Assembly (NCBI GenBank): GCA_963848155.1 | Contig: CAWKCL010000007.1 | Location: 431,002-495,001, forward strand | DNA: 64,000 nucleotides | Reading direction: 5' to 3' | DNA from: an uncultured delta proteobacterium | GTDB taxonomy: Bacteria; Desulfobacterota; Zymogenia; Zymogenales; Zymogenaceae | Shown: in pieces, positions 1 through 64,000 of the stretch | How the letters are laid out: the number at the start of each line of letters is the position of its first letter | Position numbering within the stretch: the stretch's first letter is position 1 | The notes under the pieces: generated by a model | The model's database searches: none | Seen by the model: only the letters and a program-made list of their open reading frames with translations | What the model was told of the DNA's origin: nothing | Position numbers and translations under genes: made by a program

Positions 1-429
1 GTCGAGGACTTCCTGAATACGGTTGTTGATCTTTTCCCGCTCGGCCAGCATATCGTCGAGTTCCTCCTGGCCGAGGATGCTTCTCAGCGTCGTTTGGGCG
101 AGCTGGGAAGTGGCGTACATGTAATTTTCAACTTCGACGATGGCCTTATTCGGGTCCATAACCCTGAAGTAGACGACGGCGTTTACCTTTACCGAGACAT
201 TGTCCCTCGTGATAACGTCCTGAGGGGGTACGTCCATCGTGATCGTCCTGAGTGAGACCCGAACCATTTTATCGATAACGGGGATCAGGAAGATCAGCCC
301 GGGGCCCTTCACGTCGATAATCCGGCCCAATCTGAAGATAACGCCCCGCTCGTATTCGTTGAGCACCCTGATGGCCGAGAAGAGTATGGCCAAAAAGATA
401 CCAACCAGAATAAGAATACCAACACCCAT
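1..429 (-). CDS. SPFH/band-7 (stomatin/QmcA-like) membrane protein, 5' part only. Gene continues beyond the window start.
   Basis: Minus-strand translation from the ATG at 429..427: [58 protein letters not shown]...[15 protein letters not shown]-terminal TM helix followed by the classic stomatin/SPFH core motifs. Absent from the ORF track because it runs off the window edge. Confidence 0.8.
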
Positions 430-721
430 GAGAAACCTCCTGTTTGATTAGACTTTTAGTGATTATAGTATAGGTACCGCTCGGGAGTCAATGAATTTAT
501 GGCGGGGGGCCGACCGATGCAGGCGAAAAACGGTCTATGGAAACTTCGTTTTCTGAGCAGTACGAAGCCATCAGATGGACTGTTGCCTGCCTGACGATGT
601 AGAGATGAAGCAGCCGGTTTATACGGCGCCGGTTGAGTCATAGTAAGCTAATATATGATCCTCCTATTATGTTACGTAATGTCTGATAGCCTCCGGATTC
701 GTGCTGTAACCGTGCTATCGC

Positions 722-766
722 AGAACAAAAAAGAGACTGCCGTGAATACTTCCTCGGCAGTCTCTT
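722..766 (-). terminator. Rho-independent terminator downstream of kce (minus strand)
   Basis: Inverted repeat agagactgccg...cggcagtctct at 732..765, preceded on the plus strand by an A-run that is a U-run on the minus transcript. Lies immediately after the kce stop at 809. Confidence 0.6.
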
Positions 767-808
767 TTGAGATATCGTTCGGGTTCTTAGCTGATAGGGA
801 ACGAAACG

Positions 809-1672
809 CTACTTATTCTTGAGGTGGAGTATTGTGCGCGCCTCGTCGGGGGTGGCTATCTCGCGTCCGGCCAGTTTCGCCACCTTAACCGCCCATTCTA
901 CCTGCTCCCAGCTTCCCTTGGCAAGCTCACCGTCGGGCATCCTTGTATTGTCCTCGAGGCCCACACGCATGTGGCCGCCGTTGACGACCGACGTCATATT
1001 GGCGAGAACCTGATTCGGCCCCACACCGCAGACGCTGTAGGTCGCGCCTTCGGGCAGGTGCGCCAGCATCTCCGAGAACATCGACACCTCATAGGGGACG
1101 CCGCCGGCAACGCCGAATACCATCTGGAAATGCATCGGCTCCTCGAATATATTCTGCTTCCTGACCAGGAGCACGTTGAACAGGCCGCCCATGTCGTAGA
1201 TTTCCAGCTCGGGTTTTACGCCGTTTTCCCTCATCTGCCTGTTGAAGTCAACGAGCATAGCGAACGTGTTCTCGAAGACGATCTCCATCGGTACCTCGCC
1301 CGTCTTCCAGTTGGCAACGCCGAAGTTCATGGAGTTGGTATTGAGGCTTGCCATCGGGGGTTTTATGGCTACAACCGGGGCAATCCGCTGCTCCTTGGTA
1401 ACCCAGGGACCGATAGCCGAGCTCATATTGATGATGAGCTTCGGGCATTTCGCCCGGATCGCATCGATAGTCGTCTTGATCTTGTCGATCTCATGCGTGG
1501 GAACCCCGCTCTCGGGATCGCGTACGTGGATGTGAACAATGGATCCACCGGAGTTGTAGACCTTGTACGCGTCTTCGGCGAACTCCTCTGGCGTGTAGGG
1601 GACGGCCGGGTTCTGTTCCTTTCTGGTTACCGCCCCGGTCAGCGCGGCGGTGATGATGACTTTATCGCTCAT
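809..1672 (-). CDS. kce: 3-keto-5-aminohexanoate cleavage enzyme (BKACE/DUF849 family, Kce-like)
   Basis: 287 aa. N-terminus MSDKVIITAALTGA and HIHVRD are characteristic of the beta-keto acid cleavage enzyme family. Confidence 0.8.
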   Translation of the reverse strand: MSDKVIITAALTGAVTRKEQNPAVPYTPEEFAEDAYKVYNSGGSIVHIHVRDPESGVPTHEIDKIKTTIDAIRAKCPKLIINMSSAIGPWVTKEQRIAPVVAIKPPMASLNTNSMNFGVANWKTGEVPMEIVFENTFAMLVDFNRQMRENGVKPELEIYDMGGLFNVLLVRKQNIFEEPMHFQMVFGVAGGVPYEVSMFSEMLAHLPEGATYSVCGVGPNQVLANMTSVVNGGHMRVGLEDNTRMPDGELAKGSWEQVEWAVKVAKLAGREIATPDEARTILHLKNK

Positions 1673-1826
1673 GAGTTCCTCCTCTGTGAAATGGTAAACA
1701 GTACCGGTATGTTACATATCCGTTGTTTTGGTCACGCGATCCCGGCTCCCGTTGCGCGCGGCACCGGGGGTATCGGCGGCCTATCCGCTTGGAATGAGCC
1801 GACTCAAGAGACCGCGGCTATAACAG

Positions 1827-2597
1827 CTACCTGCCGATAATGTACTTGTAGGGATCGATCTCCTCCCGCAGCAGCCTCAGGGCCTCGGCGGTCGGGGGTG
1901 GTGTCTCGGTGACCTTCGGGGCCTTCAAGAGCTCGAATCCGCAGTTATCGCGGACGTCTTTTTCCGTATAACCGTGGTTGATCTGGGCAATTCGCATACG
2001 CTTGGACTCCGGGTCGAAGTCCATGACGGCCATATTCGTTATGATCTTGTGGGGTCCCGATCCCTTGGGAAGGCCCGATTTCATCCGCGAATCACCCCCC
2101 GTGAGATAGCCGGGAGTGGTGATGAACTCGCATCTTTCCACGAAACGCCGGGCGTCCTGGGCCGTGATGACCATCATTTTCCAGCAGAACGACGCAAAAT
2201 CGTTGGCGCCTCCGCTGCCGGGGAGCCTTACCTTCGGTTTCTGCTGATCCCCGCCGATCCTGGTGGAGTTGAGGTTACCGTACATGTCTATCTGGGCTCC
2301 CCCGAGGAACGTATAGTCAACGAAGCCCCGGCAGCACGTCTCCATGACCTCGCACATACCTGCGGCCATGTTGGCCTTCCAGGTCGTCCGTGAATCGCCT
2401 ACGGAAATGGGCATTACGGGAATTAGGGGGGCAACCCCGCCTGCCTCGAAGAATATCACGAGGTTGGGGGCGGTCGTCTTCTGGGAGAGCATCGCCGCGG
2501 CGCACGGCGCCCCGGTACCGACGCCGACGGTCGCGCCGTCTTCGAGTTCCCGCGCGGCGGTGCAGATCATTAGTTCCATCGTATTAAAGTCAGCCAT
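1827..2597 (-). CDS. 3-oxoacid/acetoacetate CoA-transferase subunit B (class I CoA-transferase beta subunit)
   Basis: 256 aa with typical CoA-transferase subunit B sequence (GGxxD, ...TEKDVRDNCGFELL). Adjacent to the subunit A gene. Confidence 0.8.
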   Translation of the reverse strand: MADFNTMELMICTAARELEDGATVGVGTGAPCAAAMLSQKTTAPNLVIFFEAGGVAPLIPVMPISVGDSRTTWKANMAAGMCEVMETCCRGFVDYTFLGGAQIDMYGNLNSTRIGGDQQKPKVRLPGSGGANDFASFCWKMMVITAQDARRFVERCEFITTPGYLTGGDSRMKSGLPKGSGPHKIITNMAVMDFDPESKRMRIAQINHGYTEKDVRDNCGFELLKAPKVTETPPPTAEALRLLREEIDPYKYIIGR

Positions 2598-2613
2598 GGG
2601 TGACCTACCTCCA

Positions 2614-3612
2614 TTATTTCTTGGCGGTGTTGTTATCGACCAGATATTCCTTGTCTCTGAGCTCCTGCATCTTCTTGAGACCGCCGTTAATTTCTATATA
2701 CTCCGTAAATTCCTTGACACCGTATATATTTTTATCAAGGAACTTCTTAAGTTCTTCCGGATCCTTTTCAACCGTCAGCCATTCCCTCAGGTGTCCCTCG
2801 TCCGAGTAGTATTCGTACGGCATGTTGCCCGGATAGCTCCCGTACGGTACCTCGCAGACGGCGTCCACGAGGTAGAACGGGATAACCGTCAGGGACGGGT
2901 CGCTCCTGATCTGCTCGTTTGAGATGATCCGTTCGCAGGTAATGACGAGGCGCTTGGAGGCGCGCGCCAGCTCCAGGTCGGCAATGGTGATCCCCCTGAT
3001 CCGGCAGTTACCGTAGACGTCCGCCTCGTGCACATGGATGGCAGAGAAATCGGGGTAGAGCGCCGGCGCCAGGACGTAATTATCTCCCGTATAGGGGCAT
3101 TGTATCTTCTTTGAGGCGCTGTACTTGAAGGTGTCGGTTCCCATCATGTTCCTGATCGGTATAAACGAAATGCCCATCGCCGCGGCCTTGAGCCGTGCCG
3201 CCATCGCGTAATTGGTCCACTCGGTAACCTCAACCTCGCCGCTCTCCATGTAACGCCGGGCGTTTGGCGACAGCCCCCGCGCTTCCAACCCGATAATGTA
3301 GGCAATGTCGCATTTGTTAAAGACCTTTCCCGCCGCGAGGATTTGAAAGTCGTGCGTTGACGTATGACCCGCGAAGCCAAGGTTTTTCTTCTTCTGGCGT
3401 AAAATCTCGTGGCAGATCGCGGTGGGAATTCGGTTTGCACCGAACCCGCCGATCGCGAAATAGTCGCCGTCATGAAGCAGTGTCTTGACCGCCTCCGAAA
3501 CCGTCGTCAGTTTATTCTTGAGCTCCCGCGATTTTTTCCTGAAAAACTCCCGGGCCTTATCGGGATCGGGGTCGGTGAAAAGCCTGCCGATTCCTTCCTC
3601 TATTACGTCCAC
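2614..3612 (-). CDS. CoA-transferase subunit A (glutaconate/acetoacetate CoA-transferase alpha-like)
   Basis: 332 aa with CoA-transferase A-subunit architecture. Stop is 17 bp upstream of the B subunit start, so it is in an operon with kce. Confidence 0.8.
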   Translation of the reverse strand: MDVIEEGIGRLFTDPDPDKAREFFRKKSRELKNKLTTVSEAVKTLLHDGDYFAIGGFGANRIPTAICHEILRQKKKNLGFAGHTSTHDFQILAAGKVFNKCDIAYIIGLEARGLSPNARRYMESGEVEVTEWTNYAMAARLKAAAMGISFIPIRNMMGTDTFKYSASKKIQCPYTGDNYVLAPALYPDFSAIHVHEADVYGNCRIRGITIADLELARASKRLVITCERIISNEQIRSDPSLTVIPFYLVDAVCEVPYGSYPGNMPYEYYSDEGHLREWLTVEKDPEELKKFLDKNIYGVKEFTEYIEINGGLKKMQELRDKEYLVDNNTAKK

Positions 3613-3882
3613 TGAAAACCTCCTCCTTACTGTTTCCTAATTGAGAGTATAGTATTAAGCATTTCACGCTCGGTAGTACGCGAAATTAAGGCGGTACTAC
3701 GTGATCATTGCGACAATAGTGTCGTGTATCTATAACAAAGTCATGCCCGCAAGTCAAGCTCCCAGATGCCGGCGTCTTTTGACGGGGCAGACTATTTCGG
3801 GAGAGGTGCAGCTATCTCGATACGTATCGTATATGGTACGGCCGCCACGGAGCCGCCGGCCCCTCGATTACACTCCGCCTTA

Positions 3883-3898
3883 GATTGACTTGTCAATC
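3883..3898. promoter_or_regulatory. Perfect 7-bp inverted repeat GATTGAC-tt-GTCAATC (candidate operator)
   Basis: Palindrome read directly in the 330-bp AT-richer intergenic region upstream of the ctfA-ctfB-kce operon. Confidence 0.35.
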
Positions 3899-3943
3899 AA
3901 ATACAAATAGTAAAAAAATAGCCGACGTCTGTCAAGTAAAAAG

Positions 3944-5726
3944 TCATTCTTCACCCCGAACATTGCGCCGTTTTTCTTGTTTTCTTTTACTGATACTGCG
4001 GGCGATCACCTGCTCAACGACCGCGAGGCCGACGGCCAGGAAACGAAATCCGGGGCCTTTCTTTTGCCATTTGATTTCTTCCTTGTCGCAGACGATCCCA
4101 AGGTCCCTCGTATCTATCCCGACAACCCCCTTTCCCCCTTTACGTATTGATCGGCCACTCTCGGCTGTTTTACCCCGGATCGTGCCCCCGATCGCCGGGA
4201 CGTCGTTTCGCGCCTTTACCCGTCCGTACGTCGAGCGGTCTATATTACCTGCCCTAAACTTGAGCTCATTGAGCCGGACGCCTGCCTCATAGGTAGCCGA
4301 GACAAGCTCCTCTATGGGAAGCGAAGCGCTCTCATAGTTGAGCATATCTTTCCATGACGACGACGACAGCGCCGCAAGGTGTTCATCGAATGTCTTGTAC
4401 CGGATCGAGTAACCGTGTCTATCAGGATTCTCGAAGGCGATACTTCCGGGGTCGAGAAACGGCGCCAGCGGGGATATGAACGGCATGAGCCGTGCCCCGA
4501 ACTCCTTCATCAGGCGCCCGCCGTAATCGACGGTCTTGATGACCGATCGGTAGTCCTGCCGGGGGATTCCGGCCATGAAGAAGACGTCAAACTTCCGGGC
4601 GCCGTATTTCAACGCCCAGCCGATGTTTTTCTCGACAGCGGCCGCCGTGTAGGGTTTTCCTGATGCGCGGCGAAGCGTGTTATCGTGGGTCTCCGGAGAT
4701 ATCTCATAATTGACGTTGGGCAGCACGTGTGATACAGCCTTGAAAAATCCCTCGGGGGCGGTATCGAAGAGTTCTAATACGATAGGGTTTTTAATCCGGG
4801 CATCCGCGAGTCTCTTCAGGAAACGGTCGGCATAGTCGTCTCCGGCCTGCCTGATATCCCCGACAACGAAGATCGGCGCCCGGGTAAACCGGGTGAGCGT
4901 CGCGATATCTGACGCGATAAGCTCCGGGTCACGATAGGCAATCCGGCCGCGCTTGAGATATCGGTTTGCCGCCCATTTCGAGCCGCCGCAGATGACGCAG
5001 TTGTTTGTGCAGCCGCGGCAGGTAACGATCATGGTTATGGGATAACGCCACCAGTCATGGATTGGCGTCATGCCTATCGGATCGCGGTATTTTACGGCCT
5101 TCCGAAAGAGGTTTACGTAGTTATTCGAAAAGCTGTTCAAATGGTCGTCCACGACGAATGAGTCGTTGAAAACGACCCGGTCACCCCGTTTATAGACGAG
5201 GTTGGGGACATCCTCGAGCTGCCCGCTGCCGCCAATCGCCCTCATCAGGTAAACGAGGGCGCGCTCCGTAGAGTCCCCCCGAACGACGTAATCGATAAAA
5301 GGATACCTGATGATCTCCTCGGCAAAGTAGGTCGAGGAATAACCGCCGAGGATCACCGGGACATCCCGGATGGACCTCTTTGAGAAGCCGGGCAAGTTCC
5401 ATTGCCCCGTGGGCATGGGGCAGCCAGTGAAGCGATATCCCGAACGCCGACGCCTTGATCGTCTTGAGGTAGCGCCTCACGTCCATCCGCGGGTGGGTTA
5501 CCATAAGGTAAGCGAGATTGACGATACGCGCCCCTATCCCGTTGCGGGACAGTACCTCGGCGATGGAGGAAAATCCGATCGGGTACATCTCGAAGGCCGG
5601 AGTGGACGGGACTACGTCGCTGATCGGGCCGAAGAGTATTTCCCGCTGCCTGAAATCAAACACGCTGGGGGGGTGAATGAGGCAAAGGTCGGTCCTGGGT
5701 GACGGGAGCCTGAACATGCAGATCAA
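3944..5726 (-). CDS. B12-binding (class B) radical SAM enzyme, split into two frames by an apparent frameshift near 5190..5416
   Basis: ORF 5190..5726 encodes an N-terminal cobalamin-binding-type domain. ORF 3944..5416 continues (VILGGYSSTYFAEEIIRYPFIDYVVRGDSTE) into a radical SAM core with CTNNCVIC (CxxxCxxC). The two ORFs overlap in different frames. Confidence 0.7.
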
Positions 5727-5921
5727 ATCCTTCCTTGAATTTTATATTATCACACGCGCTTTCAGAAAAGGCAACCGAAATAGTCAGACAATTCCGTCGG
5801 CTTACGCAATCGCGGACTTACCGGCGGCGGTCCGGCGCGCTATTGTATTGATACGTATCGCGAATGGAGGATCAGGTACGTAGCGATTCTCCCGCCGGTT
5901 TCGAAATATCTGAAAAAAGGC

Positions 5922-5951
5922 TTGCGCATCGGTCAAACAAAACTATATAAT
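5922..5951 (+). promoter_or_regulatory. Sigma70-like promoter for cbiQ/cbiO (-35 TTGCGC, 18-nt spacer, -10 TATAAT)
   Basis: Read in sequence about 25 bp upstream of the cbiQ start. Confidence 0.4.
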
Positions 5952-5973
5952 GATTTGTTTCTTGGGATGGGAT

Positions 5974-6750
5974 ATGAAGCACCACTTTCTTGACGAAGAG
6001 AGCACCATCGAGAGCCCCATCCGGTCTCTCAATCCGAAGGCGAAACTTATCACTATCATCGCCGTCGTATTGATCGTCGTCTCAACACCCGCGGACGCCT
6101 TTGCCGTCTTTGCCCTCTTCCTCTCGCTCGCGCTTGCCCTGATCGTGATTTCGCGGGTGCCCGTCACGGTATTCCTGAGACGAGCCCTGATCGCCCTTCC
6201 CTTTATCGCGGCTGCATTAGCGGCTGTCCCCTTTGTCTCGGAGGCTCCGGGGACGACCTCCTATTCCCTTGGCATTGGGGGAGCCGCCGTTACCATGACC
6301 GGGTTTCTCCTGGTTTTCAATGTGCTGTGCAAATCGATCCTGTCCATCCTCTTCTTGACCCTGCTGATTTCCTCCACACCCTTTCGCGACCTCGTATCGG
6401 GCCTCCGGGAGCTCAGGGTGCCGACGTTTATAACCGATACCCTCTCGTTCATGTACCAGTACCTCTTTATCATCATGGACGAGATTCAGCGCGTCGCCTT
6501 TGCGCGGGACGCCCGGCTATACGGAAACCGCTGGATCTGGCAGGCGCCCGTTATCGGACATATGATCGGCAGCATCTTCGTTCGCAGCTATGAGCGCGGC
6601 GAGCGGATATTTTTGGCGATGAAGGCACGGGGATACGACAGCAGTATCGGCGTGAGGCCCACGGCCCCCGTTGCCGCACCGGATTATATCTTTACGATAA
6701 TCGTCATCTCGGGGGCCCTGGCCGCACGGTTATTCGGGGTCAGACTATGA
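5974..6750 (+). CDS. cbiQ: ECF transporter transmembrane T component (CbiQ/EcfT family)
   Basis: Multi-TM protein with CbiQ-like sequence (...RELRVPTFITDTLSFMYQY...ARDARLYG). ATGA overlap with the downstream ATPase gene. Start taken at MKHHF. Confidence 0.8.
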   Translation: MKHHFLDEESTIESPIRSLNPKAKLITIIAVVLIVVSTPADAFAVFALFLSLALALIVISRVPVTVFLRRALIALPFIAAALAAVPFVSEAPGTTSYSLGIGGAAVTMTGFLLVFNVLCKSILSILFLTLLISSTPFRDLVSGLRELRVPTFITDTLSFMYQYLFIIMDEIQRVAFARDARLYGNRWIWQAPVIGHMIGSIFVRSYERGERIFLAMKARGYDSSIGVRPTAPVAAPDYIFTIIVISGALAARLFGVRL

Positions 6751-7466
6751 CCGACTATTCCGGCGCAATCCAAATCAGCGACCTTTCTTATACCTATCCC
6801 GACGGCACCCGGGGACTTGCCGGCCTCAACCTTTCCATTTCCTCCGGCCAATCCGTCGCTATACTCGGGCCCAACGGCGCTGGAAAATCGACACTTCTCC
6901 TAACCCTCCCGGGCCTCATCTTTGGAACCGGCCGGATCGTTGTTTCGGGGATTCCCGTTTCCCGCCGAACGGTCCGTGAAGTCAGAAAGCGGGTCGGTAT
7001 TGTCTTCCAGAACCCTGACGACCAGCTCTTCTGCCCCACCGTATATGACGATGTCGCCTTTGGCCCGGAAAATATGGGACTTTCCGAAAACGAGGTGCGA
7101 CGCCGAACCGAAGACGCGCTTTCTTCCATGGGACTTTCGGGATACGGACACCGCTCATCACATCACCTGTCTTACGGGGAGAAAAAGCGCGCCTCGATAG
7201 CCACGATACTGGCGATGGACCCGGCCATAATAGCCTTTGACGAACCGTCGGCGAACCTCGATCCCGAAGGGGTGCACGATCTATCCGCCGTGATCAACGC
7301 GATCACCAAGACCAAGATCGTCGTCACCCACGACGTCACACTCGCCGGCAAACTGGCCGACCGCGCCGTCGTCATGCGCGATGGCCGCATCATCGAAGAT
7401 ATGCCTATGAAGAAGTTTTCCAGCGATAAGAAACGGCAGAGGGATCTCAAACTCGCGTTCGACTGA
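6747..7466 (+). CDS. cbiO: ECF transporter ATP-binding protein (CbiO/EcfA)
   Basis: Walker A GPNGAGKST, ABC signature LSYGEKKR, Walker B IIAFDEPSANLD. Confidence 0.85.
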   Translation: MTDYSGAIQISDLSYTYPDGTRGLAGLNLSISSGQSVAILGPNGAGKSTLLLTLPGLIFGTGRIVVSGIPVSRRTVREVRKRVGIVFQNPDDQLFCPTVYDDVAFGPENMGLSENEVRRRTEDALSSMGLSGYGHRSSHHLSYGEKKRASIATILAMDPAIIAFDEPSANLDPEGVHDLSAVINAITKTKIVVTHDVTLAGKLADRAVVMRDGRIIEDMPMKKFSSDKKRQRDLKLAFD

Positions 7467-7508
7467 TTAGTCAGGCGGCACCGCCTAAAACCCATATCGG
7501 AGGCACCC

Positions 7509-8273
7509 ATGCCGACCACCAAGATCGTCTATCACGACGCGTACCTTACCGACTACCCGACCGCGTCCGTCGAAAAACCGCAGCGGGTCGAGGCGATCCA
7601 TCGGGAGCTCTCGTCATCCGGGTATCCGTTCGTCGAGGCCCGCCCCGGCGACGAGCTGGACGTTCTCCTTGTCCACTACCCGAGCCTCGTGCAGGCCGAG
7701 AAGCGCGACCAGGATCGTTACGAGATCGCCCTTCTGGCGGCCGGCGGCTCGATCCTCGCGGCACAGATCGCAATGGACTCCGTACCCGCATTCGGCCTTG
7801 TCCGCCCGCCGGGCCACCACGCCAGCCCGGGCACCAACTGGGGATTCTGTTTCTTCAACAATATGGCCGTCTCAATTCAACGGCTGATCCTCAAGCGGCA
7901 GATCAAGCGCGCCGTTATCCTTGATATCGACCTGCACTTCGGGGACGGTACCGAGAACTACTTCATGGGACGCAAGGATGTTTCGGTCATTAACGTGCAG
8001 TCGTCGGACCGGGTGGAGTTTCTCGCCCAATGCCGGGACGGCCTCACCCGCTGCGCCCCGTATGACATCATCGGAGTCAGCGCCGGATTCGACCGTTACA
8101 TCAAGGATTGGGGCAGTACGCTTACGACTGAGGATTTCAAGGCAATCGGGGAAATCGTCAAGGAGTTTTCGGAGAAGCACTGCTCGGGCCGGCGGTTTGC
8201 CCTGCTCGAGGGCGGTTACTACCTGCCCGATCTCGGCGTCAACGCCCGAAACTTCATCGAGGGTATGGAATAG
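7509..8273 (+). CDS. Histone deacetylase/acetoin-utilisation (AcuC) family deacetylase, short form
   Basis: HDAC motifs RPPGHHA, GFCFFNN, DIDLHFGDGT. Confidence 0.8.
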   Translation: MPTTKIVYHDAYLTDYPTASVEKPQRVEAIHRELSSSGYPFVEARPGDELDVLLVHYPSLVQAEKRDQDRYEIALLAAGGSILAAQIAMDSVPAFGLVRPPGHHASPGTNWGFCFFNNMAVSIQRLILKRQIKRAVILDIDLHFGDGTENYFMGRKDVSVINVQSSDRVEFLAQCRDGLTRCAPYDIIGVSAGFDRYIKDWGSTLTTEDFKAIGEIVKEFSEKHCSGRRFALLEGGYYLPDLGVNARNFIEGME

Positions 8274-8279
8274 CGGATA

Positions 8280-9476
8280 ATGGCGCGTCACGGGAATACA
8301 TCGCCCTTTTCATATATCGACCTGATCGTCGATATCATCCGCGAGCGCAGCGCCGAGCGCGGAGTACGCGTCCACGACCTCAAGCTCCAGGGCTTGAGAA
8401 AGCGCCCCACGATGAAGCAGGGTACCTGGGGAACCCGGCCCGATGGGAGCTCCATGACGCGTGACGAATACGAAGAGCGGCTCACCGAATATAAGAAAGG
8501 GCTCCCCGACCTCCTCTTCCCGCCCATCGACACCGCGTTCACCCTGACGGACGCCGATGGAAATACCGCGACGATGGGCAATCTCATTGCCCGAAAACAA
8601 CAGGGCCTGTTAACCTTTCCCAGTACGATTGTCTCCCCCATTGCCGCGAATAACACCGCCCGCGCCTTTGTTTACCCCGCCACGGCCGGGAAGGCCGTCG
8701 TGATCCTCCCCAACCTCAGGGCGGAGGAAGGCGCTTTCTCGCGGCTTGCCGGTTTACTTACCCGTTTCGGCTACACCTGCATCGAGGCAGTCCACCCGTA
8801 CCACGGGAGGCGGCACGATCCCAATGATACGGCAATGGTCCCCGGAGAGCGTCTCTTTTCCTCCAATGTTCACGAAACCCTCTGGTCTTTCTCACAGGGT
8901 ATATCGGACATCCTGGCCCTCTACCTCTTCCTGATGAAGGAAGGCTTTTCGCGCATCGGCGTCATTGGTACGAGCATCGGCTCGACATTGACGATCATGA
9001 GCCTGGCCAACGCCGAAGACTACCGCGCCTATCTCGGAAGCCGGGACCCCGACCTGGTCAGGGACGTCCCTGGCGGTATCTGCCGGGCGGTCGTCCTCAA
9101 CCTTTCCGGCGGACTGCTGTCGGATTTTGTCGTCGACGGCGACAACATCGAGGCCTCCTATGTTCGCAAGGGGCTCATTGAAGACCTCGGGCTTACCGGT
9201 CCCGACATCGAGCATATCTGGCCGGAGGCCGACCCTCTGCGGTTTGTCCAGAAGATCACGATGCCGGTGCTCTCGGTGAAAAGCAAACAGGACCCGGTGC
9301 TGTTGTACCGGTATTCTAAGACACAGCGCGAGTTCTTCGCCAGGAACGCCGTCTCCGGAAAAAACTTCAGCGAGTTCTATATCCCGGTACCCGCCGGACA
9401 CTACAGTGCCGCATACTTTCTGCCCAAGATGTTTCTGGGGATCGCCGACCTGCTGTTTATCCTCAGAAACGTATAG
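8280..9476 (+). CDS. Alpha/beta-hydrolase fold protein (function unknown)
   Basis: 398 aa. GTSIGS nucleophile elbow (GxSxG). No further family assignment possible. Confidence 0.55.
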   Translation: MARHGNTSPFSYIDLIVDIIRERSAERGVRVHDLKLQGLRKRPTMKQGTWGTRPDGSSMTRDEYEERLTEYKKGLPDLLFPPIDTAFTLTDADGNTATMGNLIARKQQGLLTFPSTIVSPIAANNTARAFVYPATAGKAVVILPNLRAEEGAFSRLAGLLTRFGYTCIEAVHPYHGRRHDPNDTAMVPGERLFSSNVHETLWSFSQGISDILALYLFLMKEGFSRIGVIGTSIGSTLTIMSLANAEDYRAYLGSRDPDLVRDVPGGICRAVVLNLSGGLLSDFVVDGDNIEASYVRKGLIEDLGLTGPDIEHIWPEADPLRFVQKITMPVLSVKSKQDPVLLYRYSKTQREFFARNAVSGKNFSEFYIPVPAGHYSAAYFLPKMFLGIADLLFILRNV

Positions 9477-9681
9477 GCTGTATCGTCTCCCCGTTCCTTC
9501 TCCCGTAACGATTCTACCCGACCTCCGCAGTTAGGCCGTAGCGCTGGCAGGCACGTAAGCTCTCGTTTTCTCTCACGAATACCATGCTATTGATATATTT
9601 ACTTGAACCCGGTCGAAATTAGTGCTATATATCGCCAGCGATTGTATATGGGTATTCTTTTTCTGTGGAATTCTTCGACGG

Positions 9682-10428
9682 ATGGAGAAAATGGCTACGA
9701 AGGATGATCAAGAAGTAAGACCAAAGGCTCGAGATACCATTCATTACGACATCATCGAGTGGTTTCGCGACAAAAAACGCGGTTCTGTCCTGGACGCTCC
9801 GGCAGGCTTCGGCCACCTCAGCCTGAGACTGACTGAAATGGGATTCAAGGTTGTATGCGGCGAGATCGAGCCGGAGATATTCCGGGTCAAGAACCTCACC
9901 TGCACCTTTACCGATCTCAACCGGCACATCGACGCCCCCGACGAATCGTTCGACTACGTATGCTGCGTCGACGGGCTGGAACATATGACCGATCCGTATC
10001 AGGCGGTAAAGGAGTTCTCGCGGGTCCTCAGGCGGGGTGGGTACGGCATCTTTTCAGTTCCGAACTATACGAACATCGAAAAGCGGATGAAATACCTCTT
10101 GAACGGGTACCTTACGAAACCCGTCGGCATGGAGCGCTATCGCAAGCAGGGGTCCCTGTTCAACTTCCACAATTCCCCCCTCACAATCACGATCCTCGAA
10201 TTCATGTTTTCCATAAACGGTCTCGAGATCGTCGAAATCAGAAAAAACGCGCCGAAGAAAAAGCAGTATCTTTTACTGCCGCTGGTCGCGGTTATTAAAT
10301 TCGCCAACCTCTTTGGCTCGAGGCGTCACCGGGAGAAACACCGGACCGACCTTACGCTCCATCCCAACGTCATACTCGGCGGCAACAATATCATCTGTAT
10401 AACGCGCAAAAGCACGGCGGGAAAGTAA
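9682..10428 (+). CDS. Class I SAM-dependent methyltransferase
   Basis: Motif I VLDAPAGFG, and CCVDGLEHMTDP...RVLRRGGYGIFSVPN. The ORF opens at 9622, but the likely start is the ATG at 9682 or 9691. Confidence 0.75.
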   Translation: MEKMATKDDQEVRPKARDTIHYDIIEWFRDKKRGSVLDAPAGFGHLSLRLTEMGFKVVCGEIEPEIFRVKNLTCTFTDLNRHIDAPDESFDYVCCVDGLEHMTDPYQAVKEFSRVLRRGGYGIFSVPNYTNIEKRMKYLLNGYLTKPVGMERYRKQGSLFNFHNSPLTITILEFMFSINGLEIVEIRKNAPKKKQYLLLPLVAVIKFANLFGSRRHREKHRTDLTLHPNVILGGNNIICITRKSTAGK

Positions 10429-10551
10429 CTCTCGCCGTGAAAGAACTATACGTCTGCACGTTTCTCCTCCTCTCACACGTGATAACTTCCTATCGCCGTT
10501 TTTCATCGCTCGCACCTATACTTGTGACGTTCCCGGGGTGGTGTGGAAAAC

Positions 10552-11364
10552 CTACTGCTTTATGAGTACCGCGTAAATATTGCTGTAAGTCAAGCGGTTG
10601 AAAACAGGAATATGGGAGCCGATCCGAATAAGCCGGCGAATAACCGTTACGGGAAATATTTCCAAAAGCCGGTAAGTAAACCGATTAATCATCACTGTCC
10701 CGCCGAGATAACCCGATTCAACAACTCTCAGATCACCCGGTAGTATGGACAGTATCTCATCCGGGGTAAAAAGGAAGAGGTGATCTTCGGCTTCCGGCCC
10801 GTACTGCCTCTTTTCTAATTCTGCACGTCGCTTTTGCTTCATTACCGATCCAAATGTCGGCAATTTCGTAAGCAGCCGTGAACCGTTCGGCGTTGTTAGA
10901 AGTATCATTCCCCCGGATTTAAGGACGCCGGTTAACCCGGCGAGTATAATTTCGGGATATGCACAATGTTCAATCAGCTCACCCAGGATTATCACATCAA
11001 ACGTATTGGGCATGAAACACGGGGTATCCAGATTTCCGCATATCCATGCGATCCTCCCGTGCTCGTATTTCATCTGCGAATAGCGAAGAAAGTCCCGCCT
11101 GATATCGACGGCTGAAACGGAAAACCCCCCCTCGGCAAGCATGAGTCCTAAATTACCCTGCGCACACGCAAAATCCCCTACTCTGAAGCCCTCACCTTCG
11201 GGATAGCCTCTTTTCACTATCTTAAGTACTGTATCTATCCTATCGATATACGACAGGCAATCCGGATGATGCGGCCGGAGATTGTCGATTTCGCGTGTGT
11301 CATATGCGCAGATTTTTTTTAACCCGTTTTCGAGATGAGTCAATAGGGATAGACTGTTTCTCAT
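10552..11364 (-). CDS. Class I SAM-dependent methyltransferase
   Basis: VGDFACAQGNLG (motif I) and ILGELIEHCAYP...VLKSGGMILLTTPNG. Convergent with the previous methyltransferase. Confidence 0.8.
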   Translation of the reverse strand: MRNSLSLLTHLENGLKKICAYDTREIDNLRPHHPDCLSYIDRIDTVLKIVKRGYPEGEGFRVGDFACAQGNLGLMLAEGGFSVSAVDIRRDFLRYSQMKYEHGRIAWICGNLDTPCFMPNTFDVIILGELIEHCAYPEIILAGLTGVLKSGGMILLTTPNGSRLLTKLPTFGSVMKQKRRAELEKRQYGPEAEDHLFLFTPDEILSILPGDLRVVESGYLGGTVMINRFTYRLLEIFPVTVIRRLIRIGSHIPVFNRLTYSNIYAVLIKQ

Positions 11365-11445
11365 AGGCGCTTCGTAGTTCAGCCTGACATGACACCGGCG
11401 GCGATATAAGGCCGGTAATCCCCAAGCATCCGACTCTCTTAGAGT

Positions 11446-12612
11446 CTATTTTGCTGTTTCTCCGCTCACCAGCGTTATCCTGACGATCTCCGGGTGCGTG
11501 AAGACGCGGACCGGCGGGCCCCACGTACCCAACCCGCTGGAGACATATACCTGCATCGAGTCGACCCGTCGGTACCCGTAATCCACGAGGTAGACCATCC
11601 GAGTGATGAAGTTGAGGGGGAACATCTGGCCATGATGGGAATGTCCCGACAGCATCAGGTCTATCCCGTAGCCCGAGTATTCCTTCATCCTGATGGGCGG
11701 GTGAAACATCAGGATCGTTGGGAGATTCGGGTCCCCCTGTTTCATAAGCGCCGGTACCGACGCCTCTTCTTTCTTGCCGAACCTGATGTCGGCGGGGTCG
11801 TCCAACCCTATGAGGTTGACCAGGCCCGGCAGCGTCACCGCCTCGTCCCGTAGCACGCGTATCCCCGCCGACTTCATGAATCTCTCCGCCTTCTCGTGGC
11901 CCGCGTAGAACTCGTGGTTGCCCAGCACCGCGTAGATCCCCCGCGGCGCTTTGAGCCCCGCGAGAATCTCGGGCATGTGATCCAGCCCCTCCACGCTCTC
12001 GTCCAGCAGGTCTCCCCCAATGAGGATCACATCCGGCTTCTGTTCGTTGATCTTGTTTACGAAGGCCGTAAGGCGCTTCTCGTGGATGATAAGCCCCAGG
12101 TGCACGTCAGAAACATAAACGATCGTCGTGGGATTGTGCGCCTTTGAAAGAGCCGGCAGCGCCACGTCAAGCGGCTTTACCCTCAGGAAGAGCGTATTGA
12201 CCCACCCGAGGAGGAGGATGAGCGCTACCAGCCCGATCGACCCGAAGAAGACGATCCTTCCAAAGAAAACCCGGTTTGCTGTGAGTTTTGCGGGGATGAG
12301 GGGGACGAAGATCTGGGCCAGGCGTACGATATCTGAGGCAAACGCGATCAAAAAGAAATAGAGCATCGCCCCCATCCAGACCGACCCGACGATCGTCAGG
12401 ACGTTGCACATCTGGCAGTAGGATGTATTCCTGAAAAAGATGCTCACCGGGAATGCCAGGACGACCGCGGCAAACAGGATCTTCAGGGAGATGACCCACC
12501 TCCCCTCCCCGGACAGCGCCGCAAACCCGCGAAAATAGATGTAGGTATTGATCAGCGTATAGACCGAGATGGCGACGATCAGGAAGATAACGAAGGCCTT
12601 CGTGCTCTGCAT
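11446..12612 (-). CDS. Membrane-anchored metallophosphoesterase (calcineurin-like, YkuE-like)
   Basis: N-terminal TM helices followed by the VSDVHLG, GGDLLD and GNHEFY phosphoesterase motifs. Confidence 0.8.
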   Translation of the reverse strand: MQSTKAFVIFLIVAISVYTLINTYIYFRGFAALSGEGRWVISLKILFAAVVLAFPVSIFFRNTSYCQMCNVLTIVGSVWMGAMLYFFLIAFASDIVRLAQIFVPLIPAKLTANRVFFGRIVFFGSIGLVALILLLGWVNTLFLRVKPLDVALPALSKAHNPTTIVYVSDVHLGLIIHEKRLTAFVNKINEQKPDVILIGGDLLDESVEGLDHMPEILAGLKAPRGIYAVLGNHEFYAGHEKAERFMKSAGIRVLRDEAVTLPGLVNLIGLDDPADIRFGKKEEASVPALMKQGDPNLPTILMFHPPIRMKEYSGYGIDLMLSGHSHHGQMFPLNFITRMVYLVDYGYRRVDSMQVYVSSGLGTWGPPVRVFTHPEIVRITLVSGETAK

Positions 12613-12751
12613 CGGCGGTTCCTGTTCAATATAAAGAAAAAGTATTATACTATACTCTCGTCGGCACCGTTATCAAAATCGACGGGCGCGGGAACAAAAC
12701 GCCCACGCCCCTGTCAATACCCGTTAGAAACCAAATTACAGGAGTGGATAC

Positions 12752-14875
12752 ATGAATATACGACGCTTCCTTTTAGCAGCCCTGGCGCTACCTCTGGCAT
12801 TACTCATCGCGCCGGGCTTGGCGATTGCCGACGGGATTATCATAATCGATCCGCCGCCCCATCCGCCCAAACCGATCGTGCCCCTCGAGGTGAAGTACCA
12901 CAAAGTAACCGTGGAGATCGACAACCAGGTTTCCACCACCCACATCGATGAGGTCTTCGTCAATCCCAACAATATGGACCTGGAGGGGACATTCATTTTT
13001 CCCCTGCCTGAGCGGGCCTCGTTTTCCGACCTTGATATGTACATCGACGGGAAGAAGGTCGAGGGAAAGATACTGGACGCCAATGAAGCCCGAAAGACCT
13101 ACGAGGATATCGTCAGGCGGCTCAAAGACCCGGCCCTTCTCGAATACGTGAACCGCAACACCTTCAAGCTCCGGGTCTATCCGATCCCCGCCCACGGGGA
13201 AAAACGCATCGAGATAACCTACACCGAAACCCTCACGTACGATTTTTCGACCGTCAGGTACGTGTACCCTCTCAATACCGAGAAGTTCTCGTCGGCCCCC
13301 CTGCACGAGGTCTCCCTGGATGTGTCGATCAAATCGTCTGCTCCCGTTACCACCGTCTACTCCCCGTCCCACGAGATAGACATCGCCCGAAAGGGAGACC
13401 GGGAGGTCAGGCTTTCCTACGAGGATAAAAACGTGTTGCCCGACCGGGACTTCGTCCTCTACTATACCCTTTCCGATAAGGAGGTGGGCCTATCGCTGAT
13501 TACCTACAAAGACCGCCGCGGCCCCGGATATTTCATGCTCCTTATTTCCCCCCGGCAGGATATTGACCCGTCGGACGTCGTCCCCAAAGACGTGACGTTC
13601 GTGCTGGATACCTCCGGCAGCATGAAGGGGGAAAAGCTCGTTCAGGCCAAGGACGCCCTGAAATACTGTATCGGGGCCCTCAACACCCGTGACCGCTTCA
13701 ATATCATCCGCTTTTCCACCGACACGGAAAAGTTCCGCTCGGGGCCGGTCTCGCCCGACCGGGCCAACCGGGACGCCGCGTTTGAGTTTATCGACGGCAT
13801 AGTGGCCCGCGGCGGGACCAACATCAACGACTCGCTGACCGAGGCGCTGGCCGGCGCCCCGGACAGGAATCGGCCCCGCATCATCGTCTTTATCACCGAC
13901 GGCGATCCGACCGTCGGGATTACCGATATCGGCTCCATAATCAAGAATGTCGCCGCCGCAAACCGCGCGAAGGCCCGGATATTCGTCTTCGGCGTCGGGG
14001 AGGATATCAACACGCACCTCCTTGACCGGATATCCTCGGGCAACCATGGAACGTCTGAATATGTCACGCCGACCGAGAATATCGAATCGGTCGTCTCCGG
14101 CTTCTTCACCAAGATCAACGACCCCGCGATGACCAACCTCGTGCTGAAGTCGAGCCGCGTAAAGCTCAAGGACTACTACCCGGTAACGCTGCCCGACCTC
14201 TTCGCCGGCTCCCAGGTCACCGTGGTCGGAACGTACGAGGGATCCGGGCCCTCCACCATCACCCTTTCGGGGACTACGGGGACGCGCGAAACGGTATTTG
14301 AGTATCCGGTAAACTTCTCCGAACGCGACGCAAAGAGCGACTTTCTCCCCCGCGTCTGGGCCAACCGGAAGGTGGCCTATCTGCTTGACGAGATCAGGCT
14401 GAACGGAGAAAACAAGGAGCTGGTCGACGAGATCAAGGACCTGGGCATGACCTTCGGCATCGTAACGCCTTACACGAGCTTCCTGGTGCTGGAAGACAGG
14501 GAACAGGGATTTGAGGCCCCGTCACCGGCGGCCCGGGATGACCTCGATATGATGTCGGGAAGCGGGATGCTGAAGGAAGAACGGGGCGGGTTTGCCACGA
14601 AGTCATCCGAAGCGGTGAGGGACATGAAGGAAAAGACGTTCGTGGACACCCCCAAGCTGATGAGCATCAAGCAGGTGGGCGACCGGACGTTCCTGCTGCG
14701 CGATAAAATATGGATCGACTCCGCGTATATCGAAGGGACAAGAACGACCGATCTCTCGTTTGATTCCGACGCCTACTGGAAGCTCATCGGCGACCATCCG
14801 GATATCGGGAAATTCCTGGCCCTCGGCAACAGCGTGATCTTCACCTACGACAGCGTATGGTACCGGGTGAAGTAG
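12752..14875 (+). CDS. Secreted VIT (vault/inter-alpha-trypsin) plus von Willebrand factor A domain protein
   Basis: 707 aa. Signal peptide MNIRRFLLAALALPLALLIAPGLAIA. VIT-like N-terminal region and vWA MIDAS motif DTSGSM. Confidence 0.8.
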   Translation: MNIRRFLLAALALPLALLIAPGLAIADGIIIIDPPPHPPKPIVPLEVKYHKVTVEIDNQVSTTHIDEVFVNPNNMDLEGTFIFPLPERASFSDLDMYIDGKKVEGKILDANEARKTYEDIVRRLKDPALLEYVNRNTFKLRVYPIPAHGEKRIEITYTETLTYDFSTVRYVYPLNTEKFSSAPLHEVSLDVSIKSSAPVTTVYSPSHEIDIARKGDREVRLSYEDKNVLPDRDFVLYYTLSDKEVGLSLITYKDRRGPGYFMLLISPRQDIDPSDVVPKDVTFVLDTSGSMKGEKLVQAKDALKYCIGALNTRDRFNIIRFSTDTEKFRSGPVSPDRANRDAAFEFIDGIVARGGTNINDSLTEALAGAPDRNRPRIIVFITDGDPTVGITDIGSIIKNVAAANRAKARIFVFGVGEDINTHLLDRISSGNHGTSEYVTPTENIESVVSGFFTKINDPAMTNLVLKSSRVKLKDYYPVTLPDLFAGSQVTVVGTYEGSGPSTITLSGTTGTRETVFEYPVNFSERDAKSDFLPRVWANRKVAYLLDEIRLNGENKELVDEIKDLGMTFGIVTPYTSFLVLEDREQGFEAPSPAARDDLDMMSGSGMLKEERGGFATKSSEAVRDMKEKTFVDTPKLMSIKQVGDRTFLLRDKIWIDSAYIEGTRTTDLSFDSDAYWKLIGDHPDIGKFLALGNSVIFTYDSVWYRVK

Positions 14876-14889
14876 AATCACTCATCACG

Positions 14890-14923
14890 AAAAAGGCCGG
14901 GCTTCCTCGCCCGGCCTTTTTTT
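14890..14923. terminator. Bidirectional rho-independent terminator between the VIT-vWA gene and marR
   Basis: GGCCGGGC-ttcctc-GCCCGGCC hairpin flanked by an A-run (14890..14894) and a T-run (14917..14923). Confidence 0.75.
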
Positions 14924-14939
14924 GTCTCGCGGCATCGCG

Positions 14940-15377
14940 TTATCGCATCATGAAGGCGACCTTTTTCAGAATGCGGTAGATTTCCTCTTTTTCCGAAATC
15001 GGAAGCTCTTTTAGTTCCTCGAAGAGCTTCGTGCGGCATCCCAAAGGCACCGCCTTGATGATCTGCTCTCCCTTGGTTGTCAGGGAAACGATAACCCGGC
15101 GGGAGTCCGCGGGATCTTTCGTTTTCAGCAGGAATCCCTTGGTGCTCAGCCGGTTGGCATACCCCTCGACGGTGGTGATATGAAGACGCGTGAGCGTGGC
15201 CAGCTCGCCGAGGGAAGTTTCCGGGTTTTCACTGACCGCCCGCAGGATTTCCAGCTGCGGGGCGGTTACCGAGTAGCCGTCTTCCAGCAGCTTTCTCGTG
15301 TACGATTTCTCGATGGCGTCAAAATCGTCCAGAAGCCGGGAAATCAGATAGTAGACGTTCTCTTCACTGATATCCAT
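14940..15377 (-). CDS. MarR family transcriptional regulator
   Basis: 145 aa. Winged HTH (...LTAPQLEILRAVSENPETSLGELATLTRLHITTV...) typical of MarR. Confidence 0.8.
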   Translation of the reverse strand: MDISEENVYYLISRLLDDFDAIEKSYTRKLLEDGYSVTAPQLEILRAVSENPETSLGELATLTRLHITTVEGYANRLSTKGFLLKTKDPADSRRVIVSLTTKGEQIIKAVPLGCRTKLFEELKELPISEKEEIYRILKKVAFMMR

Positions 15378-15474
15378 GATTTATTACTTACGTTGCTGTC
15401 CGCACCGGTCGAGAGATATACGTGAAACGAGACCGCCGCGTGATTAATGGGTGTTCATCCTCGGGCAAAACGCC

Positions 15475-15960
15475 CTATAGCTGTTTGATATACTCCATCA
15501 GATCGACCATTTCCTGTCGGGGCACGTCAAAGCGCGGCATCTCGTTAGAAAGCGCCTTGCCGCCGGGGCGCTCACCCCATTTGACCAATCCGGTAAATTT
15601 CTCGACCGACGTCTCAACGATCGGTCCCTTGACGGACCGCCTGATATTCGGCGGTACGGTGGTCAGCCCCTTGACCGGTTCTCCCCCGCGGCCGTCTTGC
15701 CCGTGGCATACCACACACCCCCCGCCCTCTGTCACGTACCAGCCCGGCCCGCCCGATATCGGGATCATCTTGCCGGCGAGATCCATCCCCTTCTCGTAGA
15801 TCGATCCGCCGTTGACAAGATCGGGCTCCCCTCCCCCTGGGTCCAGCGCATTGCGAGCCTCCCTGTTGATACTACACATCTGGATAGAAAGATAGGCCAG
15901 CATCCCGATAAGAATAACGAGAAGTACAACGAGATAGACCATAAGTCTTCGGGATTCCAT
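15475..15960 (-). CDS. Membrane-anchored mono-haem c-type cytochrome
   Basis: N-terminal TM helix and a single CVVCH (CxxCH) haem-binding motif. Confidence 0.6.
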   Translation of the reverse strand: MESRRLMVYLVVLLVILIGMLAYLSIQMCSINREARNALDPGGGEPDLVNGGSIYEKGMDLAGKMIPISGGPGWYVTEGGGCVVCHGQDGRGGEPVKGLTTVPPNIRRSVKGPIVETSVEKFTGLVKWGERPGGKALSNEMPRFDVPRQEMVDLMEYIKQL

Positions 15961-15962
15961 GT

Positions 15963-16784
15963 TCAGGCCTCCTCGACCAAAAACGTCCGTTGCACGATTT
16001 CGAGGATGACCGGGTGTATCCTTACCGGCGCGGCAATGACGCCGCCGCCGTTCAGGTAGTTATCCGTACCGGAAAAATCCGTCACGATCCCCCCCGCCTC
16101 GGTTACAATCAGCGACCCGGCCGCCATATCCCATATCGAGAGTTTCGGCTCCCAGAAACCGTCGGCCCGTCCCGCCGCCGTATAACAGAAATCCAGCGCC
16201 GCCGACCCGAGGCGCCTGATCCCCGCGCAGATGCCGAATATCTCCCTGAAGCCCGCGAGGTATGGTTCCAGTTGCCGCCGGACCTGGTGAGGAAAGCCGG
16301 TTATGACAATCGATTGCGAAAGCTCTGACACGTCATTGACCCGTATCGGTCGGTCGTTGAGGAAGGCCCCGCCGCCCCTGACCGCCGTAAACAGCTCGTT
16401 TCGCGTCGGATCGAAGACGACCCCAACCTCAACGGCACCGTTACGCATGTAGGCAATCGACACCGAAAAAATGGGAAGAGATGACATGTAGTTTATCGTG
16501 CCGTCCAGCGGATCAACCACCCAGAGGGACTCTTTGCTGCCGGACAGGAGACCGCCCTCCTCTGCCAGAAACGAGTGATCGGGATGCCGGGAGAGGACAA
16601 TCCCCCGTATCGTATCCTCCGAGTCCCGGTCGACCTGGGTTACGTAGTCCATTTCTCCTTTTCCCGTAATACCGCCCGGCCGTCCGGCGTTCATACGGGA
16701 AACAAGGAGATTTCCGGCCTCCCGCGCCGCGTAAACGGCGGTCTCGAGGATATTCTTCGTATCAATCGCCATGCGTTCGTCCAA
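15963..16784 (-). CDS. suhB: Inositol monophosphatase family protein (SuhB-like)
   Basis: IMPase motifs VVDPLDGT and WDMAAG. Confidence 0.85.
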   Translation of the reverse strand: MDERMAIDTKNILETAVYAAREAGNLLVSRMNAGRPGGITGKGEMDYVTQVDRDSEDTIRGIVLSRHPDHSFLAEEGGLLSGSKESLWVVDPLDGTINYMSSLPIFSVSIAYMRNGAVEVGVVFDPTRNELFTAVRGGGAFLNDRPIRVNDVSELSQSIVITGFPHQVRRQLEPYLAGFREIFGICAGIRRLGSAALDFCYTAAGRADGFWEPKLSIWDMAAGSLIVTEAGGIVTDFSGTDNYLNGGGVIAAPVRIHPVILEIVQRTFLVEEA

Positions 16785-16839
16785 CTGTTTCTCTTATCCT
16801 ACCATAGTATCGGTTCGGAGCAAAGAACGATTCTTTTTC

Positions 16840-16867
16840 TTGTAATTGACCGCGTGTACGGTATAAT
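16840..16867 (+). promoter_or_regulatory. Near-consensus sigma70 promoter (-35 TTGTAA, 16 nt, -10 TATAAT) followed by an AGGAGG RBS
   Basis: Read directly. The RBS at 16875..16880 sits 6 nt before the ATG at 16887. Confidence 0.55.
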
Positions 16868-16886
16868 ACGCAAGAGGAGGTATTCC

Positions 16887-17183
16887 ATGAAAAAGATCAT
16901 CGATCATATCGACGAGAAGACTACTGCTGTCCTCGCGGGTCTGAAAGACGAATTTACCGCCGCGGATTACGTTGCGGCGTTTCGCGAAAAATACGCCTCG
17001 GACTGGAAACGGCTTGAAGAGCGCCTTTCCGCGGATGAAAAGAGCTCCGCTTTCAGCGAATGGAAACGGGGGCCTATGCCGACCCCCGAAAAATATCTTG
17101 CCAATGCCCTCAAGGATTTCGCAAAGAAAAACGAAAAGTCCCTCCACAAGGTTTCAAACGACCATTTCAAGAAGAAATCGTAA
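16887..17183 (+). CDS. Small hypothetical protein (98 aa, Lys/Glu-rich, predicted helical)
   Basis: ATG with an ideal RBS and promoter. The ORF-track ORF 16575..17183 extends upstream across the suhB start, but the real start is most likely 16887 (MKKIIDHIDEK...). Confidence 0.6.
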   Translation: MKKIIDHIDEKTTAVLAGLKDEFTAADYVAAFREKYASDWKRLEERLSADEKSSAFSEWKRGPMPTPEKYLANALKDFAKKNEKSLHKVSNDHFKKKS

Positions 17184-17227
17184 CACCGGCCGCCCAACCG
17201 TAAGGACATCGCCACCCGCGTTTGTCC

Positions 17228-18409
17228 CTATACGATAATTCCGTCGGTACGAAGCCGCTCGATTTCATCCTGAGAGATGCCGATCATCGAGAGTATCTCG
17301 TCGTTATGCTGCCCCATGATCGGCGGCGGCGTAATATCGGTCGCCTCGGTCTCGGAAAACTTGATCGGCACCCCGATCGCCTTGAGGATGCCCTCGGTCG
17401 GATGATCCATCTGGACGATCATCCCGCGGGCGATCGCGTGAGGATCGTGCTCGACCTCGTCGATCGAAAGCACCGCGTCGCACATGGACTCCTCCCCGCG
17501 GAGAAGGTCCACCCATTCCTGCATCGTCCTGCTTGCGAAAAGTCCGGCGACCTCTCCATGGAGCTGCTCATATTCCTTCCCGGTAACGAACTGCTTATCG
17601 GTCCATTCGGGTTTTTCAACCAGCTCGCAGAATCGCTTCCAGAACTTGAACTCGAGGGCGCCCATCGTCATGTATCGATCGTCTTTTGTGCGGTATATGT
17701 CATAGCATACCAGCGCACCCGAAAGAAAGGTATTACCGCGGTCAGGCAGCCCGCCCCCCGCCTTGTAATTGGCAAAGATCATCCCCATGAACGGGAGGAT
17801 TCCGTCGAACATCGATACGTCTACCTCCTGGCCTTTTCCGGTGGTCGTGCGCGCAATGAGGGCCGAGAGTATACCGATGACCGACATCAATCCTCCCCCC
17901 GCCACGTCGGCCACCTGGATGCCGGGAACGACGGGGGCCCCCTTTTTCGGGCCGATGATGTCGGTGATTCCGGCAAGCCCCATATAGTTGAGGTCGTGAC
18001 CGGGGAGATCGGCGTAGGGACCGGTCTGTCCGAACCCGGTTATGGAGCAGTAGATGACGCGCGGATTGACCTTCTTGGCCTTTTCGTATCCCAGTCCCAT
18101 CTTCTTGAGGACCCCGGGACGGAACTGCTCGACAACGACGTCCGATTTTTCCACGAGCCGAAAGAAGATCTCTTTTCCCCTGTCCGACCGCAGGTCAAGG
18201 GCTAAACTCTTCTTGTTGCGGTTGACCGCAATGTAGCCCGCGCCTTCCTTGTTGTAGGTCGGCGGGAAAAAGCGAATGTAGTCGGGAGAGTTCTTGTCCT
18301 CCACCTTGATGACCTCCGCGCCGAGGTCACCCAGAAGCTGCGTACCGAATGGACCGGGGTACAGCCTGGTGAGATCAATAATCCGTACGCCTGAAAGCGG
18401 CCCAGCCAT
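17228..18409 (-). CDS. CoA-transferase family III (CaiB/BaiF/formyl-CoA transferase family)
   Basis: 393 aa. N-terminus MAGPLSGVRIIDLTRLYPGPFGTQLLGDLGAEVIKVE is diagnostic for family III CoA-transferases. Confidence 0.85.
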   Translation of the reverse strand: MAGPLSGVRIIDLTRLYPGPFGTQLLGDLGAEVIKVEDKNSPDYIRFFPPTYNKEGAGYIAVNRNKKSLALDLRSDRGKEIFFRLVEKSDVVVEQFRPGVLKKMGLGYEKAKKVNPRVIYCSITGFGQTGPYADLPGHDLNYMGLAGITDIIGPKKGAPVVPGIQVADVAGGGLMSVIGILSALIARTTTGKGQEVDVSMFDGILPFMGMIFANYKAGGGLPDRGNTFLSGALVCYDIYRTKDDRYMTMGALEFKFWKRFCELVEKPEWTDKQFVTGKEYEQLHGEVAGLFASRTMQEWVDLLRGEESMCDAVLSIDEVEHDPHAIARGMIVQMDHPTEGILKAIGVPIKFSETEATDITPPPIMGQHNDEILSMIGISQDEIERLRTDGIIV

Positions 18410-18418
18410 CTGTTCCTC

Positions 18419-19186
18419 CTATTGGGTGATGAGGTTTTCTCGTATACGACCGATCTGATCCGAAGGGATACCGAGGATCTTCGTAGTATAGTAATCCATT
18501 CCACCGTATTCGTCAAAATACCGCACGATGATCTCCCCCCACTCCTGCTTGAGTAAGGCATGGTGCTTGTTGGAAAGCAGGTAATCAGAAACGACGTCGG
18601 GGCCCGACACGGCCAGCGTAAGCAGGATTAACTGCGCGGCAACATCGACCTCGTTGACACCGTCCTCGTCAAAGATGACCATCGGCAGGTTTCCTTTATC
18701 GGCAAGGAGCGCCAGCAGGCCGATGAGGCTCTCCCTGCTGTTGACGATCATCCGTTTGTAGTAGTCGTTCCTATCTTTGAGGGGGTCTGCCCGCATCGGA
18801 AGCCGCCTCACCTCAATTGCGCCGCCGGAAAGCTCCTCGATTCGGGAGGACTCGCCCCCCTCGACCCTCAGGTCAACGACGGTCACGATGCCCAGCCGTT
18901 TAAGGTCCTCGGAACCTTCTTTCGAGATTTTCGAAAGGTCACCTGAGCGGAAGAGGACGCCGCTCTTCACCATGCCATCACCCACCGAGTATCCCCCCAT
19001 ATCACGGAAGGTAGGGATCCCGTTTACCTCGACCCATCTTCCATCTTGCGCCGCGGCCGGACATACCGGGAACACAAAAAGGATTACGGCGGCCAACAGC
19101 GTCCTCCAAAGAACCAGGCTCCTAATCCCGCCGCTCCCGTATTCCAGCGGCGGTTTTATTGATGAGATAGTCCTGACCGTTACCAT
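18419..19186 (-). CDS. Secreted tyrosine-phosphatase-like (Y_phosphatase3-like) protein lacking the catalytic Cys/Arg (probable pseudo-phosphatase)
   Basis: Signal peptide LLAAVILFVFPVCPAAA. GVLFRSGDL and TVVDLR blocks resemble Y_phosphatase3. The expected HCxAGKDRTG P-loop reads IFDEDGVNEVD. Confidence 0.45.
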   Translation of the reverse strand: MVTVRTISSIKPPLEYGSGGIRSLVLWRTLLAAVILFVFPVCPAAAQDGRWVEVNGIPTFRDMGGYSVGDGMVKSGVLFRSGDLSKISKEGSEDLKRLGIVTVVDLRVEGGESSRIEELSGGAIEVRRLPMRADPLKDRNDYYKRMIVNSRESLIGLLALLADKGNLPMVIFDEDGVNEVDVAAQLILLTLAVSGPDVVSDYLLSNKHHALLKQEWGEIIVRYFDEYGGMDYYTTKILGIPSDQIGRIRENLITQ

Positions 19187-20417
19187 TGAAAACTCTCCTT
19201 GACAATTCGATTGAGCGTATCCTGTTTTTGTTCCATTTCCGCCAAGAGCCGAAACTGGGTCCGCGCCCGATCAAGGTTATGATCGGGCCTGTCGGTCCTG
19301 AAATAGACGTCTCCCGACAGGTAGTCCGTCAGGAATCTCACCCCCGTCTCCAACGTAATGACCAGGCATGCCGTTACCAGGAGCTCACGCTCCGATTGTG
19401 AGAGCGATAGCCCGCACCCGCCCGATCGCCCCACAAAACCGTCCACGATCGCCTCGAAGATCTCCAGATCGACGTGAACGGCGTCCAGATTCGTTTCGTC
19501 TTCCGGGCTGCGGCATACAGAGCTTCTCACCAGGTCGCCGAAGTCAAAGAGCGGCGATCCCGGCATAACCGTGTCCAGATCGATAACGCACAGTGCCCTT
19601 GGATTCTCGGCCCGATTATCGTTGAAGACGACGTTATTAATCTTCGTATCGTTGTGGGCTATCCTCAACGGGATTTCGCCCCTGTCGAGGGGTCCGGTGA
19701 TTGCCCCGCACAGGTCCTCCCGGACAAAACGCCGAATCGATCTCACCGGCCGCATTGCGTGTCCTCCCGCGTGGGTCACCGGTAACGGCCTCACGCAGCC
19801 GAAGAAAACGGGCGGGAGTATTATGGAAATCCTTGATGGTGACGTGGAAGCTATCGGCGTCCATTTCCTTGAGATGATCGGCTAAAGCGCCTGAAAGCGC
19901 CGGCCGCCTCCCGCGCTATCAATAATCCTGCCCTGCCATCCGGCACCCGGCTGTACGTGATTCCCTCGACGTAATGATAGCATCGCCAATACGCCCCATC
20001 ATCGTCCCGATAGTATGAATCCCCACTTCTGGTCGGTACGAGCATGAGCGCCGGAATATCTCTACTAGCCGCCGCTTTCCCGGGCCTTTGTACGATCGCC
20101 CCGGTGATCATCCCGATATTGTGCATGATAAGATCCGGACGGGGGAAAACTGCACCGTTGATACGCTGCAGGGTGTACCGTTTACTCCCTCCACCTGCCC
20201 TGATCGCGGCAATAAAGGTGTCGTTGATATGCCCGGCCTTACACGGGCTGACGTCGGTGACATCGCCGCCGAGACCGAACTGGTCCAGGATATTATGGAG
20301 CTGCTGGATCGTCTGGTTCATCCGGTAAGCTGCTGAGGATATATCCCTGCCGCTATCATCCGGGATATCTCGGCCGTTACCACCTGCCTGTCCTCGGGAT
20401 GGGTCATGCCGAACCAC
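19180..20417 (-). CDS. APH-family sugar/anomeric kinase (AmgK/NahK-like), split into two frames near 19794..19851
   Basis: N-terminal ORF has the GHINDTF nucleotide-binding region. C-terminal ORF has the catalytic HNDTKINNV and IDLD Brenner motifs. Different frames (apparent frameshift). Confidence 0.6.
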
Positions 20418-21210
20418 CGGTCGGCCGTATTGATCACCTTAACCCGGATTATCCCATTGGTGATAAGGGTCTTGACTACCTCCGGGATCAGGAACTCGGC
20501 CTTCGGATCGTCTTTGACGCCATCACGGAACGACCGGTAGAGGCCTTCCAAATGCTCAAAGAGGCTCGGAGAGAAGCCCCAGATGTTCATGGAGATGAAC
20601 GATTCGGGGCTCAGCTCAGCAAACTCGTTGTCTCGATCCATCCCGATACGTCCGTCCCTGATCTCGATACCGCTGGTCTCTGCGATATCGGTGAGCCAAC
20701 CGTCGGAAACCGCGCAGACGCCCCTGGTTACCGCCCCGTGCGGACTCACGGTGTTTTTGAGGCGATATCCGATCATGGCAAAGTTCTTATCGTTATAGTC
20801 GTCGGAGACCAGAAACGAATGGAGCGACTCAATAGCGTTCCTGCCGTAGTAGTCGTCGGCATTCACGACGCCGAAGGGAACATCGATATAGTCCCTCGTG
20901 GCCAGAACCGCGTGTCCCGTCCCCCAGGGTTTTTTCGTCCGTCGGGAAGGTCGGTCAGGTCCTGGTGTGCGTAGGCAGGGATGAGTCCGGCGGGCATATG
21001 GCGGCCTATTCGATCGACGAACTCCGACTCGAAGTCCCTCCTGATGACGAATACCACCCGCGAGAATCCCGCGCGGGCTGCGTCATACAGGGTATAGTGA
21101 ATCAGCAGCTCTCCGTTCGGCCCCACGGGGTCAAGCTGTTTGAGGCCGCCGTATCGGGTCCCCATTCCCGCCGCCATGATTACGATTGCCGTCTGAGCGT
21201 CTTTGGTCAT
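20318..21210 (-). CDS. Sugar-1-phosphate nucleotidyltransferase (MurU-like), split into two frames at a C5-G3-T6 homopolymer (20921..20935)
   Basis: N-terminus IVIMAAGMGTRYGGLKQL (G-x-G-T-R NTP-transferase motif). The C-terminal ORF continues the fold. The frame switch sits exactly on a cccccagggtttttt run. Confidence 0.6.
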
Positions 21211-21281
21211 GTTTCGTACACCGAATAATAAATAAGCTATCTATATAACCTAACCGGCCTTTGGAGGTCAAGGGGAATCCA

Positions 21282-22153
21282 TTATTTAAGGAACAATCCC
21301 ACGGCAGCCGCTACTATTATCACCGTTATGATTCGCATCAGAACTACCTGGTTTATCGTATGGACTTTAGCGGCCGCCCACCTGGCGGCAAACGACCCGG
21401 ACAGGGCCATGATGCCGCCGGCGACGTAATTCACGTATCCTATCGAATGCGGAATATGCTCCGAAGCCGAGAGACCCGCAATCGTCTGGACGATCACGCC
21501 CACGATGGTACAGACGGTCATGAGGCACGTAGAGTAGCAGATGGCCTCGATCATCGTAAAACGGACGAGGATTATCCCGAGGGGAATCGTTATTGCTCCG
21601 CCGCCTATCCCGAAGAAGGCCGCCACGAATCCCGAGAAAAACCCGATACTACCGCAAAAGAGCGTTCTCTTCGGTGGATACTGTCGCTCGTCGACCGGGC
21701 ACTCTATCGTTCCCTCCGGTATTCAAGACCTTCAGATCGCCGCTCTTCACCCGAGCGAGCGGTGCGCATAAACCGCAGCGCCGTCACGATCAGGAACCCG
21801 CCGAGGAGCTTTTTAAAGAGGGGGCTTGCCGTCATTGCGGACATCGTACCCCCCGTAACTGCGCCCAGGATTCCCGAAATCACCATAACAAGAAGGATAC
21901 GGTGATTAATAATGTCTTTCTTTAGATGAACCAGTGAGCTTGACGCGGCATTGAAGATGATCACGAAGAGGCTTGTCCCCACCGCCGTGTGAACGGAGGC
22001 GTTTTCGGGATAGCCGAGCAGCGCAAAGACATAGATGAGGATTGGTACGGTGATGACGCCTCCCCCTCCCCCCAGGAAACCGGTACTCATACCGGCGGCG
22101 ACGCCGACGACCAGGTAGAGGGCGAGCAGGCCCAGGAAAGCAATGTCAAGCAT
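21282..22153 (-). CDS. TauE/SafE family sulfite/anion exporter, two halves in different frames
   Basis: Both TauE internal repeats are present (GGGGGVITVPILIYVF and FGIGGGAITIPLGIIL). The ORFs 21704..22234 and 21282..21626 are in different frames. Likely start at MLDIAF (22153). Confidence 0.65.
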
Positions 22154-22322
22154 GATATGTGGATATGTATTGGAACGGCCACAGAATCCTGCGGCCGCTC
22201 TCGCGTATAGGAACCCCCGCATTGGACAGGACAACCGTTATCCTGCACGAGGTCCGGAACTCAATGGGCCGGACTATTAGCCCGCCGACGCGGTCCTAAG
22301 GCCGCTTTCCGCCCGATACGCG

Positions 22323-22854
22323 CTAAAAGGCCTTTGACTCCGACACAAACTCCAGTATCTCGTCCTTCATCTCGGAGAAAAACTTTTCCTTGATCCGTTC
22401 CTTGGAAGGGAAGTACTTCGTCGTTTTCAGGACGCCCTTCTTAGCGGTTATCTCGTCGAGCGTTCGGTTGTCGACAAAGGACGCGGTGTAGGACATGGAA
22501 GCTGCGTCCCTGACCAGCCCAAAGGTGCCGCGGGCCACCAGGCGCTCGTTTCTGCGTACCAGCACGAGATCATCGACCGTAACCGTAAGGATCATGTCGG
22601 CCCGGTCCGGGGAAGTTGCAATACTAAAGCCCATACGCGTGCAGGCGAGATTGAAGGTCCTCGACAACGCTGATCTTTTCGTCGTTGGTGATCAACAGGA
22701 TCGGATCATAGACCATGTCGACAAAAACGCTCCTGTATTTCTCCGGCGAAACCGGCGGCGGCGCATAGGCTTGCGGGCCGGATTTGCAGCTCGGCAGGCT
22801 GATAGCAATTAAAAGAGCCGATATAACCGATATGAGAATGCTGATCTTCTTCAT
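22323..22854 (-). CDS. Putative lipoprotein (two overlapping ORFs, possibly one gene with a frameshift)
   Basis: MKKISILISVISALLIAISLPSC lipobox at the N-terminus. A second ORF 22323..22667 continues in another frame. Confidence 0.4.
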
Positions 22855-23065
22855 TACCCCCCCGTAACGGATGATTCCCTGCGTAAAATGTCTCAAATAA
22901 CGGTGTGATTACCCGTAGCGGTAAAACCGCTCTCCTCGCCCTACTGGATCGGTCTGGTGTAGAGAGTCAGATAGCTGAACGCGTAGGTTCCGTCAGGAAG
23001 CCGATCCACGCAAAAGTCGACCCTGTTTACCTGGATCTCATAGTAATTGAGATTCCAGGGCTCGG

Positions 23066-23995
23066 TCACGATACAATACCCGACGATATCCCCGGCCTCG
23101 TCAATCCTGCGTGGATACCTCTCTTGACTTTCCATGATGTATCCCATGAACCGGTCAGCCACACCTGACGGTCGAGCTCCTGCCCGCCGAGACGTATCAC
23201 CCAGTCGGTGTGGGCTACCCAGACCTCAAAAATCCCGGGAACGGCAAGCTTCGATACGAGGGATAAATCCCTCTTCTCAAGTGCGGCCTTGATCTTTTTC
23301 ATCGGCTCGCCCGGAGCACTGAAGAGAGGGGCCGAAGAATAAGAGTCTATAAATACCATGTACGGATCGAGAAGCTCTGTGGCGGTAGTGAAATCGTCTT
23401 CCAGTTCCACGCCCGGATATGTCTTCATGAAGTAGGCGTACGCCGCCCGCGCCTCATCGAATCGGTGGAGGTATACCAGCGCCTCGATCCGATCTGAAAA
23501 CGTGCCGAGCAGGGCGCTCGAGAGCCGCGCACTCCCGGTGATTGAAGCCCGGGAAAAATTTCGTTCGATCTGATCTATAATGAGCCGGCACTGGCCCTCT
23601 GTTTCCATTAGCTTTCCAGACTCGCGTAATTGATCAAGCCTAGTTATTTCCTCGGAGAGCGAGGGCACGTCCCGGTAGGATGTTTCCGCGCCCGGGTCTT
23701 TGGTATTAAGCGCCGTATCGAAGACCCATCCCTCGACTCCCCGATATCTGGCCAAACACCAGTGCCCGGAGCTGCCCCCCATCGTATCGGTTTCTTTTAA
23801 ACAGAGGATAATGAGTACCGCCTCTCCCGCGCCCGGAGAGACGACCGTTTCCGAATTGACGTCGGGCCGTTCCCTGAGGTCCGTCTCGTCTCCCGCGAGA
23901 AAGGCCTTATGGTTTTCGGCGCCAAGAAGTGAAAGAGGAGAAAATAGACATCCTATCCAGGTAAATAGGAGGAATGTGAGCACACGATACTGCAT
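23066..23995 (-). CDS. Secreted hypothetical protein
   Basis: 309 aa. Signal peptide MQYRVLTFLLFTWIGCLFSPLSLLGAE. No recognisable domain. Confidence 0.5.
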   Translation of the reverse strand: MQYRVLTFLLFTWIGCLFSPLSLLGAENHKAFLAGDETDLRERPDVNSETVVSPGAGEAVLIILCLKETDTMGGSSGHWCLARYRGVEGWVFDTALNTKDPGAETSYRDVPSLSEEITRLDQLRESGKLMETEGQCRLIIDQIERNFSRASITGSARLSSALLGTFSDRIEALVYLHRFDEARAAYAYFMKTYPGVELEDDFTTATELLDPYMVFIDSYSSAPLFSAPGEPMKKIKAALEKRDLSLVSKLAVPGIFEVWVAHTDWVIRLGGQELDRQVWLTGSWDTSWKVKRGIHAGLTRPGISSGIVS

Positions 23996-23997
23996 GA

Positions 23998-25257
23998 TTA
24001 TCCCTTTCCTGATTCCCCCCTGCTCTCCTCCAAGACCTCCATAATCTTCTTTTCCGGATAGAATAGATAGACGATGATACCCAGGATGCAGACAAAGGCG
24101 GTAAGGAATGCCGAGAGCCGTATACCTCCGGGATCGGCAACGTCCTTTCCAAAGGCGGCAAACAGGTAGGCAAGCACCAGTGTCGCCACACCGAGGTTGA
24201 CCTTCTGAACAAGGCCCTGCGCGCCGAAGTACATGGCGTCCCGATTTATACCGGTCTTGACGGCGTCATATTCGGCCAGATCCGCAATCATCGCGTTGGG
24301 GACGGCAAGGAGCGCCGAGACCGGTATCCCCATTACCCCGAAAATGATGAAGGCCTGATTAACGGGAGATAGGATCAGGGCGTCGCTGCCTAAAAAGTAG
24401 ATGAGTACGGCGCATACGGCAAAAACAGCAAGGCTTAAGATCATGATCATCTTCTTGCCGATAACCCGGCTGGCGATATTTATTATCGGGAAAAATATGA
24501 GGGCCACGCCGAATACAAAGGCGAAGACAACGCTCGCGAACGTTTCGGGTTTCCCGAGGAGGACCGTGACGTAGTAGGTCGCCGATTCCGATACAACATT
24601 GAGGCCGAACCAGAGGCAGATCGTGCCGATGAGATACGGGATAAAGGGGCGATTCTTAAACGTAAGCTTGAGCGAGTCCCACATTCCGATTTGGGCAGGG
24701 CCGGTCGCGCTGTAGCGTTTCTCGTCAATGGGGATGATGCAAAGATAGCAGAAAACGAGGCCCAGGGCACAAAGGATAACGATGGTATACTGTAGCGCCC
24801 GGGTCTTATCGATTCCCGCGCCTTCCAGCGCGCCCCAGAGGGCGTATCCCCCGATCATGACGATAACCACGCCGACCAGCGAGAACGCCGCCTGCATCGT
24901 GGTAATGTTTATCCGCTCCTTGTTGGTATGTGATAGCTCCGGTATCAGCGCGAGCCACGGCGTAACATAGAAGGTAAAGAAGAAGAGGAGACACCCCAGC
25001 ATCAGCGCCATATAGACGGCGTTTCCCATCGTCGCGTGATCAGAAGGCGGGAAAAAGAGGAGCGCCGTCGCAATCATGAGGGGGAGCCCGCCATATACAA
25101 GGAAGAACTTCCTCCTGCCGAGCTTCGACGTGCTGCTGTCGCTCCAGCTTGCCACCAGCGGGTTTGCGATTGCATCCACCACCCTGCCGAATATCGTGGC
25201 CAGACCCGCGACCGTCAGTACCCAGAGAAACGTCGTGTTACTGATGAGCTCGGTCAT
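23998..25257 (-). CDS. MFS transporter (GPH/glycoside-cation symporter-like)
   Basis: 419 aa, 12 predicted TM helices. ASWSDSSTSKLGRRK resembles the GPH/MFS motif. Confidence 0.8.
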   Translation of the reverse strand: MTELISNTTFLWVLTVAGLATIFGRVVDAIANPLVASWSDSSTSKLGRRKFFLVYGGLPLMIATALLFFPPSDHATMGNAVYMALMLGCLLFFFTFYVTPWLALIPELSHTNKERINITTMQAAFSLVGVVIVMIGGYALWGALEGAGIDKTRALQYTIVILCALGLVFCYLCIIPIDEKRYSATGPAQIGMWDSLKLTFKNRPFIPYLIGTICLWFGLNVVSESATYYVTVLLGKPETFASVVFAFVFGVALIFFPIINIASRVIGKKMIMILSLAVFAVCAVLIYFLGSDALILSPVNQAFIIFGVMGIPVSALLAVPNAMIADLAEYDAVKTGINRDAMYFGAQGLVQKVNLGVATLVLAYLFAAFGKDVADPGGIRLSAFLTAFVCILGIIVYLFYPEKKIMEVLEESRGESGKG

Positions 25258-25529
25258 TCCCGATTCTTTCGGGGGGAAGGTAGAAATAGAGCATAAAAGT
25301 GACCCATATCCGATCGGCGATGGTAAATCCGATATAGCCGCTCGAATAAAGGATTTGCCCCCAGAGTGGGAAGCGTTCGACTTTTTTCTTCATATATAAT
25401 GCCACTTAATACGTTTGTATTAGGCTAAACCATCATGCCTGATTTGTCAATGTTTTTCATTCTCTTGACGTAACCACGACCGGTATGCTATTGTTCTTGG
25501 ACAATTTACCGTCTATCGTTGAGGTTCTC

Positions 25530-26993
25530 ATGCCGCTCCTAATCCACAACTCGCTTTCCGGCAAAAAAGAGGAATTCGTTCCCATGAACCCCGGGACCGT
25601 CACGATGTATGTCTGCGGGATCACCGCCTACGACTATTCACATATCGGCCACGCCCGGGCCTACGTGGCGTTTGACGTAATCTACCGATACCTGAAATAC
25701 AAGGGGTATGCCGTCACCTACGTGCGCAACTTCACCGATATCGACGACAAGATCATTAAACGGGCCAACGAATCAGGGCGCGACACGAACGCCCTTTCGG
25801 AGCAGTTTATTCATGAATATCACGACGACATGGACGCCCTCGGAATACTCCGGCCGGATATCGAGCCCAGGGCCACCGGGACGATCCCGGCCATGATCGA
25901 CCTCATCACCCGCCTCTTCGAAAAGGGCTATGCCTACCGCGCCGGCGACGACGTGGCGTTTTCCGTCAAGAAGTTTGCCGGATACGGGAAGCTCTCGGGC
26001 AAGAGGATCGACGACCTGGAATCGGGGGCCCGGGTCGAAGTGGACGACAAGAAGCAGGACCCCCTCGATTTTATCCTCTGGAAGGCCGCCAAGCCGGGTG
26101 AGCCCTCCTGGGAGAGCCCCTGGGGCAAGGGGCGCCCCGGCTGGCACATCGAGTGCTCGGCCATGAGCGGCAGCATCCTGGGCGATACCATCGATATCCA
26201 CGGCGGGGGCAAGGACCTCGTCTTCCCCCATCACGAAAACGAGATCGCCCAGTCGGAGGCCGCCACCGGCAAACCCTTCGTCCGCTACTTCGTGCACAAC
26301 GGGTTTGTCAACATCGACTCGGAGAAGATGAGCAAATCCACCGGCAAATTTTTCACCGTCCGGGATATCAGGAAACAGTACCATCCCGAGGTAATCCGGC
26401 TCTTCCTCCTCTCGGTCCAGTACCGCAATCCCGTGGACTTTTCCGAGAAGAACCTCCGCGACGCCGGCGAAGCCCTCGACCGGCTCTATACGACCAAGGC
26501 CCGCGTATTCGAAACAGGCGCAGGAGCGACCACCCGCCGGTCCCAAACCGCGGACCTAAAGGAGATCGATGACGCGGCTTCGGCCTTTGTCGCGGGGTTC
26601 GCCGAGGCCATGGACGACGACTTCAACACGGCCCTCGTGCTGGGAAGGCTCTTTGACCTTTCCCGCCTGTTCAACCGGGTGCTCGATCGGCAAAAGGACA
26701 CGCCCGAGGCCCAACGGGTATCGCTGGCCGGCGCATGGAAGACGATTTCCGACGCATTAGGCGTTCTGGGTATACTGGGACGGGACCCGTCCGTCTACTT
26801 TCAGGAGGTAAAGGGGCTCAGGCTTGCCGGAGCGTCGCTTGCCTCCGCCGATATCGAGCGGCTCATCGCCGAGCGCAACGCAGCCCGAAAGGCAAGAGAC
26901 TTCAAGCGGGCCGACGCCATCCGCGATGAGCTGACCGGAGGCGGCGTTATCCTCGAGGACGGCCCGGACGGCACGACCTGGAAGCTGAAATAA
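25530..26993 (+). CDS. cysS: Cysteinyl-tRNA synthetase
   Basis: HIGH motif (HIGHARAY) and KMSKS motif, with a MYVCGITAYD N-terminus. The ORF opens at 25485, but the canonical start is MPLLIHN at 25530. Confidence 0.9.
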   Translation: MPLLIHNSLSGKKEEFVPMNPGTVTMYVCGITAYDYSHIGHARAYVAFDVIYRYLKYKGYAVTYVRNFTDIDDKIIKRANESGRDTNALSEQFIHEYHDDMDALGILRPDIEPRATGTIPAMIDLITRLFEKGYAYRAGDDVAFSVKKFAGYGKLSGKRIDDLESGARVEVDDKKQDPLDFILWKAAKPGEPSWESPWGKGRPGWHIECSAMSGSILGDTIDIHGGGKDLVFPHHENEIAQSEAATGKPFVRYFVHNGFVNIDSEKMSKSTGKFFTVRDIRKQYHPEVIRLFLLSVQYRNPVDFSEKNLRDAGEALDRLYTTKARVFETGAGATTRRSQTADLKEIDDAASAFVAGFAEAMDDDFNTALVLGRLFDLSRLFNRVLDRQKDTPEAQRVSLAGAWKTISDALGVLGILGRDPSVYFQEVKGLRLAGASLASADIERLIAERNAARKARDFKRADAIRDELTGGGVILEDGPDGTTWKLK

Positions 26994-27027
26994 ACCGGCA
27001 AACCACCTATTTACTGGATAGAGCCAC

Positions 27028-27804
27028 ATGTCCTCACACGTTGTCATCCACGAAAACCGCGGCCCCGTCTCATGGGTCATCTTCAACCGGCCCGAAATCT
27101 ATAACGCGTTCAACCTCGAGCTGGCCCGCGAGGCGTTTTCGGCCCTCTCGCGGGCGATCGAGGACCCGGCGACCAGGGTCGTGGTCCTGGCGGGCGCCGG
27201 TAAGGCCTTCTCTGTGGGGGCCGACGTGCTTGAGGTCGGCGCATCCGACGATCCGCCCCGGATCATCGGAGAGCTTGCCACCATCGCCCACCGCGCGATC
27301 GCCGAGGTCAGGCAGTCCCCCAAGCCGGTGGTCGCCGCGATAAACCGCCTTGCCGCCGGATACGGTCTTGCGCTTGCCCTGGCCTCCGACATCAGGATCG
27401 CCACCGAGCGGCTGAGGCTCCGGTACGCGTATTCATCCATCGGGCTGACCGGCGACGGCGGCATCAACTGGACCCTCCCCCGCCTCGCGGGGACCGCCCG
27501 CGCGTTGGAAGTGGCGCTCCTTGCCGAAGACATCCACGAACAGGAAGCGGCCCGCCTCGGGATTGTCACGAAGTTCGTACCCGAGGACCGTCTTGTCGAG
27601 GAGGCCCAGGCGCTCGCCGAGCGGATAGCGGCGCTGCCCCCCAGGACGGCCTCCGCTATCAAGCGGATGATCTACGGCTCGGCCGCAAGCGACCTCCTGG
27701 TTCACCTGTCGGTCGAGCATGCGGCGCTGACGGACGCCGCCCGTACCCCGGAGTTCGCGGACCTCTTGAAGAGTCTCCTCGAGCAGTTTTCACCCAAGGG
27801 ATAG
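27028..27804 (+). CDS. Enoyl-CoA hydratase/isomerase (crotonase family)
   Basis: 258 aa with crotonase fold signatures (VVLAGAGKAFSVGADV...). Confidence 0.85.
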   Translation: MSSHVVIHENRGPVSWVIFNRPEIYNAFNLELAREAFSALSRAIEDPATRVVVLAGAGKAFSVGADVLEVGASDDPPRIIGELATIAHRAIAEVRQSPKPVVAAINRLAAGYGLALALASDIRIATERLRLRYAYSSIGLTGDGGINWTLPRLAGTARALEVALLAEDIHEQEAARLGIVTKFVPEDRLVEEAQALAERIAALPPRTASAIKRMIYGSAASDLLVHLSVEHAALTDAARTPEFADLLKSLLEQFSPKG

Positions 27805-28101
27805 GCGCGTGCGTATGATCGCGGCCGCCGCAGCGGGCGTGACGAAGTCCTCAGGAAATGCGGCGTCCGAGGGTGACGGCCGGGAAACCGGACACATAAG
27901 GCGATACTATAACAGCAACCCGTTAGCTTACCCGCTTTGAACGATACCCGAGCATAACCATGGGAAGACCGGCTTTTCTCTATCACCTCATGATGCGCTT
28001 CTATAAGCCCTTTCAGCGGCTCGAGCGCCTCCGGCTCTTCGGCGGTCCCGTCGAGCGATGAAACGAGCTCTTCCCACATCATTCCGGTCAACGAATCGAT
28101 C

Positions 28102-28749
28102 GTGTCGGAAGGTGCGGTCATACTCCCGATGAAGATCATAGCCGCCTTTGTCAGGCGGGCCGATTCGATCGCGATCCTGCGGGAATGTCTCTGCCGCCGC
28201 GGCGAAGGCTGTTCCGCCTACCCGATCGACCTCGGGTGTCTCCTCCTGGGCCCGGCCGCCCGGGACCTCCATGGGGGATTGGGCCGGATAGTCGGCCCGG
28301 ACGAGGCCCTCCGGCACGCCGAGCGGGCGATCCGTTCGGGGCTTACTCCCCTGGTCGTGCACAACACGTTTGACGCGTGGCTGTGGGGGCTCGACTACCG
28401 GCGGATGATGAACATCTGTTTCTGCTGTGACTGCTGCTGCTCGGTCCGCCGGGCCGTCCGCCTCGGTATTGATACCGGGGCGTCTTCCGCGATGCACCGG
28501 CTGGACGGTCTTACCGTCTCCATCGACGATCGATGCGACGGCTGCGGCGCATGCGTGACGGAGTGCTTCGCCGGTGCGATCCGAATCACGCGGGGACGTG
28601 CCGTTATCGACCAGGAACGGTGCAAGGGATGCGGCCGGTGCATGGCCGTCTGCCCAAAGGCCGCGATCACGATGCGCCTCGACCCCCGCCTCGACACCGC
28701 GGGACGGCTCCTGGCCCATTACGGGAAGAGAAGCAGCGTAGGAATCTGA
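28102..28749 (+). CDS. 4Fe-4S dicluster ferredoxin-domain protein with an additional CFCCDCCC cysteine cluster
   Basis: Two CxxCxxCxxxC(P) motifs ([23 protein letters not shown]) plus an upstream [14 protein letters not shown] start. The N-terminal extent is uncertain. Confidence 0.55.
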
Positions 28750-28784
28750 ACCGCCAGCACGAAAAACAGGGAGAAGTCTGCATA

Positions 28785-30791
28785 ATGCCGCCGACACGCA
28801 CATCACCGTTCGATATGGTTACCGATTTCGTCCCCAGGGGGGACCAGCCCCGCGCCATCGGCGAGCTGACCGAGGGAGTAATCCGCGGCGACAAACACCA
28901 GACGCTGATGGGCGTCACCGGCTCCGGCAAGACCTTCACCATGGCCAACGTCATAAAGAACACGGGTCTTCCGAGCCTTGTTATCGCCCCCAACAAGACG
29001 CTGGCCGCCCAGCTCTACTCCGAGTTCAAGACCCTCTTCCCTCACAACGCCGTGGAGTATTTCGTCAGCTACTACGACTATTACCAGCCCGAGGCCTACA
29101 TCCCCCGGACCGACACGTTTATCGAGAAGGACACGGCCATCAACGAAGAGATCGACAAGATGCGCCACTCGGCCACCCATTCGCTCCTCTCACGGGACGA
29201 CGTCATCATCATCGCCTCGGTCTCCTGCATATACGGCCTCGGCTCGCCGGACGCCTACGGCGACATGGTGGTCCGGCTGGTCGTGGGTGAGACGTTCTTT
29301 CGGGATGAGCTCTTGCTGTCGCTGGTCGAGAGCAAGTACGACCGTAACGACGTCGATTTTTCCCGCGGGACCTTCCGCGTCCGGGGGGACACCGTCGAGA
29401 TATTTCCCGTCTACGAGGACGACCGCGCCGTCCGCATACAGTACGACGGCGACACCGTGGAAAAGATCAGTTATATCGATCCATTGCGCGGCCGGGTCAT
29501 CCAGACGCTTGACGAGGTAAGCCTTTTCCCCGGCAGCCACTATGTCACGCCCCGTGACCTGATGCTCAGGGCCGTCGAGACGATCCAGGAGGAGCTCGCC
29601 CTTCGTATCGACTTCTTCCGGGAAAACAACAAGCTCATTGAGGCCCAGCGTATTCAGGAGCGCACCAATTTCGACCTCGAGATGATGCGTGAGATCGGTT
29701 ACTGCCAGGGGATCGAGAACTATTCCCGGCACCTGACCGGCAGAAAACCGGGGCAGCCCCCGCCGACGCTCCTGGATTACTATCCCAAGGACTGGCTCAT
29801 CTTTATCGACGAAAGCCACATCACGGTCCCCCAGATCGGGGGGATGTTCCGGGGCGACCGGTCCCGCAAAGATACCCTCGTCCAGTACGGGTTCCGGCTC
29901 CCCTCGGCGCTCGACAACCGCCCCCTGACCTTCGAGGAGTTCGAGGGCATGGTAACCCAGGCGATCTACGTATCGGCGACACCGGCAGACTACGAGCTTA
30001 AAAAGTCCGGCGGCGTCGTGGTGGAGCAGGTTATCCGGCCCACGGGACTCATGGACCCCAGGGTGGAGGTGAGGCCGGCAACCCACCAGGTGGACGACCT
30101 CTATGACGAGATCAAGAAACGCGTGGCGCTCGGTAACCGCGTCCTCGTGACGACGCTGACCAAGCGGATGGCCGAAGAGCTGACGACCTACTACGCCAAT
30201 CTCGGCCTTCGAACCCGCTACCTTCACTCCGAGGTGGATACGCTGGAGCGCGTGGCGATTATTCGGGACTTACGGCTCGGCAAGTTCGACGTGCTCGTCG
30301 GCATCAACCTGCTGAGGGAGGGCCTGGATATCCCGGAGGTGTCGCTCGTGGCGATTCTGGACGCCGATAAGGAGGGGTTCCTGCGCTCCGGGCGCTCCCT
30401 CATCCAGACCAGCGGCCGGGCGGCCAGGAATATCGACGGGACGGTCATCATGTACGCCGACGTCGTCACCCGGTCGATGGACCAGGCCATCGCGGAGGCC
30501 AACCGCCGCCGCACGATTCAGAACGAGTTCAACATAAAAAATAATATCACGCCCGAAACGATCAAAAAGGAGATCAGCGAGATCCTCAGCTCGGTCTACG
30601 AGCAGGACTACTACACCGTCAAGAAGGAAGAGACGGAGGAGCTGAAGTTCAAGTCCCAGCACGAGGTCAAGCGCTACATCGAAAAGCTCAAGAAGCAGAT
30701 GCGCAAGGCAGCGCACGACCTCGACTTCGAGTTAGCGGCGGAGATCAGGGACAAGATCCTCGAGGTCGAGAAGATGGAGATGATGTCCTGA
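28785..30791 (+). CDS. uvrB: Excinuclease ABC subunit B
   Basis: N-terminus ...[18 protein letters not shown], Walker A GVTGSGKT, helicase motifs. GGGAGAAG RBS before the ATG at 28785. The ORF-track ORF begins further upstream at 28533. Confidence 0.9.
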
Positions 30792-30998
30792 CCCCTCGAA
30801 AGCATGGACGCCGTCGTCACGTTCCGCCCGCCGGAAACTGAGGGTTGTATCCGCCCCTATTCTCACGTCTCCGTGCCGCCGGTACGGCTTCCCGCGAATG
30901 AAAACGGCCCCTCATGCCGGGGCCGTCGAATATCAATCGGCGATTCTCCCGATTCCTACCCCGTCAGTGCCTCCGACGACGATATCCGTATAGAGCAG

Positions 30999-32174
30999 TC
31001 ACTCAACCGGGTAGGTCGAGCATGTATGGACGAATCCGTACTGCCTGTCGACCCGGCGGCGCGCGTCGGTCTCCGGTTCGATAAAGACCTCACCAGAGAT
31101 CAGCTCGGCCCGGCAGATCCCGCACTGGCCCGACCGGCAGCGGCTGTCCGCGGCGATCCCGGCGCGCTCCAGCGCCACGAGTATCGGCTCCTCCGCCTGC
31201 GCCGTGATCGTCTTCTGGTCCCAGTCACGCAGGACGGTCAGTTGATACTCCCTTCCCTGCGCCTTCTTCGGGAAATCGGGGTGCGCGGCGATGAGCCGGT
31301 TCGGCCCGGAGACCTCCCATCGGAGCCTCCGGCGGGGAATCTTGAGCCTTTCGGCCTCTTTGGTGAAGAAGCTGTAGAGGGCCTGCGGGCCGCAGACAAA
31401 GAATGACGTATCGGCAATGTCGCCGATTTCCCGTGCGATCAGTTTCGCGTCGATGAACCCCGTGGCGCATTTCTCCGTGCCGTCCGGCTCGCTCACCACG
31501 TAGCAGACCCTCAGGCGGTCGGCGGCAGTTTTGGACAGCGACACGAGCTCCTGTTCGAAGAGGGCGTCCGCCATCGTCCTGACGCCGTAAAGAATCGTAA
31601 GCGTCGCGTCCACGCCGCCGTGGGCAACCTCGCGGGCCATCGAGAGAAACGGCGTGATCCCCGAGCCCCCCGCAACCGCCACGATATTACGCGCGTCTCT
31701 CAGCGGCTCGTGGTAAAACTCCCCGTGGGGACCGGAGGCCGATAGACGAGTCCCTTCCCTGAAGGTCGAGAATACGAGGGGAGACACAAACCCGTCCGAG
31801 AGCCGCTTGACGGTGATCTCATAAAACCCGCCTCCCGCCCCGTTCGCTTCGAAGGGGGCCGACGAGATCGAATAGGGGCGGCTGACACGCACCCCGTCGA
31901 AGGTCCCCTTCAGCGACAGGTACTGCCCCGCGCGAAACGGCGGCAGTTTTTCGGTCGCGCCGTCAGGCTTCAGCCGAAACGTCCGGGCGTCCGGACCGTG
32001 CTCGACGATTCCCGAGACAACGAGGTCCAGGACCGGGGGGTGCAGGATCAAAACGGTTCGCCGTACCGGATCGGTGACATCGATAAAGGGGCGGGCCGCG
32101 GCCTTCCTGGCGGCGCGCTGGGCCAGCGCCCCCGCCGTCCTGCCAACTCCCGCGATAAACCGAAAGAGATTCAT
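30999..32174 (-). CDS. PDR/VanB-type oxidoreductase: FNR-like FAD/NAD(P)-binding reductase with a C-terminal plant-type [2Fe-2S] ferredoxin domain
   Basis: RPYSIS flavin-binding motif, GGSGITP NAD-binding motif, and C-terminal CRSGQCGIC...C cluster. The start ATG overlaps the stop of the upstream gene (ATGA). The ORF-track extension to 32372 is probably not translated. Confidence 0.75.
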   Translation of the reverse strand: MNLFRFIAGVGRTAGALAQRAARKAAARPFIDVTDPVRRTVLILHPPVLDLVVSGIVEHGPDARTFRLKPDGATEKLPPFRAGQYLSLKGTFDGVRVSRPYSISSAPFEANGAGGGFYEITVKRLSDGFVSPLVFSTFREGTRLSASGPHGEFYHEPLRDARNIVAVAGGSGITPFLSMAREVAHGGVDATLTILYGVRTMADALFEQELVSLSKTAADRLRVCYVVSEPDGTEKCATGFIDAKLIAREIGDIADTSFFVCGPQALYSFFTKEAERLKIPRRRLRWEVSGPNRLIAAHPDFPKKAQGREYQLTVLRDWDQKTITAQAEEPILVALERAGIAADSRCRSGQCGICRAELISGEVFIEPETDARRRVDRQYGFVHTCSTYPVE

Positions 32175-33763
32175 CGTACAGCGCTCCTTCCGATGACCTC
32201 TCGTCCCGATTTCCGTTTCATCTTTCCCAGCACCGCCAGCGCCGCAAGCCTGCCGGTGCTGATCGCGGCCGAGTATCCCTGGACCAGCAGCCCGTGTCCA
32301 CCGACAAACTCGAGCCCCTTGACGTACCCCTCCAGCGGCAGGGACAGCGCCCGGGCGATCACCGAGTCCCATACGTCATGCTCGTAGCCGTAGACGACCC
32401 CCTTGTGAGAGCCGGTATACCGGCAGAAGGTCTGCGGGGCGGCCACCTCGATCTCCTCGATGTGGTCAAAGAGATTCGTGCCCACCGTCCGCTCGACGTG
32501 CCCAACGGCCGACCGGGCAAACCGCCGTTTCGTCTCGAAATAGTCGTCCGGCGATACCTGACCCCATACGTCCGCTCCGTAGGATTGGTTGAGGATCAGC
32601 TCGCATGTCCCCGGAGGGGACACACCGGGCACGACGTGGTTGGGGCACAGCGCCGAGGTGGCGATATGGGGCACCAGCGTATCCCCGATATCGTATGCCT
32701 TCCTGGTATCCATGTCCGGGCCCAGGTAGTATTCGTGATGATGGAGACCCAGGTCATGTGCCGGGCGGTCAAGCCCCATGTACACGACGAAGAGGCTGAT
32801 GCCGTGCTTCCGGGCGGCGGTGAGCTTCTTCGCTCCCCGCGGCACCGCGTCGGCGGGGCTGATGAGCCGTCCGTACACAGTTGTCGGGGACGCGTTCGAA
32901 ATCACCCAGTCTGCCCCGATCCGGCGCCCCCCGCTCGTCTCGACCCCTATAACCCGTCCCCGGTCCACCAGGATCTTTTCCACCCGCGTGTTGTAACGGG
33001 TCTTACCCCCCAGCTCCCTGATCTTCTTGTCTAACACCGTGGAGATTTGAAACGAGTTGATCGGCGGGTAGTAGCACCCCCTGGTGAGCACCGAATTGAT
33101 GGCCGTCGCCCAGATTGTAAAGGACATCCGCTCAAACGGGATGCCGATATAGGGCCAGAAGACGCCGAGGATGGATACGGCCTTCGGCGGCAGGTGAAAC
33201 CGATCAGTCACCTCTTTTGCCGTATACCCCGCCGTGGCCAGCAGCGTCTTGTGGTTCCTGACAAGCACCATCGGATCGGGCTTCCCGTCGGCCTCGGCGA
33301 TGTAGTCGATCGCGCGCCCGATCTCGAGGCACAGGTCCATATACTCGCGCAGCGGCTTGAAGCTTCCCGGAACCTCTCCCGCCACCACGTCGATGAACCC
33401 GTCCATGTCAAACGGGACGTCTACGTTGATTCCCTCGTCGGAGAGGATCAGGTGATACCCCTGGTCCACCCTGACCATCGGGATGTTCAGATCGAGTTCG
33501 TCCTCGAAGAGCTTGCGAACGAACCCCTTGTTTCCTGCCGGCCCGTAATCGGTCAGGATGTGGAGAGACGCCTCGAACTCGAAGCGCCCCCGGCGAAAGG
33601 AGGTGGCAAATCCCCCGGGCATACCGTGCTGCTCCAGGAGCATTACCCCGACTCCCTCCCGGGCAAGCTTCGCCGCGGCCGACAACCCCCCCATTCCCGA
33701 TCCGAGAACGACGACTTCCGTAACCTCGTCGAAGGATGGACGAGAGGCTCCATTGTGCTTCAC
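32171..33763 (-). CDS. CrtI/phytoene-desaturase-family FAD-dependent oxidoreductase (amine-oxidase fold)
   Basis: 530 aa. N-terminal Rossmann VVVLGSGMGGLSAAAKLAREG. Length and sequence typical of the CrtI-like desaturase/isomerase family. GTG start. Confidence 0.75.
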   Translation of the reverse strand: MKHNGASRPSFDEVTEVVVLGSGMGGLSAAAKLAREGVGVMLLEQHGMPGGFATSFRRGRFEFEASLHILTDYGPAGNKGFVRKLFEDELDLNIPMVRVDQGYHLILSDEGINVDVPFDMDGFIDVVAGEVPGSFKPLREYMDLCLEIGRAIDYIAEADGKPDPMVLVRNHKTLLATAGYTAKEVTDRFHLPPKAVSILGVFWPYIGIPFERMSFTIWATAINSVLTRGCYYPPINSFQISTVLDKKIRELGGKTRYNTRVEKILVDRGRVIGVETSGGRRIGADWVISNASPTTVYGRLISPADAVPRGAKKLTAARKHGISLFVVYMGLDRPAHDLGLHHHEYYLGPDMDTRKAYDIGDTLVPHIATSALCPNHVVPGVSPPGTCELILNQSYGADVWGQVSPDDYFETKRRFARSAVGHVERTVGTNLFDHIEEIEVAAPQTFCRYTGSHKGVVYGYEHDVWDSVIARALSLPLEGYVKGLEFVGGHGLLVQGYSAAISTGRLAALAVLGKMKRKSGREVIGRSAVR

Positions 33764-33837
33764 CTGAGACTCCCCTTGGTATACGATTGAAGTAACCCGC
33801 GATATGACTTCGAAGCAGGGCCGAGCCCGTAGCGTCC

Positions 33838-34652
33838 TTATCGGAATATCCTTCTGATCACCCGATTCGTCTTGTGTTTGATGACGTTGCCGTCTCTCTT
33901 GATATCATTGACGGCCGATTCGCCCTTGTCCTGGAGGTATTTCAGGCGGCGCTCAATGATCTTTTTCGTGCGTTTTCCCTTGAAATCAAGGTTACGCAGC
34001 AGCTTGATCCGGTTAGCGTCAACCCACCGCCCGGGCTTTTCGGGGATCTTTCCCTGACGAGCCGGACGCCCTCGTTGCCCCTGACCAGGATGGGGGAAAG
34101 GCCCTTCCTGACGACGTCCTTGGGCTTGAGCTCCACGGCTCCGTCCGAACACAAAACGTCGGTCTCCCCGGCCGCCTTATCATGAGAGACGACGAAGTCC
34201 GTCCCCCGCACCCCCACCGTCGTGTTTTCCGTCTCAATGATAAATCTCGATTCGGCGTTCAGGAGCGGCGCCACGACGGCGCGCACCTTTCCGTAGAGGA
34301 GGTTCAGGACGTTTGACGATTTCTTGGTTACCTCGACGTAGCCCGCCTCTCTCACGACGACCCGGCTTTCCGGCCCGACCCGCACGACGCTCTCGTCCGG
34401 CAGCAGCAGTTCCACCGAGCCGTCCTTTCCCGTATCTATCCGGTCTCCCGTGTTAACGACCCGATCTTCCGAGAGGACAACTGACGTATTCCGCCCGGCC
34501 GGCATGAGCGTGGCCTCGCCCTCAACATAGGCCACCGTAAGGGGCGGGTACGCTTCCTCGCCGCCGAGGCAGAACCCGGTAAGTCCGATCATCAGTATCA
34601 GAGACCAGACAAACAGCGCGGCGGCAACTGCGACAATTCGCTGTCGATTCAT
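33838..34652 (-). CDS. FecR-domain membrane protein (apparent frameshift in the C-terminal region, 33942..34152)
   Basis: TM helix, then a FecR-type beta domain (VGVRGTDFVV). The ORF 33838..34152 continues in another frame. No ECF sigma factor is adjacent. Confidence 0.5.
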
Positions 34653-34837
34653 GATCTTCCTCCGATCGAAACGATGGAAAGGAGTATACCATGCCAGCCG
34701 ACGAGCTTTTCCATAGGTTTCTGCAGTCAATCTGAGGATATATCACATGCCGCGGCGTATCCCGAGACCCGACCCGTTGCTATTTTCGTGTCGAACAGCT
34801 ATAATTTGTTATATAGATTCAGAGGTTATCGCCCGGC

Positions 34838-36652
34838 ATGAATATCACCGAGCTGTCCAAGAAACTCGAAAACCTTCCCAACTCCCCCGGGGTTTACCTT
34901 ATGAAGAACCGCGCGGGGAAGGTTATCTACGTCGGCAAGGCGATTGACCTCAGGAAGCGCGTGACCACCTATTTCGCGGATGTCTCCAAGGACCCGAAGA
35001 CTACCCTCCTCGTCAAGGAAATCGCCGATATCGACGTTATCGTGACCGATACCGAGGTAGAGGCCCTGCTCACCGAGAATACCCTCATCAAGGAATATCG
35101 CCCAAGGTTCAACGTAAACCTGAAGGACGACAAAAATTACCTGTCCCTCCGTATCGACGTCCGGGACGAGTCTCCCCGCTTTACGCTGGTCCGGTCGATA
35201 AAACGCGACGGCGGCCTCTACTTTGGGCCCTACACCAACGCGGGCGTCGTCCGGCAGAACTACAAGTGGCTGTCAGCCACGTTCAGGCTCAGACAGTGCA
35301 GTGATCATAAGTTCGCCAACAGGAGCAGGCCCTGCATATACTACGAGATCGGCCAATGCTCCGCCCCGTGCGTCGCATATATCTCCCGGGACGATTACCA
35401 TAAGAGCGTCGACCAGGCCGTTATGTTCCTCAAGGGAAAGGATGAGGCCCTCCTCAAGGACCTCACCAATCGAATGACGTCCCTTTCCGACGAGATGCGG
35501 TTCGAGGAGGCCGCCGTCCTGCGCGATCGAATCGCGGCCATCCACAAGATGGTGGCCGTCCAGAAAGTCGTCAGTAACGATGATATTGACCGTGACGTCA
35601 TCGGTCTATCCCGGGAGGGCACGAGCCTCGGCATATCGGTCCTCTTCGTTCGCGCCGGTCGGCTCATGGGGAGCCGGTATCAGCTCTTCACCAGCGTATT
35701 GGACGATGATCCGGTCGCTGTCCAGAGTTTCATAGAGCAATACTACCACGCCAAGGAATACATCCCGCCCGAGATCCTGCTTCCCGTTGAAATTCCGGAA
35801 ACCGCCCTCGTCTCCGGGTGGCTCTCCCGGGAGGCGCCCGTCAGGCTCATCGTTCCGAAACGGGGCGTCCTTAAGAACCTCGTGGAAATGGCCGCACGGA
35901 ACGCCGAGTCCTCCTTCCAGGCATATAAGAAGTCCCGCGAGAGCCGCGAGCAATCCCTCGCGTCTCTGGCCGACCGGCTGGGTCTGGCCGGGCCGCCAAA
36001 ACGTATGGAGTGCTTTGATATTTCCAACATATCGGGGACCAACGCCGTCGGCTCCATGGCCGTCTTCGTTGACGGAGTGCCCGACACAAATGAGTACCGC
36101 CGTTTCCGAATAAAGGGGATCACCGGCATCGATGATTATGCCATGATGGATGAAGTACTCAGGCGCAGGGTAAAATCAATCTCGCCGGATAATCGCCCCG
36201 ACCTTATCCTCATCGACGGCGGCAAGGGGCACCTGGCCATCGCGCACGCGGTTCTCAAGGACCTCGGTGTCACCGATATCCCGCTATTCGCCATCGCAAA
36301 GGAAAAGCAGAACAAGGCCGAATCTGACCGGGTCTATCAGGTCGGAAGGAAAAATCCATTCGTGATCAAGGGAAACTCGTCGGTCCTCTTCCTGCTCATG
36401 CGTCTGAGGGACGAGGCCCACCGTTTTGCCGTGGAGTATCACCGGCGGCTGCGCCAAAAGCGGGGAGTCGCCTCGGCCCTCGATGAGATACCGGGCATCG
36501 GCGCGAAACGCAAGCACGCATTACTGACCTATTTCCCCCGCGTCTCGGATATCAGGGACGCCGATAGTAAAGAGCTTGCCGAGGTCCCCGGTATAACCGA
36601 ATCGATAGCCGAAGCCATAAGTGAATATTTTAATTCACGGAAAAATAAGTGA
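34838..36652 (+). CDS. uvrC: Excinuclease ABC subunit C
   Basis: GIY-YIG N-terminus (PGVYLMKNRAGKVIYVGKA), UvrB-interacting region, C-terminal HhH. Confidence 0.9.
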   Translation: MNITELSKKLENLPNSPGVYLMKNRAGKVIYVGKAIDLRKRVTTYFADVSKDPKTTLLVKEIADIDVIVTDTEVEALLTENTLIKEYRPRFNVNLKDDKNYLSLRIDVRDESPRFTLVRSIKRDGGLYFGPYTNAGVVRQNYKWLSATFRLRQCSDHKFANRSRPCIYYEIGQCSAPCVAYISRDDYHKSVDQAVMFLKGKDEALLKDLTNRMTSLSDEMRFEEAAVLRDRIAAIHKMVAVQKVVSNDDIDRDVIGLSREGTSLGISVLFVRAGRLMGSRYQLFTSVLDDDPVAVQSFIEQYYHAKEYIPPEILLPVEIPETALVSGWLSREAPVRLIVPKRGVLKNLVEMAARNAESSFQAYKKSRESREQSLASLADRLGLAGPPKRMECFDISNISGTNAVGSMAVFVDGVPDTNEYRRFRIKGITGIDDYAMMDEVLRRRVKSISPDNRPDLILIDGGKGHLAIAHAVLKDLGVTDIPLFAIAKEKQNKAESDRVYQVGRKNPFVIKGNSSVLFLLMRLRDEAHRFAVEYHRRLRQKRGVASALDEIPGIGAKRKHALLTYFPRVSDIRDADSKELAEVPGITESIAEAISEYFNSRKNK

Positions 36653-36757
36653 GCCACAATTAACCCCTTTCCATCCATTTTAGTATTGCTTTACACAAAA
36701 AAGTGATTTATCATCATCCATCATATTATCGTCCATAGCATACGGAGGAATCTATAT

Positions 36758-38650
36758 ATGGATACCACGAAATTAACAATGAAAGATATCCTCGAGAACT
36801 CCGCCGCCCGTTTTCCCGATAAACCCGCACTTATGAAGAAGTCCGCAAACCAGTGGGTGTCTATCACCTACAAACAACTCCTGTCCATGGTAAGGGATTT
36901 CGGTACGAGCCTGGTCAACATGGGGATGGCCAAGGGCGATCGGATCGCCGTTTTGACGCATAACTGCCCCGAATGGGTCGTTTCCTACTACGCAATTGTC
37001 ATCAATAATGGAATCGTCGTTCCCATCGACAAGGAGCTCAAACCGCAGGAGATCCGCCACATCCTCGACGACAGCGCGGCCAAGTTCGTCATCGTCACGA
37101 AGGAGTATCTGGGCAAGGTCGAGGAGATCTGCGAATCGCTTCCCGATCTGAAGAAGATCATCCTGATTACCAACGGCGCGAGGGAAGCCTCTATGCCCAA
37201 CGACCTCAAGGAAGAGATGCGCGGCATTGAAAAGGCCTGGCTTACTATGGTCAGGAAAATCAAGCAGGAGCATGAATCGGAGATAAAAGAGATCGAAAAG
37301 CTCTGGCTTGCATTCGAGGAAAAGCTCAAGAGCCACCGGGTAAAGAAGGACAGCCTCATTGTTGAAAAGCAGAACCAGTTCCTCGAGTTCTTCCATGGCA
37401 TTACCAGCGCCACGACTAACGCCCCCGATATCGTCTATTTTGAAGACCTGTTCGGCAATAAAGAAACTGCCCAGCGCACGATGGACTACGAGGACGTCAT
37501 AGCCGTTCTCTACACCTCCGGGACGACCGGGAAATCCAAGGGCGTTATGCTCAAGAACAGTAATATCGTATCCAACTTCATCGGCGTCAAACACCTCATG
37601 CAGCTTGATGAGACCATCCGGGTGCTCTCTGTGCTGCCTATCAACCACGTCTATGAATCTACCTGCGGTGTGCTGGCGCCGCTGTTCCTCGGGGGAACCG
37701 TGGCGTTTGCCGAATCGCTCCTCAAGGTTGCCCAGAATCTCAACGAGATCAAGCCGAATTTCTTCCTGGGGGTTCCTGCGCTCTATCAGGCGCTCTACAC
37801 GCGCATGTCGGCCAAGATCAATGCAAGCGTGGCCGGCCGTATCATGAACACGAACCCCGTGACCAGGACGTTGATCACATCCAAGATCAAGAAAGAGCTT
37901 GGCGGAAACATCTCCTTTATCTCCGGTGGGGCATCCTTGGACCCGTCGCTTCAGAAAGGCCTCAGGAACCTCGGCCTCAACATTTACAACGGGTACGGGA
38001 TTACCGAAACCGCCCCGCTGGTTGCCGTTAACAGCAAGGTGGGGGGGGATCGGCTCGGCTCGGTCGGCAAGGTGATGCCCGACGTCGAGATCAAGATCGT
38101 GGATCCCAACGAAGACGGTATCGGCGAGATATGGATCAAGGGCCCCAACGTCATGAAGGGGTATTATAACAATCCCCAGGCCACCGCCGAGGTGCTTACC
38201 GACGGCTGGTACCACTCCGGCGATCTGGGCTACATAGATAAGGATAACTTCCTCTTTGTAATGGGACGGGTAAAGAACCTCATCGTTACCGGCAACGGTA
38301 AGAACATCTACCCCGAAGAGGTCGAGGCGGAGCTCGTCAAGAGCCCCTACGTTGAAGAGGCGATGATTTACGCCCACATGCCCGGGACTACCGATGAGGA
38401 GGTCCGGGCGGTGGTCTATCTCAATCAGGACGCCCTGGACGCCTACGCCAAGGAACAGGGCATCAAGGAACTGACGAAAAAGGACATATATACGCTCATC
38501 CGCGCCGAGATCAAGAAATACTCCGCCAACCTTGCCGACTATAAGCGGGTCAAGGAGTTTATGATCAGGGACGAGGAATTCCCCAAAACCTCAACCCGTA
38601 AGATCAAGCGGTATGCCGTGGATGAGGTGATCTCAGTCAATCATAATTAG
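36758..38650 (+). CDS. Long-chain-fatty-acid--CoA ligase (AMP-dependent synthetase)
   Basis: AMP-binding motifs YTSGTTGKSKGV and GYGITE, and a C-terminal K (KIKR). Contains an approximately 85-aa Lys/Glu-rich insertion. Confidence 0.85.
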   Translation: MDTTKLTMKDILENSAARFPDKPALMKKSANQWVSITYKQLLSMVRDFGTSLVNMGMAKGDRIAVLTHNCPEWVVSYYAIVINNGIVVPIDKELKPQEIRHILDDSAAKFVIVTKEYLGKVEEICESLPDLKKIILITNGAREASMPNDLKEEMRGIEKAWLTMVRKIKQEHESEIKEIEKLWLAFEEKLKSHRVKKDSLIVEKQNQFLEFFHGITSATTNAPDIVYFEDLFGNKETAQRTMDYEDVIAVLYTSGTTGKSKGVMLKNSNIVSNFIGVKHLMQLDETIRVLSVLPINHVYESTCGVLAPLFLGGTVAFAESLLKVAQNLNEIKPNFFLGVPALYQALYTRMSAKINASVAGRIMNTNPVTRTLITSKIKKELGGNISFISGGASLDPSLQKGLRNLGLNIYNGYGITETAPLVAVNSKVGGDRLGSVGKVMPDVEIKIVDPNEDGIGEIWIKGPNVMKGYYNNPQATAEVLTDGWYHSGDLGYIDKDNFLFVMGRVKNLIVTGNGKNIYPEEVEAELVKSPYVEEAMIYAHMPGTTDEEVRAVVYLNQDALDAYAKEQGIKELTKKDIYTLIRAEIKKYSANLADYKRVKEFMIRDEEFPKTSTRKIKRYAVDEVISVNHN

Positions 38651-41112
38651 ATGCGGCACCCCCTCCCCCTTATCACTCTTGCCCTCATGGCAGGAATCGG
38701 GCTGGGGGTGTTCGTTTTTGTGCCTGTCGGAATTGCCCTCCTTTTGGCGGCAATATTTTTGATCCTCGTTCTAACGCTCACAAAAAGCCGTTTTGCGCTC
38801 TATCTCTGTCTTGCCCTTTTCTTCTTTCTTGGAACCGCCCTCATTTCAACCTCGCTTCGACCAGAAAAGAAAGGTAACTCCATCACGGACTATTGTTCCG
38901 GGAAAGAGCATGCGATCTGTGGGACGGTTATGGAGCCGCCCCGAACGGAGACGGACGCAACCCGGATCGTCCTTTCCGACCTTATGGTCAGGACTCGCGG
39001 CGGATGGCGGCCCGCTGAGGGTAGCCTCCGGCTGACGGTTGGTGAGCGGATATCCAACGTATCGTATGGTGATACCCTGTTCTTTGTCGGCACGATAAGG
39101 AAACCGCGAAATTTCAACAATCCGGGCGGGTTTGATTACGAGTTTTCGCTTATGCGCGCGGGCATCTCGGCGACCGCCTTTGTCGACAGCCAAAACCGCC
39201 TTCTCGTCAGGGAGTCGAATCCCGTCCTCCCCGACTGGGCCTGATAGAACGTTGGAGGGACTCCGTTCGGAGTTTCTACGACTCCCGGTTCCCCACGCCG
39301 GAGGGGGCCGTCATCAAGGCGCTCATCCTCGGAGAGCGGGGGGACATTCCGGAGGAGATCCTCTCCGCCTATTACCGTACGGGGGTCGGCCATGTGCTGG
39401 CGATATCGGGCTCGAACGTAGGGATCGTCTATATCTTCACCTACCTCTTTTTGTACGCCGTGCTCGTGCGGTGGGGGAGATTCCCCCTCAGGCACTCGGT
39501 CAGGAAATGGGCCTCGGTCGTCTCTTTCGGACCCGTGATCGTTTATACGCTCCTGGCCGGCCTTGAGATCACCGTGGTTCGGGCGACCCTGATGATCTCG
39601 GTCTTTGTTTTGGCGATCCTCATTGAAAAGGAGCAGCAGGTCTTTAATACCCTGGTCCTGGCGGCTTTCGTTATCCTCTTGTTTTTACCCGCCTCACTTT
39701 TTGACCCGTCCTTTCAGCTCTCGTTCGCGGCGGTGCTCTCGATCATACTCCTGTATCCCACTCTCATCGAGCCCCTCAAGCAGCGCTTCTTCCCGATCGA
39801 CGGGGTTAGGCCGCCGCTTGCCCATCGGGTTGCTTTTCGCCTCCTCCAGTTTACCCTGGTCTCCTTCGCGGCGATCGTGGGCCTGCTTCCCCTCACGGCC
39901 TACTATTTCCACAGGGTAACCCCGTTTGCTCTCCCGCTGAATTTCGTAGTTGTGCCGCTTCTGGGTCCCGTGGCAACCTCACTCGGTCTCCTTTCCGTTC
40001 CATTTATGACGGCCGCGCCGCAGGTATCCTCTTTCTTGAGTCTCATCGCCGCGTGGGCGGTGTCTCTCTCCAACAGCGCGGTCGCCTGGACCGACGCACT
40101 CCTTCCGAAGGGCGTGGTCGTCTTCGGTCCTACGTTGTTCGAAATCGTCCTCTACTATGGATTAATCCTATCGGTGCTTCTGTTATTCAGGAAAAGGCGG
40201 TGGGCGATAGTCCCGGCGGTCCTGCTTATCCTTATTGCTATTGTGGACGTCACCGTAACGGCGTGGCACCGGTACGATTCGAATCGTCTCGAGGCGACAT
40301 TCCTTTCCGTCGGTAATGGGGATTCGTGCGTTATGAAACTTCCGGGCGGCGATATCATGGTGGTCGACGGAGGCGGACGGTTGGGAAGCGCCTTTGACAT
40401 GGGTGAATACGTTGTCGCGCCTTTTCTGCTGAAGGAGCGGATACTCCGGATCGACTACCTGGTGTTGTCCCATCCGGAACAGGACCACGCGGCAGGGCTC
40501 ACGTACCTGATGGACAATTTTACCGTCGGCGAGCTCTGGATTACCGAGGATGCCGCCCGTTCGAGAGAGACGTCGCCGCTCATCGCGTCGGCGCGCTCGC
40601 TCGGGATCCCGGTGATTACGATCGATTCATCGTCGCCGCCCCGCACCATCGGGCCCACAACCATCCGGTTTTTCAACCCCGCCCCGCCGTCACCCGGCCA
40701 GCCGGGTGACGTCAATAATCGCTCTCTGGTCTTTCGCCTTTCATACGGGCTGTTTTCGCTGCTCATGACCGGTGATATTGAAGAGGAAGGTCTTTCCCGG
40801 ATCGCGGCCGACGGAACCGATCTTGCGTCCCTCGTCCTCAAGGTACCCCACCACGGATCGTCACCCTCGTCTCCCCTCTTCTTTCTCGAATCGGTGAGCC
40901 CCCGTGCGGCGGTCGTATCGTGCGGGTTTGATAATCCCTATGGTTTCCCGGGAGAAAAGTCGCTGGAACGTCTTCGGGAGGTCGGCGCCGATGTATTTCG
41001 GACCGACCTCGACGGTGCGATATCGGTCGCCACCGACGGCCGATATCTGAGGATAGAGACGATGACGGGCGCCCGATTATACGAGGATATCACTGATGAG
41101 GGCGACCGATAA
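38651..41112 (+). CDS. comEC: DNA internalisation competence protein ComEC/Rec2 (DUF4131, competence domain and metallo-beta-lactamase domain), frame switch near 39200..39245
   Basis: ORF 38651..39244 is the DUF4131 N-terminus. The downstream frame, open from at least 39181 upstream of the annotated 39394 start, encodes ...ALILGERGDIPEEILSAYYRTGVGHVLAISGSNVG and the MBL motif HPEQDHAAG. Confidence 0.75.
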
Positions 41113-41166
41113 GGTATGGCCCCATGCTGACGGACCGATACCCGCGTCCGAACCGGTTCCTACCGC

Positions 41167-42700
41167 TCACCCGTTACGGAGCGCCTTACCTGCCTTACCG
41201 ATATGGTCTCTGCCCAGGAAATAGTTTATCCACGACGACGTGCGCCACAATGCCCAATCGCACGGGGGGACGGTGTCCGGCTTAAAGACCCGGTCGGTCC
41301 CCGTGCGTGCAAGCCGCCGGTACGCCCGCACCCAGACGCAGAGCCGGACGCCCGGATAGACCTCGCACCAGCCGTCCGTTGATCCCCCGCAGGGACCGTT
41401 GCGCTCTTCCTTCGGACATTGCGACATGGGGCAAAGGTAAGCGACGTCAAAGAGGGCGCAATCCCCGCAATTACGGCATTCGAACAACAGGACCTTGATA
41501 CCGTTCTCGATATAGGCAAATAGGCCGGAAAGGATCCGCGAGGAATCGACGATACGCGCCGCTATGCGCATGAGTCCGTAGACCGGGCTCTTCGGTTCAA
41601 AGAAAACCGCGTGAACCAGCCGGGAGAAGAGATAGGCCGGGTGCCTCAAAAGGCCGTCTACTCCTCCGGGACGGTGTTGTCGAGTTCAATCGGCCCGTCT
41701 TTTGTTTCTCGAAGAGATAGTACCCTCCCTCCTGGGGATAGTCGAACTCCGGCAGGTACCGCCGCCAATCGGCCGAGAGCGCTTCCCCCCGTTCAACGAT
41801 CTCGATGACCGTGTCGCAGTCGATACCATGCCCCCCGATATGCGCGCCCGCACATCCCATCCCCTTGGCAACGGCGTAGTGCCGTGCCGCGCGCGTAATC
41901 CGCGCCTCTCTGCCCTTGTCGGGGGCCGTCCGTTCAGCCTCGATTTCGGCCAGCAGCTTATTGGTCACGACGCAGCCGGGGATAGTCCCCGCGTTCATAG
42001 TCCGCGCCGCCGGGAACGTCAGGACGAATATGTTGGCAAGCACGGGGATATCCACCCGCGCGTTTGACAGGAAGGTCAAAACCTCGTGAAGCTTACGGGC
42101 GTCGTAACCGACCTGGGTTACGATAAAGCGGGCGCCGGCCGCTATCTTCTTCATGAGCTTCTCGTATTGCCCGACCAGCTCCGCCTCCGTCTTTTTGAAC
42201 GGCGAGACGGCCGCCCCGCAAAAGAAGTCCGTGGCGGCCAGCTTCAGCGGCTTGCCCATGAAGTCGTATTCAAGCCCCCGGTTCATTCGGCCAACCAGCG
42301 ACAGCAGGTGGATCGGATCGATATCGAATACCGGCTTGGCCGTACCGAAGCCGCCATCGGTCGGATAATCACCCGAAAGGACAAGGAGGTCTTTGACCCC
42401 GTTTCTGTAAAGCCCGCACAGAAGGCTTTCGAGCTCGTTTCTGTTCTTATCCCGGCAGGCGACGTGAACCAGCGGATCGATACCGAGCTTTTGTATCTCC
42501 ACCGCAATGAACTCCGCGGCAAGCGCCGGGCTGCCCCCCGGGTTGTCGGTAAGTCCGATGCCGTGGATCTTCTTTGAGCGCGCCGCCTTTTCGGCGTTCT
42601 TTATCAGGTCATCCTGCTGCCTTTCTGCGAATCCCCGTCCGGAGACGAGCTCCCAGTTTACGCAAAAGGTTTTTGGGTCACACAGGGCCTCTCTGAACAT
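41167..42700 (-). CDS. metF: Methylenetetrahydrofolate reductase fused to a C-terminal MTHFR_C zinc-ribbon domain, split into two frames near 41597..41649
   Basis: ORF 41597..42700 is a MetF TIM-barrel. ORF 41167..41649, in another frame, carries the Cys-rich MTHFR_C pattern CRNCGDC...CP...C...NGPCGG...CEV. Confidence 0.7.
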
Positions 42701-42754
42701 ATCGCTCCCCTTGTTCCTGCGGTGCCGCCCTCCATTGCCGGGCGCGAAAACGGA

Positions 42755-43288
42755 CTACACGATAACCCGATCTCCCCGAAAGCGAGCGCCCTCCATCTCA
42801 AGGAGACGCCGCTTGAGCGCTACACCGCCCTCCGTGGAAAAGCCGGTCATTCCCCCGTCGCCGGCCACAACCCGGTGGCACGGGATAAACGGCGGCAGGG
42901 GATTTCTTGACATCGCCCCGCCTACCGCCCTGGCCGCCCCCGGGCTGCCGGCCATGCGCGCGAGCCCTCCATAGGTGATAACGGCGCCCCTCCCGATACC
43001 CAACAGGGCCGAGTATACCGCGCGATCAAACGGCGAACAGCCGCTCAGGTCAAGCACGGCCGATGAGAGGTCCACCGCCTCCCCGCGGAAGTAGGCCGTC
43101 AGAAGCCGTACCGCCGGTTCCGGGGGCGCCACAAGCCTGTTGAAGGTCTCCCGGGGGAGTGCGAGGTTTCTCTCAACCAGCTCACGCGTCCTCATAGGCA
43201 GGATCGACCGGACCAGCCCATCGGCGGTAGCCGCCAACCCTACCCATCCCTGGTCGGTTTCAAATATACGGTACCCAACGGTCATCAC
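42755..43288 (-). CDS. ogt: Methylated-DNA--protein-cysteine methyltransferase
   Basis: Active-site PCHRVV motif and DNA-binding helix region. Confidence 0.85.
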   Translation of the reverse strand: MMTVGYRIFETDQGWVGLAATADGLVRSILPMRTRELVERNLALPRETFNRLVAPPEPAVRLLTAYFRGEAVDLSSAVLDLSGCSPFDRAVYSALLGIGRGAVITYGGLARMAGSPGAARAVGGAMSRNPLPPFIPCHRVVAGDGGMTGFSTEGGVALKRRLLEMEGARFRGDRVIV

Positions 43289-44862
43289 AATTCTCCCCTG
43301 TTTCTGAATCTCTTCACGAACGGGCCGACAATGGCACCAAGCTCACGGGAGCCGAGCAGGTACGTCGTCACCAGGTAGACGGACAGTGAGCCGAGGATAG
43401 CCGCCGTCAGTACGACGATCTTTTCCGTACTCCGGCCCGGCTTATCCCAGCCTATCAGCGATGCTATCCACCAGGCAGCCGCCGCCATCGTCAGGCATCC
43501 AGCCCCCATCCTTGTCATCGAGACGAGGAGCCGTTTCAACCCGAGCCTGCCCATGACGCGACGAAAGACCATCATGAGGAGCACGGCGTTTAAGGCCGCG
43601 TCCAGGGAAACCGCCAGCGCCAAACCGCAGTGGGCAAGCGGCACAACCAGGATAACCGAAAGCAGGATATTTACGATAATAGCCACAATTCCGATCGAAA
43701 CGGGCGTGGCAGTGTCCTTCATGGCGTAGAATCCGTTGGACAGCACCCGTATCGACGCGACGAAGGGCAGCCCTATCGAAAAAAATACGAGGGCGTTGGC
43801 GGTCATAACAACCGAGGTAAAGCCGAACTCCCCGCGAAAAAAGAGGGCGCTGATAATCGGGACCGAGAGGATCGCCAGGCCCAATGCCGCAGGTATCGTG
43901 ATGTACAGCGTCATGGAAAGCGCATCAATAAACGTCCGCTTCAGGTCCTCGATGCGGTTCTCGGCCGCCATCCTGCTCATCGTAGGCAGAACCGCCGTCC
44001 CCAGGGCTACGGCAAATATACCGAGGGGGAACTGGTCAAGCCGGTCGGCGTAGTAGAGGTACGAAACGCTCCCCGACGGGAGGAACGACGCCAGGAGCCT
44101 GACCACCACCACGTTGACCTGATATACTGACGCCCCGAAGATGGCCGGGACCATCAGTTTGAGAATCGTCTTTACCTTGGGATCGAAGAAATGAAAATCG
44201 GGGGCAAACGTGACGCCCTTTCTTATCAGAAACGGGACCTGGAGGGCCAACATCAAAACCCCTCCGATGACAACCCCGAACGCCAGGCTCAGCACCGGGA
44301 CATTGAGGAGAGGACTGATGAGGAGCATCGACAGGATCATCGCGAGGTTAAAAAGCATGGGTGAGGCCGACGGCGCAAAGAAGTGCCCCATGCTGTTGAG
44401 CACACCCATCGCCAGCGCCGACAGCGAGATCAACAGCATATAGGGAAACATCACCTGCGCCAGCAAAACCGTCAGCTCCCATTTCTGGGGGTTTGCGCGA
44501 AAGCCCGCCGCGAAGAGCGTAAGGATTTCGGGCGAAAAGATAATCCCGGCCACCACCGCCGCGGCAAGGACGATCGTCATAAACGTCATGGTGATCCGGG
44601 CGACGCGTACGGCTTCCTGCTTTCCCTCGCGGATAAGGGTTTCGGTATAGACCGGGATAACGGCCACCGTCATGGTCCCTTCGGCAAAGAGCCGTCGCAG
44701 GAGGTTCGGAATGGTGAAGGCGACGAAGAACGCATCGGCGGCGTCCGTCGCGCCGAAGAAAAACGCCGTGACCATATCCCGGATAAAACCGAGGATACGG
44801 CTGCCGAGGGTGCCCAGCCCCACGACGCCGGCCGCCCTCACCATTTGGGAATTTTCAGACAT
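43285..44862 (-). CDS. murJ: Lipid II flippase MurJ
   Basis: 525 aa, 14 TM helices, conserved MurJ N-terminus (GSRILGFIRDMVTAFFFGATDAADAFFVAFTIPNLLRRLFAEG). Confidence 0.9.
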   Translation of the reverse strand: MSENSQMVRAAGVVGLGTLGSRILGFIRDMVTAFFFGATDAADAFFVAFTIPNLLRRLFAEGTMTVAVIPVYTETLIREGKQEAVRVARITMTFMTIVLAAAVVAGIIFSPEILTLFAAGFRANPQKWELTVLLAQVMFPYMLLISLSALAMGVLNSMGHFFAPSASPMLFNLAMILSMLLISPLLNVPVLSLAFGVVIGGVLMLALQVPFLIRKGVTFAPDFHFFDPKVKTILKLMVPAIFGASVYQVNVVVVRLLASFLPSGSVSYLYYADRLDQFPLGIFAVALGTAVLPTMSRMAAENRIEDLKRTFIDALSMTLYITIPAALGLAILSVPIISALFFRGEFGFTSVVMTANALVFFSIGLPFVASIRVLSNGFYAMKDTATPVSIGIVAIIVNILLSVILVVPLAHCGLALAVSLDAALNAVLLMMVFRRVMGRLGLKRLLVSMTRMGAGCLTMAAAAWWIASLIGWDKPGRSTEKIVVLTAAILGSLSVYLVTTYLLGSRELGAIVGPFVKRFRNRGEL

Positions 44863-44875
44863 ACTAACAATTTCC

Positions 44876-44904
44876 TTGACAATAGCCGGAAAATAACGTA
44901 TATT
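44876..44904 (+). promoter_or_regulatory. Consensus sigma70 promoter for rpsT (-35 TTGACA, 17 nt, -10 TATATT), followed by a GGAGG RBS at 44927..44931
   Basis: Read directly upstream of the rpsT TTG start. Confidence 0.6.
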
Positions 44905-44940
44905 TCGAAAATTAAATTTAGACTTCGGAGGTAATCAAAT

Positions 44941-45211
44941 TTGGCTAATCATCGGTCGGCCATAAAACGGATGATCCAGGGCGAAAAGCGCCGGGTAAGA
45001 AATCGGCACGTCAAGAGCACCGTTAAGACCACTATAAAGAGCTACCTTAAAACCGTTGAAGAGAAGAACCCCGAGACTCGCCAAAGAGAGCCTTAAGCAT
45101 ACAATCACGACCATCAACAAGGCGGCTTCCAAGGGCGTCATCCACAAGCGAAACGCCTCCCGGAAAATTTCCCGGCTTACCCGGAAGTATAACGCCCTGT
45201 CCGCATCATAG
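44941..45211 (+). CDS. rpsT: 30S ribosomal protein S20, TTG start, interrupted by a 1-nt frame error in a CCCC run (45069..45072)
   Basis: Frame 1: (M)ANHRSAIKRMIQGEKRRVRNRHVKSTVKTTIKSYLKTVEEKNPE... reaches an in-frame TAA at 45094. The +1 frame continues with the canonical S20 C-terminus ...TINKAASKGVIHKRNASRKISRLTRKYNALSAS*. Not called as one gene in the ORF track. Confidence 0.85.
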
Positions 45212-46248
45212 TGGTGATATCCAGGGCCATTTTGTCCATCACCACGCCGCTCTTCCCCGATCGGGATTTTAACAGCTTATCCGTTTTATAGAACTCCCGA
45301 AATGCCCCGCGAAACACCTCGTGGGGTATGCGGCGCGCCTGCGCCGTGTATTCGGCCAGTCTGAACGCGGGAATCTTAAGCTCTCGCGATGCCCTCGCGT
45401 CTTCCACGTGGTGATCCATCAGTATCTTCAGAGACCAGAGCCGCATGAAGTGCCACCGGATGGTCGACAAAATCTGCGTGGGTTCCGCCCCCTCGCCAAT
45501 CACCTCCCTTAGCATCTCCACCGAGCCCGCCGGATCGCCGCGTGACAGCGCGTCCGTCAATTCGAAGACGCTGCGCACCCGGAGGTACGGGAGGATATCC
45601 TCGACGACCGAAAGCGTTGCCTGTTTTTCATCGCCCAGGAACAGTACGATCTTTTCGACCTCCATTGCAACGGCCGAGAGGTCCTGCCCGATACAATCCA
45701 CGATGGCGTCCAGCGCCTCATGGTCGATTTCCTTACCTTCCTTCTCCATACGCCTTACCACCCACTCCCGGATATCGGTCTCCCTGGCCTTGGCAAACAC
45801 GGTCACGGCGGCGAGTTTTGACCAGCTCCGAGAGTCGGTCGACCGGCGGCGGGGCCACCCCCGAGGCCCCTTTCCCCCTGCCGATACCGCGGGCCGTTAC
45901 TATCATGAGGGTCTTGGGCGATGGGTCCTGTGCGTAGGCGGCAATCGTCTGGATTTCCTTTTCCTTCAGTCTCTCCGCCCCTCGGATAGTAACGACCTTT
46001 TTCGCCCCTCCCATGGGGATTGTCATGGCGGAGTTCATGATATCGGTTACGGCGTCATCCCCGGCGTAGAAAACCTCGCACAGCAGGTCACCGAAGATTC
46101 CGCCCCCCGTAAGCGCGGCCGACACCAGACGATCCTCGTATTCGCGGACAAGAAAGTCGTTTTCTCCGTAAAAAAAATAGACGGGATAAAACTTCCCGTC
46201 TTTAATGTCCCGATCGAGGTCCCTGGGAGAGGCATAATACCGAGTCAT
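45177..46248 (-). CDS. holA: DNA polymerase III delta subunit, N- and C-terminal halves in different frames (switch about 45733..45806)
   Basis: The N-terminal ORF has the delta-subunit N-domain. The C-terminal ORF has the helical domains. It lies in the conserved leuS-lptE-holA gene order. Confidence 0.75.
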
Positions 46249-46254
46249 TGACGA

Positions 46255-46785
46255 TTAATACCCGAATACGAGCCGGTCATGGATCTCGAGCGCAATTTTT
46301 TCCGTGAGGTCCTGCAGCGCGATCTCCTTGTAGCTGTCAAACACAACGGCGCCGGTTTCAATATTGTAATCCTCGGTATAGGATATTCCCGACACCTCCC
46401 AGAGAACTGCGTCGTTCTTGACGAGTTTTGCCCCAACCCGCACGGAGACCGTTACGAGGACGGCCCGGTCCTCCTCGTCATATATGGTGTTATAATAGTC
46501 GACAGATTCGATAGTCCCGATCAGTACCGCGTCGGCTCCCTTTTCTTTCACCGGCGTTAACGCGCCGGATTTCATGAATTCCCTCGCCAGCGCGTTAGTC
46601 ATGATCACCCCCAGCCTCGGCTCATCAGTCGGGTTAACGAACGAGGGAATATAGACCGTCTTGATATCCGGGGGCAACTGTTTCTTTACGTTCACGAAGG
46701 TGTAGCCGCACCCGAACAGGGAAACGATACTGACAAGCACAATACCCATCACCGATAGTTTCGATAGTCTTTTTATGACGTTCAT
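46255..46785 (-). CDS. lptE: LPS-assembly lipoprotein LptE
   Basis: Lipoprotein signal (...VSLFGCGY). Positioned between leuS and holA as in most Proteobacteria. Start taken at MNVIKRL. Confidence 0.7.
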   Translation of the reverse strand: MNVIKRLSKLSVMGIVLVSIVSLFGCGYTFVNVKKQLPPDIKTVYIPSFVNPTDEPRLGVIMTNALAREFMKSGALTPVKEKGADAVLIGTIESVDYYNTIYDEEDRAVLVTVSVRVGAKLVKNDAVLWEVSGISYTEDYNIETGAVVFDSYKEIALQDLTEKIALEIHDRLVFGY

Positions 46786-46903
46786 GACATAACCCCGCAC
46801 CGTCCTAAAGCGACGGTTCATCGTGTCGGAACTAAGACCTGCCCACGAAATCCCGGAGAAACGGACGTGCTCGCGTTCCCCTTTCCCGTCATCCCTTTAT
46901 ATA

Positions 46904-49408
46904 TTACTGTATCACAACGATATTGACCAGTTTTCGAGGAACCACCACGACGTTTTTGATATCCTTCCCCTCGATGTAACCCCTGACTTTTTCGTCGTCA
47001 AGCGCCCGCTTCCGTATCTCCTCGTCTGCGGCGTCCGCCCCCACGGTTAGCCTGCCCCTCACCTTGCCGTTTACCTGCACGACTATCGTGATCTCGTCCT
47101 CCCGCGCAAGCTCTTTGTCCCACGCCGGCCAGGTCGCGGTAACGACGGAGGGCGGCTGGCCGAGGGCTTCCCACAGCTCTTCGGTAATGTGGGGAACGGC
47201 CGGGGAAAGAAGCAGCACAACACTTCTGCTTGCCGCCGTAAAGACGGCGGCATCCGCCGGCGTTACGTCCTTGCCTTCCCCGATAAAGGCGTACATTTCG
47301 TTTACCAGTTCCATCACGGCCGCGATTGCGGTATTGAAATGGAACCGCTCCTCGATATCCTCGGTAACCTTCCTGATGGTCTGGTGGGTCTTCCTCCGCA
47401 GCCTGACGCCGCGCTCCGTCAATCCGGAGTCCACGCCGCCCGAAAAACTCTTCCCCTTCTCGATGACGGCCGCGTTATCGACGATAATCCGCCACAGGCG
47501 GCCGAGGAACCTGAAAGAGCCGTCGATCCCCTGGTCGCTCCACTCCAGCTCTTTCTCGGGAGGAGACGCAAAGAGCATGAAGAGCCGTGTCGTATCGGCC
47601 CCATACTTTTTTATCATATCGTCGGGATCGATGACGTTGCCCTTAGACTTGCTCATCTTGGCGCCGTCTTTGATGACCATCCCCTGGGTAAGGAGCCTGG
47701 TGAACGGCTCCCGGTATTTTATCAGTCCGAATCGCTCCATAACACGGCTGTAGAAACGGGAGTAGAGGAGATGCAGGATCGCGTGCTCAATCCCCCCGAT
47801 ATACTGATCGACGGGCAGCCAATAGTCAACCCGTTTTTTATCCACCATCCCCCCGTCATAGTCGGGGCAGGAATACCGGGCGTAGTACCAGGACGATTCC
47901 ACGAAGGTATCCATCGTGTCGGTCTCCCGGCGGGCCTGCCCGTTACACTTCGGGCAGGTTGTCTTGACAAAGGGCTCATGGGAAACGAGCGGAGAGCCGC
48001 CCTCTCCCGTGACCGTTACGTCAAGCGGCAACACGACCGGCAGCCGGTCTTCCGGCACCGGCACCACGCCGCACGTGTCGCAATAGACGATCGGGATCGG
48101 CGCCCCCCAGTACCGCTGGCGGGAGATGCCCCAGTCCCTCAACCGGTAGTTGATCGTTCGGGTTCCCAGGTGTTTCTTCTCTAAATCGTCGATGATGGCG
48201 TCCATCGCGGCCCGGTTCTTCATGCCGTTAAAGGTCCCGGAGTTAACCAGGACCCCGTCTTCGACGTAGGCCTCGGTCATCGTGTCCCCCGACAGCGTAT
48301 GCGACTCCGGAGAGATGACGACGATGACGGGGAGATCGTATTTTTTCGCGAATTCGAAGTCGCGCTGGTCGTGAGCGGGCACCGCCATGACGGCCCCCGT
48401 ACCGTATTCCATAAGGGCGAAGTTCGCGGCAAAGACCGGCATCTTTGCGCCGGTAAAAGGATTCTTACAGTAGGCGCCGACGAAGACGCCCTCTTTCTCA
48501 TAGTCCTCCGACGAGCGCTTTATCTTATCGGTCTTGAGCATCCGCTCGACGAAGGCGTCCACCTCTTTCTGCTGGGTCGTCCCCCTGGAGAGCTCTATGG
48601 TGAGGGGATGCTCCGGGGCAAGCACCATAAAGGTCGCCCCGAAGATCGTGTCCTGCCGTGTCGTGAAGACCGGTATCGACCCGTCCCGATCGTTGAGCGG
48701 AAACTCTACCCTGGCGCCGAGGCTCTTTCCGATCCAGTTCTTCTGCATCGTAAGGACGCGCTCCGGCCAGCCCGGGAGCTTTTCGAGGTAGGCCAGGAGG
48801 TCTTCGGCAAACTCCGTGATCTTGAAAAACCAGCCGGTAATCTCACGCTGGGCCACCTCGCGGTCGCATCTCCAGCAGCGTCCCGCGATCACCTGCTCGT
48901 TGGCCAACACCGTCTGGCAATTGTCGCACCAGTTGACGAATGATTTCTTCTGATACGCAAGCCCCTCCTCATACATCTTGAGGAAGAGCCACTGCTCCCA
49001 CCGGTAATAATTGGGATCACAGGTTGCCAGTTCACGATCCCAGTCATAGGAAAAGCCCATCGACTTGAGCTGCGTTTTCATGTAGTCGATATTCTCGTAG
49101 GTGAACGTCGCCGGGTGTACACCCTTCTGTATGGCGGCGTTTTCGGCCGGCATGCCGAAGGCGTCCCACCCCATGGGGTGAAGGACGTTGAACCCCCGCA
49201 TCATCTTATATCGGGCGACCAGGTCCGTGATGCTGTAGTTACGCACGTGCCCCATGTGAATCCTGCCTGAGGGATACGGAAACATCTCGAGGACGTAGTA
49301 TTTTTCTTTTTTCGGATCTTCAACCGACCTGAAAACCTTGTGTTCATTCCAATATTTTTGCCACCGGGATTCGACGGCGGCCGGATCGTACTTGCCTTTA
49401 CCAGTCAT
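46904..49408 (-). CDS. leuS: Leucyl-tRNA synthetase
   Basis: 834 aa. HMGHVRNY (HIGH) and KMSKSKGN motifs, editing domain. Confidence 0.95.
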
Positions 49409-49560
49409 TATCGGTCTCTTTCGTTATCGGGTCATTCTCTGCCGGTTCGATATCACCATCTTGTAGTAACGTAATTACGTATCATATATTTCCGCGATTT
49501 GCAAGACTAATAGTAATTGGCCCGACCCGGTATTCGGTTTTTCGGGGATTCGGCCCCGGC

Positions 49561-51891
49561 TTGTGCTACAATGGGCCGATGACGAGCGCACAACCGCAGC
49601 GACACGCATATGTATCTGCCGTTACACTGGGCGGTGTATCCATTGCCGGCCAGATCGTGTTCATGCGGGAGATCATGATCCTTTTTTACGGCAATGAGCT
49701 GTCGGCCGGCGTAAGTCTCTTTTCGTGGCTCCTCTGGACTTCGCTGGGGGCCTTCATCGGCACCGCGATTGCCAGGAGAGACATCACCCGCCTCCAAACC
49801 CTCCCCACCCTGCTTCTGGCCGTTGCTGTACTGCTTCCGGCGACCGTCGTGTTTTCTCGTGTCGCAAAGACGATCGTCGGAATATCCCAGGGTGAAGTCA
49901 TCGGTATCGCCCCGATGGCGGCCATTGCCGCGGTCGTCTTTTTACCTTTCTGTTTCTTTTCGGGTCTGATCTTCCCGCTGCTCATACGGGCAGCCGTCCC
50001 CGACAGCCGAAACGACCGTGATGTCCCCTCCCGCATATACCTGTTCGAGTCCATCGGCTCATCGCTCTCTGGAACCATCACCGCGCTTGTCCTCATCCGG
50101 TATTTTGACGCGCTGACGATCGCGTTTTTTGTCGCCGCTATTGCCGGCCTGGCGGCACTGTACATCTCGGTTTCCACCCGCCGCGCCGCGGCGGCCGTTG
50201 CATCGGCCTTCGTCGTCTCCCTTTTCGTCCTTCAGCCCCTGTTTTCGATTCCCGACATCGGCGCGATCACCCGGCAGATCCAATGGAAGGGCTTCACGGT
50301 GGTCGAATCGACCGATTCCGTTTACGGAAACCTCACCGTGACGAGAGCCGAAAGCCAGACCACCGTGTACGAGAGCGGGGTGCTTTCGTTTACCTACCCG
50401 GACGTCATGAACAGCGAGCTCGGCGTGATCTATCCCCTCCTCCTCCACCCCCGCCCCGTGCGGGTGCTCCTGGTGGGCGGCGGGATATCCTCGACGCTCT
50501 CACAGATACTCAAGCACCCCTCGGTTGCAGCGATCGATTACGTGGAGCTTGACCCCGCCCTCATCGACCTCGGAATAAGAAACCTCCCTCCCGAGGCGAT
50601 CCTCCCGCTGTCGGACGGCCGGGTTCGGGTCATCCACGAGGATGGACGGCTCTTCGTACGGGAGGCCCGTGATCGGTACGACGTAATCATCGTCAACATG
50701 GCCGACCCCGTCAACGCGCGTATAAACCGCTACTTTACCCGGGAATTTTTCCGCGAGGCAAAACGGACCCTTGCCCCCGGCGGCGTCTTCTCTATCTCAG
50801 TGGGCTCATCGGAGGAGATCATCAGCCCGGTGCTTGCCTCCTTCCTTGGGAGCGTCTCCCGTACGCTGTCGTCGGTCTTCCCCCATGCGGCGGTCGTTCC
50901 GGGAGGCACCGCATTCTTCGTGGCGTCCGGTCTCCCGTCCCGGGTGGACATCGACCCCGCGGTTCTCGCCAACCGCATGAAGGATCGCGGTATCGAGAAT
51001 AGCTACGTCACCGAGCAGTACCTCCTCTATCAGTTGAATAAAGAGAGGATTGAGTACGCCCGCCGCACCGTTGAAAGCGCGAAAACGGCGGGTATCAACA
51101 CGGACCTCACTCCCACGGTCTATTACTACAATATGGTGCTGAGGAGCTACTGGCTCTCACCCGGGCTGAAAATCAAGCTGGCCTCGATTGCCGGATCACG
51201 GCCTATCCTGCCCGTGGTGGCGATTATCCTGGCGGCGTTCGTCTACGGGGGCTTTATCAGATTTCGCGCCCGGAAACCGGCCTCCCTTCCGGCGGCAACC
51301 GTCGTTCCCGCGGTGTTGACCTCCGGATTTTCCGAGATCGCACTCACCGTCGTTATCATCATCGCGTTCCAGACCTTCCGCGGCTACGTCTATTCGGCCC
51401 TCGGCCTGATCATCTCATCGTTCATGATCGGCCTTGCCATAGGGACCGGGGTCGCCCGCTCCCGGATAGGTATGTTCCCTCGCCCCTGGCGGCTCCTTGG
51501 TATCGTCCAGTCTCTCTACGGCGCCTTGTGCCTGTCGATTGTCGGCGTCCTCCTCTTCTTTTCGACGTACGGATCGGCGGGATGGCCCTGGGGACCTGCC
51601 GCCGTCTTTTCGCTCCTGAACATGCTCTGCGGGATACTCGCCGGTTTTCACTACGTCACCGCGGTGCGCTCTCTTGTTGTCTCGGGTCTCACGGCCGACG
51701 CGGGGGGGTGGGTCTACGGGATGAACCTCGCGGGCGCGGCGGGAGGGGCAATTTTCGCCTCGGTGGTCATGATACCGCTGTGGGGATTGGTGACGACCCT
51801 GCTGCTGGTGCTGGCGGCAAACCTGTGCGCTGCGGCGGTTGTCATGATCGGTGCAGGATATATCGGCGCGAATAACAAACGGCGCGGATAG
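49561..51891 (+). CDS. Membrane-embedded spermidine/spermine synthase-like protein (polytopic N- and C-terminal TM domains flanking an aminopropyltransferase-like domain)
   Basis: About 8 N-terminal TM helices. Central VLLVGGGISST...IDYVELDPALIDLG...YDVIIVNMADP spermidine-synthase/methyltransferase-like fold. Further C-terminal TM helices. Confidence 0.7.
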   Translation: MCYNGPMTSAQPQRHAYVSAVTLGGVSIAGQIVFMREIMILFYGNELSAGVSLFSWLLWTSLGAFIGTAIARRDITRLQTLPTLLLAVAVLLPATVVFSRVAKTIVGISQGEVIGIAPMAAIAAVVFLPFCFFSGLIFPLLIRAAVPDSRNDRDVPSRIYLFESIGSSLSGTITALVLIRYFDALTIAFFVAAIAGLAALYISVSTRRAAAAVASAFVVSLFVLQPLFSIPDIGAITRQIQWKGFTVVESTDSVYGNLTVTRAESQTTVYESGVLSFTYPDVMNSELGVIYPLLLHPRPVRVLLVGGGISSTLSQILKHPSVAAIDYVELDPALIDLGIRNLPPEAILPLSDGRVRVIHEDGRLFVREARDRYDVIIVNMADPVNARINRYFTREFFREAKRTLAPGGVFSISVGSSEEIISPVLASFLGSVSRTLSSVFPHAAVVPGGTAFFVASGLPSRVDIDPAVLANRMKDRGIENSYVTEQYLLYQLNKERIEYARRTVESAKTAGINTDLTPTVYYYNMVLRSYWLSPGLKIKLASIAGSRPILPVVAIILAAFVYGGFIRFRARKPASLPAATVVPAVLTSGFSEIALTVVIIIAFQTFRGYVYSALGLIISSFMIGLAIGTGVARSRIGMFPRPWRLLGIVQSLYGALCLSIVGVLLFFSTYGSAGWPWGPAAVFSLLNMLCGILAGFHYVTAVRSLVVSGLTADAGGWVYGMNLAGAAGGAIFASVVMIPLWGLVTTLLLVLAANLCAAAVVMIGAGYIGANNKRRG

Positions 51892-51928
51892 AGACCGCGC
51901 CGCCCGCGAAAGAGACGATTACCCGGCA

Positions 51929-53152
51929 TCAGACGCTCTTCGGCGTCTCCCATATTCCCGCAATCGGGTACCCGCAGAATGCGCACTTTCCCTTCTTGAT
52001 CTTTACCTCGCCAACGAAGTAGCCCATCCGAAAAATAAGCGTCTTCCCACACTTCGGGCAGTAGGTGGACTCGTATTTATGGCCCGGGACGTTGCCGATA
52101 TAGACGTATTCGAGGCCGGCCTTTCGGGCGGCGGTATGCGCGGCCTCGAGCGTCTCTACCGGCGTGCTCGGGAGGTTGGTGAGCTTATACATCGGGGTGA
52201 ACCGGGAAAAATGGAGCGGCGTTTCCTTGCCGACCTTGTCCCTGATCCATACGCACATCTTCGTGATCGTCGAGATGTCATCGTTTCTGGTGGGAACCAC
52301 GAGCGTCGTAATCTCCACGTGGACGCCGGCCTTCTTGTAACCCACAATCGAGTTGAGCACCGGCGCGAGCCTCCCCTCGCTCATCGACGAATAATAGTCC
52401 TCGGAAAATCCCTTGAGGTCAATGTTGGCCGCCGTCATGTATTTGGAAAGCTCGGCCCGCGGCCCGGGGTTGATATACCCGTTTGAATGCATGACATTGA
52501 TCAAGCCGGCCTTTTTGACGGCCCTGGCGCAGTCCAGCATGTATTCGTAAAAGATCGTCGGCTCCACGTAGGTGTAGGCGACGCTGGCGGACCTCGACGA
52601 CACGGCCTCCCTTGCCAGCGCCGCCGGGCTAAGCCGGTAATTATCGGTGTTTTCCGGCCGGGCCTGGGAGATGTCGTAGTTCTGGCAGAATTTACAGGTG
52701 AGGTTGCAGCCGGCGGTGGCAATGGAATAGGACGTCGTCCCGGGAAGGCAATGAAAGAAGGGCTTTTTTTCTATGGGGTCGACGTGGATTGCGCAGGGGT
52801 TGCCCCACACGAGGCTGTAGTATTTCCCCTTCCTGTTCTCCCTGACCTCGCAGTATCCCCGTTTGCCGTCGGCCACCGTACACCCCCGGGGACAGAGAAG
52901 GCACATTACCGTTCCGTTGCCCAGCGGGGTGTAGAGTGGGGATTCCTTCGGCAGCATGTAACCCCGTTCGGGATACCCCATCTCGTCGCTGCCGTCGGAC
53001 GTCCCGATCGGCTCGGCGCAGGCCGAAAGCGGCAGGCCCGCGGCGCAATACCCCAGGGCGCAAACCGATACCCCCGCCAGGAATTCCCGCCGGGAAAACC
53101 CCCTCCCTGTTCGGCCGTTTCGATCCTCTTTACCCTTTCCAACCCCGTCCAC
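51929..53152 (-). CDS. amrS: AmmeMemoRadiSam system radical SAM enzyme (AmrS, PflA-like activase family) with an N-terminal twin-arginine-like signal
   Basis: Core MCLLCPRGCTV...GYCEVR...VDPIEKKPFFH...CNLTCKFCQN (CxxxCxxC). A 55-aa N-terminal extension contains SRREFLAGVSVCALGYCAAGLPLSACA. Confidence 0.85.
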   Translation of the reverse strand: MDGVGKGKEDRNGRTGRGFSRREFLAGVSVCALGYCAAGLPLSACAEPIGTSDGSDEMGYPERGYMLPKESPLYTPLGNGTVMCLLCPRGCTVADGKRGYCEVRENRKGKYYSLVWGNPCAIHVDPIEKKPFFHCLPGTTSYSIATAGCNLTCKFCQNYDISQARPENTDNYRLSPAALAREAVSSRSASVAYTYVEPTIFYEYMLDCARAVKKAGLINVMHSNGYINPGPRAELSKYMTAANIDLKGFSEDYYSSMSEGRLAPVLNSIVGYKKAGVHVEITTLVVPTRNDDISTITKMCVWIRDKVGKETPLHFSRFTPMYKLTNLPSTPVETLEAAHTAARKAGLEYVYIGNVPGHKYESTYCPKCGKTLIFRMGYFVGEVKIKKGKCAFCGYPIAGIWETPKSV

Positions 53153-53155
53153 GGT

Positions 53156-54655
53156 CTACTCCTCCGAGAAAGCTTCCGTCGTGAAGATATAGAGCTGGGC
53201 GTCCTTCTCTTTCCAGTCGTTCGGAAGGAGACCGGCCTTCACGCAGAGCTTTTCGAGGTACTCGTTGAGGGTCCACCCCTGCTGGACGGGAACCTCGGGA
53301 AGAAAGAGGGCACCTCCGTATCCTTTACGGATGACCGCCCCGTGCGTCCCGATAACGATCTCGTTGACACTCTTAATCGGTTTGAGTTCCGACAACACGG
53401 AGACCTCAATAGTGATATCTTTGAGCTCCGCTTTCGTCACCGGGTCGTCAGAGAATCGCAAGTCATGGACTGCCTTAAGGGCGCCAAAGGATACCGCTTC
53501 GTACAGGGGAAAGACTAGCTCAATAATACCGACGCAACCCCGTAGCTTTCCATCGTTTGTGAGGGTAACGAAAGCGCCGCGGGGCCTCGTAAGGGCCACC
53601 GAATCGCTTGTGAAATCGGGGGTCTCTTTACCCGAGAGTTCGCACTCTATGGTTCTTCGCGCGATCGAAAGGAGCTTCTTCTTATCGGTGGCCGAAAGCC
53701 CCGTTCTGGAATCGTCGCCTTCTCCCGCCGGCGGCCCTCCCCTCGCGTAGACGACCGCCGAGATGTATCCGACAACGGCATCGGTCGTCCCGGTCGCAGT
53801 CCCGCTGTCATCATACTTTGTCACAAGGACCCCCGTGGAGCCGAGGGCCCTGGCCGCGAGGAGCACCGCCACCACCGGCCCCGCCCCGCAGGCTTCCGTC
53901 TTTCGGCCGACGACGGCCTCGTACAGCCCCTTGGCGTCGTTCTTCTCGAGGAATTTCCTGAATACTCCATCAAGCGGGCGCGCTTCCGTGCGTGAATGGT
54001 AGTGCGACAGGTCCGACGAGGCGACGATCAGGACGCGTTTATCGTCGATAGACGCCGCGATCGCCCGCGCCAGCTCCTCGCACGAGGCCAGGCTGGAGCT
54101 TCCCATGACGATGGGGACAATCTTAAAATCACCGAGAACGACCTGAAGGAACGGGACCTCGACCTCCACCGAATGTTCCGGGAGGTGGGGGAGCCCGTTT
54201 TTCGTGATACGCTCGCCGTTCTTTATGATCGAGTCGATCAGATCGGTGTCCGGCGATACGTCGCCCAGAGGGGTACGGTAGGGACCGTCGGCGTATATGG
54301 CCGAGCCGTCAAACGAATAGTGGTGGCTCGGCCCGATTATAATGACGGCGTCGTAGGAGGTGCCGGCAAGGGCCGTGAAACCGGCGGCCGCCGTCGGGCC
54401 CGAATAGATATACCCTGCGTGGGGCACAATGACCGCCAGCGGCCTGCCCGGAACCGTGACTGCCGGCGATTCGGCCAGAAGATCCGTGATCATCGCCCGC
54501 AGGTCCTTCGGATCGCCGGGATAAAAGAGCCCGGCCACCGCAGGTGGCCGGGCTGTCGTCGCGTTGGAAACCTCTTCACCCGACAGGCACGCGGGGGCAA
54601 AAAGGACGAGGATAAAGAACAGGGTTAGCCGAATGGCCTTCGAGTTTCGACCCAT
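53156..54655 (-). CDS. AmmeMemoRadiSam system protein B (Memo-like) fused to protein A (AMMECR1 domain), with an N-terminal signal peptide
   Basis: Memo-like VAGLFYPGD...IVPHAGYIYSG... . C-terminal AMMECR1 motif RGAFVTLTNDGKLRGCVGIIE. N-terminus MGRNSKAIRLTLFFILVLFAPACLSG. Confidence 0.85.
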   Translation of the reverse strand: MGRNSKAIRLTLFFILVLFAPACLSGEEVSNATTARPPAVAGLFYPGDPKDLRAMITDLLAESPAVTVPGRPLAVIVPHAGYIYSGPTAAAGFTALAGTSYDAVIIIGPSHHYSFDGSAIYADGPYRTPLGDVSPDTDLIDSIIKNGERITKNGLPHLPEHSVEVEVPFLQVVLGDFKIVPIVMGSSSLASCEELARAIAASIDDKRVLIVASSDLSHYHSRTEARPLDGVFRKFLEKNDAKGLYEAVVGRKTEACGAGPVVAVLLAARALGSTGVLVTKYDDSGTATGTTDAVVGYISAVVYARGGPPAGEGDDSRTGLSATDKKKLLSIARRTIECELSGKETPDFTSDSVALTRPRGAFVTLTNDGKLRGCVGIIELVFPLYEAVSFGALKAVHDLRFSDDPVTKAELKDITIEVSVLSELKPIKSVNEIVIGTHGAVIRKGYGGALFLPEVPVQQGWTLNEYLEKLCVKAGLLPNDWKEKDAQLYIFTTEAFSEE

Positions 54656-54681
54656 GATCGTAACGTCCCGATGGTTATCGG

Positions 54682-54900
54682 TTAATGACAGCTGCCGCAG
54701 TGTTTCGACCCACAGCTCCCACAGCCGTCGCCCTTCGACGAGGCAACGAACTTATCGCCGCTCTTGACCGCGCAGACCGACATTTGCTTGTTCACCTCCT
54801 TAGAGGCGCACTTGGGGCAGGTAATCTCGGCACTCCTGGACATTACCAGCTCCTCGAACTCGTTGCCGCAGCCCCCGCAGACAAATTCAAATATCGGCAT
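54682..54900 (-). CDS. FmdB-family zinc-ribbon protein
   Basis: MPIFEFVCGGCGNEFEEL...ITCPKCAS pattern and a Cys-rich tail. Confidence 0.7.
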   Translation of the reverse strand: MPIFEFVCGGCGNEFEELVMSRSAEITCPKCASKEVNKQMSVCAVKSGDKFVASSKGDGCGSCGSKHCGSCH

Positions 54901-54903
54901 ATG

Positions 54904-55485
54904 CTACCTCATCGCCCAGGAGCCGTCGCCCCGTTGAATCCACCAGCCCGCGCGCGCCTGATTCTGCCAGCTGTCGGCAAAGAGGCGTTCGATCTGCGGT
55001 ATGGTATCGCCGCCGAGGCCGTTGGCCGACGCGATCTCCTGATAGAGGCGCCTGCGGTCGGCGTTGTCGGCGTCCACCAGTCCCCGGAGGCTGCCTACCG
55101 CGCCGATATCAAGTCCCCCCTGGTTCCTGATCTCCAGGTACCCGCGGTTGGATATCCCGATATTGCCGCCGTTATAGAAGGGCATGAGCTGCGGGAACCG
55201 CCCCTCCATCGAGGAACGGATGGCCCGTATGGCCGGCGTAGAGATATTGATATCGACCTGCGCCCAGGCGCTATCCACCAGCAGACCGGCAAGCCTGAAC
55301 GGAACGGTCAGGCGCCCCTCGGGTTTCGTATCCGTGGCCGGCTCCCCTCCCTTCTTGTATACGTCGTCGACGATCTCATCGGCCGCCTTTCGCACCGCTT
55401 CGGCGGGGAAATATATATTAACCGTGACGCATGCCCCGACGAGCAGCATTACCGTCAAGAGCGCGGGGATTATTTTTCTCATCAT
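54904..55485 (-). CDS. DUF1318 (YdbL-like) periplasmic protein
   Basis: Signal peptide. The C-terminus ...DRRRLYQEIASANG...FADSWQNQARAGWWIQRGDGSW matches the YdbL signature. Confidence 0.6.
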   Translation of the reverse strand: MMRKIIPALLTVMLLVGACVTVNIYFPAEAVRKAADEIVDDVYKKGGEPATDTKPEGRLTVPFRLAGLLVDSAWAQVDINISTPAIRAIRSSMEGRFPQLMPFYNGGNIGISNRGYLEIRNQGGLDIGAVGSLRGLVDADNADRRRLYQEIASANGLGGDTIPQIERLFADSWQNQARAGWWIQRGDGSWAMR

Positions 55486-55575
55486 GGTAATTCCTCCTCT
55501 TGTGGCTCTTTCCTTGGCTCCAGTTTGTTCCTCATTGGACCCGGATTAACTCATGGTCGGCCCCTTGTTCGGCGC

Positions 55576-58209
55576 CTACTTGGTCTCAATCCTGATATCT
55601 TCGGTATCCTTTACGTTTATCCGCTCCAGCCGCCGCATCATATCGTCAAAACGGATCAGGTTGTTGGGGTTTTGATTGATTACGTTGATGCCGGTAAAGC
55701 CGCTGCGCTTGATGAAATACTCGGTGTCGCCTTCGTGAATCATACCCCTGAGGGTAAAATAGTCGTTCTTGAGCTCGAGGTGAATGCCGATCGCCGAATA
55801 GTTATACTCATGGACAAATCGGTTAAGGCCCGTACGGAGCAGCCCCGAAAACAGGGTCGATCCCGATCCGAGGATGGTCAGTTTATCGACGAATTCGACG
55901 CTGACGCGCTTTTCCACTCCCCGTCTATCGACCGTCCTGATATCAAATACGAATCTCTCCGGCCCCCCGTAGGAGAAAATAAGACCGGAAATTCCGCCTT
56001 CGGCGATCCCGGTAACCCTGCCCACGTCGATCGTTTGGGTCAGCGCTCCGAGGTCGATATCGGCAAACGTCACGTCACACCCGATCCTTCGTCCCGCATC
56101 AAAGATATCCTGACCCCAAATGTTGTCGATGCGTATGGCTCCATTAAATATTTTAGCAGTAAGGGTGCCCGAAGTAAACAGCTTTTTTTCCTCGATGCCG
56201 ACCTCCGCGAGCTCGCCGGTGAGTTCGCCCTTCAGATTGACGAGCTTTTCCTTCGGGAAGATCGCCGCGATATCGATTCCTTTCACGGCCAGCGACAGGC
56301 GCATCGTTCTGTTTTCGTCGAATATATTTTCCGCCCGAACTCCACCGATCGTTACAGAGCCGCCGGCTGCCGAAACCACGACTGTATCCTTCAGGGCAAA
56401 GGCGTTTTTCTTGAGCGCCGGTAATAACGTCACCGCCCCGATATCGACCCCGCCCAGCATCGCGTGGGAAACGGTTACCTCCCCGAAGTCGCCGGGGGTA
56501 AGCTCCGGCGTTGCGTCTTTATTCGACCCGTCGGAAAGGTCGAAGGAAAACGGCATGGAAGCCGAAATCCCCTCGACCTTCGTGTTGATACCGGGGAAAT
56601 CAAGGGTAGAGCCGACGACGTCAAGCCTTCCCGAAACCCGCGGCGCCGCAAGGTTCCCCCCTACCCTGCCGGAGGAATTCAGAGAGCCGGTGACGGCGCC
56701 CGTGTATAGCCAGTCGATGCGGTTCATGAAGTAGTTTCGAAAGAGGATGTCATAGGCCGCCGCCATGTCTCGGACCCTTAAACGGTAGGAAAGATCCCCG
56801 CTCATACCGGAGCGCCCGGAATCGAGATCCCCAAAAACGTCCGCCGAGAGGACCGAGGGTATCGATACTTCGCCCATAAGATCCTTAACGCCTCCGTCGT
56901 TTTTCAGCCGGCCCGATGCCTTGACGGAGATCCGGCGTTTTTCGAAATTGACGAAGAGGCCCGAGAGGAGGAGCCCGAAATCATGGGCGGTGAGCTCGCC
57001 GTTAAAGAAGAATCCCTCCCTGATATCGTCCCTGAACTGAATCCGCGCCGACCCGGTAATACCCTGGCCCATGTAGCCCGAATCGGGAGACGAGAATCCC
57101 GCATTGACGAGATCGACTTCGAGATTGCCGGTAACGCTCCTGTCACCCGCATCGACCGTCCCCATCGTCAGGAGGCTTTTCGCCCTCCCCGTGATCCCCC
57201 ACCCGGCAAGGAATTCGGGCACATAGTCCCCGAGCCGGCGGAGGTTCGCAGACGAGAGCGTCAGGGAATCCGCCTCCGACGTAACTTTCCATTCTCCGTT
57301 ATTTTCGACCGTAAGATTCAGCAATACGTCACCAAACCGGGGCACCGAGAGGGCCGCGTCTCTCAGTATAAAGGCGCCGTCGCTTTCTTTCTCCATCTCG
57401 CCCGTGGCCGTAATCCCGTCCAGCATAAGGCCGCGCCCCTCCGCGGCTATCGAAAGGCCGTCGATCGAGACGTCCGTCGCTTTGACGGTACCAGGGTCAA
57501 ACCGTATGTGCGCCGCAACGTGTTCGCCCGCGAACGTAAAGTTCCCGATCCGATACCCCGACTCTCCCATCCTGACCGTACCCCGTGCAGAAACGTCCGG
57601 ATAGGTTCCCATAATACGCATCCGGGCGTAAAACGGCCCATCGAGCAGCGGGCCTTTGCTTATCCCTTCCGTCCGCGCCGATCCGGCAACCGTGAGGGAC
57701 GCGCCCACGATACCGTGCTCGTAGCTCATATCTATGCCCTTGAAGACGTAGCGCCCGGACGTGCCGATGAGGAGGAGTTCACCGTTTTCGACGGTGATAT
57801 CCAGCTCCATCATCCTCTGGATGAGACGCTCCCCGTCGCCTCCACCCTTACGTGATACGTCCAGGGATATCGAAGGATTGCGGACGGTGATTTTTTTTAT
57901 TTTTAGTGGGGTTCTTAAGCCGAGGCGAAACTCCAGTACCGCCGGGCCGGAAGAAAAGACGACCGGGCCGGTCACCAGGTCCATGCCTTCCACGATTATC
58001 GCGCCGGGAGAAACCAGCCGTATCCCGGTCAGATACACCCGGTAGCCGACGGTTCGTTCGACGACACGCCTGACCGCGTCGCCGATCAGTTCGTCTCCGA
58101 AATAGTAGTAGAAGACCGATATCGCCGTTAGCGACCCGAAGAAAACGGTCAGACAGCAGATCCAGATGATCCGGGCAAGGCGGGTCTTTTTCAGTAACCT
58201 CCTGGACAT
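55576..58209 (-). CDS. YdbH-like AsmA-family protein (large periplasm-spanning, putative phospholipid transport)
   Basis: 877 aa (E. coli YdbH is 879 aa). N-terminal TM anchor, long beta-rich body, followed by the DUF1318 gene as in the ydbH-ynbE-ydbL locus. Confidence 0.65.
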   Translation of the reverse strand: MSRRLLKKTRLARIIWICCLTVFFGSLTAISVFYYYFGDELIGDAVRRVVERTVGYRVYLTGIRLVSPGAIIVEGMDLVTGPVVFSSGPAVLEFRLGLRTPLKIKKITVRNPSISLDVSRKGGGDGERLIQRMMELDITVENGELLLIGTSGRYVFKGIDMSYEHGIVGASLTVAGSARTEGISKGPLLDGPFYARMRIMGTYPDVSARGTVRMGESGYRIGNFTFAGEHVAAHIRFDPGTVKATDVSIDGLSIAAEGRGLMLDGITATGEMEKESDGAFILRDAALSVPRFGDVLLNLTVENNGEWKVTSEADSLTLSSANLRRLGDYVPEFLAGWGITGRAKSLLTMGTVDAGDRSVTGNLEVDLVNAGFSSPDSGYMGQGITGSARIQFRDDIREGFFFNGELTAHDFGLLLSGLFVNFEKRRISVKASGRLKNDGGVKDLMGEVSIPSVLSADVFGDLDSGRSGMSGDLSYRLRVRDMAAAYDILFRNYFMNRIDWLYTGAVTGSLNSSGRVGGNLAAPRVSGRLDVVGSTLDFPGINTKVEGISASMPFSFDLSDGSNKDATPELTPGDFGEVTVSHAMLGGVDIGAVTLLPALKKNAFALKDTVVVSAAGGSVTIGGVRAENIFDENRTMRLSLAVKGIDIAAIFPKEKLVNLKGELTGELAEVGIEEKKLFTSGTLTAKIFNGAIRIDNIWGQDIFDAGRRIGCDVTFADIDLGALTQTIDVGRVTGIAEGGISGLIFSYGGPERFVFDIRTVDRRGVEKRVSVEFVDKLTILGSGSTLFSGLLRTGLNRFVHEYNYSAIGIHLELKNDYFTLRGMIHEGDTEYFIKRSGFTGINVINQNPNNLIRFDDMMRRLERINVKDTEDIRIETK

Positions 58210-58380
58210 GCGCCTTCGTTTCCCTCTTGATCGTTGGTTACGGGTCTTTTGATATCAGGATAAGCCGTGTTCGCCCCGGTTCGTGTGACGAAAATCACAG
58301 CGCAACGGGGACTTTTTTTGTATTGTTATACTATATGAATCATGTACGATAGCGTAATCAACGGCATACGAGGAACAGCC

Positions 58381-58644
58381 ATGAAAAAGACGATCATGAT
58401 TCTTGTGTTTCTTGCCCTTACCACGACGTTGCTGGGATGCATCGGGTACGGCGTCATCACCCACGGCGGATATGCGGTCTACCTGACCGACGGCTCCGAA
58501 TACCATAACGTCTTGTGGTACAAGAGCAGGACTGAAGGCGTGGCCCTGTCGGAGCATCCCACCGGGACGGTCATGTTCCTGACCCAGGAGTACGGCCTCG
58601 TTGAGGTGCCATGGGCCAACGTGGTGAAAATCCAGACCGAATAA
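58381..58644 (+). CDS. Small lipoprotein, function unknown
   Basis: MKKTIMILVFLALTTTLLGC lipobox. Confidence 0.5.
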   Translation: MKKTIMILVFLALTTTLLGCIGYGVITHGGYAVYLTDGSEYHNVLWYKSRTEGVALSEHPTGTVMFLTQEYGLVEVPWANVVKIQTE

Positions 58645-58729
58645 AGGGCTCCGATACCGGACATATGCCATGCCGCCCTGCCTCTACCCGGCAAACCGGG
58701 AGATGACTGCCGGCACCCGGCATAAGGGG

Positions 58730-60534
58730 CTACTGCGCCGCCTGAGTGATGACGCCTGAGACGAACCTGCCGTCGAGCGCGTCTCTATCGGGCACGTGCG
58801 TCATTTCGCCGACAAAATCCGCAAGGGTATCGCTGACGAATTTTACGGACGCGCCTCTGATTCTCTCGTCGCCGCATTCAGGTATTCGCCCGACAAATGC
58901 CTCAACGTGGCGGATGATCGTACCGATAATTCCCGGGTTTTCGCGCACCATATCATAGAAACGACCCAGCTCTTCATTGGAAAGCGGGACGACCTCCCAT
59001 TCACCCCCGAGGCACCCCCGCACACACGCCGTCATAAAGATATGTTCAAGTCCCCAGCCATGGGTCTTCGCGTTGCCTATCAGCCACGGCCTGATATCTT
59101 CGGGGATGTTCACGATCTCACGGATGAGATGGACCCGGGCCGAGAGCTCCGTCATGAAGCCCGCGGACGCCGCCAGGTCGTCTATCGACCTGAAATTTCT
59201 ATAGCTATGCGCGCCGCCGGAGATCGCCTCATAGAAAAGGGGTTTTCCGGCCAAAAGGCCCTCGACAACGCTGCGGGCGAAATCCCCCCAGAATACCGGC
59301 TCGATGATCGACGAGAGTTCCCTCACGAGAACCTCGTTTCGTTTTCTTTCGGCCAGCGCGAGCGTATAACCCAGCCGGAACAGCTCCACCAGATAGACAT
59401 CCCGGATCGTCCGCTTTGCCTCATCGTAGTGCGCTGCCCCCGTAAGGTACTCCAAACCGAGATTGATATAATCCCTGGTCATTTGCGCAGATGATACCAA
59501 CTCCTCCACGTCAGAAAGGTCCATCCCCGAGGCCGCCACTACCTTATGTACCAGGTACGAAAGCTCCCACAATAGATGAGCGGCGCGGTCGTCGTCGGCC
59601 ACCTCTCCCATGAGCTCCTCGAAGAAACCGCCGGTCTTTCTGGGTATGAGCCAGTAATGGGGGGGAGTTCGTCGGTCTGACGGTCGTCGAGGTAAATGAC
59701 TTTGGACGACATTGAGCGGATAGTTTCGACGATCTTGGCCGGGTCTTCGAACATGAAGAGATCCCGCGCCTCGCTAAGTTCGGGAAAGCCGATCATCGAC
59801 ATACGTGACGATCTGAGCCGGTAGGCGTCTTCTTCCATAGGAGAGGGCATCTCTCCGATCACCCCTTCCATGATAACGCGGTAATAGTCGGGCTCGTGTT
59901 CAAAAAAACCCATGAGGAGATTCGAGACGAGGTCGAAGTCCAGTTCCTCATCTATCGGCCTGAAATAGTAGAGGTTATCGAAGCTGAACCATCCTCCGTC
60001 GGTAAATTCGAGCGGGTCTTGATCGAGGTTCCTGGGCACTGCCTCGATGATACCCTTAAAAAAGAGTATCACAAGCGGCTCATCGAGCATAAAGAGACTC
60101 TTGGTAAGGACCCGCTCCCCGCCTTCCGCAAGAAGCTGAAGCCATTCCATGAACTTGCCGAAATCTATGCGATCCCGCTTCCAGATATCCATATCCAGGA
60201 GTTGGACGATCTTCTCCGGAGAGGTCATTTCAAGGATAATGGCCGCATCCGTTCCCCACGATTCCTTCACCGTTAGATATATTTCCTGCGGGGAGAGCTT
60301 TTTCAGGAGCTTGAGCGGATCGGGAGACGAGATGATGAGGTGGGCCTTTGTCCTGACAGGCGATCTCTGGATAAGGCGGAGCCGATCCTCAAACGAGAGG
60401 GCCGTGAGATCGCGCTCCGTCAGGCGCTCGCCCGCGAGCGTTCGATCAAGGAGGTTGTTAAGGCCGTGGGCCGGTATCAGATCGTTCATTTTTTCAATTA
60501 TATCAGAGGATTGCGCAAAAGGAAAGTTAATCAT
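58730..60534 (-). CDS. Large conserved hypothetical protein (about 600 aa), in two overlapping frames (switch about 59539..59611)
   Basis: ORFs 59539..60534 and 58730..59611 overlap in different frames and read as one continuous soluble protein. No recognised domain. Confidence 0.45.
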
Positions 60535-60775
60535 TTACTTCTCCGATAAGATTAGATAGTATCTGGCGTATCTCACCCGTCACGGTCAGCGATCGTATGA
60601 ATACCGCATATACCATGAGGTACGGGACGCTTCGCGTTTACCGTTATCAACGACGGGAAAGACAAGTATAGTTCCGGCCCGGTGGTGGGCCGATCGGGAC
60701 GGTTCTTAGCCGCCGATGACGTCCGCGCAACAAGCGGTTTAGTTGGCGACTAGTATATACTAACGGGGATCGGTA

Positions 60776-61153
60776 ATGCTCAACTCGGTTCTTCTGTACG
60801 CGGGGTCAATCATTATAACGGTCTGGGGGATCGCGCATATCATCCCGACCAGGGGAGTCATCGCGGGCTTCGGCAAGCTTTCCCGGGACAATGCCCGGAT
60901 CATCACGATGGAATGGATCGCCGAGGGGTTGACGCTGGTCTTTATCGGGGCGTTGACGCTGGCCGTCACCCTTATCGCGGGCAGGCGCGACCCGGGGGCG
61001 ATAGTCGTCTATCGAGGGTGCGCGCTGATGCTCGCGGTCATGGCGGGGCTGACGCTTGCCACCGGCGCCCGGACGAAGATTATCCCCATCAAGGTCTGTC
61101 CCTTCGTAAAGGCCGCCGTGGCGGTCCTTTTTGTCGTGGGAAGCGTGGGGTAA
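60776..61153 (+). CDS. Small integral membrane protein (4 TM helices), unknown function
   Basis: 125 aa, hydrophobic throughout. Confidence 0.45.
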   Translation: MLNSVLLYAGSIIITVWGIAHIIPTRGVIAGFGKLSRDNARIITMEWIAEGLTLVFIGALTLAVTLIAGRRDPGAIVVYRGCALMLAVMAGLTLATGARTKIIPIKVCPFVKAAVAVLFVVGSVG

Positions 61154-61188
61154 GCGGCTCCGGCGCTCGATCGATGCCCGGTCCCGGC

Positions 61189-62145
61189 TTACGCGGCACG
61201 GAACGTCACATACCTGTCATTCCGTCCGATTCTCGCCCGACGGCTGTTCAGTGGCGCGGGTGCCTTTCCGCTCTCCTCTTGCCGCCATTCCTTTGCCCTG
61301 AATTCGGAGAGGATGATCCCCGTAAGGATCAGCGCGGCCCCGATATACCCCCGGCTCCCGAGCACCTCTCCCCCCCACCAGAAGGCGAATATCGCCGCGA
61401 AGACCGGCTCCATCGTGAAGATAACCGCGGCCCGCGTGGGGGACGTATATTGCTGCGCCCAGGTCTGAACGGTGAAGTTGAAGGCGGTCGCAAAGATCGC
61501 CAGAAAAATAATTGCACCGATCACGTACCCGGACAATGCGTGGGGCGCCTCGCCGATGGTTACGGCCGACACCCCCGCCCACGTCGTCATCGCAACCATC
61601 TGGGCTATCGCCACCAGGTAAACGTCGTGCTTGACCGCGTACCACCCCGTCAGGATCACGTGGAACGCCACGCTCACCGCACAGGCGATCACCCAGACGT
61701 CTCCCCGATTGATCGAGAAATCGTCTCCCACCGTCAACAGGAAGAGACCCGCCGCGCTGATCACCGCCCCGATCGCGGCGGTCGCGGCGGGCATCTTTCT
61801 GAAGAAGATCGCGAGGATAAAGGGGACGAGGATCACGTGCAGCCCCGTGATGAACCCCGCGTTAGAGGCCGACGTGTATTTGAGGCCTATCGTCTGCAGG
61901 ACAAAGGCGGAAAAGAGGACCGAGCCCAGGATGAATCCGTCCCGAAAGGAGTGCGGAGTAAACCGCCTGAGCCGCCGGAAAAAGACGGCCAACAGTATAA
62001 CCGTTGCCAGGGAAAAACGCAGGAAGAGGAACCAGTAGAGGTCAAGCTCCGTGATGGCCGTCTTGACCATAATAAACGACATCCCCCAGAAGAGGCAGAT
62101 GAGAACGAGCATCAGATCGGCAATGACGCCCTTTTTGGTCGTCAT
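61189..62145 (-). CDS. DMT superfamily (EamA-like) transporter
   Basis: 10 TM helices and two EamA repeats. Start taken at MTTKKG. Confidence 0.8.
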   Translation of the reverse strand: MTTKKGVIADLMLVLICLFWGMSFIMVKTAITELDLYWFLFLRFSLATVILLAVFFRRLRRFTPHSFRDGFILGSVLFSAFVLQTIGLKYTSASNAGFITGLHVILVPFILAIFFRKMPAATAAIGAVISAAGLFLLTVGDDFSINRGDVWVIACAVSVAFHVILTGWYAVKHDVYLVAIAQMVAMTTWAGVSAVTIGEAPHALSGYVIGAIIFLAIFATAFNFTVQTWAQQYTSPTRAAVIFTMEPVFAAIFAFWWGGEVLGSRGYIGAALILTGIILSEFRAKEWRQEESGKAPAPLNSRRARIGRNDRYVTFRAA

Positions 62146-62160
62146 GTGAAACCCCGGGCT

Positions 62161-62195
62161 AAAAGGTAAAAGAAAAGGGGCACTTCTCATGCCCC
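62161..62195 (-). terminator. Rho-independent terminator after ahcY
   Basis: GGGGCA-cttctca-TGCCCC hairpin (62177..62195) followed on the minus strand by a U-rich tract. Confidence 0.55.
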
Positions 62196-62242
62196 GCGAC
62201 TGATCGGTTTTTTTCTCTCGGCATGACCGTTTCGGCCGTCTC

Positions 62243-63556
<1,314 letters not shown>

Positions 63557-63649
63557 TCACCACGCCGGTGTCGATTATTTCTTCCAGCCCCCGGCCAACC
63601 ACGTAGTGCGTATACCCCGTCTCGCCGATCGGGTTCCGGAACTCACGTC

Positions 63650-64000
63650 CTATACGCCGGCCGCCTTCTTGAGCCGCTTGACCATATCGACCGTTTCCCA
63701 GGTAAAACCGCCTTCTTCCCTTCCGAAGTGGCCGTAGGCTGCCGTTTGCCGGTATTTCGGCTTGAGCAGGTCGAGCTGTTCGATTATGGCCGCGGGCCGA
63801 AAATCAAACTCCTCCTGAATTATCCGGGCAATCTGATCGGGCGGTATGACGCTGGTACCATCGGTGTTTATCATAAAGGAAACCGGTTCGGCCTTTCCAA
63901 TCGCATAGGCAACCTGGACTTCGCACCGTTTCGCAAGTCCCGCCGCCACGATGTTCTTGGCGACATAGCGCGCCATGTAGGAGCCGGAGCGGTCGACCTT
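63650..64000 (-). CDS. metK: S-adenosylmethionine synthetase, C-terminal part (gene continues beyond the window end)
   Basis: ...[23 protein letters not shown]...TAAYGHFGR...FTWE matches the MetK C-terminus. The frame is open to position 64000. Confidence 0.85.

Follow-up and report, generated by a model that had tools for sequence, protein, structure and literature searches.

Single-base frame breaks in fourteen genes of an uncultured delta proteobacterium and their probable origin as consensus errors of long-read assembly

Splitting of many genes into overlapping ORFs within one short region raises the question of whether the genome is decaying, whether the frames are joined during expression or whether the deposited sequence is wrong. 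This question was examined for a 64-kb stretch of a metagenome contig from an uncultured delta proteobacterium (i.e. the whole of the analysed DNA, hereafter the window). Fourteen of ~56 window genes, including holA, rpsT and metF, were found to carry 18 single-base events, consisting of 15 extra and three missing bases and equating to ~1 event per 3.6 kb (Table 1). A preliminary description of the window had listed at least ten split genes. All ten splits were real, with the N- and C-terminal ORFs matching successive segments of a single family model or intact homologue, but the list was incomplete as hyp176, hyp350, the MFS transporter and the FNR-like reductase are also frame-broken, and the density of breaks had been underestimated at about one per 6 kb. 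Eighteen one-base edits generated 14 uninterrupted ORFs with lengths equal to those of the relatives.

Table 1. Frame-broken genes of the window, the single-base events assigned to them and the lengths of the repaired products
Gene or product	Position	Strand	Event	Repaired ORF (aa)
B12-binding radical SAM protein (TIGR04190)	3944..5717	-	1 extra base at 5365-5370	590
AmgK-like kinase (APH family)	19180..20321	-	Extra bases 19882 and 19725	379
MurU-like nucleotidyltransferase	20318..21210	-	1 base lost at 20929/20930	297
TauE/SafE exporter	21282..22153	-	Extra bases 21721 and 21748	289
hyp176, hypothetical protein	22323..22854	-	Extra base 22637	176
hyp350, hypothetical protein	22941..23995	-	Extra bases 23109 and 23122	350
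MFS_2 transporter	23998..25393	-	Extra base 25270	464
FNR-like reductase (FAD_binding_6, NAD_binding_1, Fer2)	30956..32174	-	Extra base 31003	405
FecR-domain protein	33838..34652	-	1 base lost at 34052-34054	271
ComEC/Rec2	38651..41112	+	Net 2 extra bases: 39235 and one in 39208-39220	819
MTHFR-DUF5981 fusion (MetF-MetV-like)	41167..42700	-	1 extra base near 41656	510
rpsT (ribosomal protein S20)	44941..45211	+	1 extra base at 45076-45078	89
holA (DNA polymerase III delta)	45177..46248	-	1 extra base at 45816-45821	356
DUF6178 protein	58730..60534	-	1 base lost in G run 59659-59665	601

Mapping of the frame breaks

Breaks were mapped with family models and with relatives of the window, i.e. 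a JGI contig of ~93% nucleotide identity (L081/L083), the MAG GCA_016933535.1 (L084/L087) and Logan SRR13394437 (L085/L088). Consecutive parts of one model were matched in two frames for the B12-binding radical SAM protein (TIGR04190 positions 1-110 and 109-498), TauE (Pfam profile positions 2-114 and 122-236), S20 (TIGR00029 positions 2-45 and 47-84), HolA (TIGR01128 positions 1-102 and 117-312) and the DUF6178 protein (positions 2-232 and 244-560 of its family model). Domains were distributed across frames in ComEC, with DUF4131 followed by Competence and MBL, and in the MetF fusion, with MTHFR in one frame and then DUF5981 in another; homologues of ComEC are single ORFs, mostly of ~780-890 aa among the closer matches. 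The FecR and MurU splits were supported by tblastn with intact relatives, and a tblastn match of the L087 AmgK protein spanned frames -3, -1 and -2 of the window, i.e. three frames are in use. Some breaks lie close to gene ends. The FNR-like reductase loses its final 14 aa through the extra base, the C-terminal 55 aa of hyp350 are encoded in a different frame, and the first 41 codons of the MFS gene are in another frame from the main one, which has no start codon. Repair of the MFS gene moved the start of the Pfam match from profile position 33 to position 2, and a PDB search with the repaired protein gave no match.

Nucleotide alignments refined the positions. The radical SAM gene exhibited a gap relative to L086 at 5370, and its intact JGI counterpart (P0322) is 590 aa in length. 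The two extra AmgK bases are missing from L086, L087 and L091 as well as from L090, and both extra TauE bases are gaps relative to L086, L087 and L091. For rpsT, the preliminary description had placed the break in the C4 run at 45069..45072, which is wrong since this run is identical in an intact relative; the extra base lies in the context GAG[A]CTCG, and 25 homologues change frame at this site. The suggested intervals did contain the breaks of the radical SAM, MurU, comEC and DUF6178 genes, but those of AmgK, TauE, metF and holA lie 10-70 nt outside. A DUF6178 junction upstream of the G run, as derived from Pfam ends, was rejected because nucleotide alignment puts the break in the run; Pfam and HMM end coordinates are therefore too imprecise for fine mapping.

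Several other ORF pairs had resembled splits as they are in the same frame or overlap. The Memo-AMMECR1/AmrS, Fer4/UvrB, amine oxidase/FNR-like, MurJ/Ogt, SuhB/cytochrome c and metallophosphoesterase/methyltransferase pairs were all rejected, each consisting of separate genes. The uncovered ends of the window (1-3.1 kb and 60.5-64 kb) contained complete Pfam domains and gave no hint of breaks.

Intact relatives and tests for gene decay

If the strain truly carried these frameshifts, pseudogenes would be building up in its genome, for example through relaxed selection or a hypermutator state. The breaks do stand in the deposited sequence: truncated products of the split genes are present in the public record, and all window proteins, intact and truncated, are located on a single 1,758,208-bp contig held by NCBI and ENA. 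A comparison with orthologous intact genes, as proposed in the preliminary description, was run and showed that each of the 14 genes is intact in at least one relative, with 13 of these being intact in relatives from short-read-type assemblies. For the remaining gene, encoding the MFS transporter, the break was supported by a gap at the extra base relative to L091 and by the gene size of 464 aa in relatives. Within 90%-identity clusters, complete members on contigs of <100 kb were of canonical size or differed by start-codon choice only (e.g. HolA, 356 aa in five members; FNR-like reductase, 405 aa in six; MetF, 510 aa; hyp350, 350 aa; radical SAM protein, 590 aa; TauE, mostly 289 aa). In the TauE cluster, all 11 members were intact and nine had a length of 289 aa. 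Scans for further relatives with LeuS (genome contigs) found only sequences of ≤65% identity, which were helpful for rpsT and holA alone, and a MetF scan of metagenome contigs found a single relative at 48%.

A near-identical population was represented by Logan contigs of ERR10755943, an independent assembly with 99.7% identity to the window. One of these contigs (L089) had no gaps over 2,229 nt. The other (L090; 99.70%) exhibited exactly two gaps in 2,963 nt, corresponding to the two extra AmgK bases, and an open AmgK ORF. This near-identical population thus lacked the frameshifts at both testable sites, although coverage was restricted to these two of the 18 events, both in AmgK, and L090 also differed by seven substitutions and hence is not an identical genotype. 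Two sister long contigs (ERZ25039527 contig_41017 and ERZ25039461 contig_69404) were damaged in a similar manner but in other genes, with many frame breaks in those for CoA-transferase, HDAC, Y-phosphatase, UvrB, CysS, ECH, VWA and others, and contradicted the window at every event site inside their range. The CoA-transferase gene, which is split in contig_41017, was intact in a Logan contig encoding an identical VWA protein.

Decaying genomes, such as those of Mycobacterium leprae and recently host-restricted symbionts, also accumulate nonsense mutations, deletions and IS expansions, have a relaxed dN/dS and share many lesions between the orthologues of sister strains. The window resembles these genomes in having many genes interrupted by frameshifts but differs in every other feature. 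Neither in-frame stops nor truncating or large deletions were found among the 41 compared genes, no IS elements were seen, and lesions were not shared. Relative to the closest relative, dN/dS was 0.123 for intact genes and, for the broken genes, 0.138 upstream and 0.151 downstream of the breaks. The sequence 3' of the breaks is therefore under purifying selection, albeit that dN/dS alone is blind to a very recent origin. Decay would also have to affect a large number of genes, some as fundamental as holA and rpsT, without the accompanying lesions, and would not be expected to produce, by independent mutation, the patches and closely-spaced pairs of events described below. Genuine decay is, on this evidence, very unlikely.

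In contrast, the intact orthologues, the AmgK check at 99.7% identity, the sister contigs, the absence of nonsense codons, the purifying selection and the repair of the ORFs together argue that the 18 events are very probably errors in the consensus of a metagenome assembled from long reads and not real pseudogenes. The view of the preliminary description that these loci reflect assembly indels was upheld by the same comparisons.

Sequence context of the events

The preliminary description had regarded the breaks as recurring at homopolymers, and the events were indeed enriched at these. Six of the 18 touched runs of ≥4 as compared to a random expectation of 2.5 (P = 0.03), and three touched runs of ≥6 as compared to 0.25 (P = 0.002). 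Changes in the length of runs of ≥4 were clear for DUF6178 (G7 in the window versus G8 in L081) and FecR (C3 versus C4 in L083), and probable for holA (T4 in the window versus T3 in a relative) and the second AmgK event (AmgK-b). Two further breaks adjoin long runs: the extra MFS base lies beside a G6 run, and the lost MurU base sits between GGG and TTTTTT, in a column that on the coding strand is G in L086 and L087 and A, making an A7 run, in L091. Pure miscalling of homopolymer length, as occurs with pyrosequencing, Ion Torrent or early Nanopore chemistry, is nevertheless highly improbable as a general explanation. Two thirds of the events (12/18) touched no run of ≥4, a change in run length was not seen for at least ten events, and at least ten involved an inserted base unlike both of its neighbours (e.g. 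GAG[A]CTC, ACG[C]GTA and GAA[T]ACC). Given these insertions and the excess of insertions overall (15/18), pyrosequencing is an unlikely source. No shared motif, such as a methylation site, was seen by eye around the insertions.

The events were also clustered. Nine fell within 5.6 kb (19.7-25.3 kb; P≈5e-4) and three pairs were ≤30 nt apart (P≈3e-4), with spacings of 13-27 nt.

Two overlapping frames per protein are also a feature of programmed frameshifting (+1 in prfB, -1 in dnaX) and of homopolymeric contingency loci, and the DUF6178 gene has a G7/G8 tract, of unequal length in the window and L081, that is long enough to vary by strand slippage. Programmed frameshifting, transcriptional slippage or phase variation is nonetheless exceedingly improbable, even for some of the sites. 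Relatives encode each gene in one frame, so that the two-frame layout and shift site are conserved in none; most sites have no slippery sequence, stimulatory motifs are lacking and no motif is common to the sites; and the genes concerned are housekeeping genes with no relation to one another and are not known to be recoded.

There is a small chance that a few breaks are real population variants (e.g. the DUF6178 G7/G8 tract or the 19.7-25.3 kb patch), or that the non-homopolymer insertions record a failure of the consensus at SNP alleles. In the former case, slipped-strand variation would switch the DUF6178 gene off and the patch would be a genuinely hypervariable region spanning the AmgK-MurU-TauE cluster. 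In the latter, the writing of both SNP alleles side by side would be a distinct type of consensus failure that has been little described to date. At AmgK, the extra bases resemble the two alleles of a SNP between strains stacked in this way, a hypothesis that fits the AmgK-a, AmgK-b, S20 and hyp350-b events but not several other sites.

Probable origin of the errors and consequences for annotation

Under the favoured explanation of consensus error, at least 18 residual single-base indels would have persisted in 64 kb of a long (1.76-Mb) metagenome contig, each shifting the frame so that gene callers produce two to three ORF fragments for a gene that is intact in the organism. A minority of these would have arisen at or beside long homopolymers (the DUF6178 tract shortened from G8 to G7, the base dropped next to the T6 run of MurU and the extra one next to the G6 run of MFS), while the majority would be lone one-base insertions in ordinary sequence, grouped in patches. 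From the size of the contigs and their naming (related records are named ERZ...:contig_N, a Flye-style format) we infer an origin in long-read consensus or polishing, probably of Nanopore data with Flye and Medaka, and possibly in a setting of modest coverage or strain-heterogeneous patches. The patchy grouping points to locally low depth or a mixture of strains and not to a uniform error process.

The window shares with Nanopore and PacBio CLR artefacts the splitting of intact genes by single-base consensus indels at a frequency of about one per few kb, as in low-coverage bins, the indiscriminate involvement of essential genes and the absence of the breaks when the same or related populations are assembled from accurate reads (PMC9262707; bioRxiv 10.1101/2021.08.23.457338; PMC12007338). 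It differs from the classical description of such artefacts, and from the textbook Nanopore error profile of homopolymer deletions, in that the events are mainly insertions, mostly outside homopolymers and in patches; the dominance of insertions outside homopolymers counts against the artefact explanation.

Large Nanopore-only sets of soil and sediment MAGs have been built by Flye with one round of Medaka (PMC12313526), and Nanopore-only bins of less than ~40-fold coverage keep indels that fragment gene calls (PMC9262707). The IDEEL test, proovframe, Kastor and short-read polishing are all directed at such frameshift artefacts of long-read assemblies.

The breaks are almost certainly an ordinary assembly artefact and not a real biological feature, making them a matter of annotation hygiene and not of biology. 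Approximately a quarter of the window genes would be mis-called as pseudogenes or pairs of short proteins, including holA, rpsT, metF, comEC and the AmgK-MurU recycling pair, thereby biasing completeness and metabolic inferences for the MAG. A check confined to homopolymers would leave two thirds of the errors undetected; relatives have to be compared in a frame-aware manner, or the assembly polished with accurate reads. For repair of this region, the 18 positions in Table 1 are directly usable.

Split genes and single-base events

The ten splits listed in the preliminary description are real, as the paired ORFs match successive parts of family models (see table), but the list was incomplete and some positions were wrong. 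For S20 and HolA, the frame switch was also seen on alignment to the window of 25 and 14 homologues, respectively, from other genomes. Other suspicious neighbouring ORF pairs (i.e. Memo-AMMECR1/AmrS, Fer4/UvrB, amine oxidase/FNR-like, MurJ/Ogt and SuhB/cytochrome c) were rejected as ordinary separate genes.

Near relatives were located by protein searches with intact VWA and with the repaired DUF6178 and ComEC proteins. The genes called in these relatives were compared to the window by tblastn; 28 of the 41 genes were intact and 13 were frame-changing, with no stop codons within the aligned frames. An MFS transporter was the fourteenth broken gene. Its start codon is absent from the main frame, the first 41 codons (MKKKVERF...) sit in a different frame, and the L091 relative is without one base present in the window at 25270; the repaired protein is 464 aa, the same length as in two relatives. 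Nucleotide alignments placed 18 single-base events, 15 extra and 3 missing bases, with two events apiece in AmgK, TauE, the 350-aa hypothetical protein and ComEC. These 18 edits produced 14 uninterrupted ORFs (590, 379, 297, 289, 176, 350, 464, 405, 271, 819, 510, 89, 356 and 601 aa) whose lengths equal those in intact relatives. At the window ends, beyond the coverage of the relatives, domains were complete. A divergent stretch in the N-terminal region of a spermidine-synthase-like gene shows +1 and -1 gaps relative to L081/L083, separated by 11 nt; the two compensate each other and are probably an alignment artefact, and the gene gives a single 770-aa HSP.

Single-base events, family-model matches of split genes, relatives compared and neighbouring arrangements (window coordinates)
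Feature	Window position (strand)	Details
Extra bases	5365-70; 19725; 19882; 21721; 21748; 22637; 23109; 23122; 25270; 31003; 39208-20; 39235; about 41656; 45076-78; 45816-21	
Missing bases	20929/30; 34052-54; 59659-65	
B12-rSAM (TIGR04190)		first ORF 1-110; second ORF 109-498
TauE		model positions 2-114 first ORF; 122-236 second ORF
S20 (TIGR00029)		first ORF 2-45; second ORF 47-84
HolA (TIGR01128)		first ORF 1-102; second ORF 117-312
DUF6178	58730-60534 (-)	first ORF 2-232; second ORF 244-560
ComEC		first ORF DUF4131; second ORF Competence + Lactamase_B
MetF		first ORF MTHFR; second ORF DUF5981
L081/L083, 36-kb JGI contig	28.9-60.5 kb	~93% nt identity
L084/L087, MAG GCA_016933535.1		76-78% identity; Logan counterparts L085/L088
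L086, ENA ERZ25039527 contig_41017, 1.08 Mb	3.1-24.9 kb	93% identity
L091, ENA ERZ25039461 contig_69404, 100 kb	12.9-34.3 kb	95.5% identity
L089, L090, two Logan contigs, run ERR10755943		each 99.7% identical to window
Spermidine-synthase-like gap pair	49787 and 49798 (+)	
MTHFR-DUF5981 fusion	41167-42700 (-)	L083 12491-14023; L084 12520-14043
AmmeMemoRadiSam-type pair	51929-54655 (-)	
877-aa protein	55576-58209 (-)	
Strain-variable patch	10410-11469	L086 7305-8717
Methyltransferase ORF in patch	10552-11364 (-)	
AmgK-like, MurU-like and TauE genes	19180-22153 (-)	

Origin of the frame breaks

The window has a GC content of 57% (GC3 ~0.75 in real genes) and comes from an uncultured, Thermodesulfobacteriota-like lineage; its LeuS has a best match of only 65% identity among GTDB species representatives. 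Exact-sequence look-ups found the window proteins to be public at NCBI and ENA, all on a single 1,758,208-bp contig. The same record carries truncated fragments of DUF6178 (331 aa and 264 aa), MetF (367 aa), HolA (171 aa), B12-rSAM (490 aa), the 350-aa hypothetical protein (309 aa), FNR-like (391 aa), FecR (236 aa) and TauE (149 aa), so the frame breaks belong to the assembly as deposited.

The breaks had been ascribed to indel errors in the assembly and not to pseudogene formation, a reading that is well supported by several lines of evidence. Comparison with related genomes showed that each broken gene forms a single ORF in the JGI contig and the NCBI MAG, as well as in the Logan contigs. 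Within 90% clusters, complete members on contigs of <100 kb had the canonical length or differed only by start-codon choice, and three very long contigs were the sole source of frame-broken or truncated products. The independently assembled L090 was 99.70% identical to the window over 2,963 nt, with seven substitutions and exactly two gaps. Both gaps are the frame-breaking AmgK bases, and the AmgK frame of L090 stays open through the two sites. No gaps were observed between L089 and the window over 2,229 nt.

Gene decay was also examined through the types of lesion, selection and event distribution. No nonsense codons were found versus 18 frameshifts. Relative to the closest relative, dN/dS was 0.123 in intact genes; in broken genes it was 0.138 for the part upstream of the break and 0.151 for the part downstream, indicating that the out-of-frame parts have been under purifying selection for essentially the whole divergence time. 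Nine events fell within 5.6 kb (P≈5e-4) and three event pairs were 13-27 nt apart (P≈3e-4), a non-uniform spread that is expected of locally poor consensus and not of independent mutations. Taking all evidence together, we are highly confident that the frame breaks are an assembly artefact.

The long relatives were themselves frame-broken by lesions of the same kind in other genes, L086 in CoA-transferase, HDAC, Y-phosphatase, AmgK and the B12-rSAM C-terminus and, to a worse degree, L091 in UvrB, CysS, ECH, VWA, CoA-transferase, amine oxidase, FNR-like and FecR. At every window event site within their range, the two contigs differ from the window. A Logan contig with an identical VWA protein has an intact copy of the CoA-transferase that is split in L086. 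The breaks in L086 and L091 suggest a data-set-wide problem of consensus quality. Judging from contig size and from the 'contig_N' names of sister ENA records, the source is probably a long-read metagenome assembly of Flye type. Gene-fragmenting indels persist in Nanopore-only bins below ~40-fold coverage (PMC9262707), and large Nanopore-only MAG collections have received just one round of Medaka polishing (PMC12313526).

Homopolymers and possible allele stacking

Homopolymers, to which the breaks had been attributed, explain a minority of events. Clear run-length changes occurred only in DUF6178 (G8 to G7) and FecR (C4 to C3), with possible short-run changes in holA (T3 to T4), B12-rSAM and one of the AmgK events (AmgK-b); the MurU and MFS events directly adjoin six-base runs. 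When events were placed at random with their interval widths kept, runs of >=4 were touched by 6 of 18 events (expected 2.5, P=0.03) and runs of >=6 by 3 (expected 0.25, P=0.002), indicating a genuine homopolymer-associated minority; the other 12 events touch no run of >=4. At least ten events insert a base that matches neither neighbour, e.g. GAG[A]CTC in rpsT, GAA[T]ACC in TauE and ACG[C]GTA in the 176-aa hypothetical protein. The rpsT break had been placed at the C4 run 45069..45072, but this C4 is identical in an intact relative and the extra base is GAG[A]CTC. Pyrosequencing-type errors, also proposed, are argued against by the excess of insertions over deletions.

Some insertions may be two strain alleles stacked side by side during mixed-strain consensus. 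At the other AmgK event (AmgK-a), the window reads AG where same-strain L090 has A and the relatives L086 and L091 have G; similar patterns were observed for AmgK-b, S20 and one event in the 350-aa protein (hyp350-b). Allele stacking is a possible origin of part of the insertions, put forward as a hypothesis because other sites do not fit. At 19882 and 19725, and also at 45076 and 23109, the extra base lies at a column where close strains differ by substitution.

Overall, the initial observation was real and its main interpretation well supported, but it was incomplete, partly mislocated and gave homopolymers too large a share. The breaks are an ordinary data-quality artefact of an already well-known class, with no biological novelty.

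Neighbouring gene arrangements

A single protein of ~510 aa joins methylenetetrahydrofolate reductase (MTHFR) to the zinc-ribbon-like 'MTHFR C-terminal' domain DUF5981, an arrangement also found in relatives. The AmmeMemoRadiSam-type pair consists of a 499-aa Memo-AMMECR1 fusion followed by a 407-aa radical SAM protein, in the same frame with a single stop codon between them, and is kept in L081. Adjoining the DUF6178 gene, in the JGI relative as in the window, is a gene for a protein of 877 aa that matches no Pfam or NCBIfam family. A strain-variable patch contains a methyltransferase ORF of low coding potential in the window and a Na+/Ca2+ exchanger gene at the corresponding place in L086, L087 and L088. 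The AmgK-like kinase and MurU-like nucleotidyltransferase genes adjoin the TauE exporter gene, an order kept in L086, L087 and L091; the two enzymes are predicted to form a MurNAc/GlcNAc salvage route to UDP-MurNAc.

Follow-up and report, generated by a model that had tools for sequence, protein, structure and literature searches.

Gene organization at the locus

The window analyzed here, a stretch of 64,000 nucleotides from an uncultured delta proteobacterium (GenBank assembly GCA_963848155.1, contig CAWKCL010000007.1), encodes a flavoprotein of the CrtI fold and an FNR-like reductase, adjacent to each other and located between uvrB and uvrC (Table 1). The flavoprotein gene closes with GTA CGA TGA, and its stop codon shares the four letters ATGA with the start codon of the reductase gene (ATG at 32174); the protein length, coordinates, and overlap given in an earlier note on this DNA, which was made from the sequence alone, were confirmed. 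A Shine-Dalgarno sequence, GGGGAG, was found 6 nt 5' of the GTG start of the flavoprotein gene. Riboswitches and terminators were sought between and before the two genes, and none was found. The overlap suggests that the two genes are translationally coupled; a 4-nt overlap by itself says little, such overlaps being common in operons. Most of the homologous loci likewise have either an overlap or a gap of less than 20 nt between the two genes.

The gene for a FecR-domain protein had been placed directly downstream of the pair; it lies upstream, and what lies downstream is the convergent uvrB. A FecR gene was found upstream of the pair in close relatives only (L001, L003-L005) and was not among the recurrent neighbor families of 33 diverse loci from which those close relatives were excluded. 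FecR was considered as a third component of the system and rejected, being lineage-specific and outside the conserved module.

Table 1. Positions of genes, motifs, and signals of the flavoprotein-reductase pair within the 64,000-nucleotide window
Feature	Position	Strand	Basis or remark
FecR-domain protein with N-terminal transmembrane segment	33942..34730	minus	Pfam FecR; upstream of the pair
CrtI-fold flavoprotein gene	32171..33763	minus	530 aa; GTG start
GSGMGG dinucleotide-binding (FAD) motif, residues 21-26	33686..33703	minus	Translation checked
His68 in RFEFEASLHIL	33560..33562	minus	Same position as the His of RetSat and His57 of delta24-SD alpha
Shine-Dalgarno-like GGAAGGAG	32184..32191	minus	Sequence; within the flavoprotein gene, 9 nt before the reductase ATG
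ATGA stop/start overlap of flavoprotein and reductase genes	32171..32174	minus	Sequence reading
FNR-like reductase gene with C-terminal plant-type [2Fe-2S] domain	30999..32174	minus	391 aa
RPYS flavin-binding motif of reductase, R99-S102	31869..31880	minus	R99 96% conserved in 28 homologs
GGSGITP NAD(P)H-binding motif of reductase, G169-P175	31650..31670	minus	Translation and alignment
[2Fe-2S] ligand region of reductase, C346-x4-C351-x2-C354-x30-C385	31020..31139	minus	Reductase alignment and translation

Architecture of the reductase

The architecture read earlier for the reductase was recovered by Pfam, in the order FAD_binding_6 (57-154), NAD_binding_1 (167-269), and Fer2 (321-389). The RPYS and GGSGITP motifs, a CGP motif, and four cysteines are invariant or nearly so among its homologs, the cysteines (C346, C351, C354, and C385) being invariant in all 28; an N-terminal extension is also conserved, with His45-Pro46 invariant. 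An order of flavin, NAD(P)H, and C-terminal plant-type [2Fe-2S] domains is that of the electron donors in PDR, PaaE, Hcr, and the reductase domain of CYP116B, and Hcr is an example of such a reductase working anaerobically. Based on this architecture, the protein is predicted to be the electron-donor component of the pair. Unlike in the PDR-type systems, its partner is a flavoprotein rather than a Rieske, di-iron, heme, or hybrid-cluster protein.

Matches in the PDB include 2pia, 1krh, 6laa, and 6kbh. All NCBIfam scores fell below the respective cut-offs (PaaE, 134.8 bits vs. 420.8; Hcr, 123.8 vs. 383; BenC, 97.9 vs. 430), placing the protein outside the PaaE, Hcr, BenC, and GbcB equivalogs, and the recurrent neighbor families of the 33 loci included neither a Rieske partner nor any other oxygenase. 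The possibility raised earlier, that the reductase belongs to a known unrelated pathway, thus found no support.

Architecture and relatives of the flavoprotein

The flavoprotein matched the Pfam families Amino_oxidase and NAD_binding_8, and both the CrtI/amine-oxidase fold and the N-terminal FAD Rossmann motif are present. Within the GSGMGG motif, G21 is invariant in an 80-sequence family alignment, while G23 and G26 are each kept in at least 90% of the sequences. The AF2 model (pLDDT 93.7) had as its top Foldseek match the CrtD structure 4rep (TM 0.78/0.84, E = 1.8e-30); CrtI (4dgk) was matched with E = 3e-22. The flavoprotein scored 120 bits against crtI_fam (TIGR02734; family cut-off, 238.1) and 109.3 bits against the CRTISO equivalog TIGR02730 (cut-off, 586.9), and was under the cut-offs of all CrtI, CrtD, and CRTISO equivalogs. 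Its score against the CrtO model arose solely from the N-terminal Rossmann motif.

Scored against a profile of the family, characterized enzymes ranked as follows: RetSat 207-217 bits, CRTISO 200-206, CrtD 164, CrtI 126, and the delta24-SD enzymes of Sterolibacterium 85-101. RetSat and CRTISO were scored as authentic database sequences; delta24-SD sequences, taken from the supplement of PMC11061730, served as proxies for the two subunits of limonene dehydrogenase, CtmA and CtmB. RetSat is thus the best-scoring characterized relative, with CRTISO nearly equal, and the flavoprotein is probably the catalytic component of the pair, on a RetSat/CRTISO-like branch. This accords with the earlier view of a reductase- or isomerase-type relative of CrtI, RetSat being a saturase and CRTISO an isomerase. 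The alignment with human RetSat is full-length in BLASTP (E = 2e-17, 23% identity), with an hhalign E of 1.2e-38. Shared with human and rat RetSat is the motif LEQH...GG...EF[DE]..[IL]H, in which the histidine stands at +47 from GxGxxG; unlike the flavoprotein, RetSat is eukaryotic, is extended at its N terminus, and lacks a reductase encoded next to it or fused to it. CrtI and CrtD have the fold in common with the flavoprotein and align with it end to end in profile comparisons; they differ from it in their lower profile scores and in the residue at the histidine position.

That residue, His68, has the same +47 spacing in RetSat and in the alpha subunit of delta24-SD, and is kept in 82% of 127 relatives; its counterpart is Ser in CRTISO, Thr in CrtI, and Phe in CrtD. 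The idea that His68 marks the reductase-coupled clade was dropped, since many unpaired relatives also have the histidine and one paralog of the tandem loci described below has Gln instead.

Conservation of the pairing

All 33 non-redundant loci in which both genes were callable (close relatives with FecR excluded) have the reductase gene immediately 3' of the flavoprotein gene and on the same strand. Among metagenome loci, a reductase accompanied 24 of the 25 relatives with at least 31% identity, as compared to 1 of 42 at 30% or less, and the pairwise identities of the two proteins are correlated (r = 0.82). Like the P450-PDR enzymes, the two also occur as natural fusions, with the reductase preceding the flavoprotein (P0032 and six others) or following it (P0193, P0194, P0200, P0211, P0224, P0231, P0248, P0252, and P0255). 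Only a single flavoprotein gene is present in this window and in 31 of the 33 loci; the other two, L015 and L019, carry tandem copies in which each flavoprotein has its own reductase. Given the invariant adjacency, the sharp identity threshold, and the fusions in both orders, the coupling is obligatory and exceeds chance. The pair is conserved as neighbors across Bacteria and Archaea, and the earlier proposal that the two proteins belong together survived the comparison in which it could have failed.

The hosts named in the database records include the bacterial groups Syntrophales, Smithellaceae, Oscillospiraceae, Lachnospiraceae, Sedimentibacter, and sediment Firmicutes, and the Asgard archaea Loki-, Hermod-, and Promethearchaeota; these lineages are anaerobic. 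The paired clade is by no means rare: a single cluster at 90% identity, from Oscillospiraceae/Clostridiales of the human gut, comprises 4,833 sequences, and at least 1,000 contigs were found to carry one member. Members are named in the sources as NAD(P)/FAD-dependent oxidoreductase, prolycopene isomerase, phytoene dehydrogenase-like, or diapophytoene desaturase; the last three names are probably wrong. The sources examined gave no functional name for any paired member, and our literature searches found no characterization of the flavoprotein-reductase family.

Genomic context

The recurrent neighbors of the pair are GntR/FCD regulators, acyl-CoA ligases, and genes of beta-oxidation. Pfam families among 114 neighbor proteins from the 33 loci included GntR (9), FCD (9), AMP-binding (5), acyl-CoA dehydrogenase (4), ECH (2), thiolase (2), and MaoC (2). 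GntR/FCD regulators sense many small carboxylates besides acyl-CoA. Two loci (L011 and L013) carry an MFE-2-type hydratase, an SCPx-type thiolase, SCP2, and DUF35; single loci carry a GGR-like reductase (L008), a patatin (L007), YhhN (L015), or a CD36-family protein with an AMP-binding protein (L098). In gut loci the unit consists of a regulator and the pair, nothing more. Carotenoid-biosynthesis families of the crtB, crtE, and crtY type were absent from the 25 Pfam families that recur most often among these 114 neighbors.

Proposed reaction and its alternatives

CrtI- and CrtD-type desaturases work with oxidized FAD and pass electrons to O2 or quinone acceptors, and CRTISO needs reduced FAD (PMC3382138). 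Dehydrogenation of the former kind is disfavored by the anaerobic hosts and by the presence of a dedicated reductase, and the requirement of the related CRTISO provides a rationale for a reducing partner. A dedicated or fused NAD(P)H-[2Fe-2S] reductase predicts reductive, oxygen-independent chemistry; the reductive direction would be the feasible one, since the potential of C-C desaturation should be too high for the reduction of NAD(P)+, as we infer from thermodynamics.

We favor, with moderate confidence, a self-contained two-component flavoenzyme that carries out an O2-independent reaction at a carbon-carbon double bond in a lipophilic substrate, most likely its net saturation. The flavin of the reductase would accept a hydride from NAD(P)H, and single electrons would travel by way of the C-terminal [2Fe-2S] cluster to the RetSat/CRTISO-like partner, whose FAD, once reduced, would act on the double bond without O2. 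Net saturation, as in retinol saturase, is the expected outcome, with isomerization less likely. Probable substrates would be lipophilic compounds of unsaturated or isoprenoid type: an alcohol, a carboxylic acid, or an acyl chain. RetSat is named all-trans-retinol 13,14-reductase in its database sources. In vertebrates its net reaction is the saturation of a double bond of a lipophilic isoprenoid; to our knowledge, its physiological electron donor has not been defined. The heterogeneity of the genomic contexts and the wide range of carboxylates sensed by GntR/FCD regulators count against reading the pair as a lipid reductase.

The foremost alternative, which we consider unlikely, is a redox-neutral isomerase of the CRTISO kind, in which the reductase merely keeps the flavin reduced, non-stoichiometrically, while the flavoprotein shifts a double bond of a polyene or unsaturated acyl chain or converts it between cis and trans. 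Saturation and isomerization are inseparable by sequence, because CRTISO scores almost as high as RetSat on the family profile; CRTISO uses reduced FAD in a non-redox reaction (PMC3382138), and double-bond isomerization would be a classic auxiliary step beside genes of beta-oxidation. However, the obligatory one-to-one coupling and the independent fusions in both orders better fit stoichiometric electron delivery, and the motif residue is the histidine of RetSat rather than the serine of CRTISO. We also know of no FADred-dependent isomerase, CRTISO included, with a dedicated or fused reductase.

CrtI-like enzymes had been thought to have no dedicated NAD(P)H:ferredoxin-type partner, a statement that overlooks limonene dehydrogenase (CtmAB) of Castellaniella defragrans, a COG1233 protein tied to the [2Fe-2S] ferredoxin CtmE and the NADH:ferredoxin reductase CtmF (PMC4109377). 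CtmAB is the only described COG1233 enzyme with such a genetic link, and is a partial precedent for the pair; the paper describing it was the only one found in a literature search on phytoene dehydrogenases and ferredoxin reductases in anaerobes. Both CtmAB and delta24-SD are independent of O2 and attack isoprenoids at an allylic position (PMC4109377, PMC11061730). By analogy, the flavoprotein might be an anaerobic allylic hydroxylase or desaturase that uses water or an electron acceptor, with the FNR/[2Fe-2S] protein activating it reductively or belonging to the electron-accepting chain. One-electron donors would suit semiquinone chemistry (PMC11061730). In an ungapped alignment, His68 falls on the flavinylated His57 of the delta24-SD alpha subunit; it occupies the covalent-flavin position of delta24-SD and CtmAB, which would speak for a dehydrogenase or hydroxylase. 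Of the flavinylation consensus G-F-[LR]-x-[NS]-[TL]-H-A, the corresponding E-F-E-A-S-L-H-I matches 4 of the 7 specified positions (F, S, L, and H), differing at G, [LR], and A.

Even so, we judge allylic oxidation to be quite improbable. The kinship is distant: delta24-SD reaches less than the 164 bits of CrtD and well below the approximately 200 of RetSat and CRTISO, and the BLASTP alignment with the flavoprotein covers 97 residues (E = 1e-9). Two paralogous subunits make up the heteromeric CtmAB and delta24-SD enzymes, which carry covalent FMN and have a separate ferredoxin and reductase, whereas two paralogous flavoprotein subunits encoded together were found neither in the window nor in 31 of the 33 loci. 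Gln replaces the histidine in some paired paralogs. Finally, these enzymes oxidize their substrates, in contrast to the reduction proposed here, and driving electrons from an allylic C-H bond up to NAD(P)+ would be thermodynamically unfavorable.

An O2-dependent two-component monooxygenase or ketolase (CrtO-like or class IA oxygenase-like), using the reductase as Rieske and P450 systems do, is very unlikely. The FNR-[2Fe-2S] order is typical of PDR, BenC, MmoC, and CYP116B, which are among the PDB and NCBIfam matches, but Hcr-type reductases also work anaerobically, no oxygenase component is among the recurrent neighbors, the CrtO score comes from the Rossmann motif, and the records name anaerobic lineages as hosts, Asgard archaea and Syntrophales included. 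These hosts make the oxygenase option of the earlier note unlikely. Its position of FecR is wrong and its claim of a missing partner overstated; its conserved pair and saturase/isomerase kinship are supported. Hardly credible is an ordinary carotenoid desaturase (CrtI, CrtD, or CrtN) lying by accident beside an unrelated reductase, as the labels phytoene dehydrogenase-like and diapophytoene desaturase and the top fold match to CrtD might suggest, given the equivalog scores, the lack of carotenoid-biosynthesis families among the recurrent neighbors, and an adjacency, fusions, and identity threshold that already contradict an accidental neighborhood.

Significance

In phytol and other prenols, the C2=C3 bond shares its structural motif with C13=C14, the bond that RetSat reduces. 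By analogy to net saturation of the retinol bond, the pair may saturate this allylic bond, leading towards products of the phytanic-acid type; alternatively, it may take part in the biohydrogenation of polyunsaturated fatty acids by Oscillospiraceae and Lachnospiraceae of the gut and rumen. Literature searches on a bacterial retinol saturase or CrtISO and on FAD oxidoreductases in linoleic acid biohydrogenation returned nothing, and those on biohydrogenation with phytoene enzymes, anaerobic COG1233 proteins, and CrtI saturases returned nothing relevant. That the pair and its fusions are the enzyme so far missing with which microbes of anoxic habitats hydrogenate double bonds in lipids or isoprenoids is a speculative proposal, and doubtful; a defined function could nevertheless account for an orphan hydrogenation of lipids or isoprenoids in gut, rumen, or sediment.

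Enzymes of the CrtI superfamily are usually seen as standing alone, yet in this well-delimited clade an NAD(P)H-[2Fe-2S] reductase is an obligatory partner and, in some members, part of the same chain. The natural fusions would constitute self-sufficient enzymes that can be expressed and screened directly, and the pair could serve as a bacterial model of electron supply to RetSat-type saturases. If it does hydrogenate its substrate, the pair would also show by what logic electrons must be donated to saturases of the RetSat type.

A coupled flavoprotein-reductase gene pair

The stop and start codons of the two genes share ATGA (junction GTA CGA TGA), and GGAAGGAG lies 9 nt 5' of the reductase ATG. 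The longest-ORF version of the reductase (457 aa) starts within the upstream flavoprotein gene. Pfam matches were Amino_oxidase and NAD_binding_8 in the flavoprotein, and FAD_binding_6, NAD_binding_1 and a C-terminal Fer2 in the reductase; together with the ORF reading, they bear out the coordinates and domain description of both proteins in the earlier note. The FecR-domain gene, described there as downstream of the pair, was found upstream of it. The 3' neighbour is a convergent uvrB, while a divergent uvrC lies on the far side of FecR. No Rfam families or terminator-like sites were found between or 5' of the two genes.

At this locus the window matched an uncultured delta-proteobacterial MAG at 96% identity and a Ca. 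Zymogenaceae MAG at 89%, and the order cysS-ECH-uvrB-[pair]-FecR-uvrC-acyl-CoA ligase was conserved. Since the order from cysS to uvrC is retained in related MAGs, the G+C-rich segment is not obviously an island. The true start of uvrB is probably about 90 codons 3' of the listed one. Tblastn matches in the 96%-identical MAG suggest a frameshifted flavoprotein gene, with assembly errors or a pseudogene as possible causes. The occurrence of VIT/VWA proteins in both the window and a Clostridiaceae locus is probably coincidence.

Features of the window (positions without a handle) and of homologous loci in other genomes and metagenomes (L handles)
Feature	Position	Strand	Description
VIT and VWA domain protein	12752..14875	+	About 16 kb from the pair
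309-aa ORF	23066..23995	-	Beside MFS/GPH transporter; no Pfam match at E <= 1e-6
G+C-rich segment	26001..34000		G+C 0.61-0.64; 0.53-0.57 in both flanks
272-aa ORF	27988..28806	-	Overlaps N-terminal extension of listed uvrB ORF
uvrB ORF	28533..30791	+	Listed as 752 aa; UvrB models match from residue 93 onward only
Reductase gene	32174 to 30999	-	391 aa; ATG, preferred start
Flavoprotein gene	33763 to 32171	-	530 aa; GTG start; GGGGAG 6 nt 5' of start
FecR-domain gene	33942..34730	-	5' of the pair
Flavoprotein gene, 96%-identical MAG	L004:8001-9583		Matched by tblastn as three segments in different frames
Shorter amine-oxidase-fold flavoproteins, Clostridia MAG	L006:6378-7625, L006:10827-12089		415 and 420 aa, on both sides of the pair
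VIT/VWA protein, Clostridiaceae locus	L007:10796-13120		Similar to that in the window; directly 3' of the pair
Tandem duplicated flavoprotein-reductase modules	L015:7809-13506, L019:2194-7880		
Sole unpaired relative at 31% identity	L046:5935-12998		Reductase replaced by 1,789-aa ORF with 4-nt overlap
Reductase-flavoprotein fusion, Smithellaceae MAG	L097:3392-4984		Followed by GMC-family (alcohol-oxidoreductase-type) flavoprotein and small 4Fe-4S ferredoxin
CD36-family (PF01130) protein	L098:3215-5671		818 aa; about 2.3 kb 5' of the pair, beside AMP-binding fragment

Conservation of the pairing

A 4-nt overlap is by itself commonplace; it is the comparative data that exceed chance. The reductase gene lay directly 3' of the flavoprotein gene in eight species-level genomes, including Clostridia at 39-42% identity, and the same order recurred in one Lokiarchaeota contig, one Bacillota MAG and several long metagenome contigs. 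Overlaps of 1-8 nt were frequent. A metagenome scan with the family alignment as query yielded 80 loci; among those with sufficient downstream sequence, the reductase was immediately 3' in 24 of 25 at 31% identity or above and in just 1 of 42 at 30% or below. All loci with a family-profile score of at least about 444 bits and room downstream were paired, and lower-scoring loci were unpaired. In total, the one-strand order of flavoprotein then reductase was found in 33 non-redundant loci, two of them with the arrangement in tandem (flavoprotein-reductase-flavoprotein-reductase). Pairwise identities of the two proteins were correlated (r = 0.82, 28 loci), in part on account of shared phylogeny. 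At one locus (L098) the reductase is seemingly split into two gene calls of 92 and 261 aa.

The two proteins also occur as single chains. Reductase-then-flavoprotein fusions (P0032 and six similar proteins, about 917 aa) were found in Syntrophales and Smithellaceae, and nine checked representatives of 851-916 aa had the flavoprotein first. Fusions in opposite orders point to independent events and to a direct functional link between flavoprotein and reductase. The 33 loci, the near-invariant pairing at 31% identity and above, and these fusions confirm the pair as conserved neighbours, a check that the earlier note had proposed.

Relatives of the two proteins

The predicted flavoprotein structure was confident (pLDDT 93.7, pTM 0.92), and its best solved match was the carotenoid desaturase CrtD (4rep; E = 1.8e-30, TM 0.78/0.84), with CrtI next. 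No curated family threshold was reached: scores were 120 bits against crtI_fam (cut-off 238), 109 against carot_isom (cut-off 587) and 84-86 against the CrtD models (cut-offs 550-580). The flavoprotein thus belongs to the CrtI superfamily by fold and lies outside the CrtI, CrtD, CRTISO and CtmAB families by their defining tests; the pair is a variant within that known superfamily. Database names of family members are all generic or carotenoid-derived.

Relatives were scored with a single profile built from 80 family members at constant database size, using authentic database entries for retinol saturase (RetSat) and carotenoid isomerase (CRTISO). RetSat scored highest (rat 217 bits, human 207 bits), followed by CRTISO from four plants (200-206 bits), CrtD (164 bits) and CrtI (126 bits); sterol delta24-desaturase, a relative of the limonene dehydrogenase CtmAB, showed only distant similarity (beta 101 bits, alpha 85 bits). 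BLASTP aligned residues 13-514 of the flavoprotein with human RetSat (23% identity, E = 2e-17), and hhalign gave E = 1.2e-38 over 476 columns. RetSat is a net reductase, both by name and by established knowledge. CRTISO needs reduced FAD for a non-redox reaction, and CrtI works with oxidised FAD and O2 or quinones (PMC3382138). The two closest characterised relatives are therefore superfamily members that work with reduced flavin, which provides a biochemical rationale for a dedicated reductase.

His68, in the motif RFEFEASLHIL, was conserved in 82% of 127 relatives. It lies 47 residues past the first Gly of GxGxxG, the position of a His in RetSat and of His57 in delta24-desaturase alpha, which bears covalent FMN (PMC11061730, text and supplement); the residue is Ser in CRTISO, Thr in CrtI and Phe in CrtD. 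We considered His68 as a marker of the reductase-coupled clade and rejected it, because many unpaired relatives also carry the His and the first flavoprotein copy in both tandem loci has Gln (RFEFEISVQCI). It marks instead a broad RetSat-like group.

The reductase carries the motifs RPYS (flavin), GGSGITP and CGP (NAD(P)H), and C346-x4-C351-x2-C354-x30-C385, its four cysteines being invariant in 28 homologues. It is similar to PaaE, Hcr, BenC and the reductase domains of self-sufficient P450s, and reached no curated cut-off. All known systems of this architecture pass electrons from NAD(P)H through flavin and the [2Fe-2S] cluster to an acceptor protein; Hcr is an anaerobic use of it.

Hosts and genomic context

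By source name, bacterial hosts were Syntrophales, Smithellaceae, Syntrophaceae, 'delta proteobacterium' MAGs and Ca. Zymogenaceae, as well as Oscillospiraceae, Lachnospiraceae, Clostridiales, Sedimentibacter and Tissierellia; archaeal hosts were Loki-, Hermod- and Promethearchaeota. All are anaerobic lineages. The gut branch was very abundant, one 90% cluster having 4,833 members and one member occurring on at least 1,000 contigs. Gut loci were minimal units: beside the pair stood a GntR/FCD regulator and, in divergent orientation, a SulP/STAS transporter.

In the 33 loci, the genes flanking the pair were scanned, two to either side (114 proteins). Matches were GntR and FCD (9 each), AMP-binding (5), acyl-CoA dehydrogenase and FadR_C (4 each), other amine-oxidase-fold flavoproteins (3), and ECH, thiolase and MaoC (2 each). 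Individual loci had an MFE-2-type hydratase, SCPx-type thiolases, SCP2, a DUF35/ChsH2-like protein and an OYE-type reductase (L011 and L013); a geranylgeranyl-reductase-like protein and a GltD-like Fe-S flavoprotein (L008); a patatin phospholipase (L007); a YhhN protein and a hydrolase (L015); or a CD36-family protein and an AMP-binding fragment (L098). CD36 proteins are most familiar as lipid scavenger receptors of eukaryotes. What the loci have in common is lipid or branched-chain acyl metabolism alongside a regulator responsive to carboxylates or acyl-CoA; no one pathway was conserved around the pair across loci.

Proposed function

The computations show two cofactor-binding proteins in obligatory coupling, with a relatedness to reduced-FAD-dependent enzymes. 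The main interpretation of the earlier note is the best supported: a CrtI relative of saturase or isomerase type that is driven by the reductase and has lipids or isoprenoids as substrates. NAD(P)H would reduce the reductase flavin, electrons would move one at a time from the [2Fe-2S] cluster to the FAD bound by the RetSat-like protein, and this FAD, once reduced, would saturate a C=C bond in a lipophilic compound independently of O2. An isomerase only occasionally activated by the reductase is a less likely candidate, kept in view by a CRTISO score nearly as high as that of RetSat; obligatory 1:1 coupling and fusion better match stoichiometric electron delivery, and so a saturase. The two-component oxygenase-like system offered as an alternative in the earlier note is unlikely, given the anaerobic hosts and the lack of a recurrent Rieske, di-iron or haem partner among the 114 neighbouring proteins. 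Reverse flow, with substrate desaturation reducing NAD(P)+, is implausible, as it would be thermodynamically unfavoured.

RetSat reduces the double bond adjoining the allylic alcohol of retinol, a motif shared by phytol, geraniol and farnesol, and the genes near the pair in L011 and L013 look like the set used in 2-methyl-branched (pristanic-type) beta-oxidation. Saturation of a prenol or isoprenoid acid is therefore an attractive guess; it is speculation, as is hydrogenation of polyunsaturated fatty acids.

That CrtI-type enzymes lack a ferredoxin-type partner, a premise of the earlier note, is too strong. CtmAB belongs to COG1233, its operon also codes for a [2Fe-2S] ferredoxin plus an NADH:ferredoxin reductase, and growth on limonene was lost in a ctmE mutant (PMC4109377). 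Unlike the pair, that system has two paralogous flavoprotein subunits, a covalent flavin and separate electron-transfer proteins, and it oxidises its substrate. Our literature search found no paper on a RetSat- or CRTISO-like protein that has an FNR-[2Fe-2S] reductase dedicated to it or fused with it. Apart from the FecR orientation, the original observation is confirmed. The module is sharply delimited, phylogenetically wide and abundant in the human gut, and its natural fusions allow direct testing.

Follow-up and report, generated by a model that had tools for sequence, protein, structure and literature searches.

Genes and features of the locus

The window, that is, the whole 64,000-nucleotide stretch of DNA that was analysed, contains two neighbouring genes on the complementary strand, amrBA and amrS, whose products belong to the AmmeMemoRadiSam families (Table 1). 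The first gene, amrBA, codes for a fusion of Memo (AmrB) and AMMECR1 (AmrA). Its AmrB part scored 268.8 bits with TIGR04336 (cut-off 26) and 218.5 bits with PF01875, its AmrA part 147.9 bits with TIGR04335 (cut-off 99) and 151.2 bits with PF01871, and MEMO1 and PH0010 are its relatives in the PDB. The second gene, amrS, starts 3 nt past the amrBA stop codon and encodes a radical SAM enzyme that matched TIGR04337 with 364 bits in the profile search (cut-off 220). Since this match begins at residue 77, approximately 70 residues of AmrS precede the family model. A scan for a promoter and a terminator of the amrS–amrBA operon yielded nothing above the level of shuffled sequence.

The AmrS core comprises an N-terminal cysteine motif (C84/C87/C91/C101), the radical SAM motif and a C-terminal CxxC...CxxC zinc ribbon, and these cysteines, including C149, C153, and C156, were invariant in an alignment of 100 exported-type and cytoplasmic homologues. 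The exact AmrS sequence had no entry in the assembly index, and a sequence search of the PDB returned no match to AmrS at E ≤ 0.001. Therefore, a fold search was performed with the AlphaFold2 (AF2) model of the protein (pLDDT 93), which identified PflA (3cb8) as the best match with a TMt of 0.83 and an rmsd of 2.4 Å. Residues 1–60 lie outside the modelled fold and form a lone helix (21–37) followed by a coil of lower confidence (approximately 38–60).

Table 1. Positions of genes and features at the amrS–amrBA locus, counted from the first letter of the window; residue numbers refer to the precursor proteins.
Feature	Position	Strand	Evidence
SpeE-like protein: polytopic membrane protein, 776 aa, central spermidine-synthase-like Rossmann domain	49561..51891	+	PF01564 92 bits, NF037959 71.5 bits
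amrS, AmmeMemoRadiSam radical SAM enzyme precursor, 407 aa, GTG start at 53152	51929..53152	-	ORF, TIGR04337, PF04055
Predicted mature AmrS catalytic core, residues 77-403	51944..52924	-	TIGR04337 alignment
Radical SAM motif C149-x3-C153-x2-C156	52685..52708	-	
Likely signal peptidase I site A44-C45-A46, cleavage before E47	53015..53023	-	sequence, close homologues
Predicted twin-arginine signal peptide, AmrS residues 1-46 (n-region, SRREFL, h-region, A-C-A)	53015..53152	-	sequence, AF2, conservation
Tat consensus motif S20-R21-R22-E23-F24-L25	53078..53095	-	sequence and homologue consensus
Shine-Dalgarno GGAGGAG, 6 nt upstream of amrS GTG	53159..53165	-	read from sequence
amrBA, Memo (AmrB, residues 36-302) and AMMECR1 (AmrA, residues 327-496), 499 aa	53156..54655	-	TIGR04336, TIGR04335, PF01875, PF01871
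Sec-type/lipoprotein-like signal peptide of AmrBA, residues 1-22, followed by Cys23	54590..54655	-	sequence, homologues, hydrophobicity
FmdB-type zinc-ribbon protein, 72 aa, Cys-rich tail CGSCGSKHCGSCH	54682..54900	-	TIGR02605 49.4 bits
DUF1318 (YdbL-like) protein with N-terminal signal	54904..55485	-	PF07027 59.9 bits
877-aa protein, first gene of the same-strand block	55576..58209	-	ORF, conserved in L081

The same-strand block opens with a gene whose 877-aa product, without match in Pfam or NCBIfam, is presumably YdbH-like. It is followed by the DUF1318 gene, which ends 3 nt before the zinc-ribbon gene, a gene order also found in the relative L081 (82% identity). The end of the zinc-ribbon gene in turn lies 26 nt upstream of amrBA, and the two probably share a transcript. 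Its FmdB-type product was considered as a core fourth component or substrate of the system; this candidate was dropped and the protein treated as lineage-specific, because an FmdB zinc ribbon adjoins the system only in L081, L037, and L086. On the other side, a gene for a SpeE-like membrane protein converges with amrS across a gap of 37 nt. No glycyl-radical enzyme was found among the neighbouring genes, which encode Memo-AMMECR1, the zinc ribbon, the DUF1318 protein, the 877-aa protein, the SpeE-like protein, and LeuRS, nor does the window contain a redox module beside amrS and amrBA. Among the open reading frames of the window no tat gene, including tatA and tatC, was recognised by eye.

Predicted export signals of AmrS and AmrBA

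The sequence-only reading had assigned to AmrS a 55-aa in-frame N-terminal extension with the twin-arginine motif SRREFL, an h-region, and an AxA cleavage site. All three elements were recovered, with the segment AGVSVCALGYCAAGLPLS between L25 and A44-C45-A46. The in-frame extension is thus real, but the predicted signal is about 46 aa long, and the figure of 55 is the count up to the internal Met58. At the last position of the Tat consensus AmrS has Ala instead of the Lys of the family consensus, and ACAEPIG or a variant thereof is kept in close homologues. The signal appears Tat-like because its h-region has a best 12-residue Kyte-Doolittle mean of 1.83, compared to 2.75 in the Sec-type signal of the neighbouring AmrBA. 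In a six-frame translation of the window the pattern [ST]RRxF[LIVM], followed by at least 14 uncharged residues and AxA, matched once, at the AmrS site, whereas at most 0.02 matches were obtained in shuffled sequence. The curated TAT model TIGR01409 gave 13.7 bits for AmrS, just below its cut-off of 16.7; of the orthologue N-termini, two passed (17.0 and 17.4 bits) and two others had no match.

A different explanation of the extension, also raised in the sequence-only reading, is that it represents an untranslated open frame upstream of a true start at the internal Met and thus an artefact of GC-rich DNA. Long spurious frames are common in a window of approximately 60% GC, and amrS lies in the same reading frame as the gene upstream of it. 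However, the GTG codon is preceded by a strong Shine-Dalgarno sequence, and in L081, where amrS and the gene upstream of it lie in different frames, the corresponding codon is an ATG. In addition, Met58 is replaced by Ile in relatives, so that a conserved internal start is absent. Among the 120 closest homologues of AmrS (55–86% identity), 118 have [RK]R-x-F-L at the same place, and the motif is kept down to 38–45% identity across phyla, against the aforementioned chance expectation. The orthologue alignment, set beforehand as a refutation test, thus revealed a retained extension and not starts at the internal Met. The comparative data refute the artefact, which was rejected as extremely improbable. 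Read-through from amrBA into amrS in the shared frame was likewise ruled out, since the spacer in L081 is 4 nt long and places the two genes in different frames.

The signal predicted for AmrBA (MGRNSKAIRLTLFFILVLFAPAC-LSGEE) agrees with the Sec- or lipoprotein-like signal previously proposed for the Memo-AMMECR1 fusion, but its lipobox F-A-P-A-C23 is atypical, with Pro at position -2 outside the usual [LVI]-[ASTVI]-[GAS]-C. Of the 15 closest homologues, 14 retain the Cys, and more distant homologues show canonical lipoboxes. Memo-AMMECR1 was encoded beside AmrS in 38 GTDB loci, and all 35 partner N-termini that were readable had a signal-like hydrophobic start. Four seemingly signal-less fusions were examined for pairing with a signal-less AmrS. 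None of them has an adjacent AmrS, and three are start-site miscalls that hide an in-frame lipobox or signal upstream. Gene callers often begin Memo-AMMECR1 at an internal Met and so hide the signal; the present annotation names of the system contain nothing that points to export.

Signal-bearing AmrS in other bacteria

The AmrS signal is not peculiar to the source genome but defines a large clade of AmrS. Across homologues its consensus is L-S/T-R/K-R-x-F-L-K followed by the h-region, after which a small-x-small site such as AxA is usual in the N-termini inspected. In GTDB genomes it was found in Thermodesulfobacteriota, Zixibacteria, Acidobacteriota, Aminicenantes, Eisenbacteria, Latescibacterota, Ignavibacteriota, Bacteroidota, Verrucomicrobiota, Kiritimatiellae, and Poribacteria. 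A crude neighbour-joining tree of 137 diverse AmrS cores placed the signal-bearing and fused forms in one clade (about 40 of about 44 leaves). This exported-type clade makes up approximately 30% of the diverse representatives sampled, and canonical signal-less AmrS of 325–360 aa accounts for 90 of the 137 representatives with classifiable cores. Two cultured species, Desulfoferrobacter suflitae DRH4 (L011) and Dethiosulfatarculus sandiegensis SPR (L024), carry the exported-type form, which makes experiments feasible.

Several relatives carry additional domains between the N-terminus and the AmrS domain. A signal is followed by FMN_bind with the ApbE motif D-x-x-[ST]-G-A-T in P0252, by a beta-propeller in P0244, and by CBM_11 in P0250; in P0262, which is related to P0252, FMN_bind is present without a match to the ApbE motif. 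FMN_bind and a NapH/NosR-like Fer4_5 domain precede AmrS in P0243 and P0251, and P0270 has DsbD_2, FMN_bind, Fer4_5, and an extra transmembrane helix directly before the AmrS domain. Since FMN_bind, beta-propeller, and CBM_11 are normally located outside the cytoplasm, these fusions point to an extracytoplasmic AmrS. FMN_bind and NapH-like modules are a described electron route to extracytosolic enzymes (PMC8238504).

The gene neighbourhoods show a comparable association with membrane proteins. Shadow ORFs in the GC-rich DNA made the all-against-all clustering of stop-to-stop reading frames near AmrS noisy, and only clusters confirmed by Pfam and tblastn were counted. The most conserved neighbour of exported-clade AmrS is the SpeE-like membrane protein, homologues of which occur at 43 of 80 GTDB loci and also in L088 and L082; a crude positive-inside count placed its Rossmann domain outward in 36 of 39 homologues. 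Furthermore, a DUF362 gene with Tat signal lies near AmrS in 20 loci, a DsbD_2 membrane protein in 9–13, and a NapH-like polyferredoxin in 8–10. In the L088 operon a DsbD_2/Fer4_5 gene is followed by FMN_bind-AmrS and the SpeE-like membrane protein.

Five loci with signal-less AmrS each contain a separate mini-ORF of 41–50 aa, which was found in none of the other loci. The encoded peptides consist of M-x-RR-x-F-L, an h-region, a linker (Lys-rich in four of the five), and KEAMFWRKLD, as exemplified by KEASFYRQADDLAG from L055. Their tail restores positions 2–10 of the TIGR04337 model, corresponding to the first beta-strand, which the partner AmrS lacks. An AxA site is absent, and the linker after the helix is basic. 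Another deviating group are the Omnitrophota relatives and some fusions, whose N-terminal signals are very hydrophobic and Sec-like without RR; the best 12-residue Kyte-Doolittle mean of the Omnitrophota forms is 3.04.

Such Sec-like signals are hard to reconcile with the export of an Fe-S enzyme, and the N-terminus could therefore be a membrane anchor. The segment would then be inserted by Tat, or by Sec/SRP in lineages without RR, and remain uncleaved, tethering AmrS to the outer face of the cytoplasmic membrane in the manner of Rieske proteins, beside the lipid-anchored Memo-AMMECR1 and the SpeE-like protein. This would fit the mini-ORFs with their basic linker and without AxA, the long and very hydrophobic N-terminal helices of the Omnitrophota forms and of many fusions, the transmembrane helix of P0270, and the fact that the conserved partners are all membrane proteins. 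In AmrS of the window and its close relatives, however, A-x-A (ACAEP) follows a short and weakly hydrophobic h-region, as is typical of cleaved Tat signals, and the anchor is considered unlikely.

Alternatively, AmrS could stay in the cytoplasm, with the RR segment as a remnant that serves membrane targeting or chaperone binding as in NarG, and modify the Memo-AMMECR1 precursor or another substrate before export, as anaerobic sulfatase-maturing radical SAM enzymes do with sulfatases that leave through Sec. It is established knowledge that SAM and reductant are cytoplasmic, and a Sec-like signal on an Fe-S enzyme would not work for export. Likewise in favour of this explanation, in the five mini-ORF lineages a lipoprotein-type partner stands next to an AmrS that has no signal in cis, and the charge bias of some fusions is ambiguous: judged from the sequences of P0252 and P0256, the flank behind the N-terminal helix is more positively charged than the one in front, which would favour a cytoplasmic orientation of these fusions. 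On the other hand, vestigial signals degenerate, whereas a full functional Tat consensus is present in almost all close homologues; the signal-less lineages retain the RR signal in trans, joined to a strand of AmrS; and a single N-terminal signal precedes the flavinylatable FMN_bind, beta-propeller, and CBM_11 domains, which are normally external. Taken together, a cytoplasmic AmrS appears highly unlikely.

Proposed function and comparison with known systems

The signals on both partners, the AmrS fusions, and the mini-genes acting in trans support the earlier suggestion of an extracytoplasmic system, and the operon probably codes for an AmmeMemoRadiSam system that works outside the cytoplasm. 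AmrS would be synthesised with a cleavable twin-arginine signal peptide, fold and acquire its Fe-S clusters and possibly SAM in the cytoplasm, and be moved in folded state to the periplasm by the Tat translocase. The Memo-AMMECR1 fusion would be exported unfolded through Sec and, on reaching the outer face of the inner membrane, would probably be held there by a lipid anchor or set free. The exported AmrS might then turn the 5'-deoxyadenosyl radical on a substrate handled jointly with Memo/AMMECR1, for which a protein, lipid, or glycan of the envelope is the most plausible candidate. Export itself, cleavage of the signal, the organism's electron donor, the origin of SAM, and the nature of the substrate are points that we infer. 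No periplasmic supply of SAM or of low-potential reductants is known, which counts against export.

A more far-reaching proposal, which must be regarded as tentative and rather doubtful as a whole, is that a complete SAM-radical module operates outside the cytoplasm in many anaerobic phyla. AmrS would arrive there via Tat, by means of the mini-protein that supplies signal and strand in trans, or possibly as apoprotein via Sec with a DsbD_2 partner; NapH/NosR-like, FMN_bind, or DsbD_2 modules would pass electrons across the membrane; the SpeE-like membrane protein would supply SAM or clear by-products; and, together with the lipid-anchored Memo-AMMECR1, the enzyme would modify a molecule of the cell envelope.

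Their need for SAM, oxygen-sensitive Fe-S clusters, and an electron donor of very low potential is the reason why radical SAM enzymes are regarded as purely cytoplasmic. As far as can be judged from sequence, a large and so far overlooked group of bacteria probably performs this chemistry on the outer side of the membrane. A phylogenetically coherent clade built for export raises three testable questions: by what route SAM gets to the periplasm, what reduces the cluster there, and which envelope substrate is modified. To our knowledge, no function has been assigned in two decades to the Memo/AMMECR1/radical-SAM trio, which has human homologues linked to disease; the finding narrows the search for this function by pointing to a substrate associated with the membrane or envelope, and it adds the polytopic spermidine-synthase-like protein as a new, obligatory-looking partner. 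The Memo/AMMECR1 pair is conserved up to humans, and the extracytoplasmic module, if true, would provide the first handle on the function of this pair.

As in the canonical AmmeMemoRadiSam system (TIGR04335, TIGR04336, TIGR04337), all families scored above their cut-offs, the genes are adjacent, and the cluster-binding cysteines are invariant in exported and signal-less forms alike. Canonical AmrS, however, begins about 10 residues before CxxCxxxC without a signal, whereas in the window a Tat signal is predicted for AmrS, and a Sec/lipoprotein-type signal precedes a fusion of AmrB and AmrA. Membrane redox modules and the SpeE-like membrane protein are associated with the clade. The closest solved fold, PflA, has the same CxxxCxxC radical SAM core, and by analogy a protein or peptide-bound molecule may be the substrate from which AmrS takes a hydrogen. 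PflA is cytoplasmic and lacks the N-terminal four-Cys motif and the C-terminal zinc ribbon of AmrS; the sequence identity is 18%, and the glycyl-radical activase models TIGR02493 (41.2 versus 231.75 bits) and TIGR02494 (25.3 versus 174.35 bits) remained below their cut-offs on AmrS.

With Tat-exported Fe-S proteins such as NapG, NrfC, and HybA, which need their clusters inserted before transport, AmrS shares S/T-R-R-x-F-L-K, a weakly hydrophobic h-region, and AxA on an Fe-S protein. The mini-ORFs of the five relatives resemble hitchhiker export, in which the small subunit of hydrogenase carries the large one. We know of no radical SAM enzyme described as a Tat substrate and of no hitchhiker of about 45 aa that provides only a signal and one beta-strand. 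The full-text papers searched yielded no description of export signals on AmrS, AmrB, or AmrA or of a Tat-targeted radical SAM enzyme. NapH/NosR-like, FMN_bind, and DsbD-type electron transfer modules are fused or adjacent to AmrS in relatives, unlike in the window; the main text of the survey of these systems by Meheust et al. (2021; PMC8238504) contains no mention of radical SAM, Memo, or AMMECR1. A final parallel is offered by AtsB/anSME, radical SAM enzymes which have an exported protein as client. In that system, however, the client is modified while still in the cytoplasm, by an enzyme that lacks a signal peptide, whereas here the predicted export signal sits on the radical SAM enzyme itself.

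Translated start and signal peptide of AmrS

The genes of the radical SAM enzyme (amrS) and of the Memo-AMMECR1 fusion protein (amrBA) are tightly packed on the same strand, with the boundaries proposed in the sequence-only reading (see table). Some 70 AmrS residues lie ahead of the TIGR04337 match, and the N-terminus reads MDGVGKGKEDRNGRTGRGF-SRREFL-AGVSVCALGYCAAGLPLS-ACA, followed by EPIG. The earliest start codon in this frame, a GTG at 53152, is located 6 nt 3' of GGAGGAG and 3 nt past the amrBA stop codon. The claim that this extension is translated and signal-like is borne out by this start with its SD sequence, by the ATG with its own SD sequence at the same position in an 82%-identical relative (locus L081), and by conservation among orthologues. 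Among the best 120 homologues (55–86% identity) from 5.8 billion proteins, nearly all cover the extension and 118 carry [RK]R-x-F-L in the N-terminus (85 RR, 33 KR). Given this motif and the L081 start, an artefactual extension is extremely improbable. The internal methionine considered as an alternative start found no support, Met58 being Ile in relatives. Owing to the spacer in L081, amrS and the gene before it are out of frame with each other there; the frame sharing of amrBA and amrS in the window is thus incidental.

The column consensus of the homologous N-termini is L-(S/T)-(R/K)-R-x-F-L-K; it is followed by a weakly hydrophobic stretch and then, in the N-termini inspected, usually by a small-x-small site. 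The full Tat-like pattern of motif, 14 or more uncharged residues, and AxA has a single match across all six frames of the 64-kb window and at most 0.02 matches in shuffled sequence. With the NCBI curated TAT model TIGR01409 the AmrS peptide of the window scored 13.7 bits, under the cut-off of 16.7 bits that two orthologues exceeded (17.0 and 17.4 bits). In an AlphaFold2 model of AmrS (pLDDT 93), which is confident from about residue 65 on, residues 1–60 form only a lone helix (21–37) and lower-confidence coil and hence lie outside the fold. Among solved structures, the fold of PflA (3cb8; TMt 0.83; 18% identity) comes closest.

Features of the window and mini-ORFs of related loci
Feature	Coordinates	Strand	Remarks
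776-aa polytopic protein	49561-51891	plus	central spermidine-synthase-like domain (PF01564; NF037959 'fused MFS/spermidine synthase'); convergent with amrS
amrS	51929-53152	minus	407-aa ORF; TIGR04337 364 bits (cut-off 220), residues 77-403; Pfam Radical_SAM
amrBA	53156-54655	minus	499-aa ORF; Memo/AmrB TIGR04336 268.8 bits, residues 36-302; AMMECR1/AmrA TIGR04335 147.9 bits, residues 327-496
Hairpin	54528-54554	minus	perfect, 12 bp (10 G-C pairs), then CTTTTAT; within amrBA coding sequence, just 3' of signal-peptide codons; may be a codon-choice coincidence or an attenuator
FmdB-type zinc-ribbon protein	54682-54900	minus	72 aa; C-terminal tail CGSCGSKHCGSCH; 26 nt upstream of amrBA
DUF1318 (YdbL-like) protein	54904-55485	minus	with signal; same tight block as amrBA-amrS
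877-aa protein	55576-58209	minus	N-terminally anchored; same block; no family match
EamA/DMT-family transporter	61189-62190	minus	directly downstream of metK and SAH hydrolase gene, same strand
ahcY (SAH hydrolase)	62243-63556	minus	
metK 3' end	63650-63976	minus	
Mini-ORF, L022	4813-4947	plus	
Mini-ORF, L032	7032-7166	plus	
Mini-ORF, L038	7144-7275	plus	
Mini-ORF, L057	3490-3615	plus	
Mini-ORF, L055	7046-7198	plus	

Distribution of signals on AmrS and its partner

When the in-frame sequence 5' of AmrS was taken from the DNA of 80 species-level GTDB genomes, RR/KR signals were found in Thermodesulfobacteriota, Zixibacteria, Acidobacteriota, Aminicenantes, Eisenbacteria, Latescibacterota, Ignavibacteriota, Bacteroidota, Verrucomicrobiota, Kiritimatiellae, and Poribacteria. 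HMMER, run exhaustively against 1.84 billion representatives, gave 1399 hits at E<=1e-30, and the 137 with a recognisable core among the best 150 were classified: 90 were short canonical forms without extension, about 24 had RR signals, about 6 had hydrophobic signals without RR, and 10 were long N-terminal fusions beginning with a hydrophobic segment. A crude NJ tree built from the 137 cores placed signal-bearing and fused forms together (about 40 of the roughly 44 leaves of that part), and its remainder was filled by signal-less forms; the cluster-binding cysteines are invariant in both. Judged from these sequences, the N-terminal signal is a property of an AmrS clade and no quirk of the window genome. 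In the closest GTDB genome (L037, 89% identity) the genes of Memo-AMMECR1, the zinc ribbon, and AmrS seem to be interrupted by frameshifts and stops, probably through errors of long-read assembly. Long proteins of about 900–1150 aa (P0300, P0304, P0312, P0321, P0336, P0343, P0346, and others) form a group apart, in which an N-terminal AmrS-like radical SAM domain (WWH...CDLCPRxC...FCFVR) is followed by about 700 uncharacterised residues.

Omnitrophota and a few unclassified MAGs carry a very hydrophobic, Sec-like AmrS signal without RR, often followed by a gene for a DsbD_2 membrane protein (L015, L019, L025-L028, L030, L033, L034, L041, L042, L052, L053, L056, L061, L066). The mean KD is 3.04 in the Omnitrophota signals versus 1.70 in the RR types. 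The former fit better to a membrane anchor, or to export of an apo-protein with a DsbD_2 helper, than to classical Tat export. For an Fe-S enzyme exported in unfolded form, the route of maturation would need explaining. The Omnitrophota signals also favour the reading of the AmrS signal as an uncleaved signal anchor, which is rather unlikely compared with export.

In five loci (L022, L032, L038, and L057 from Thermodesulfovibrionales and relatives, and L055) AmrS has MPKTVQCELCP at its very N-terminus, preceded by stop codons, and the Memo-AMMECR1 partner has a lipoprotein signal. Exactly these five loci, and none of the others searched, contain a mini-ORF of 41–50 aa between amrS and amrBA (for example MKRRAFLRIFLLGIILAMSGKKVKAENKPETKPKEAMFWRKLD). 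It consists of the twin-arginine motif M-x-RR-x-F-L, an h-region, a basic linker (Lys-rich in four of five), and the tail KEAMFWRKLD (KEASFYRQADDLAG in L055), which matches the first beta-strand of canonical AmrS (MKEAMFY...) that is missing from those five proteins. With the mini-ORF joined ahead of the AmrS fragment, the TIGR04337 match begins at model position 2 instead of 11 and scores 49.6 bits instead of 45.9. The mini-ORF may thus be a Tat signal supplied in trans that docks by strand complementation, which would argue that selection maintains Tat targeting of the AmrS clade.

The signal noticed on the gene neighbouring amrS in the window (N-terminus MGRNSKAIRLTLFFILVLFAPAC-LSGEE) recurs in related loci. 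A Memo-AMMECR1 gene adjoins AmrS in 38 of the 80 GTDB loci; three of these partners are truncated at the N-terminus by a contig end or frameshift, and the 35 that are readable all have a hydrophobic signal, in many cases including a lipobox cysteine. As called, 86 of 120 fusion homologues have a signal, 35 of them with a lipobox-like site, and in three of four 'signal-less' calls checked in the DNA the start had been placed wrongly, a signal or lipobox preceding it in frame. The lipobox of the window protein is atypical (Pro at -2); of its 15 closest homologues, 14 share the Cys. Many fusions are called from an internal Met behind a GAGG-rich linker, masking the in-frame signal or lipobox (L082:4881-5000, and upstream of the called starts in L083 and L084); dual starts, with exported and cytoplasmic isoforms, are conceivable.

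Fusions, gene neighbourhood, and possible electron supply

Long AmrS relatives, scanned against Pfam, proved to be fused to a single N-terminal helix and FMN_bind (P0252, P0262), to FMN_bind and a NapH/NosR-like Fer4_5 membrane region (P0243, P0251), to DsbD_2, FMN_bind, Fer4_5, and one extra TM helix (P0270), and to DsbD_2 (P0253, P0264, many more). The motif for flavinylation by ApbE, D-x-x-[ST]-G-A-T, is present in four of the FMN_bind domains. Electrons are described to reach extracytosolic enzymes by way of FMN_bind/NapH-like and DsbD modules (PMC8238504); the main text of that article does not mention radical SAM enzymes. Signal-bearing fusions to a beta-propeller (Reg_prop/PorZ-type; P0244) and to the carbohydrate-binding module CBM_11 (P0250) hint at a glycan or envelope substrate. 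Memo, AMMECR1, and AmrS occur in one polypeptide, in either order and with one N-terminal hydrophobic segment, in P0256, P0268, and L059:4564-6868 (Planctomycetota).

The genes beside amrS fit this picture: a DsbD_2 membrane protein directly downstream in Omnitrophota (9–13 loci), a NapH-like polyferredoxin upstream in Desulfobaccales and others (8–10 loci), and a Tat-signal DUF362 protein in 20 of 80 loci (directly upstream in 14 loci of the ORF cluster). In the L088 operon, DsbD_2/Fer4_5 is followed by FMN_bind-AmrS and a homologue of the 776-aa membrane protein; in the window, no redox module is adjacent to amrS or amrBA. Fusions and neighbourhoods offer, as far as sequence comparison goes, independent support for an outside location and electron supply. 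Retention of AmrS in the cytoplasm, with modification before export, appears improbable.

The window block comprises, in order, the genes of the 877-aa anchored protein, DUF1318, the FmdB zinc ribbon, amrBA, and amrS, with gaps of 90, 3, 26, and 3 nt, and L081 has the identical order. Its setting is envelope-related. LptE and MurJ are close neighbours (L081 context). The zinc-ribbon gene is kept beside the AmrS system only in L081, L037, and L086, the last having a second one (112-aa Zn_ribbon_8) that overlaps the amrS start.

Homologues of the 776-aa SpeE-like protein adjoin AmrS in 43 of 80 loci across phyla, more frequently than Memo-AMMECR1, and also in L088 and L082. True aminopropyltransferases have the glycine loop GGGDGG, whereas the SpeE-like protein has GGGISS (read by eye). 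A crude positive-inside count placed the soluble domain opposite K/R-rich loops in 36 of 39 homologues, which is no more than suggestive of an outside location. The EamA transporter has the same arrangement beside metK and ahcY in L081. The SAM carriers of rickettsiae and chlamydiae belong to the DMT transporters, and by analogy this one could be related to SAM/SAH traffic.

A probably exported variant of the AmmeMemoRadiSam system

The best explanation, and a fairly probable one, is an exported AmmeMemoRadiSam system. AmrS would pass through Tat as holo-enzyme and Memo-AMMECR1 through Sec, then to be lipid-anchored or released, and both would act on an envelope-located substrate. Even the AmrS fusion proteins bear no other name at NCBI than 'AmmeMemoRadiSam system radical SAM enzyme'. 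The full-text literature searched contained no description of export signals on AmmeMemoRadiSam or of a Tat-targeted radical SAM enzyme; related remarks may occur in Burroughs et al. 2019, reportedly a comparative study of Memo-AMMECR1-rSAM contexts. The proposed exported form would be a variant of a known system.
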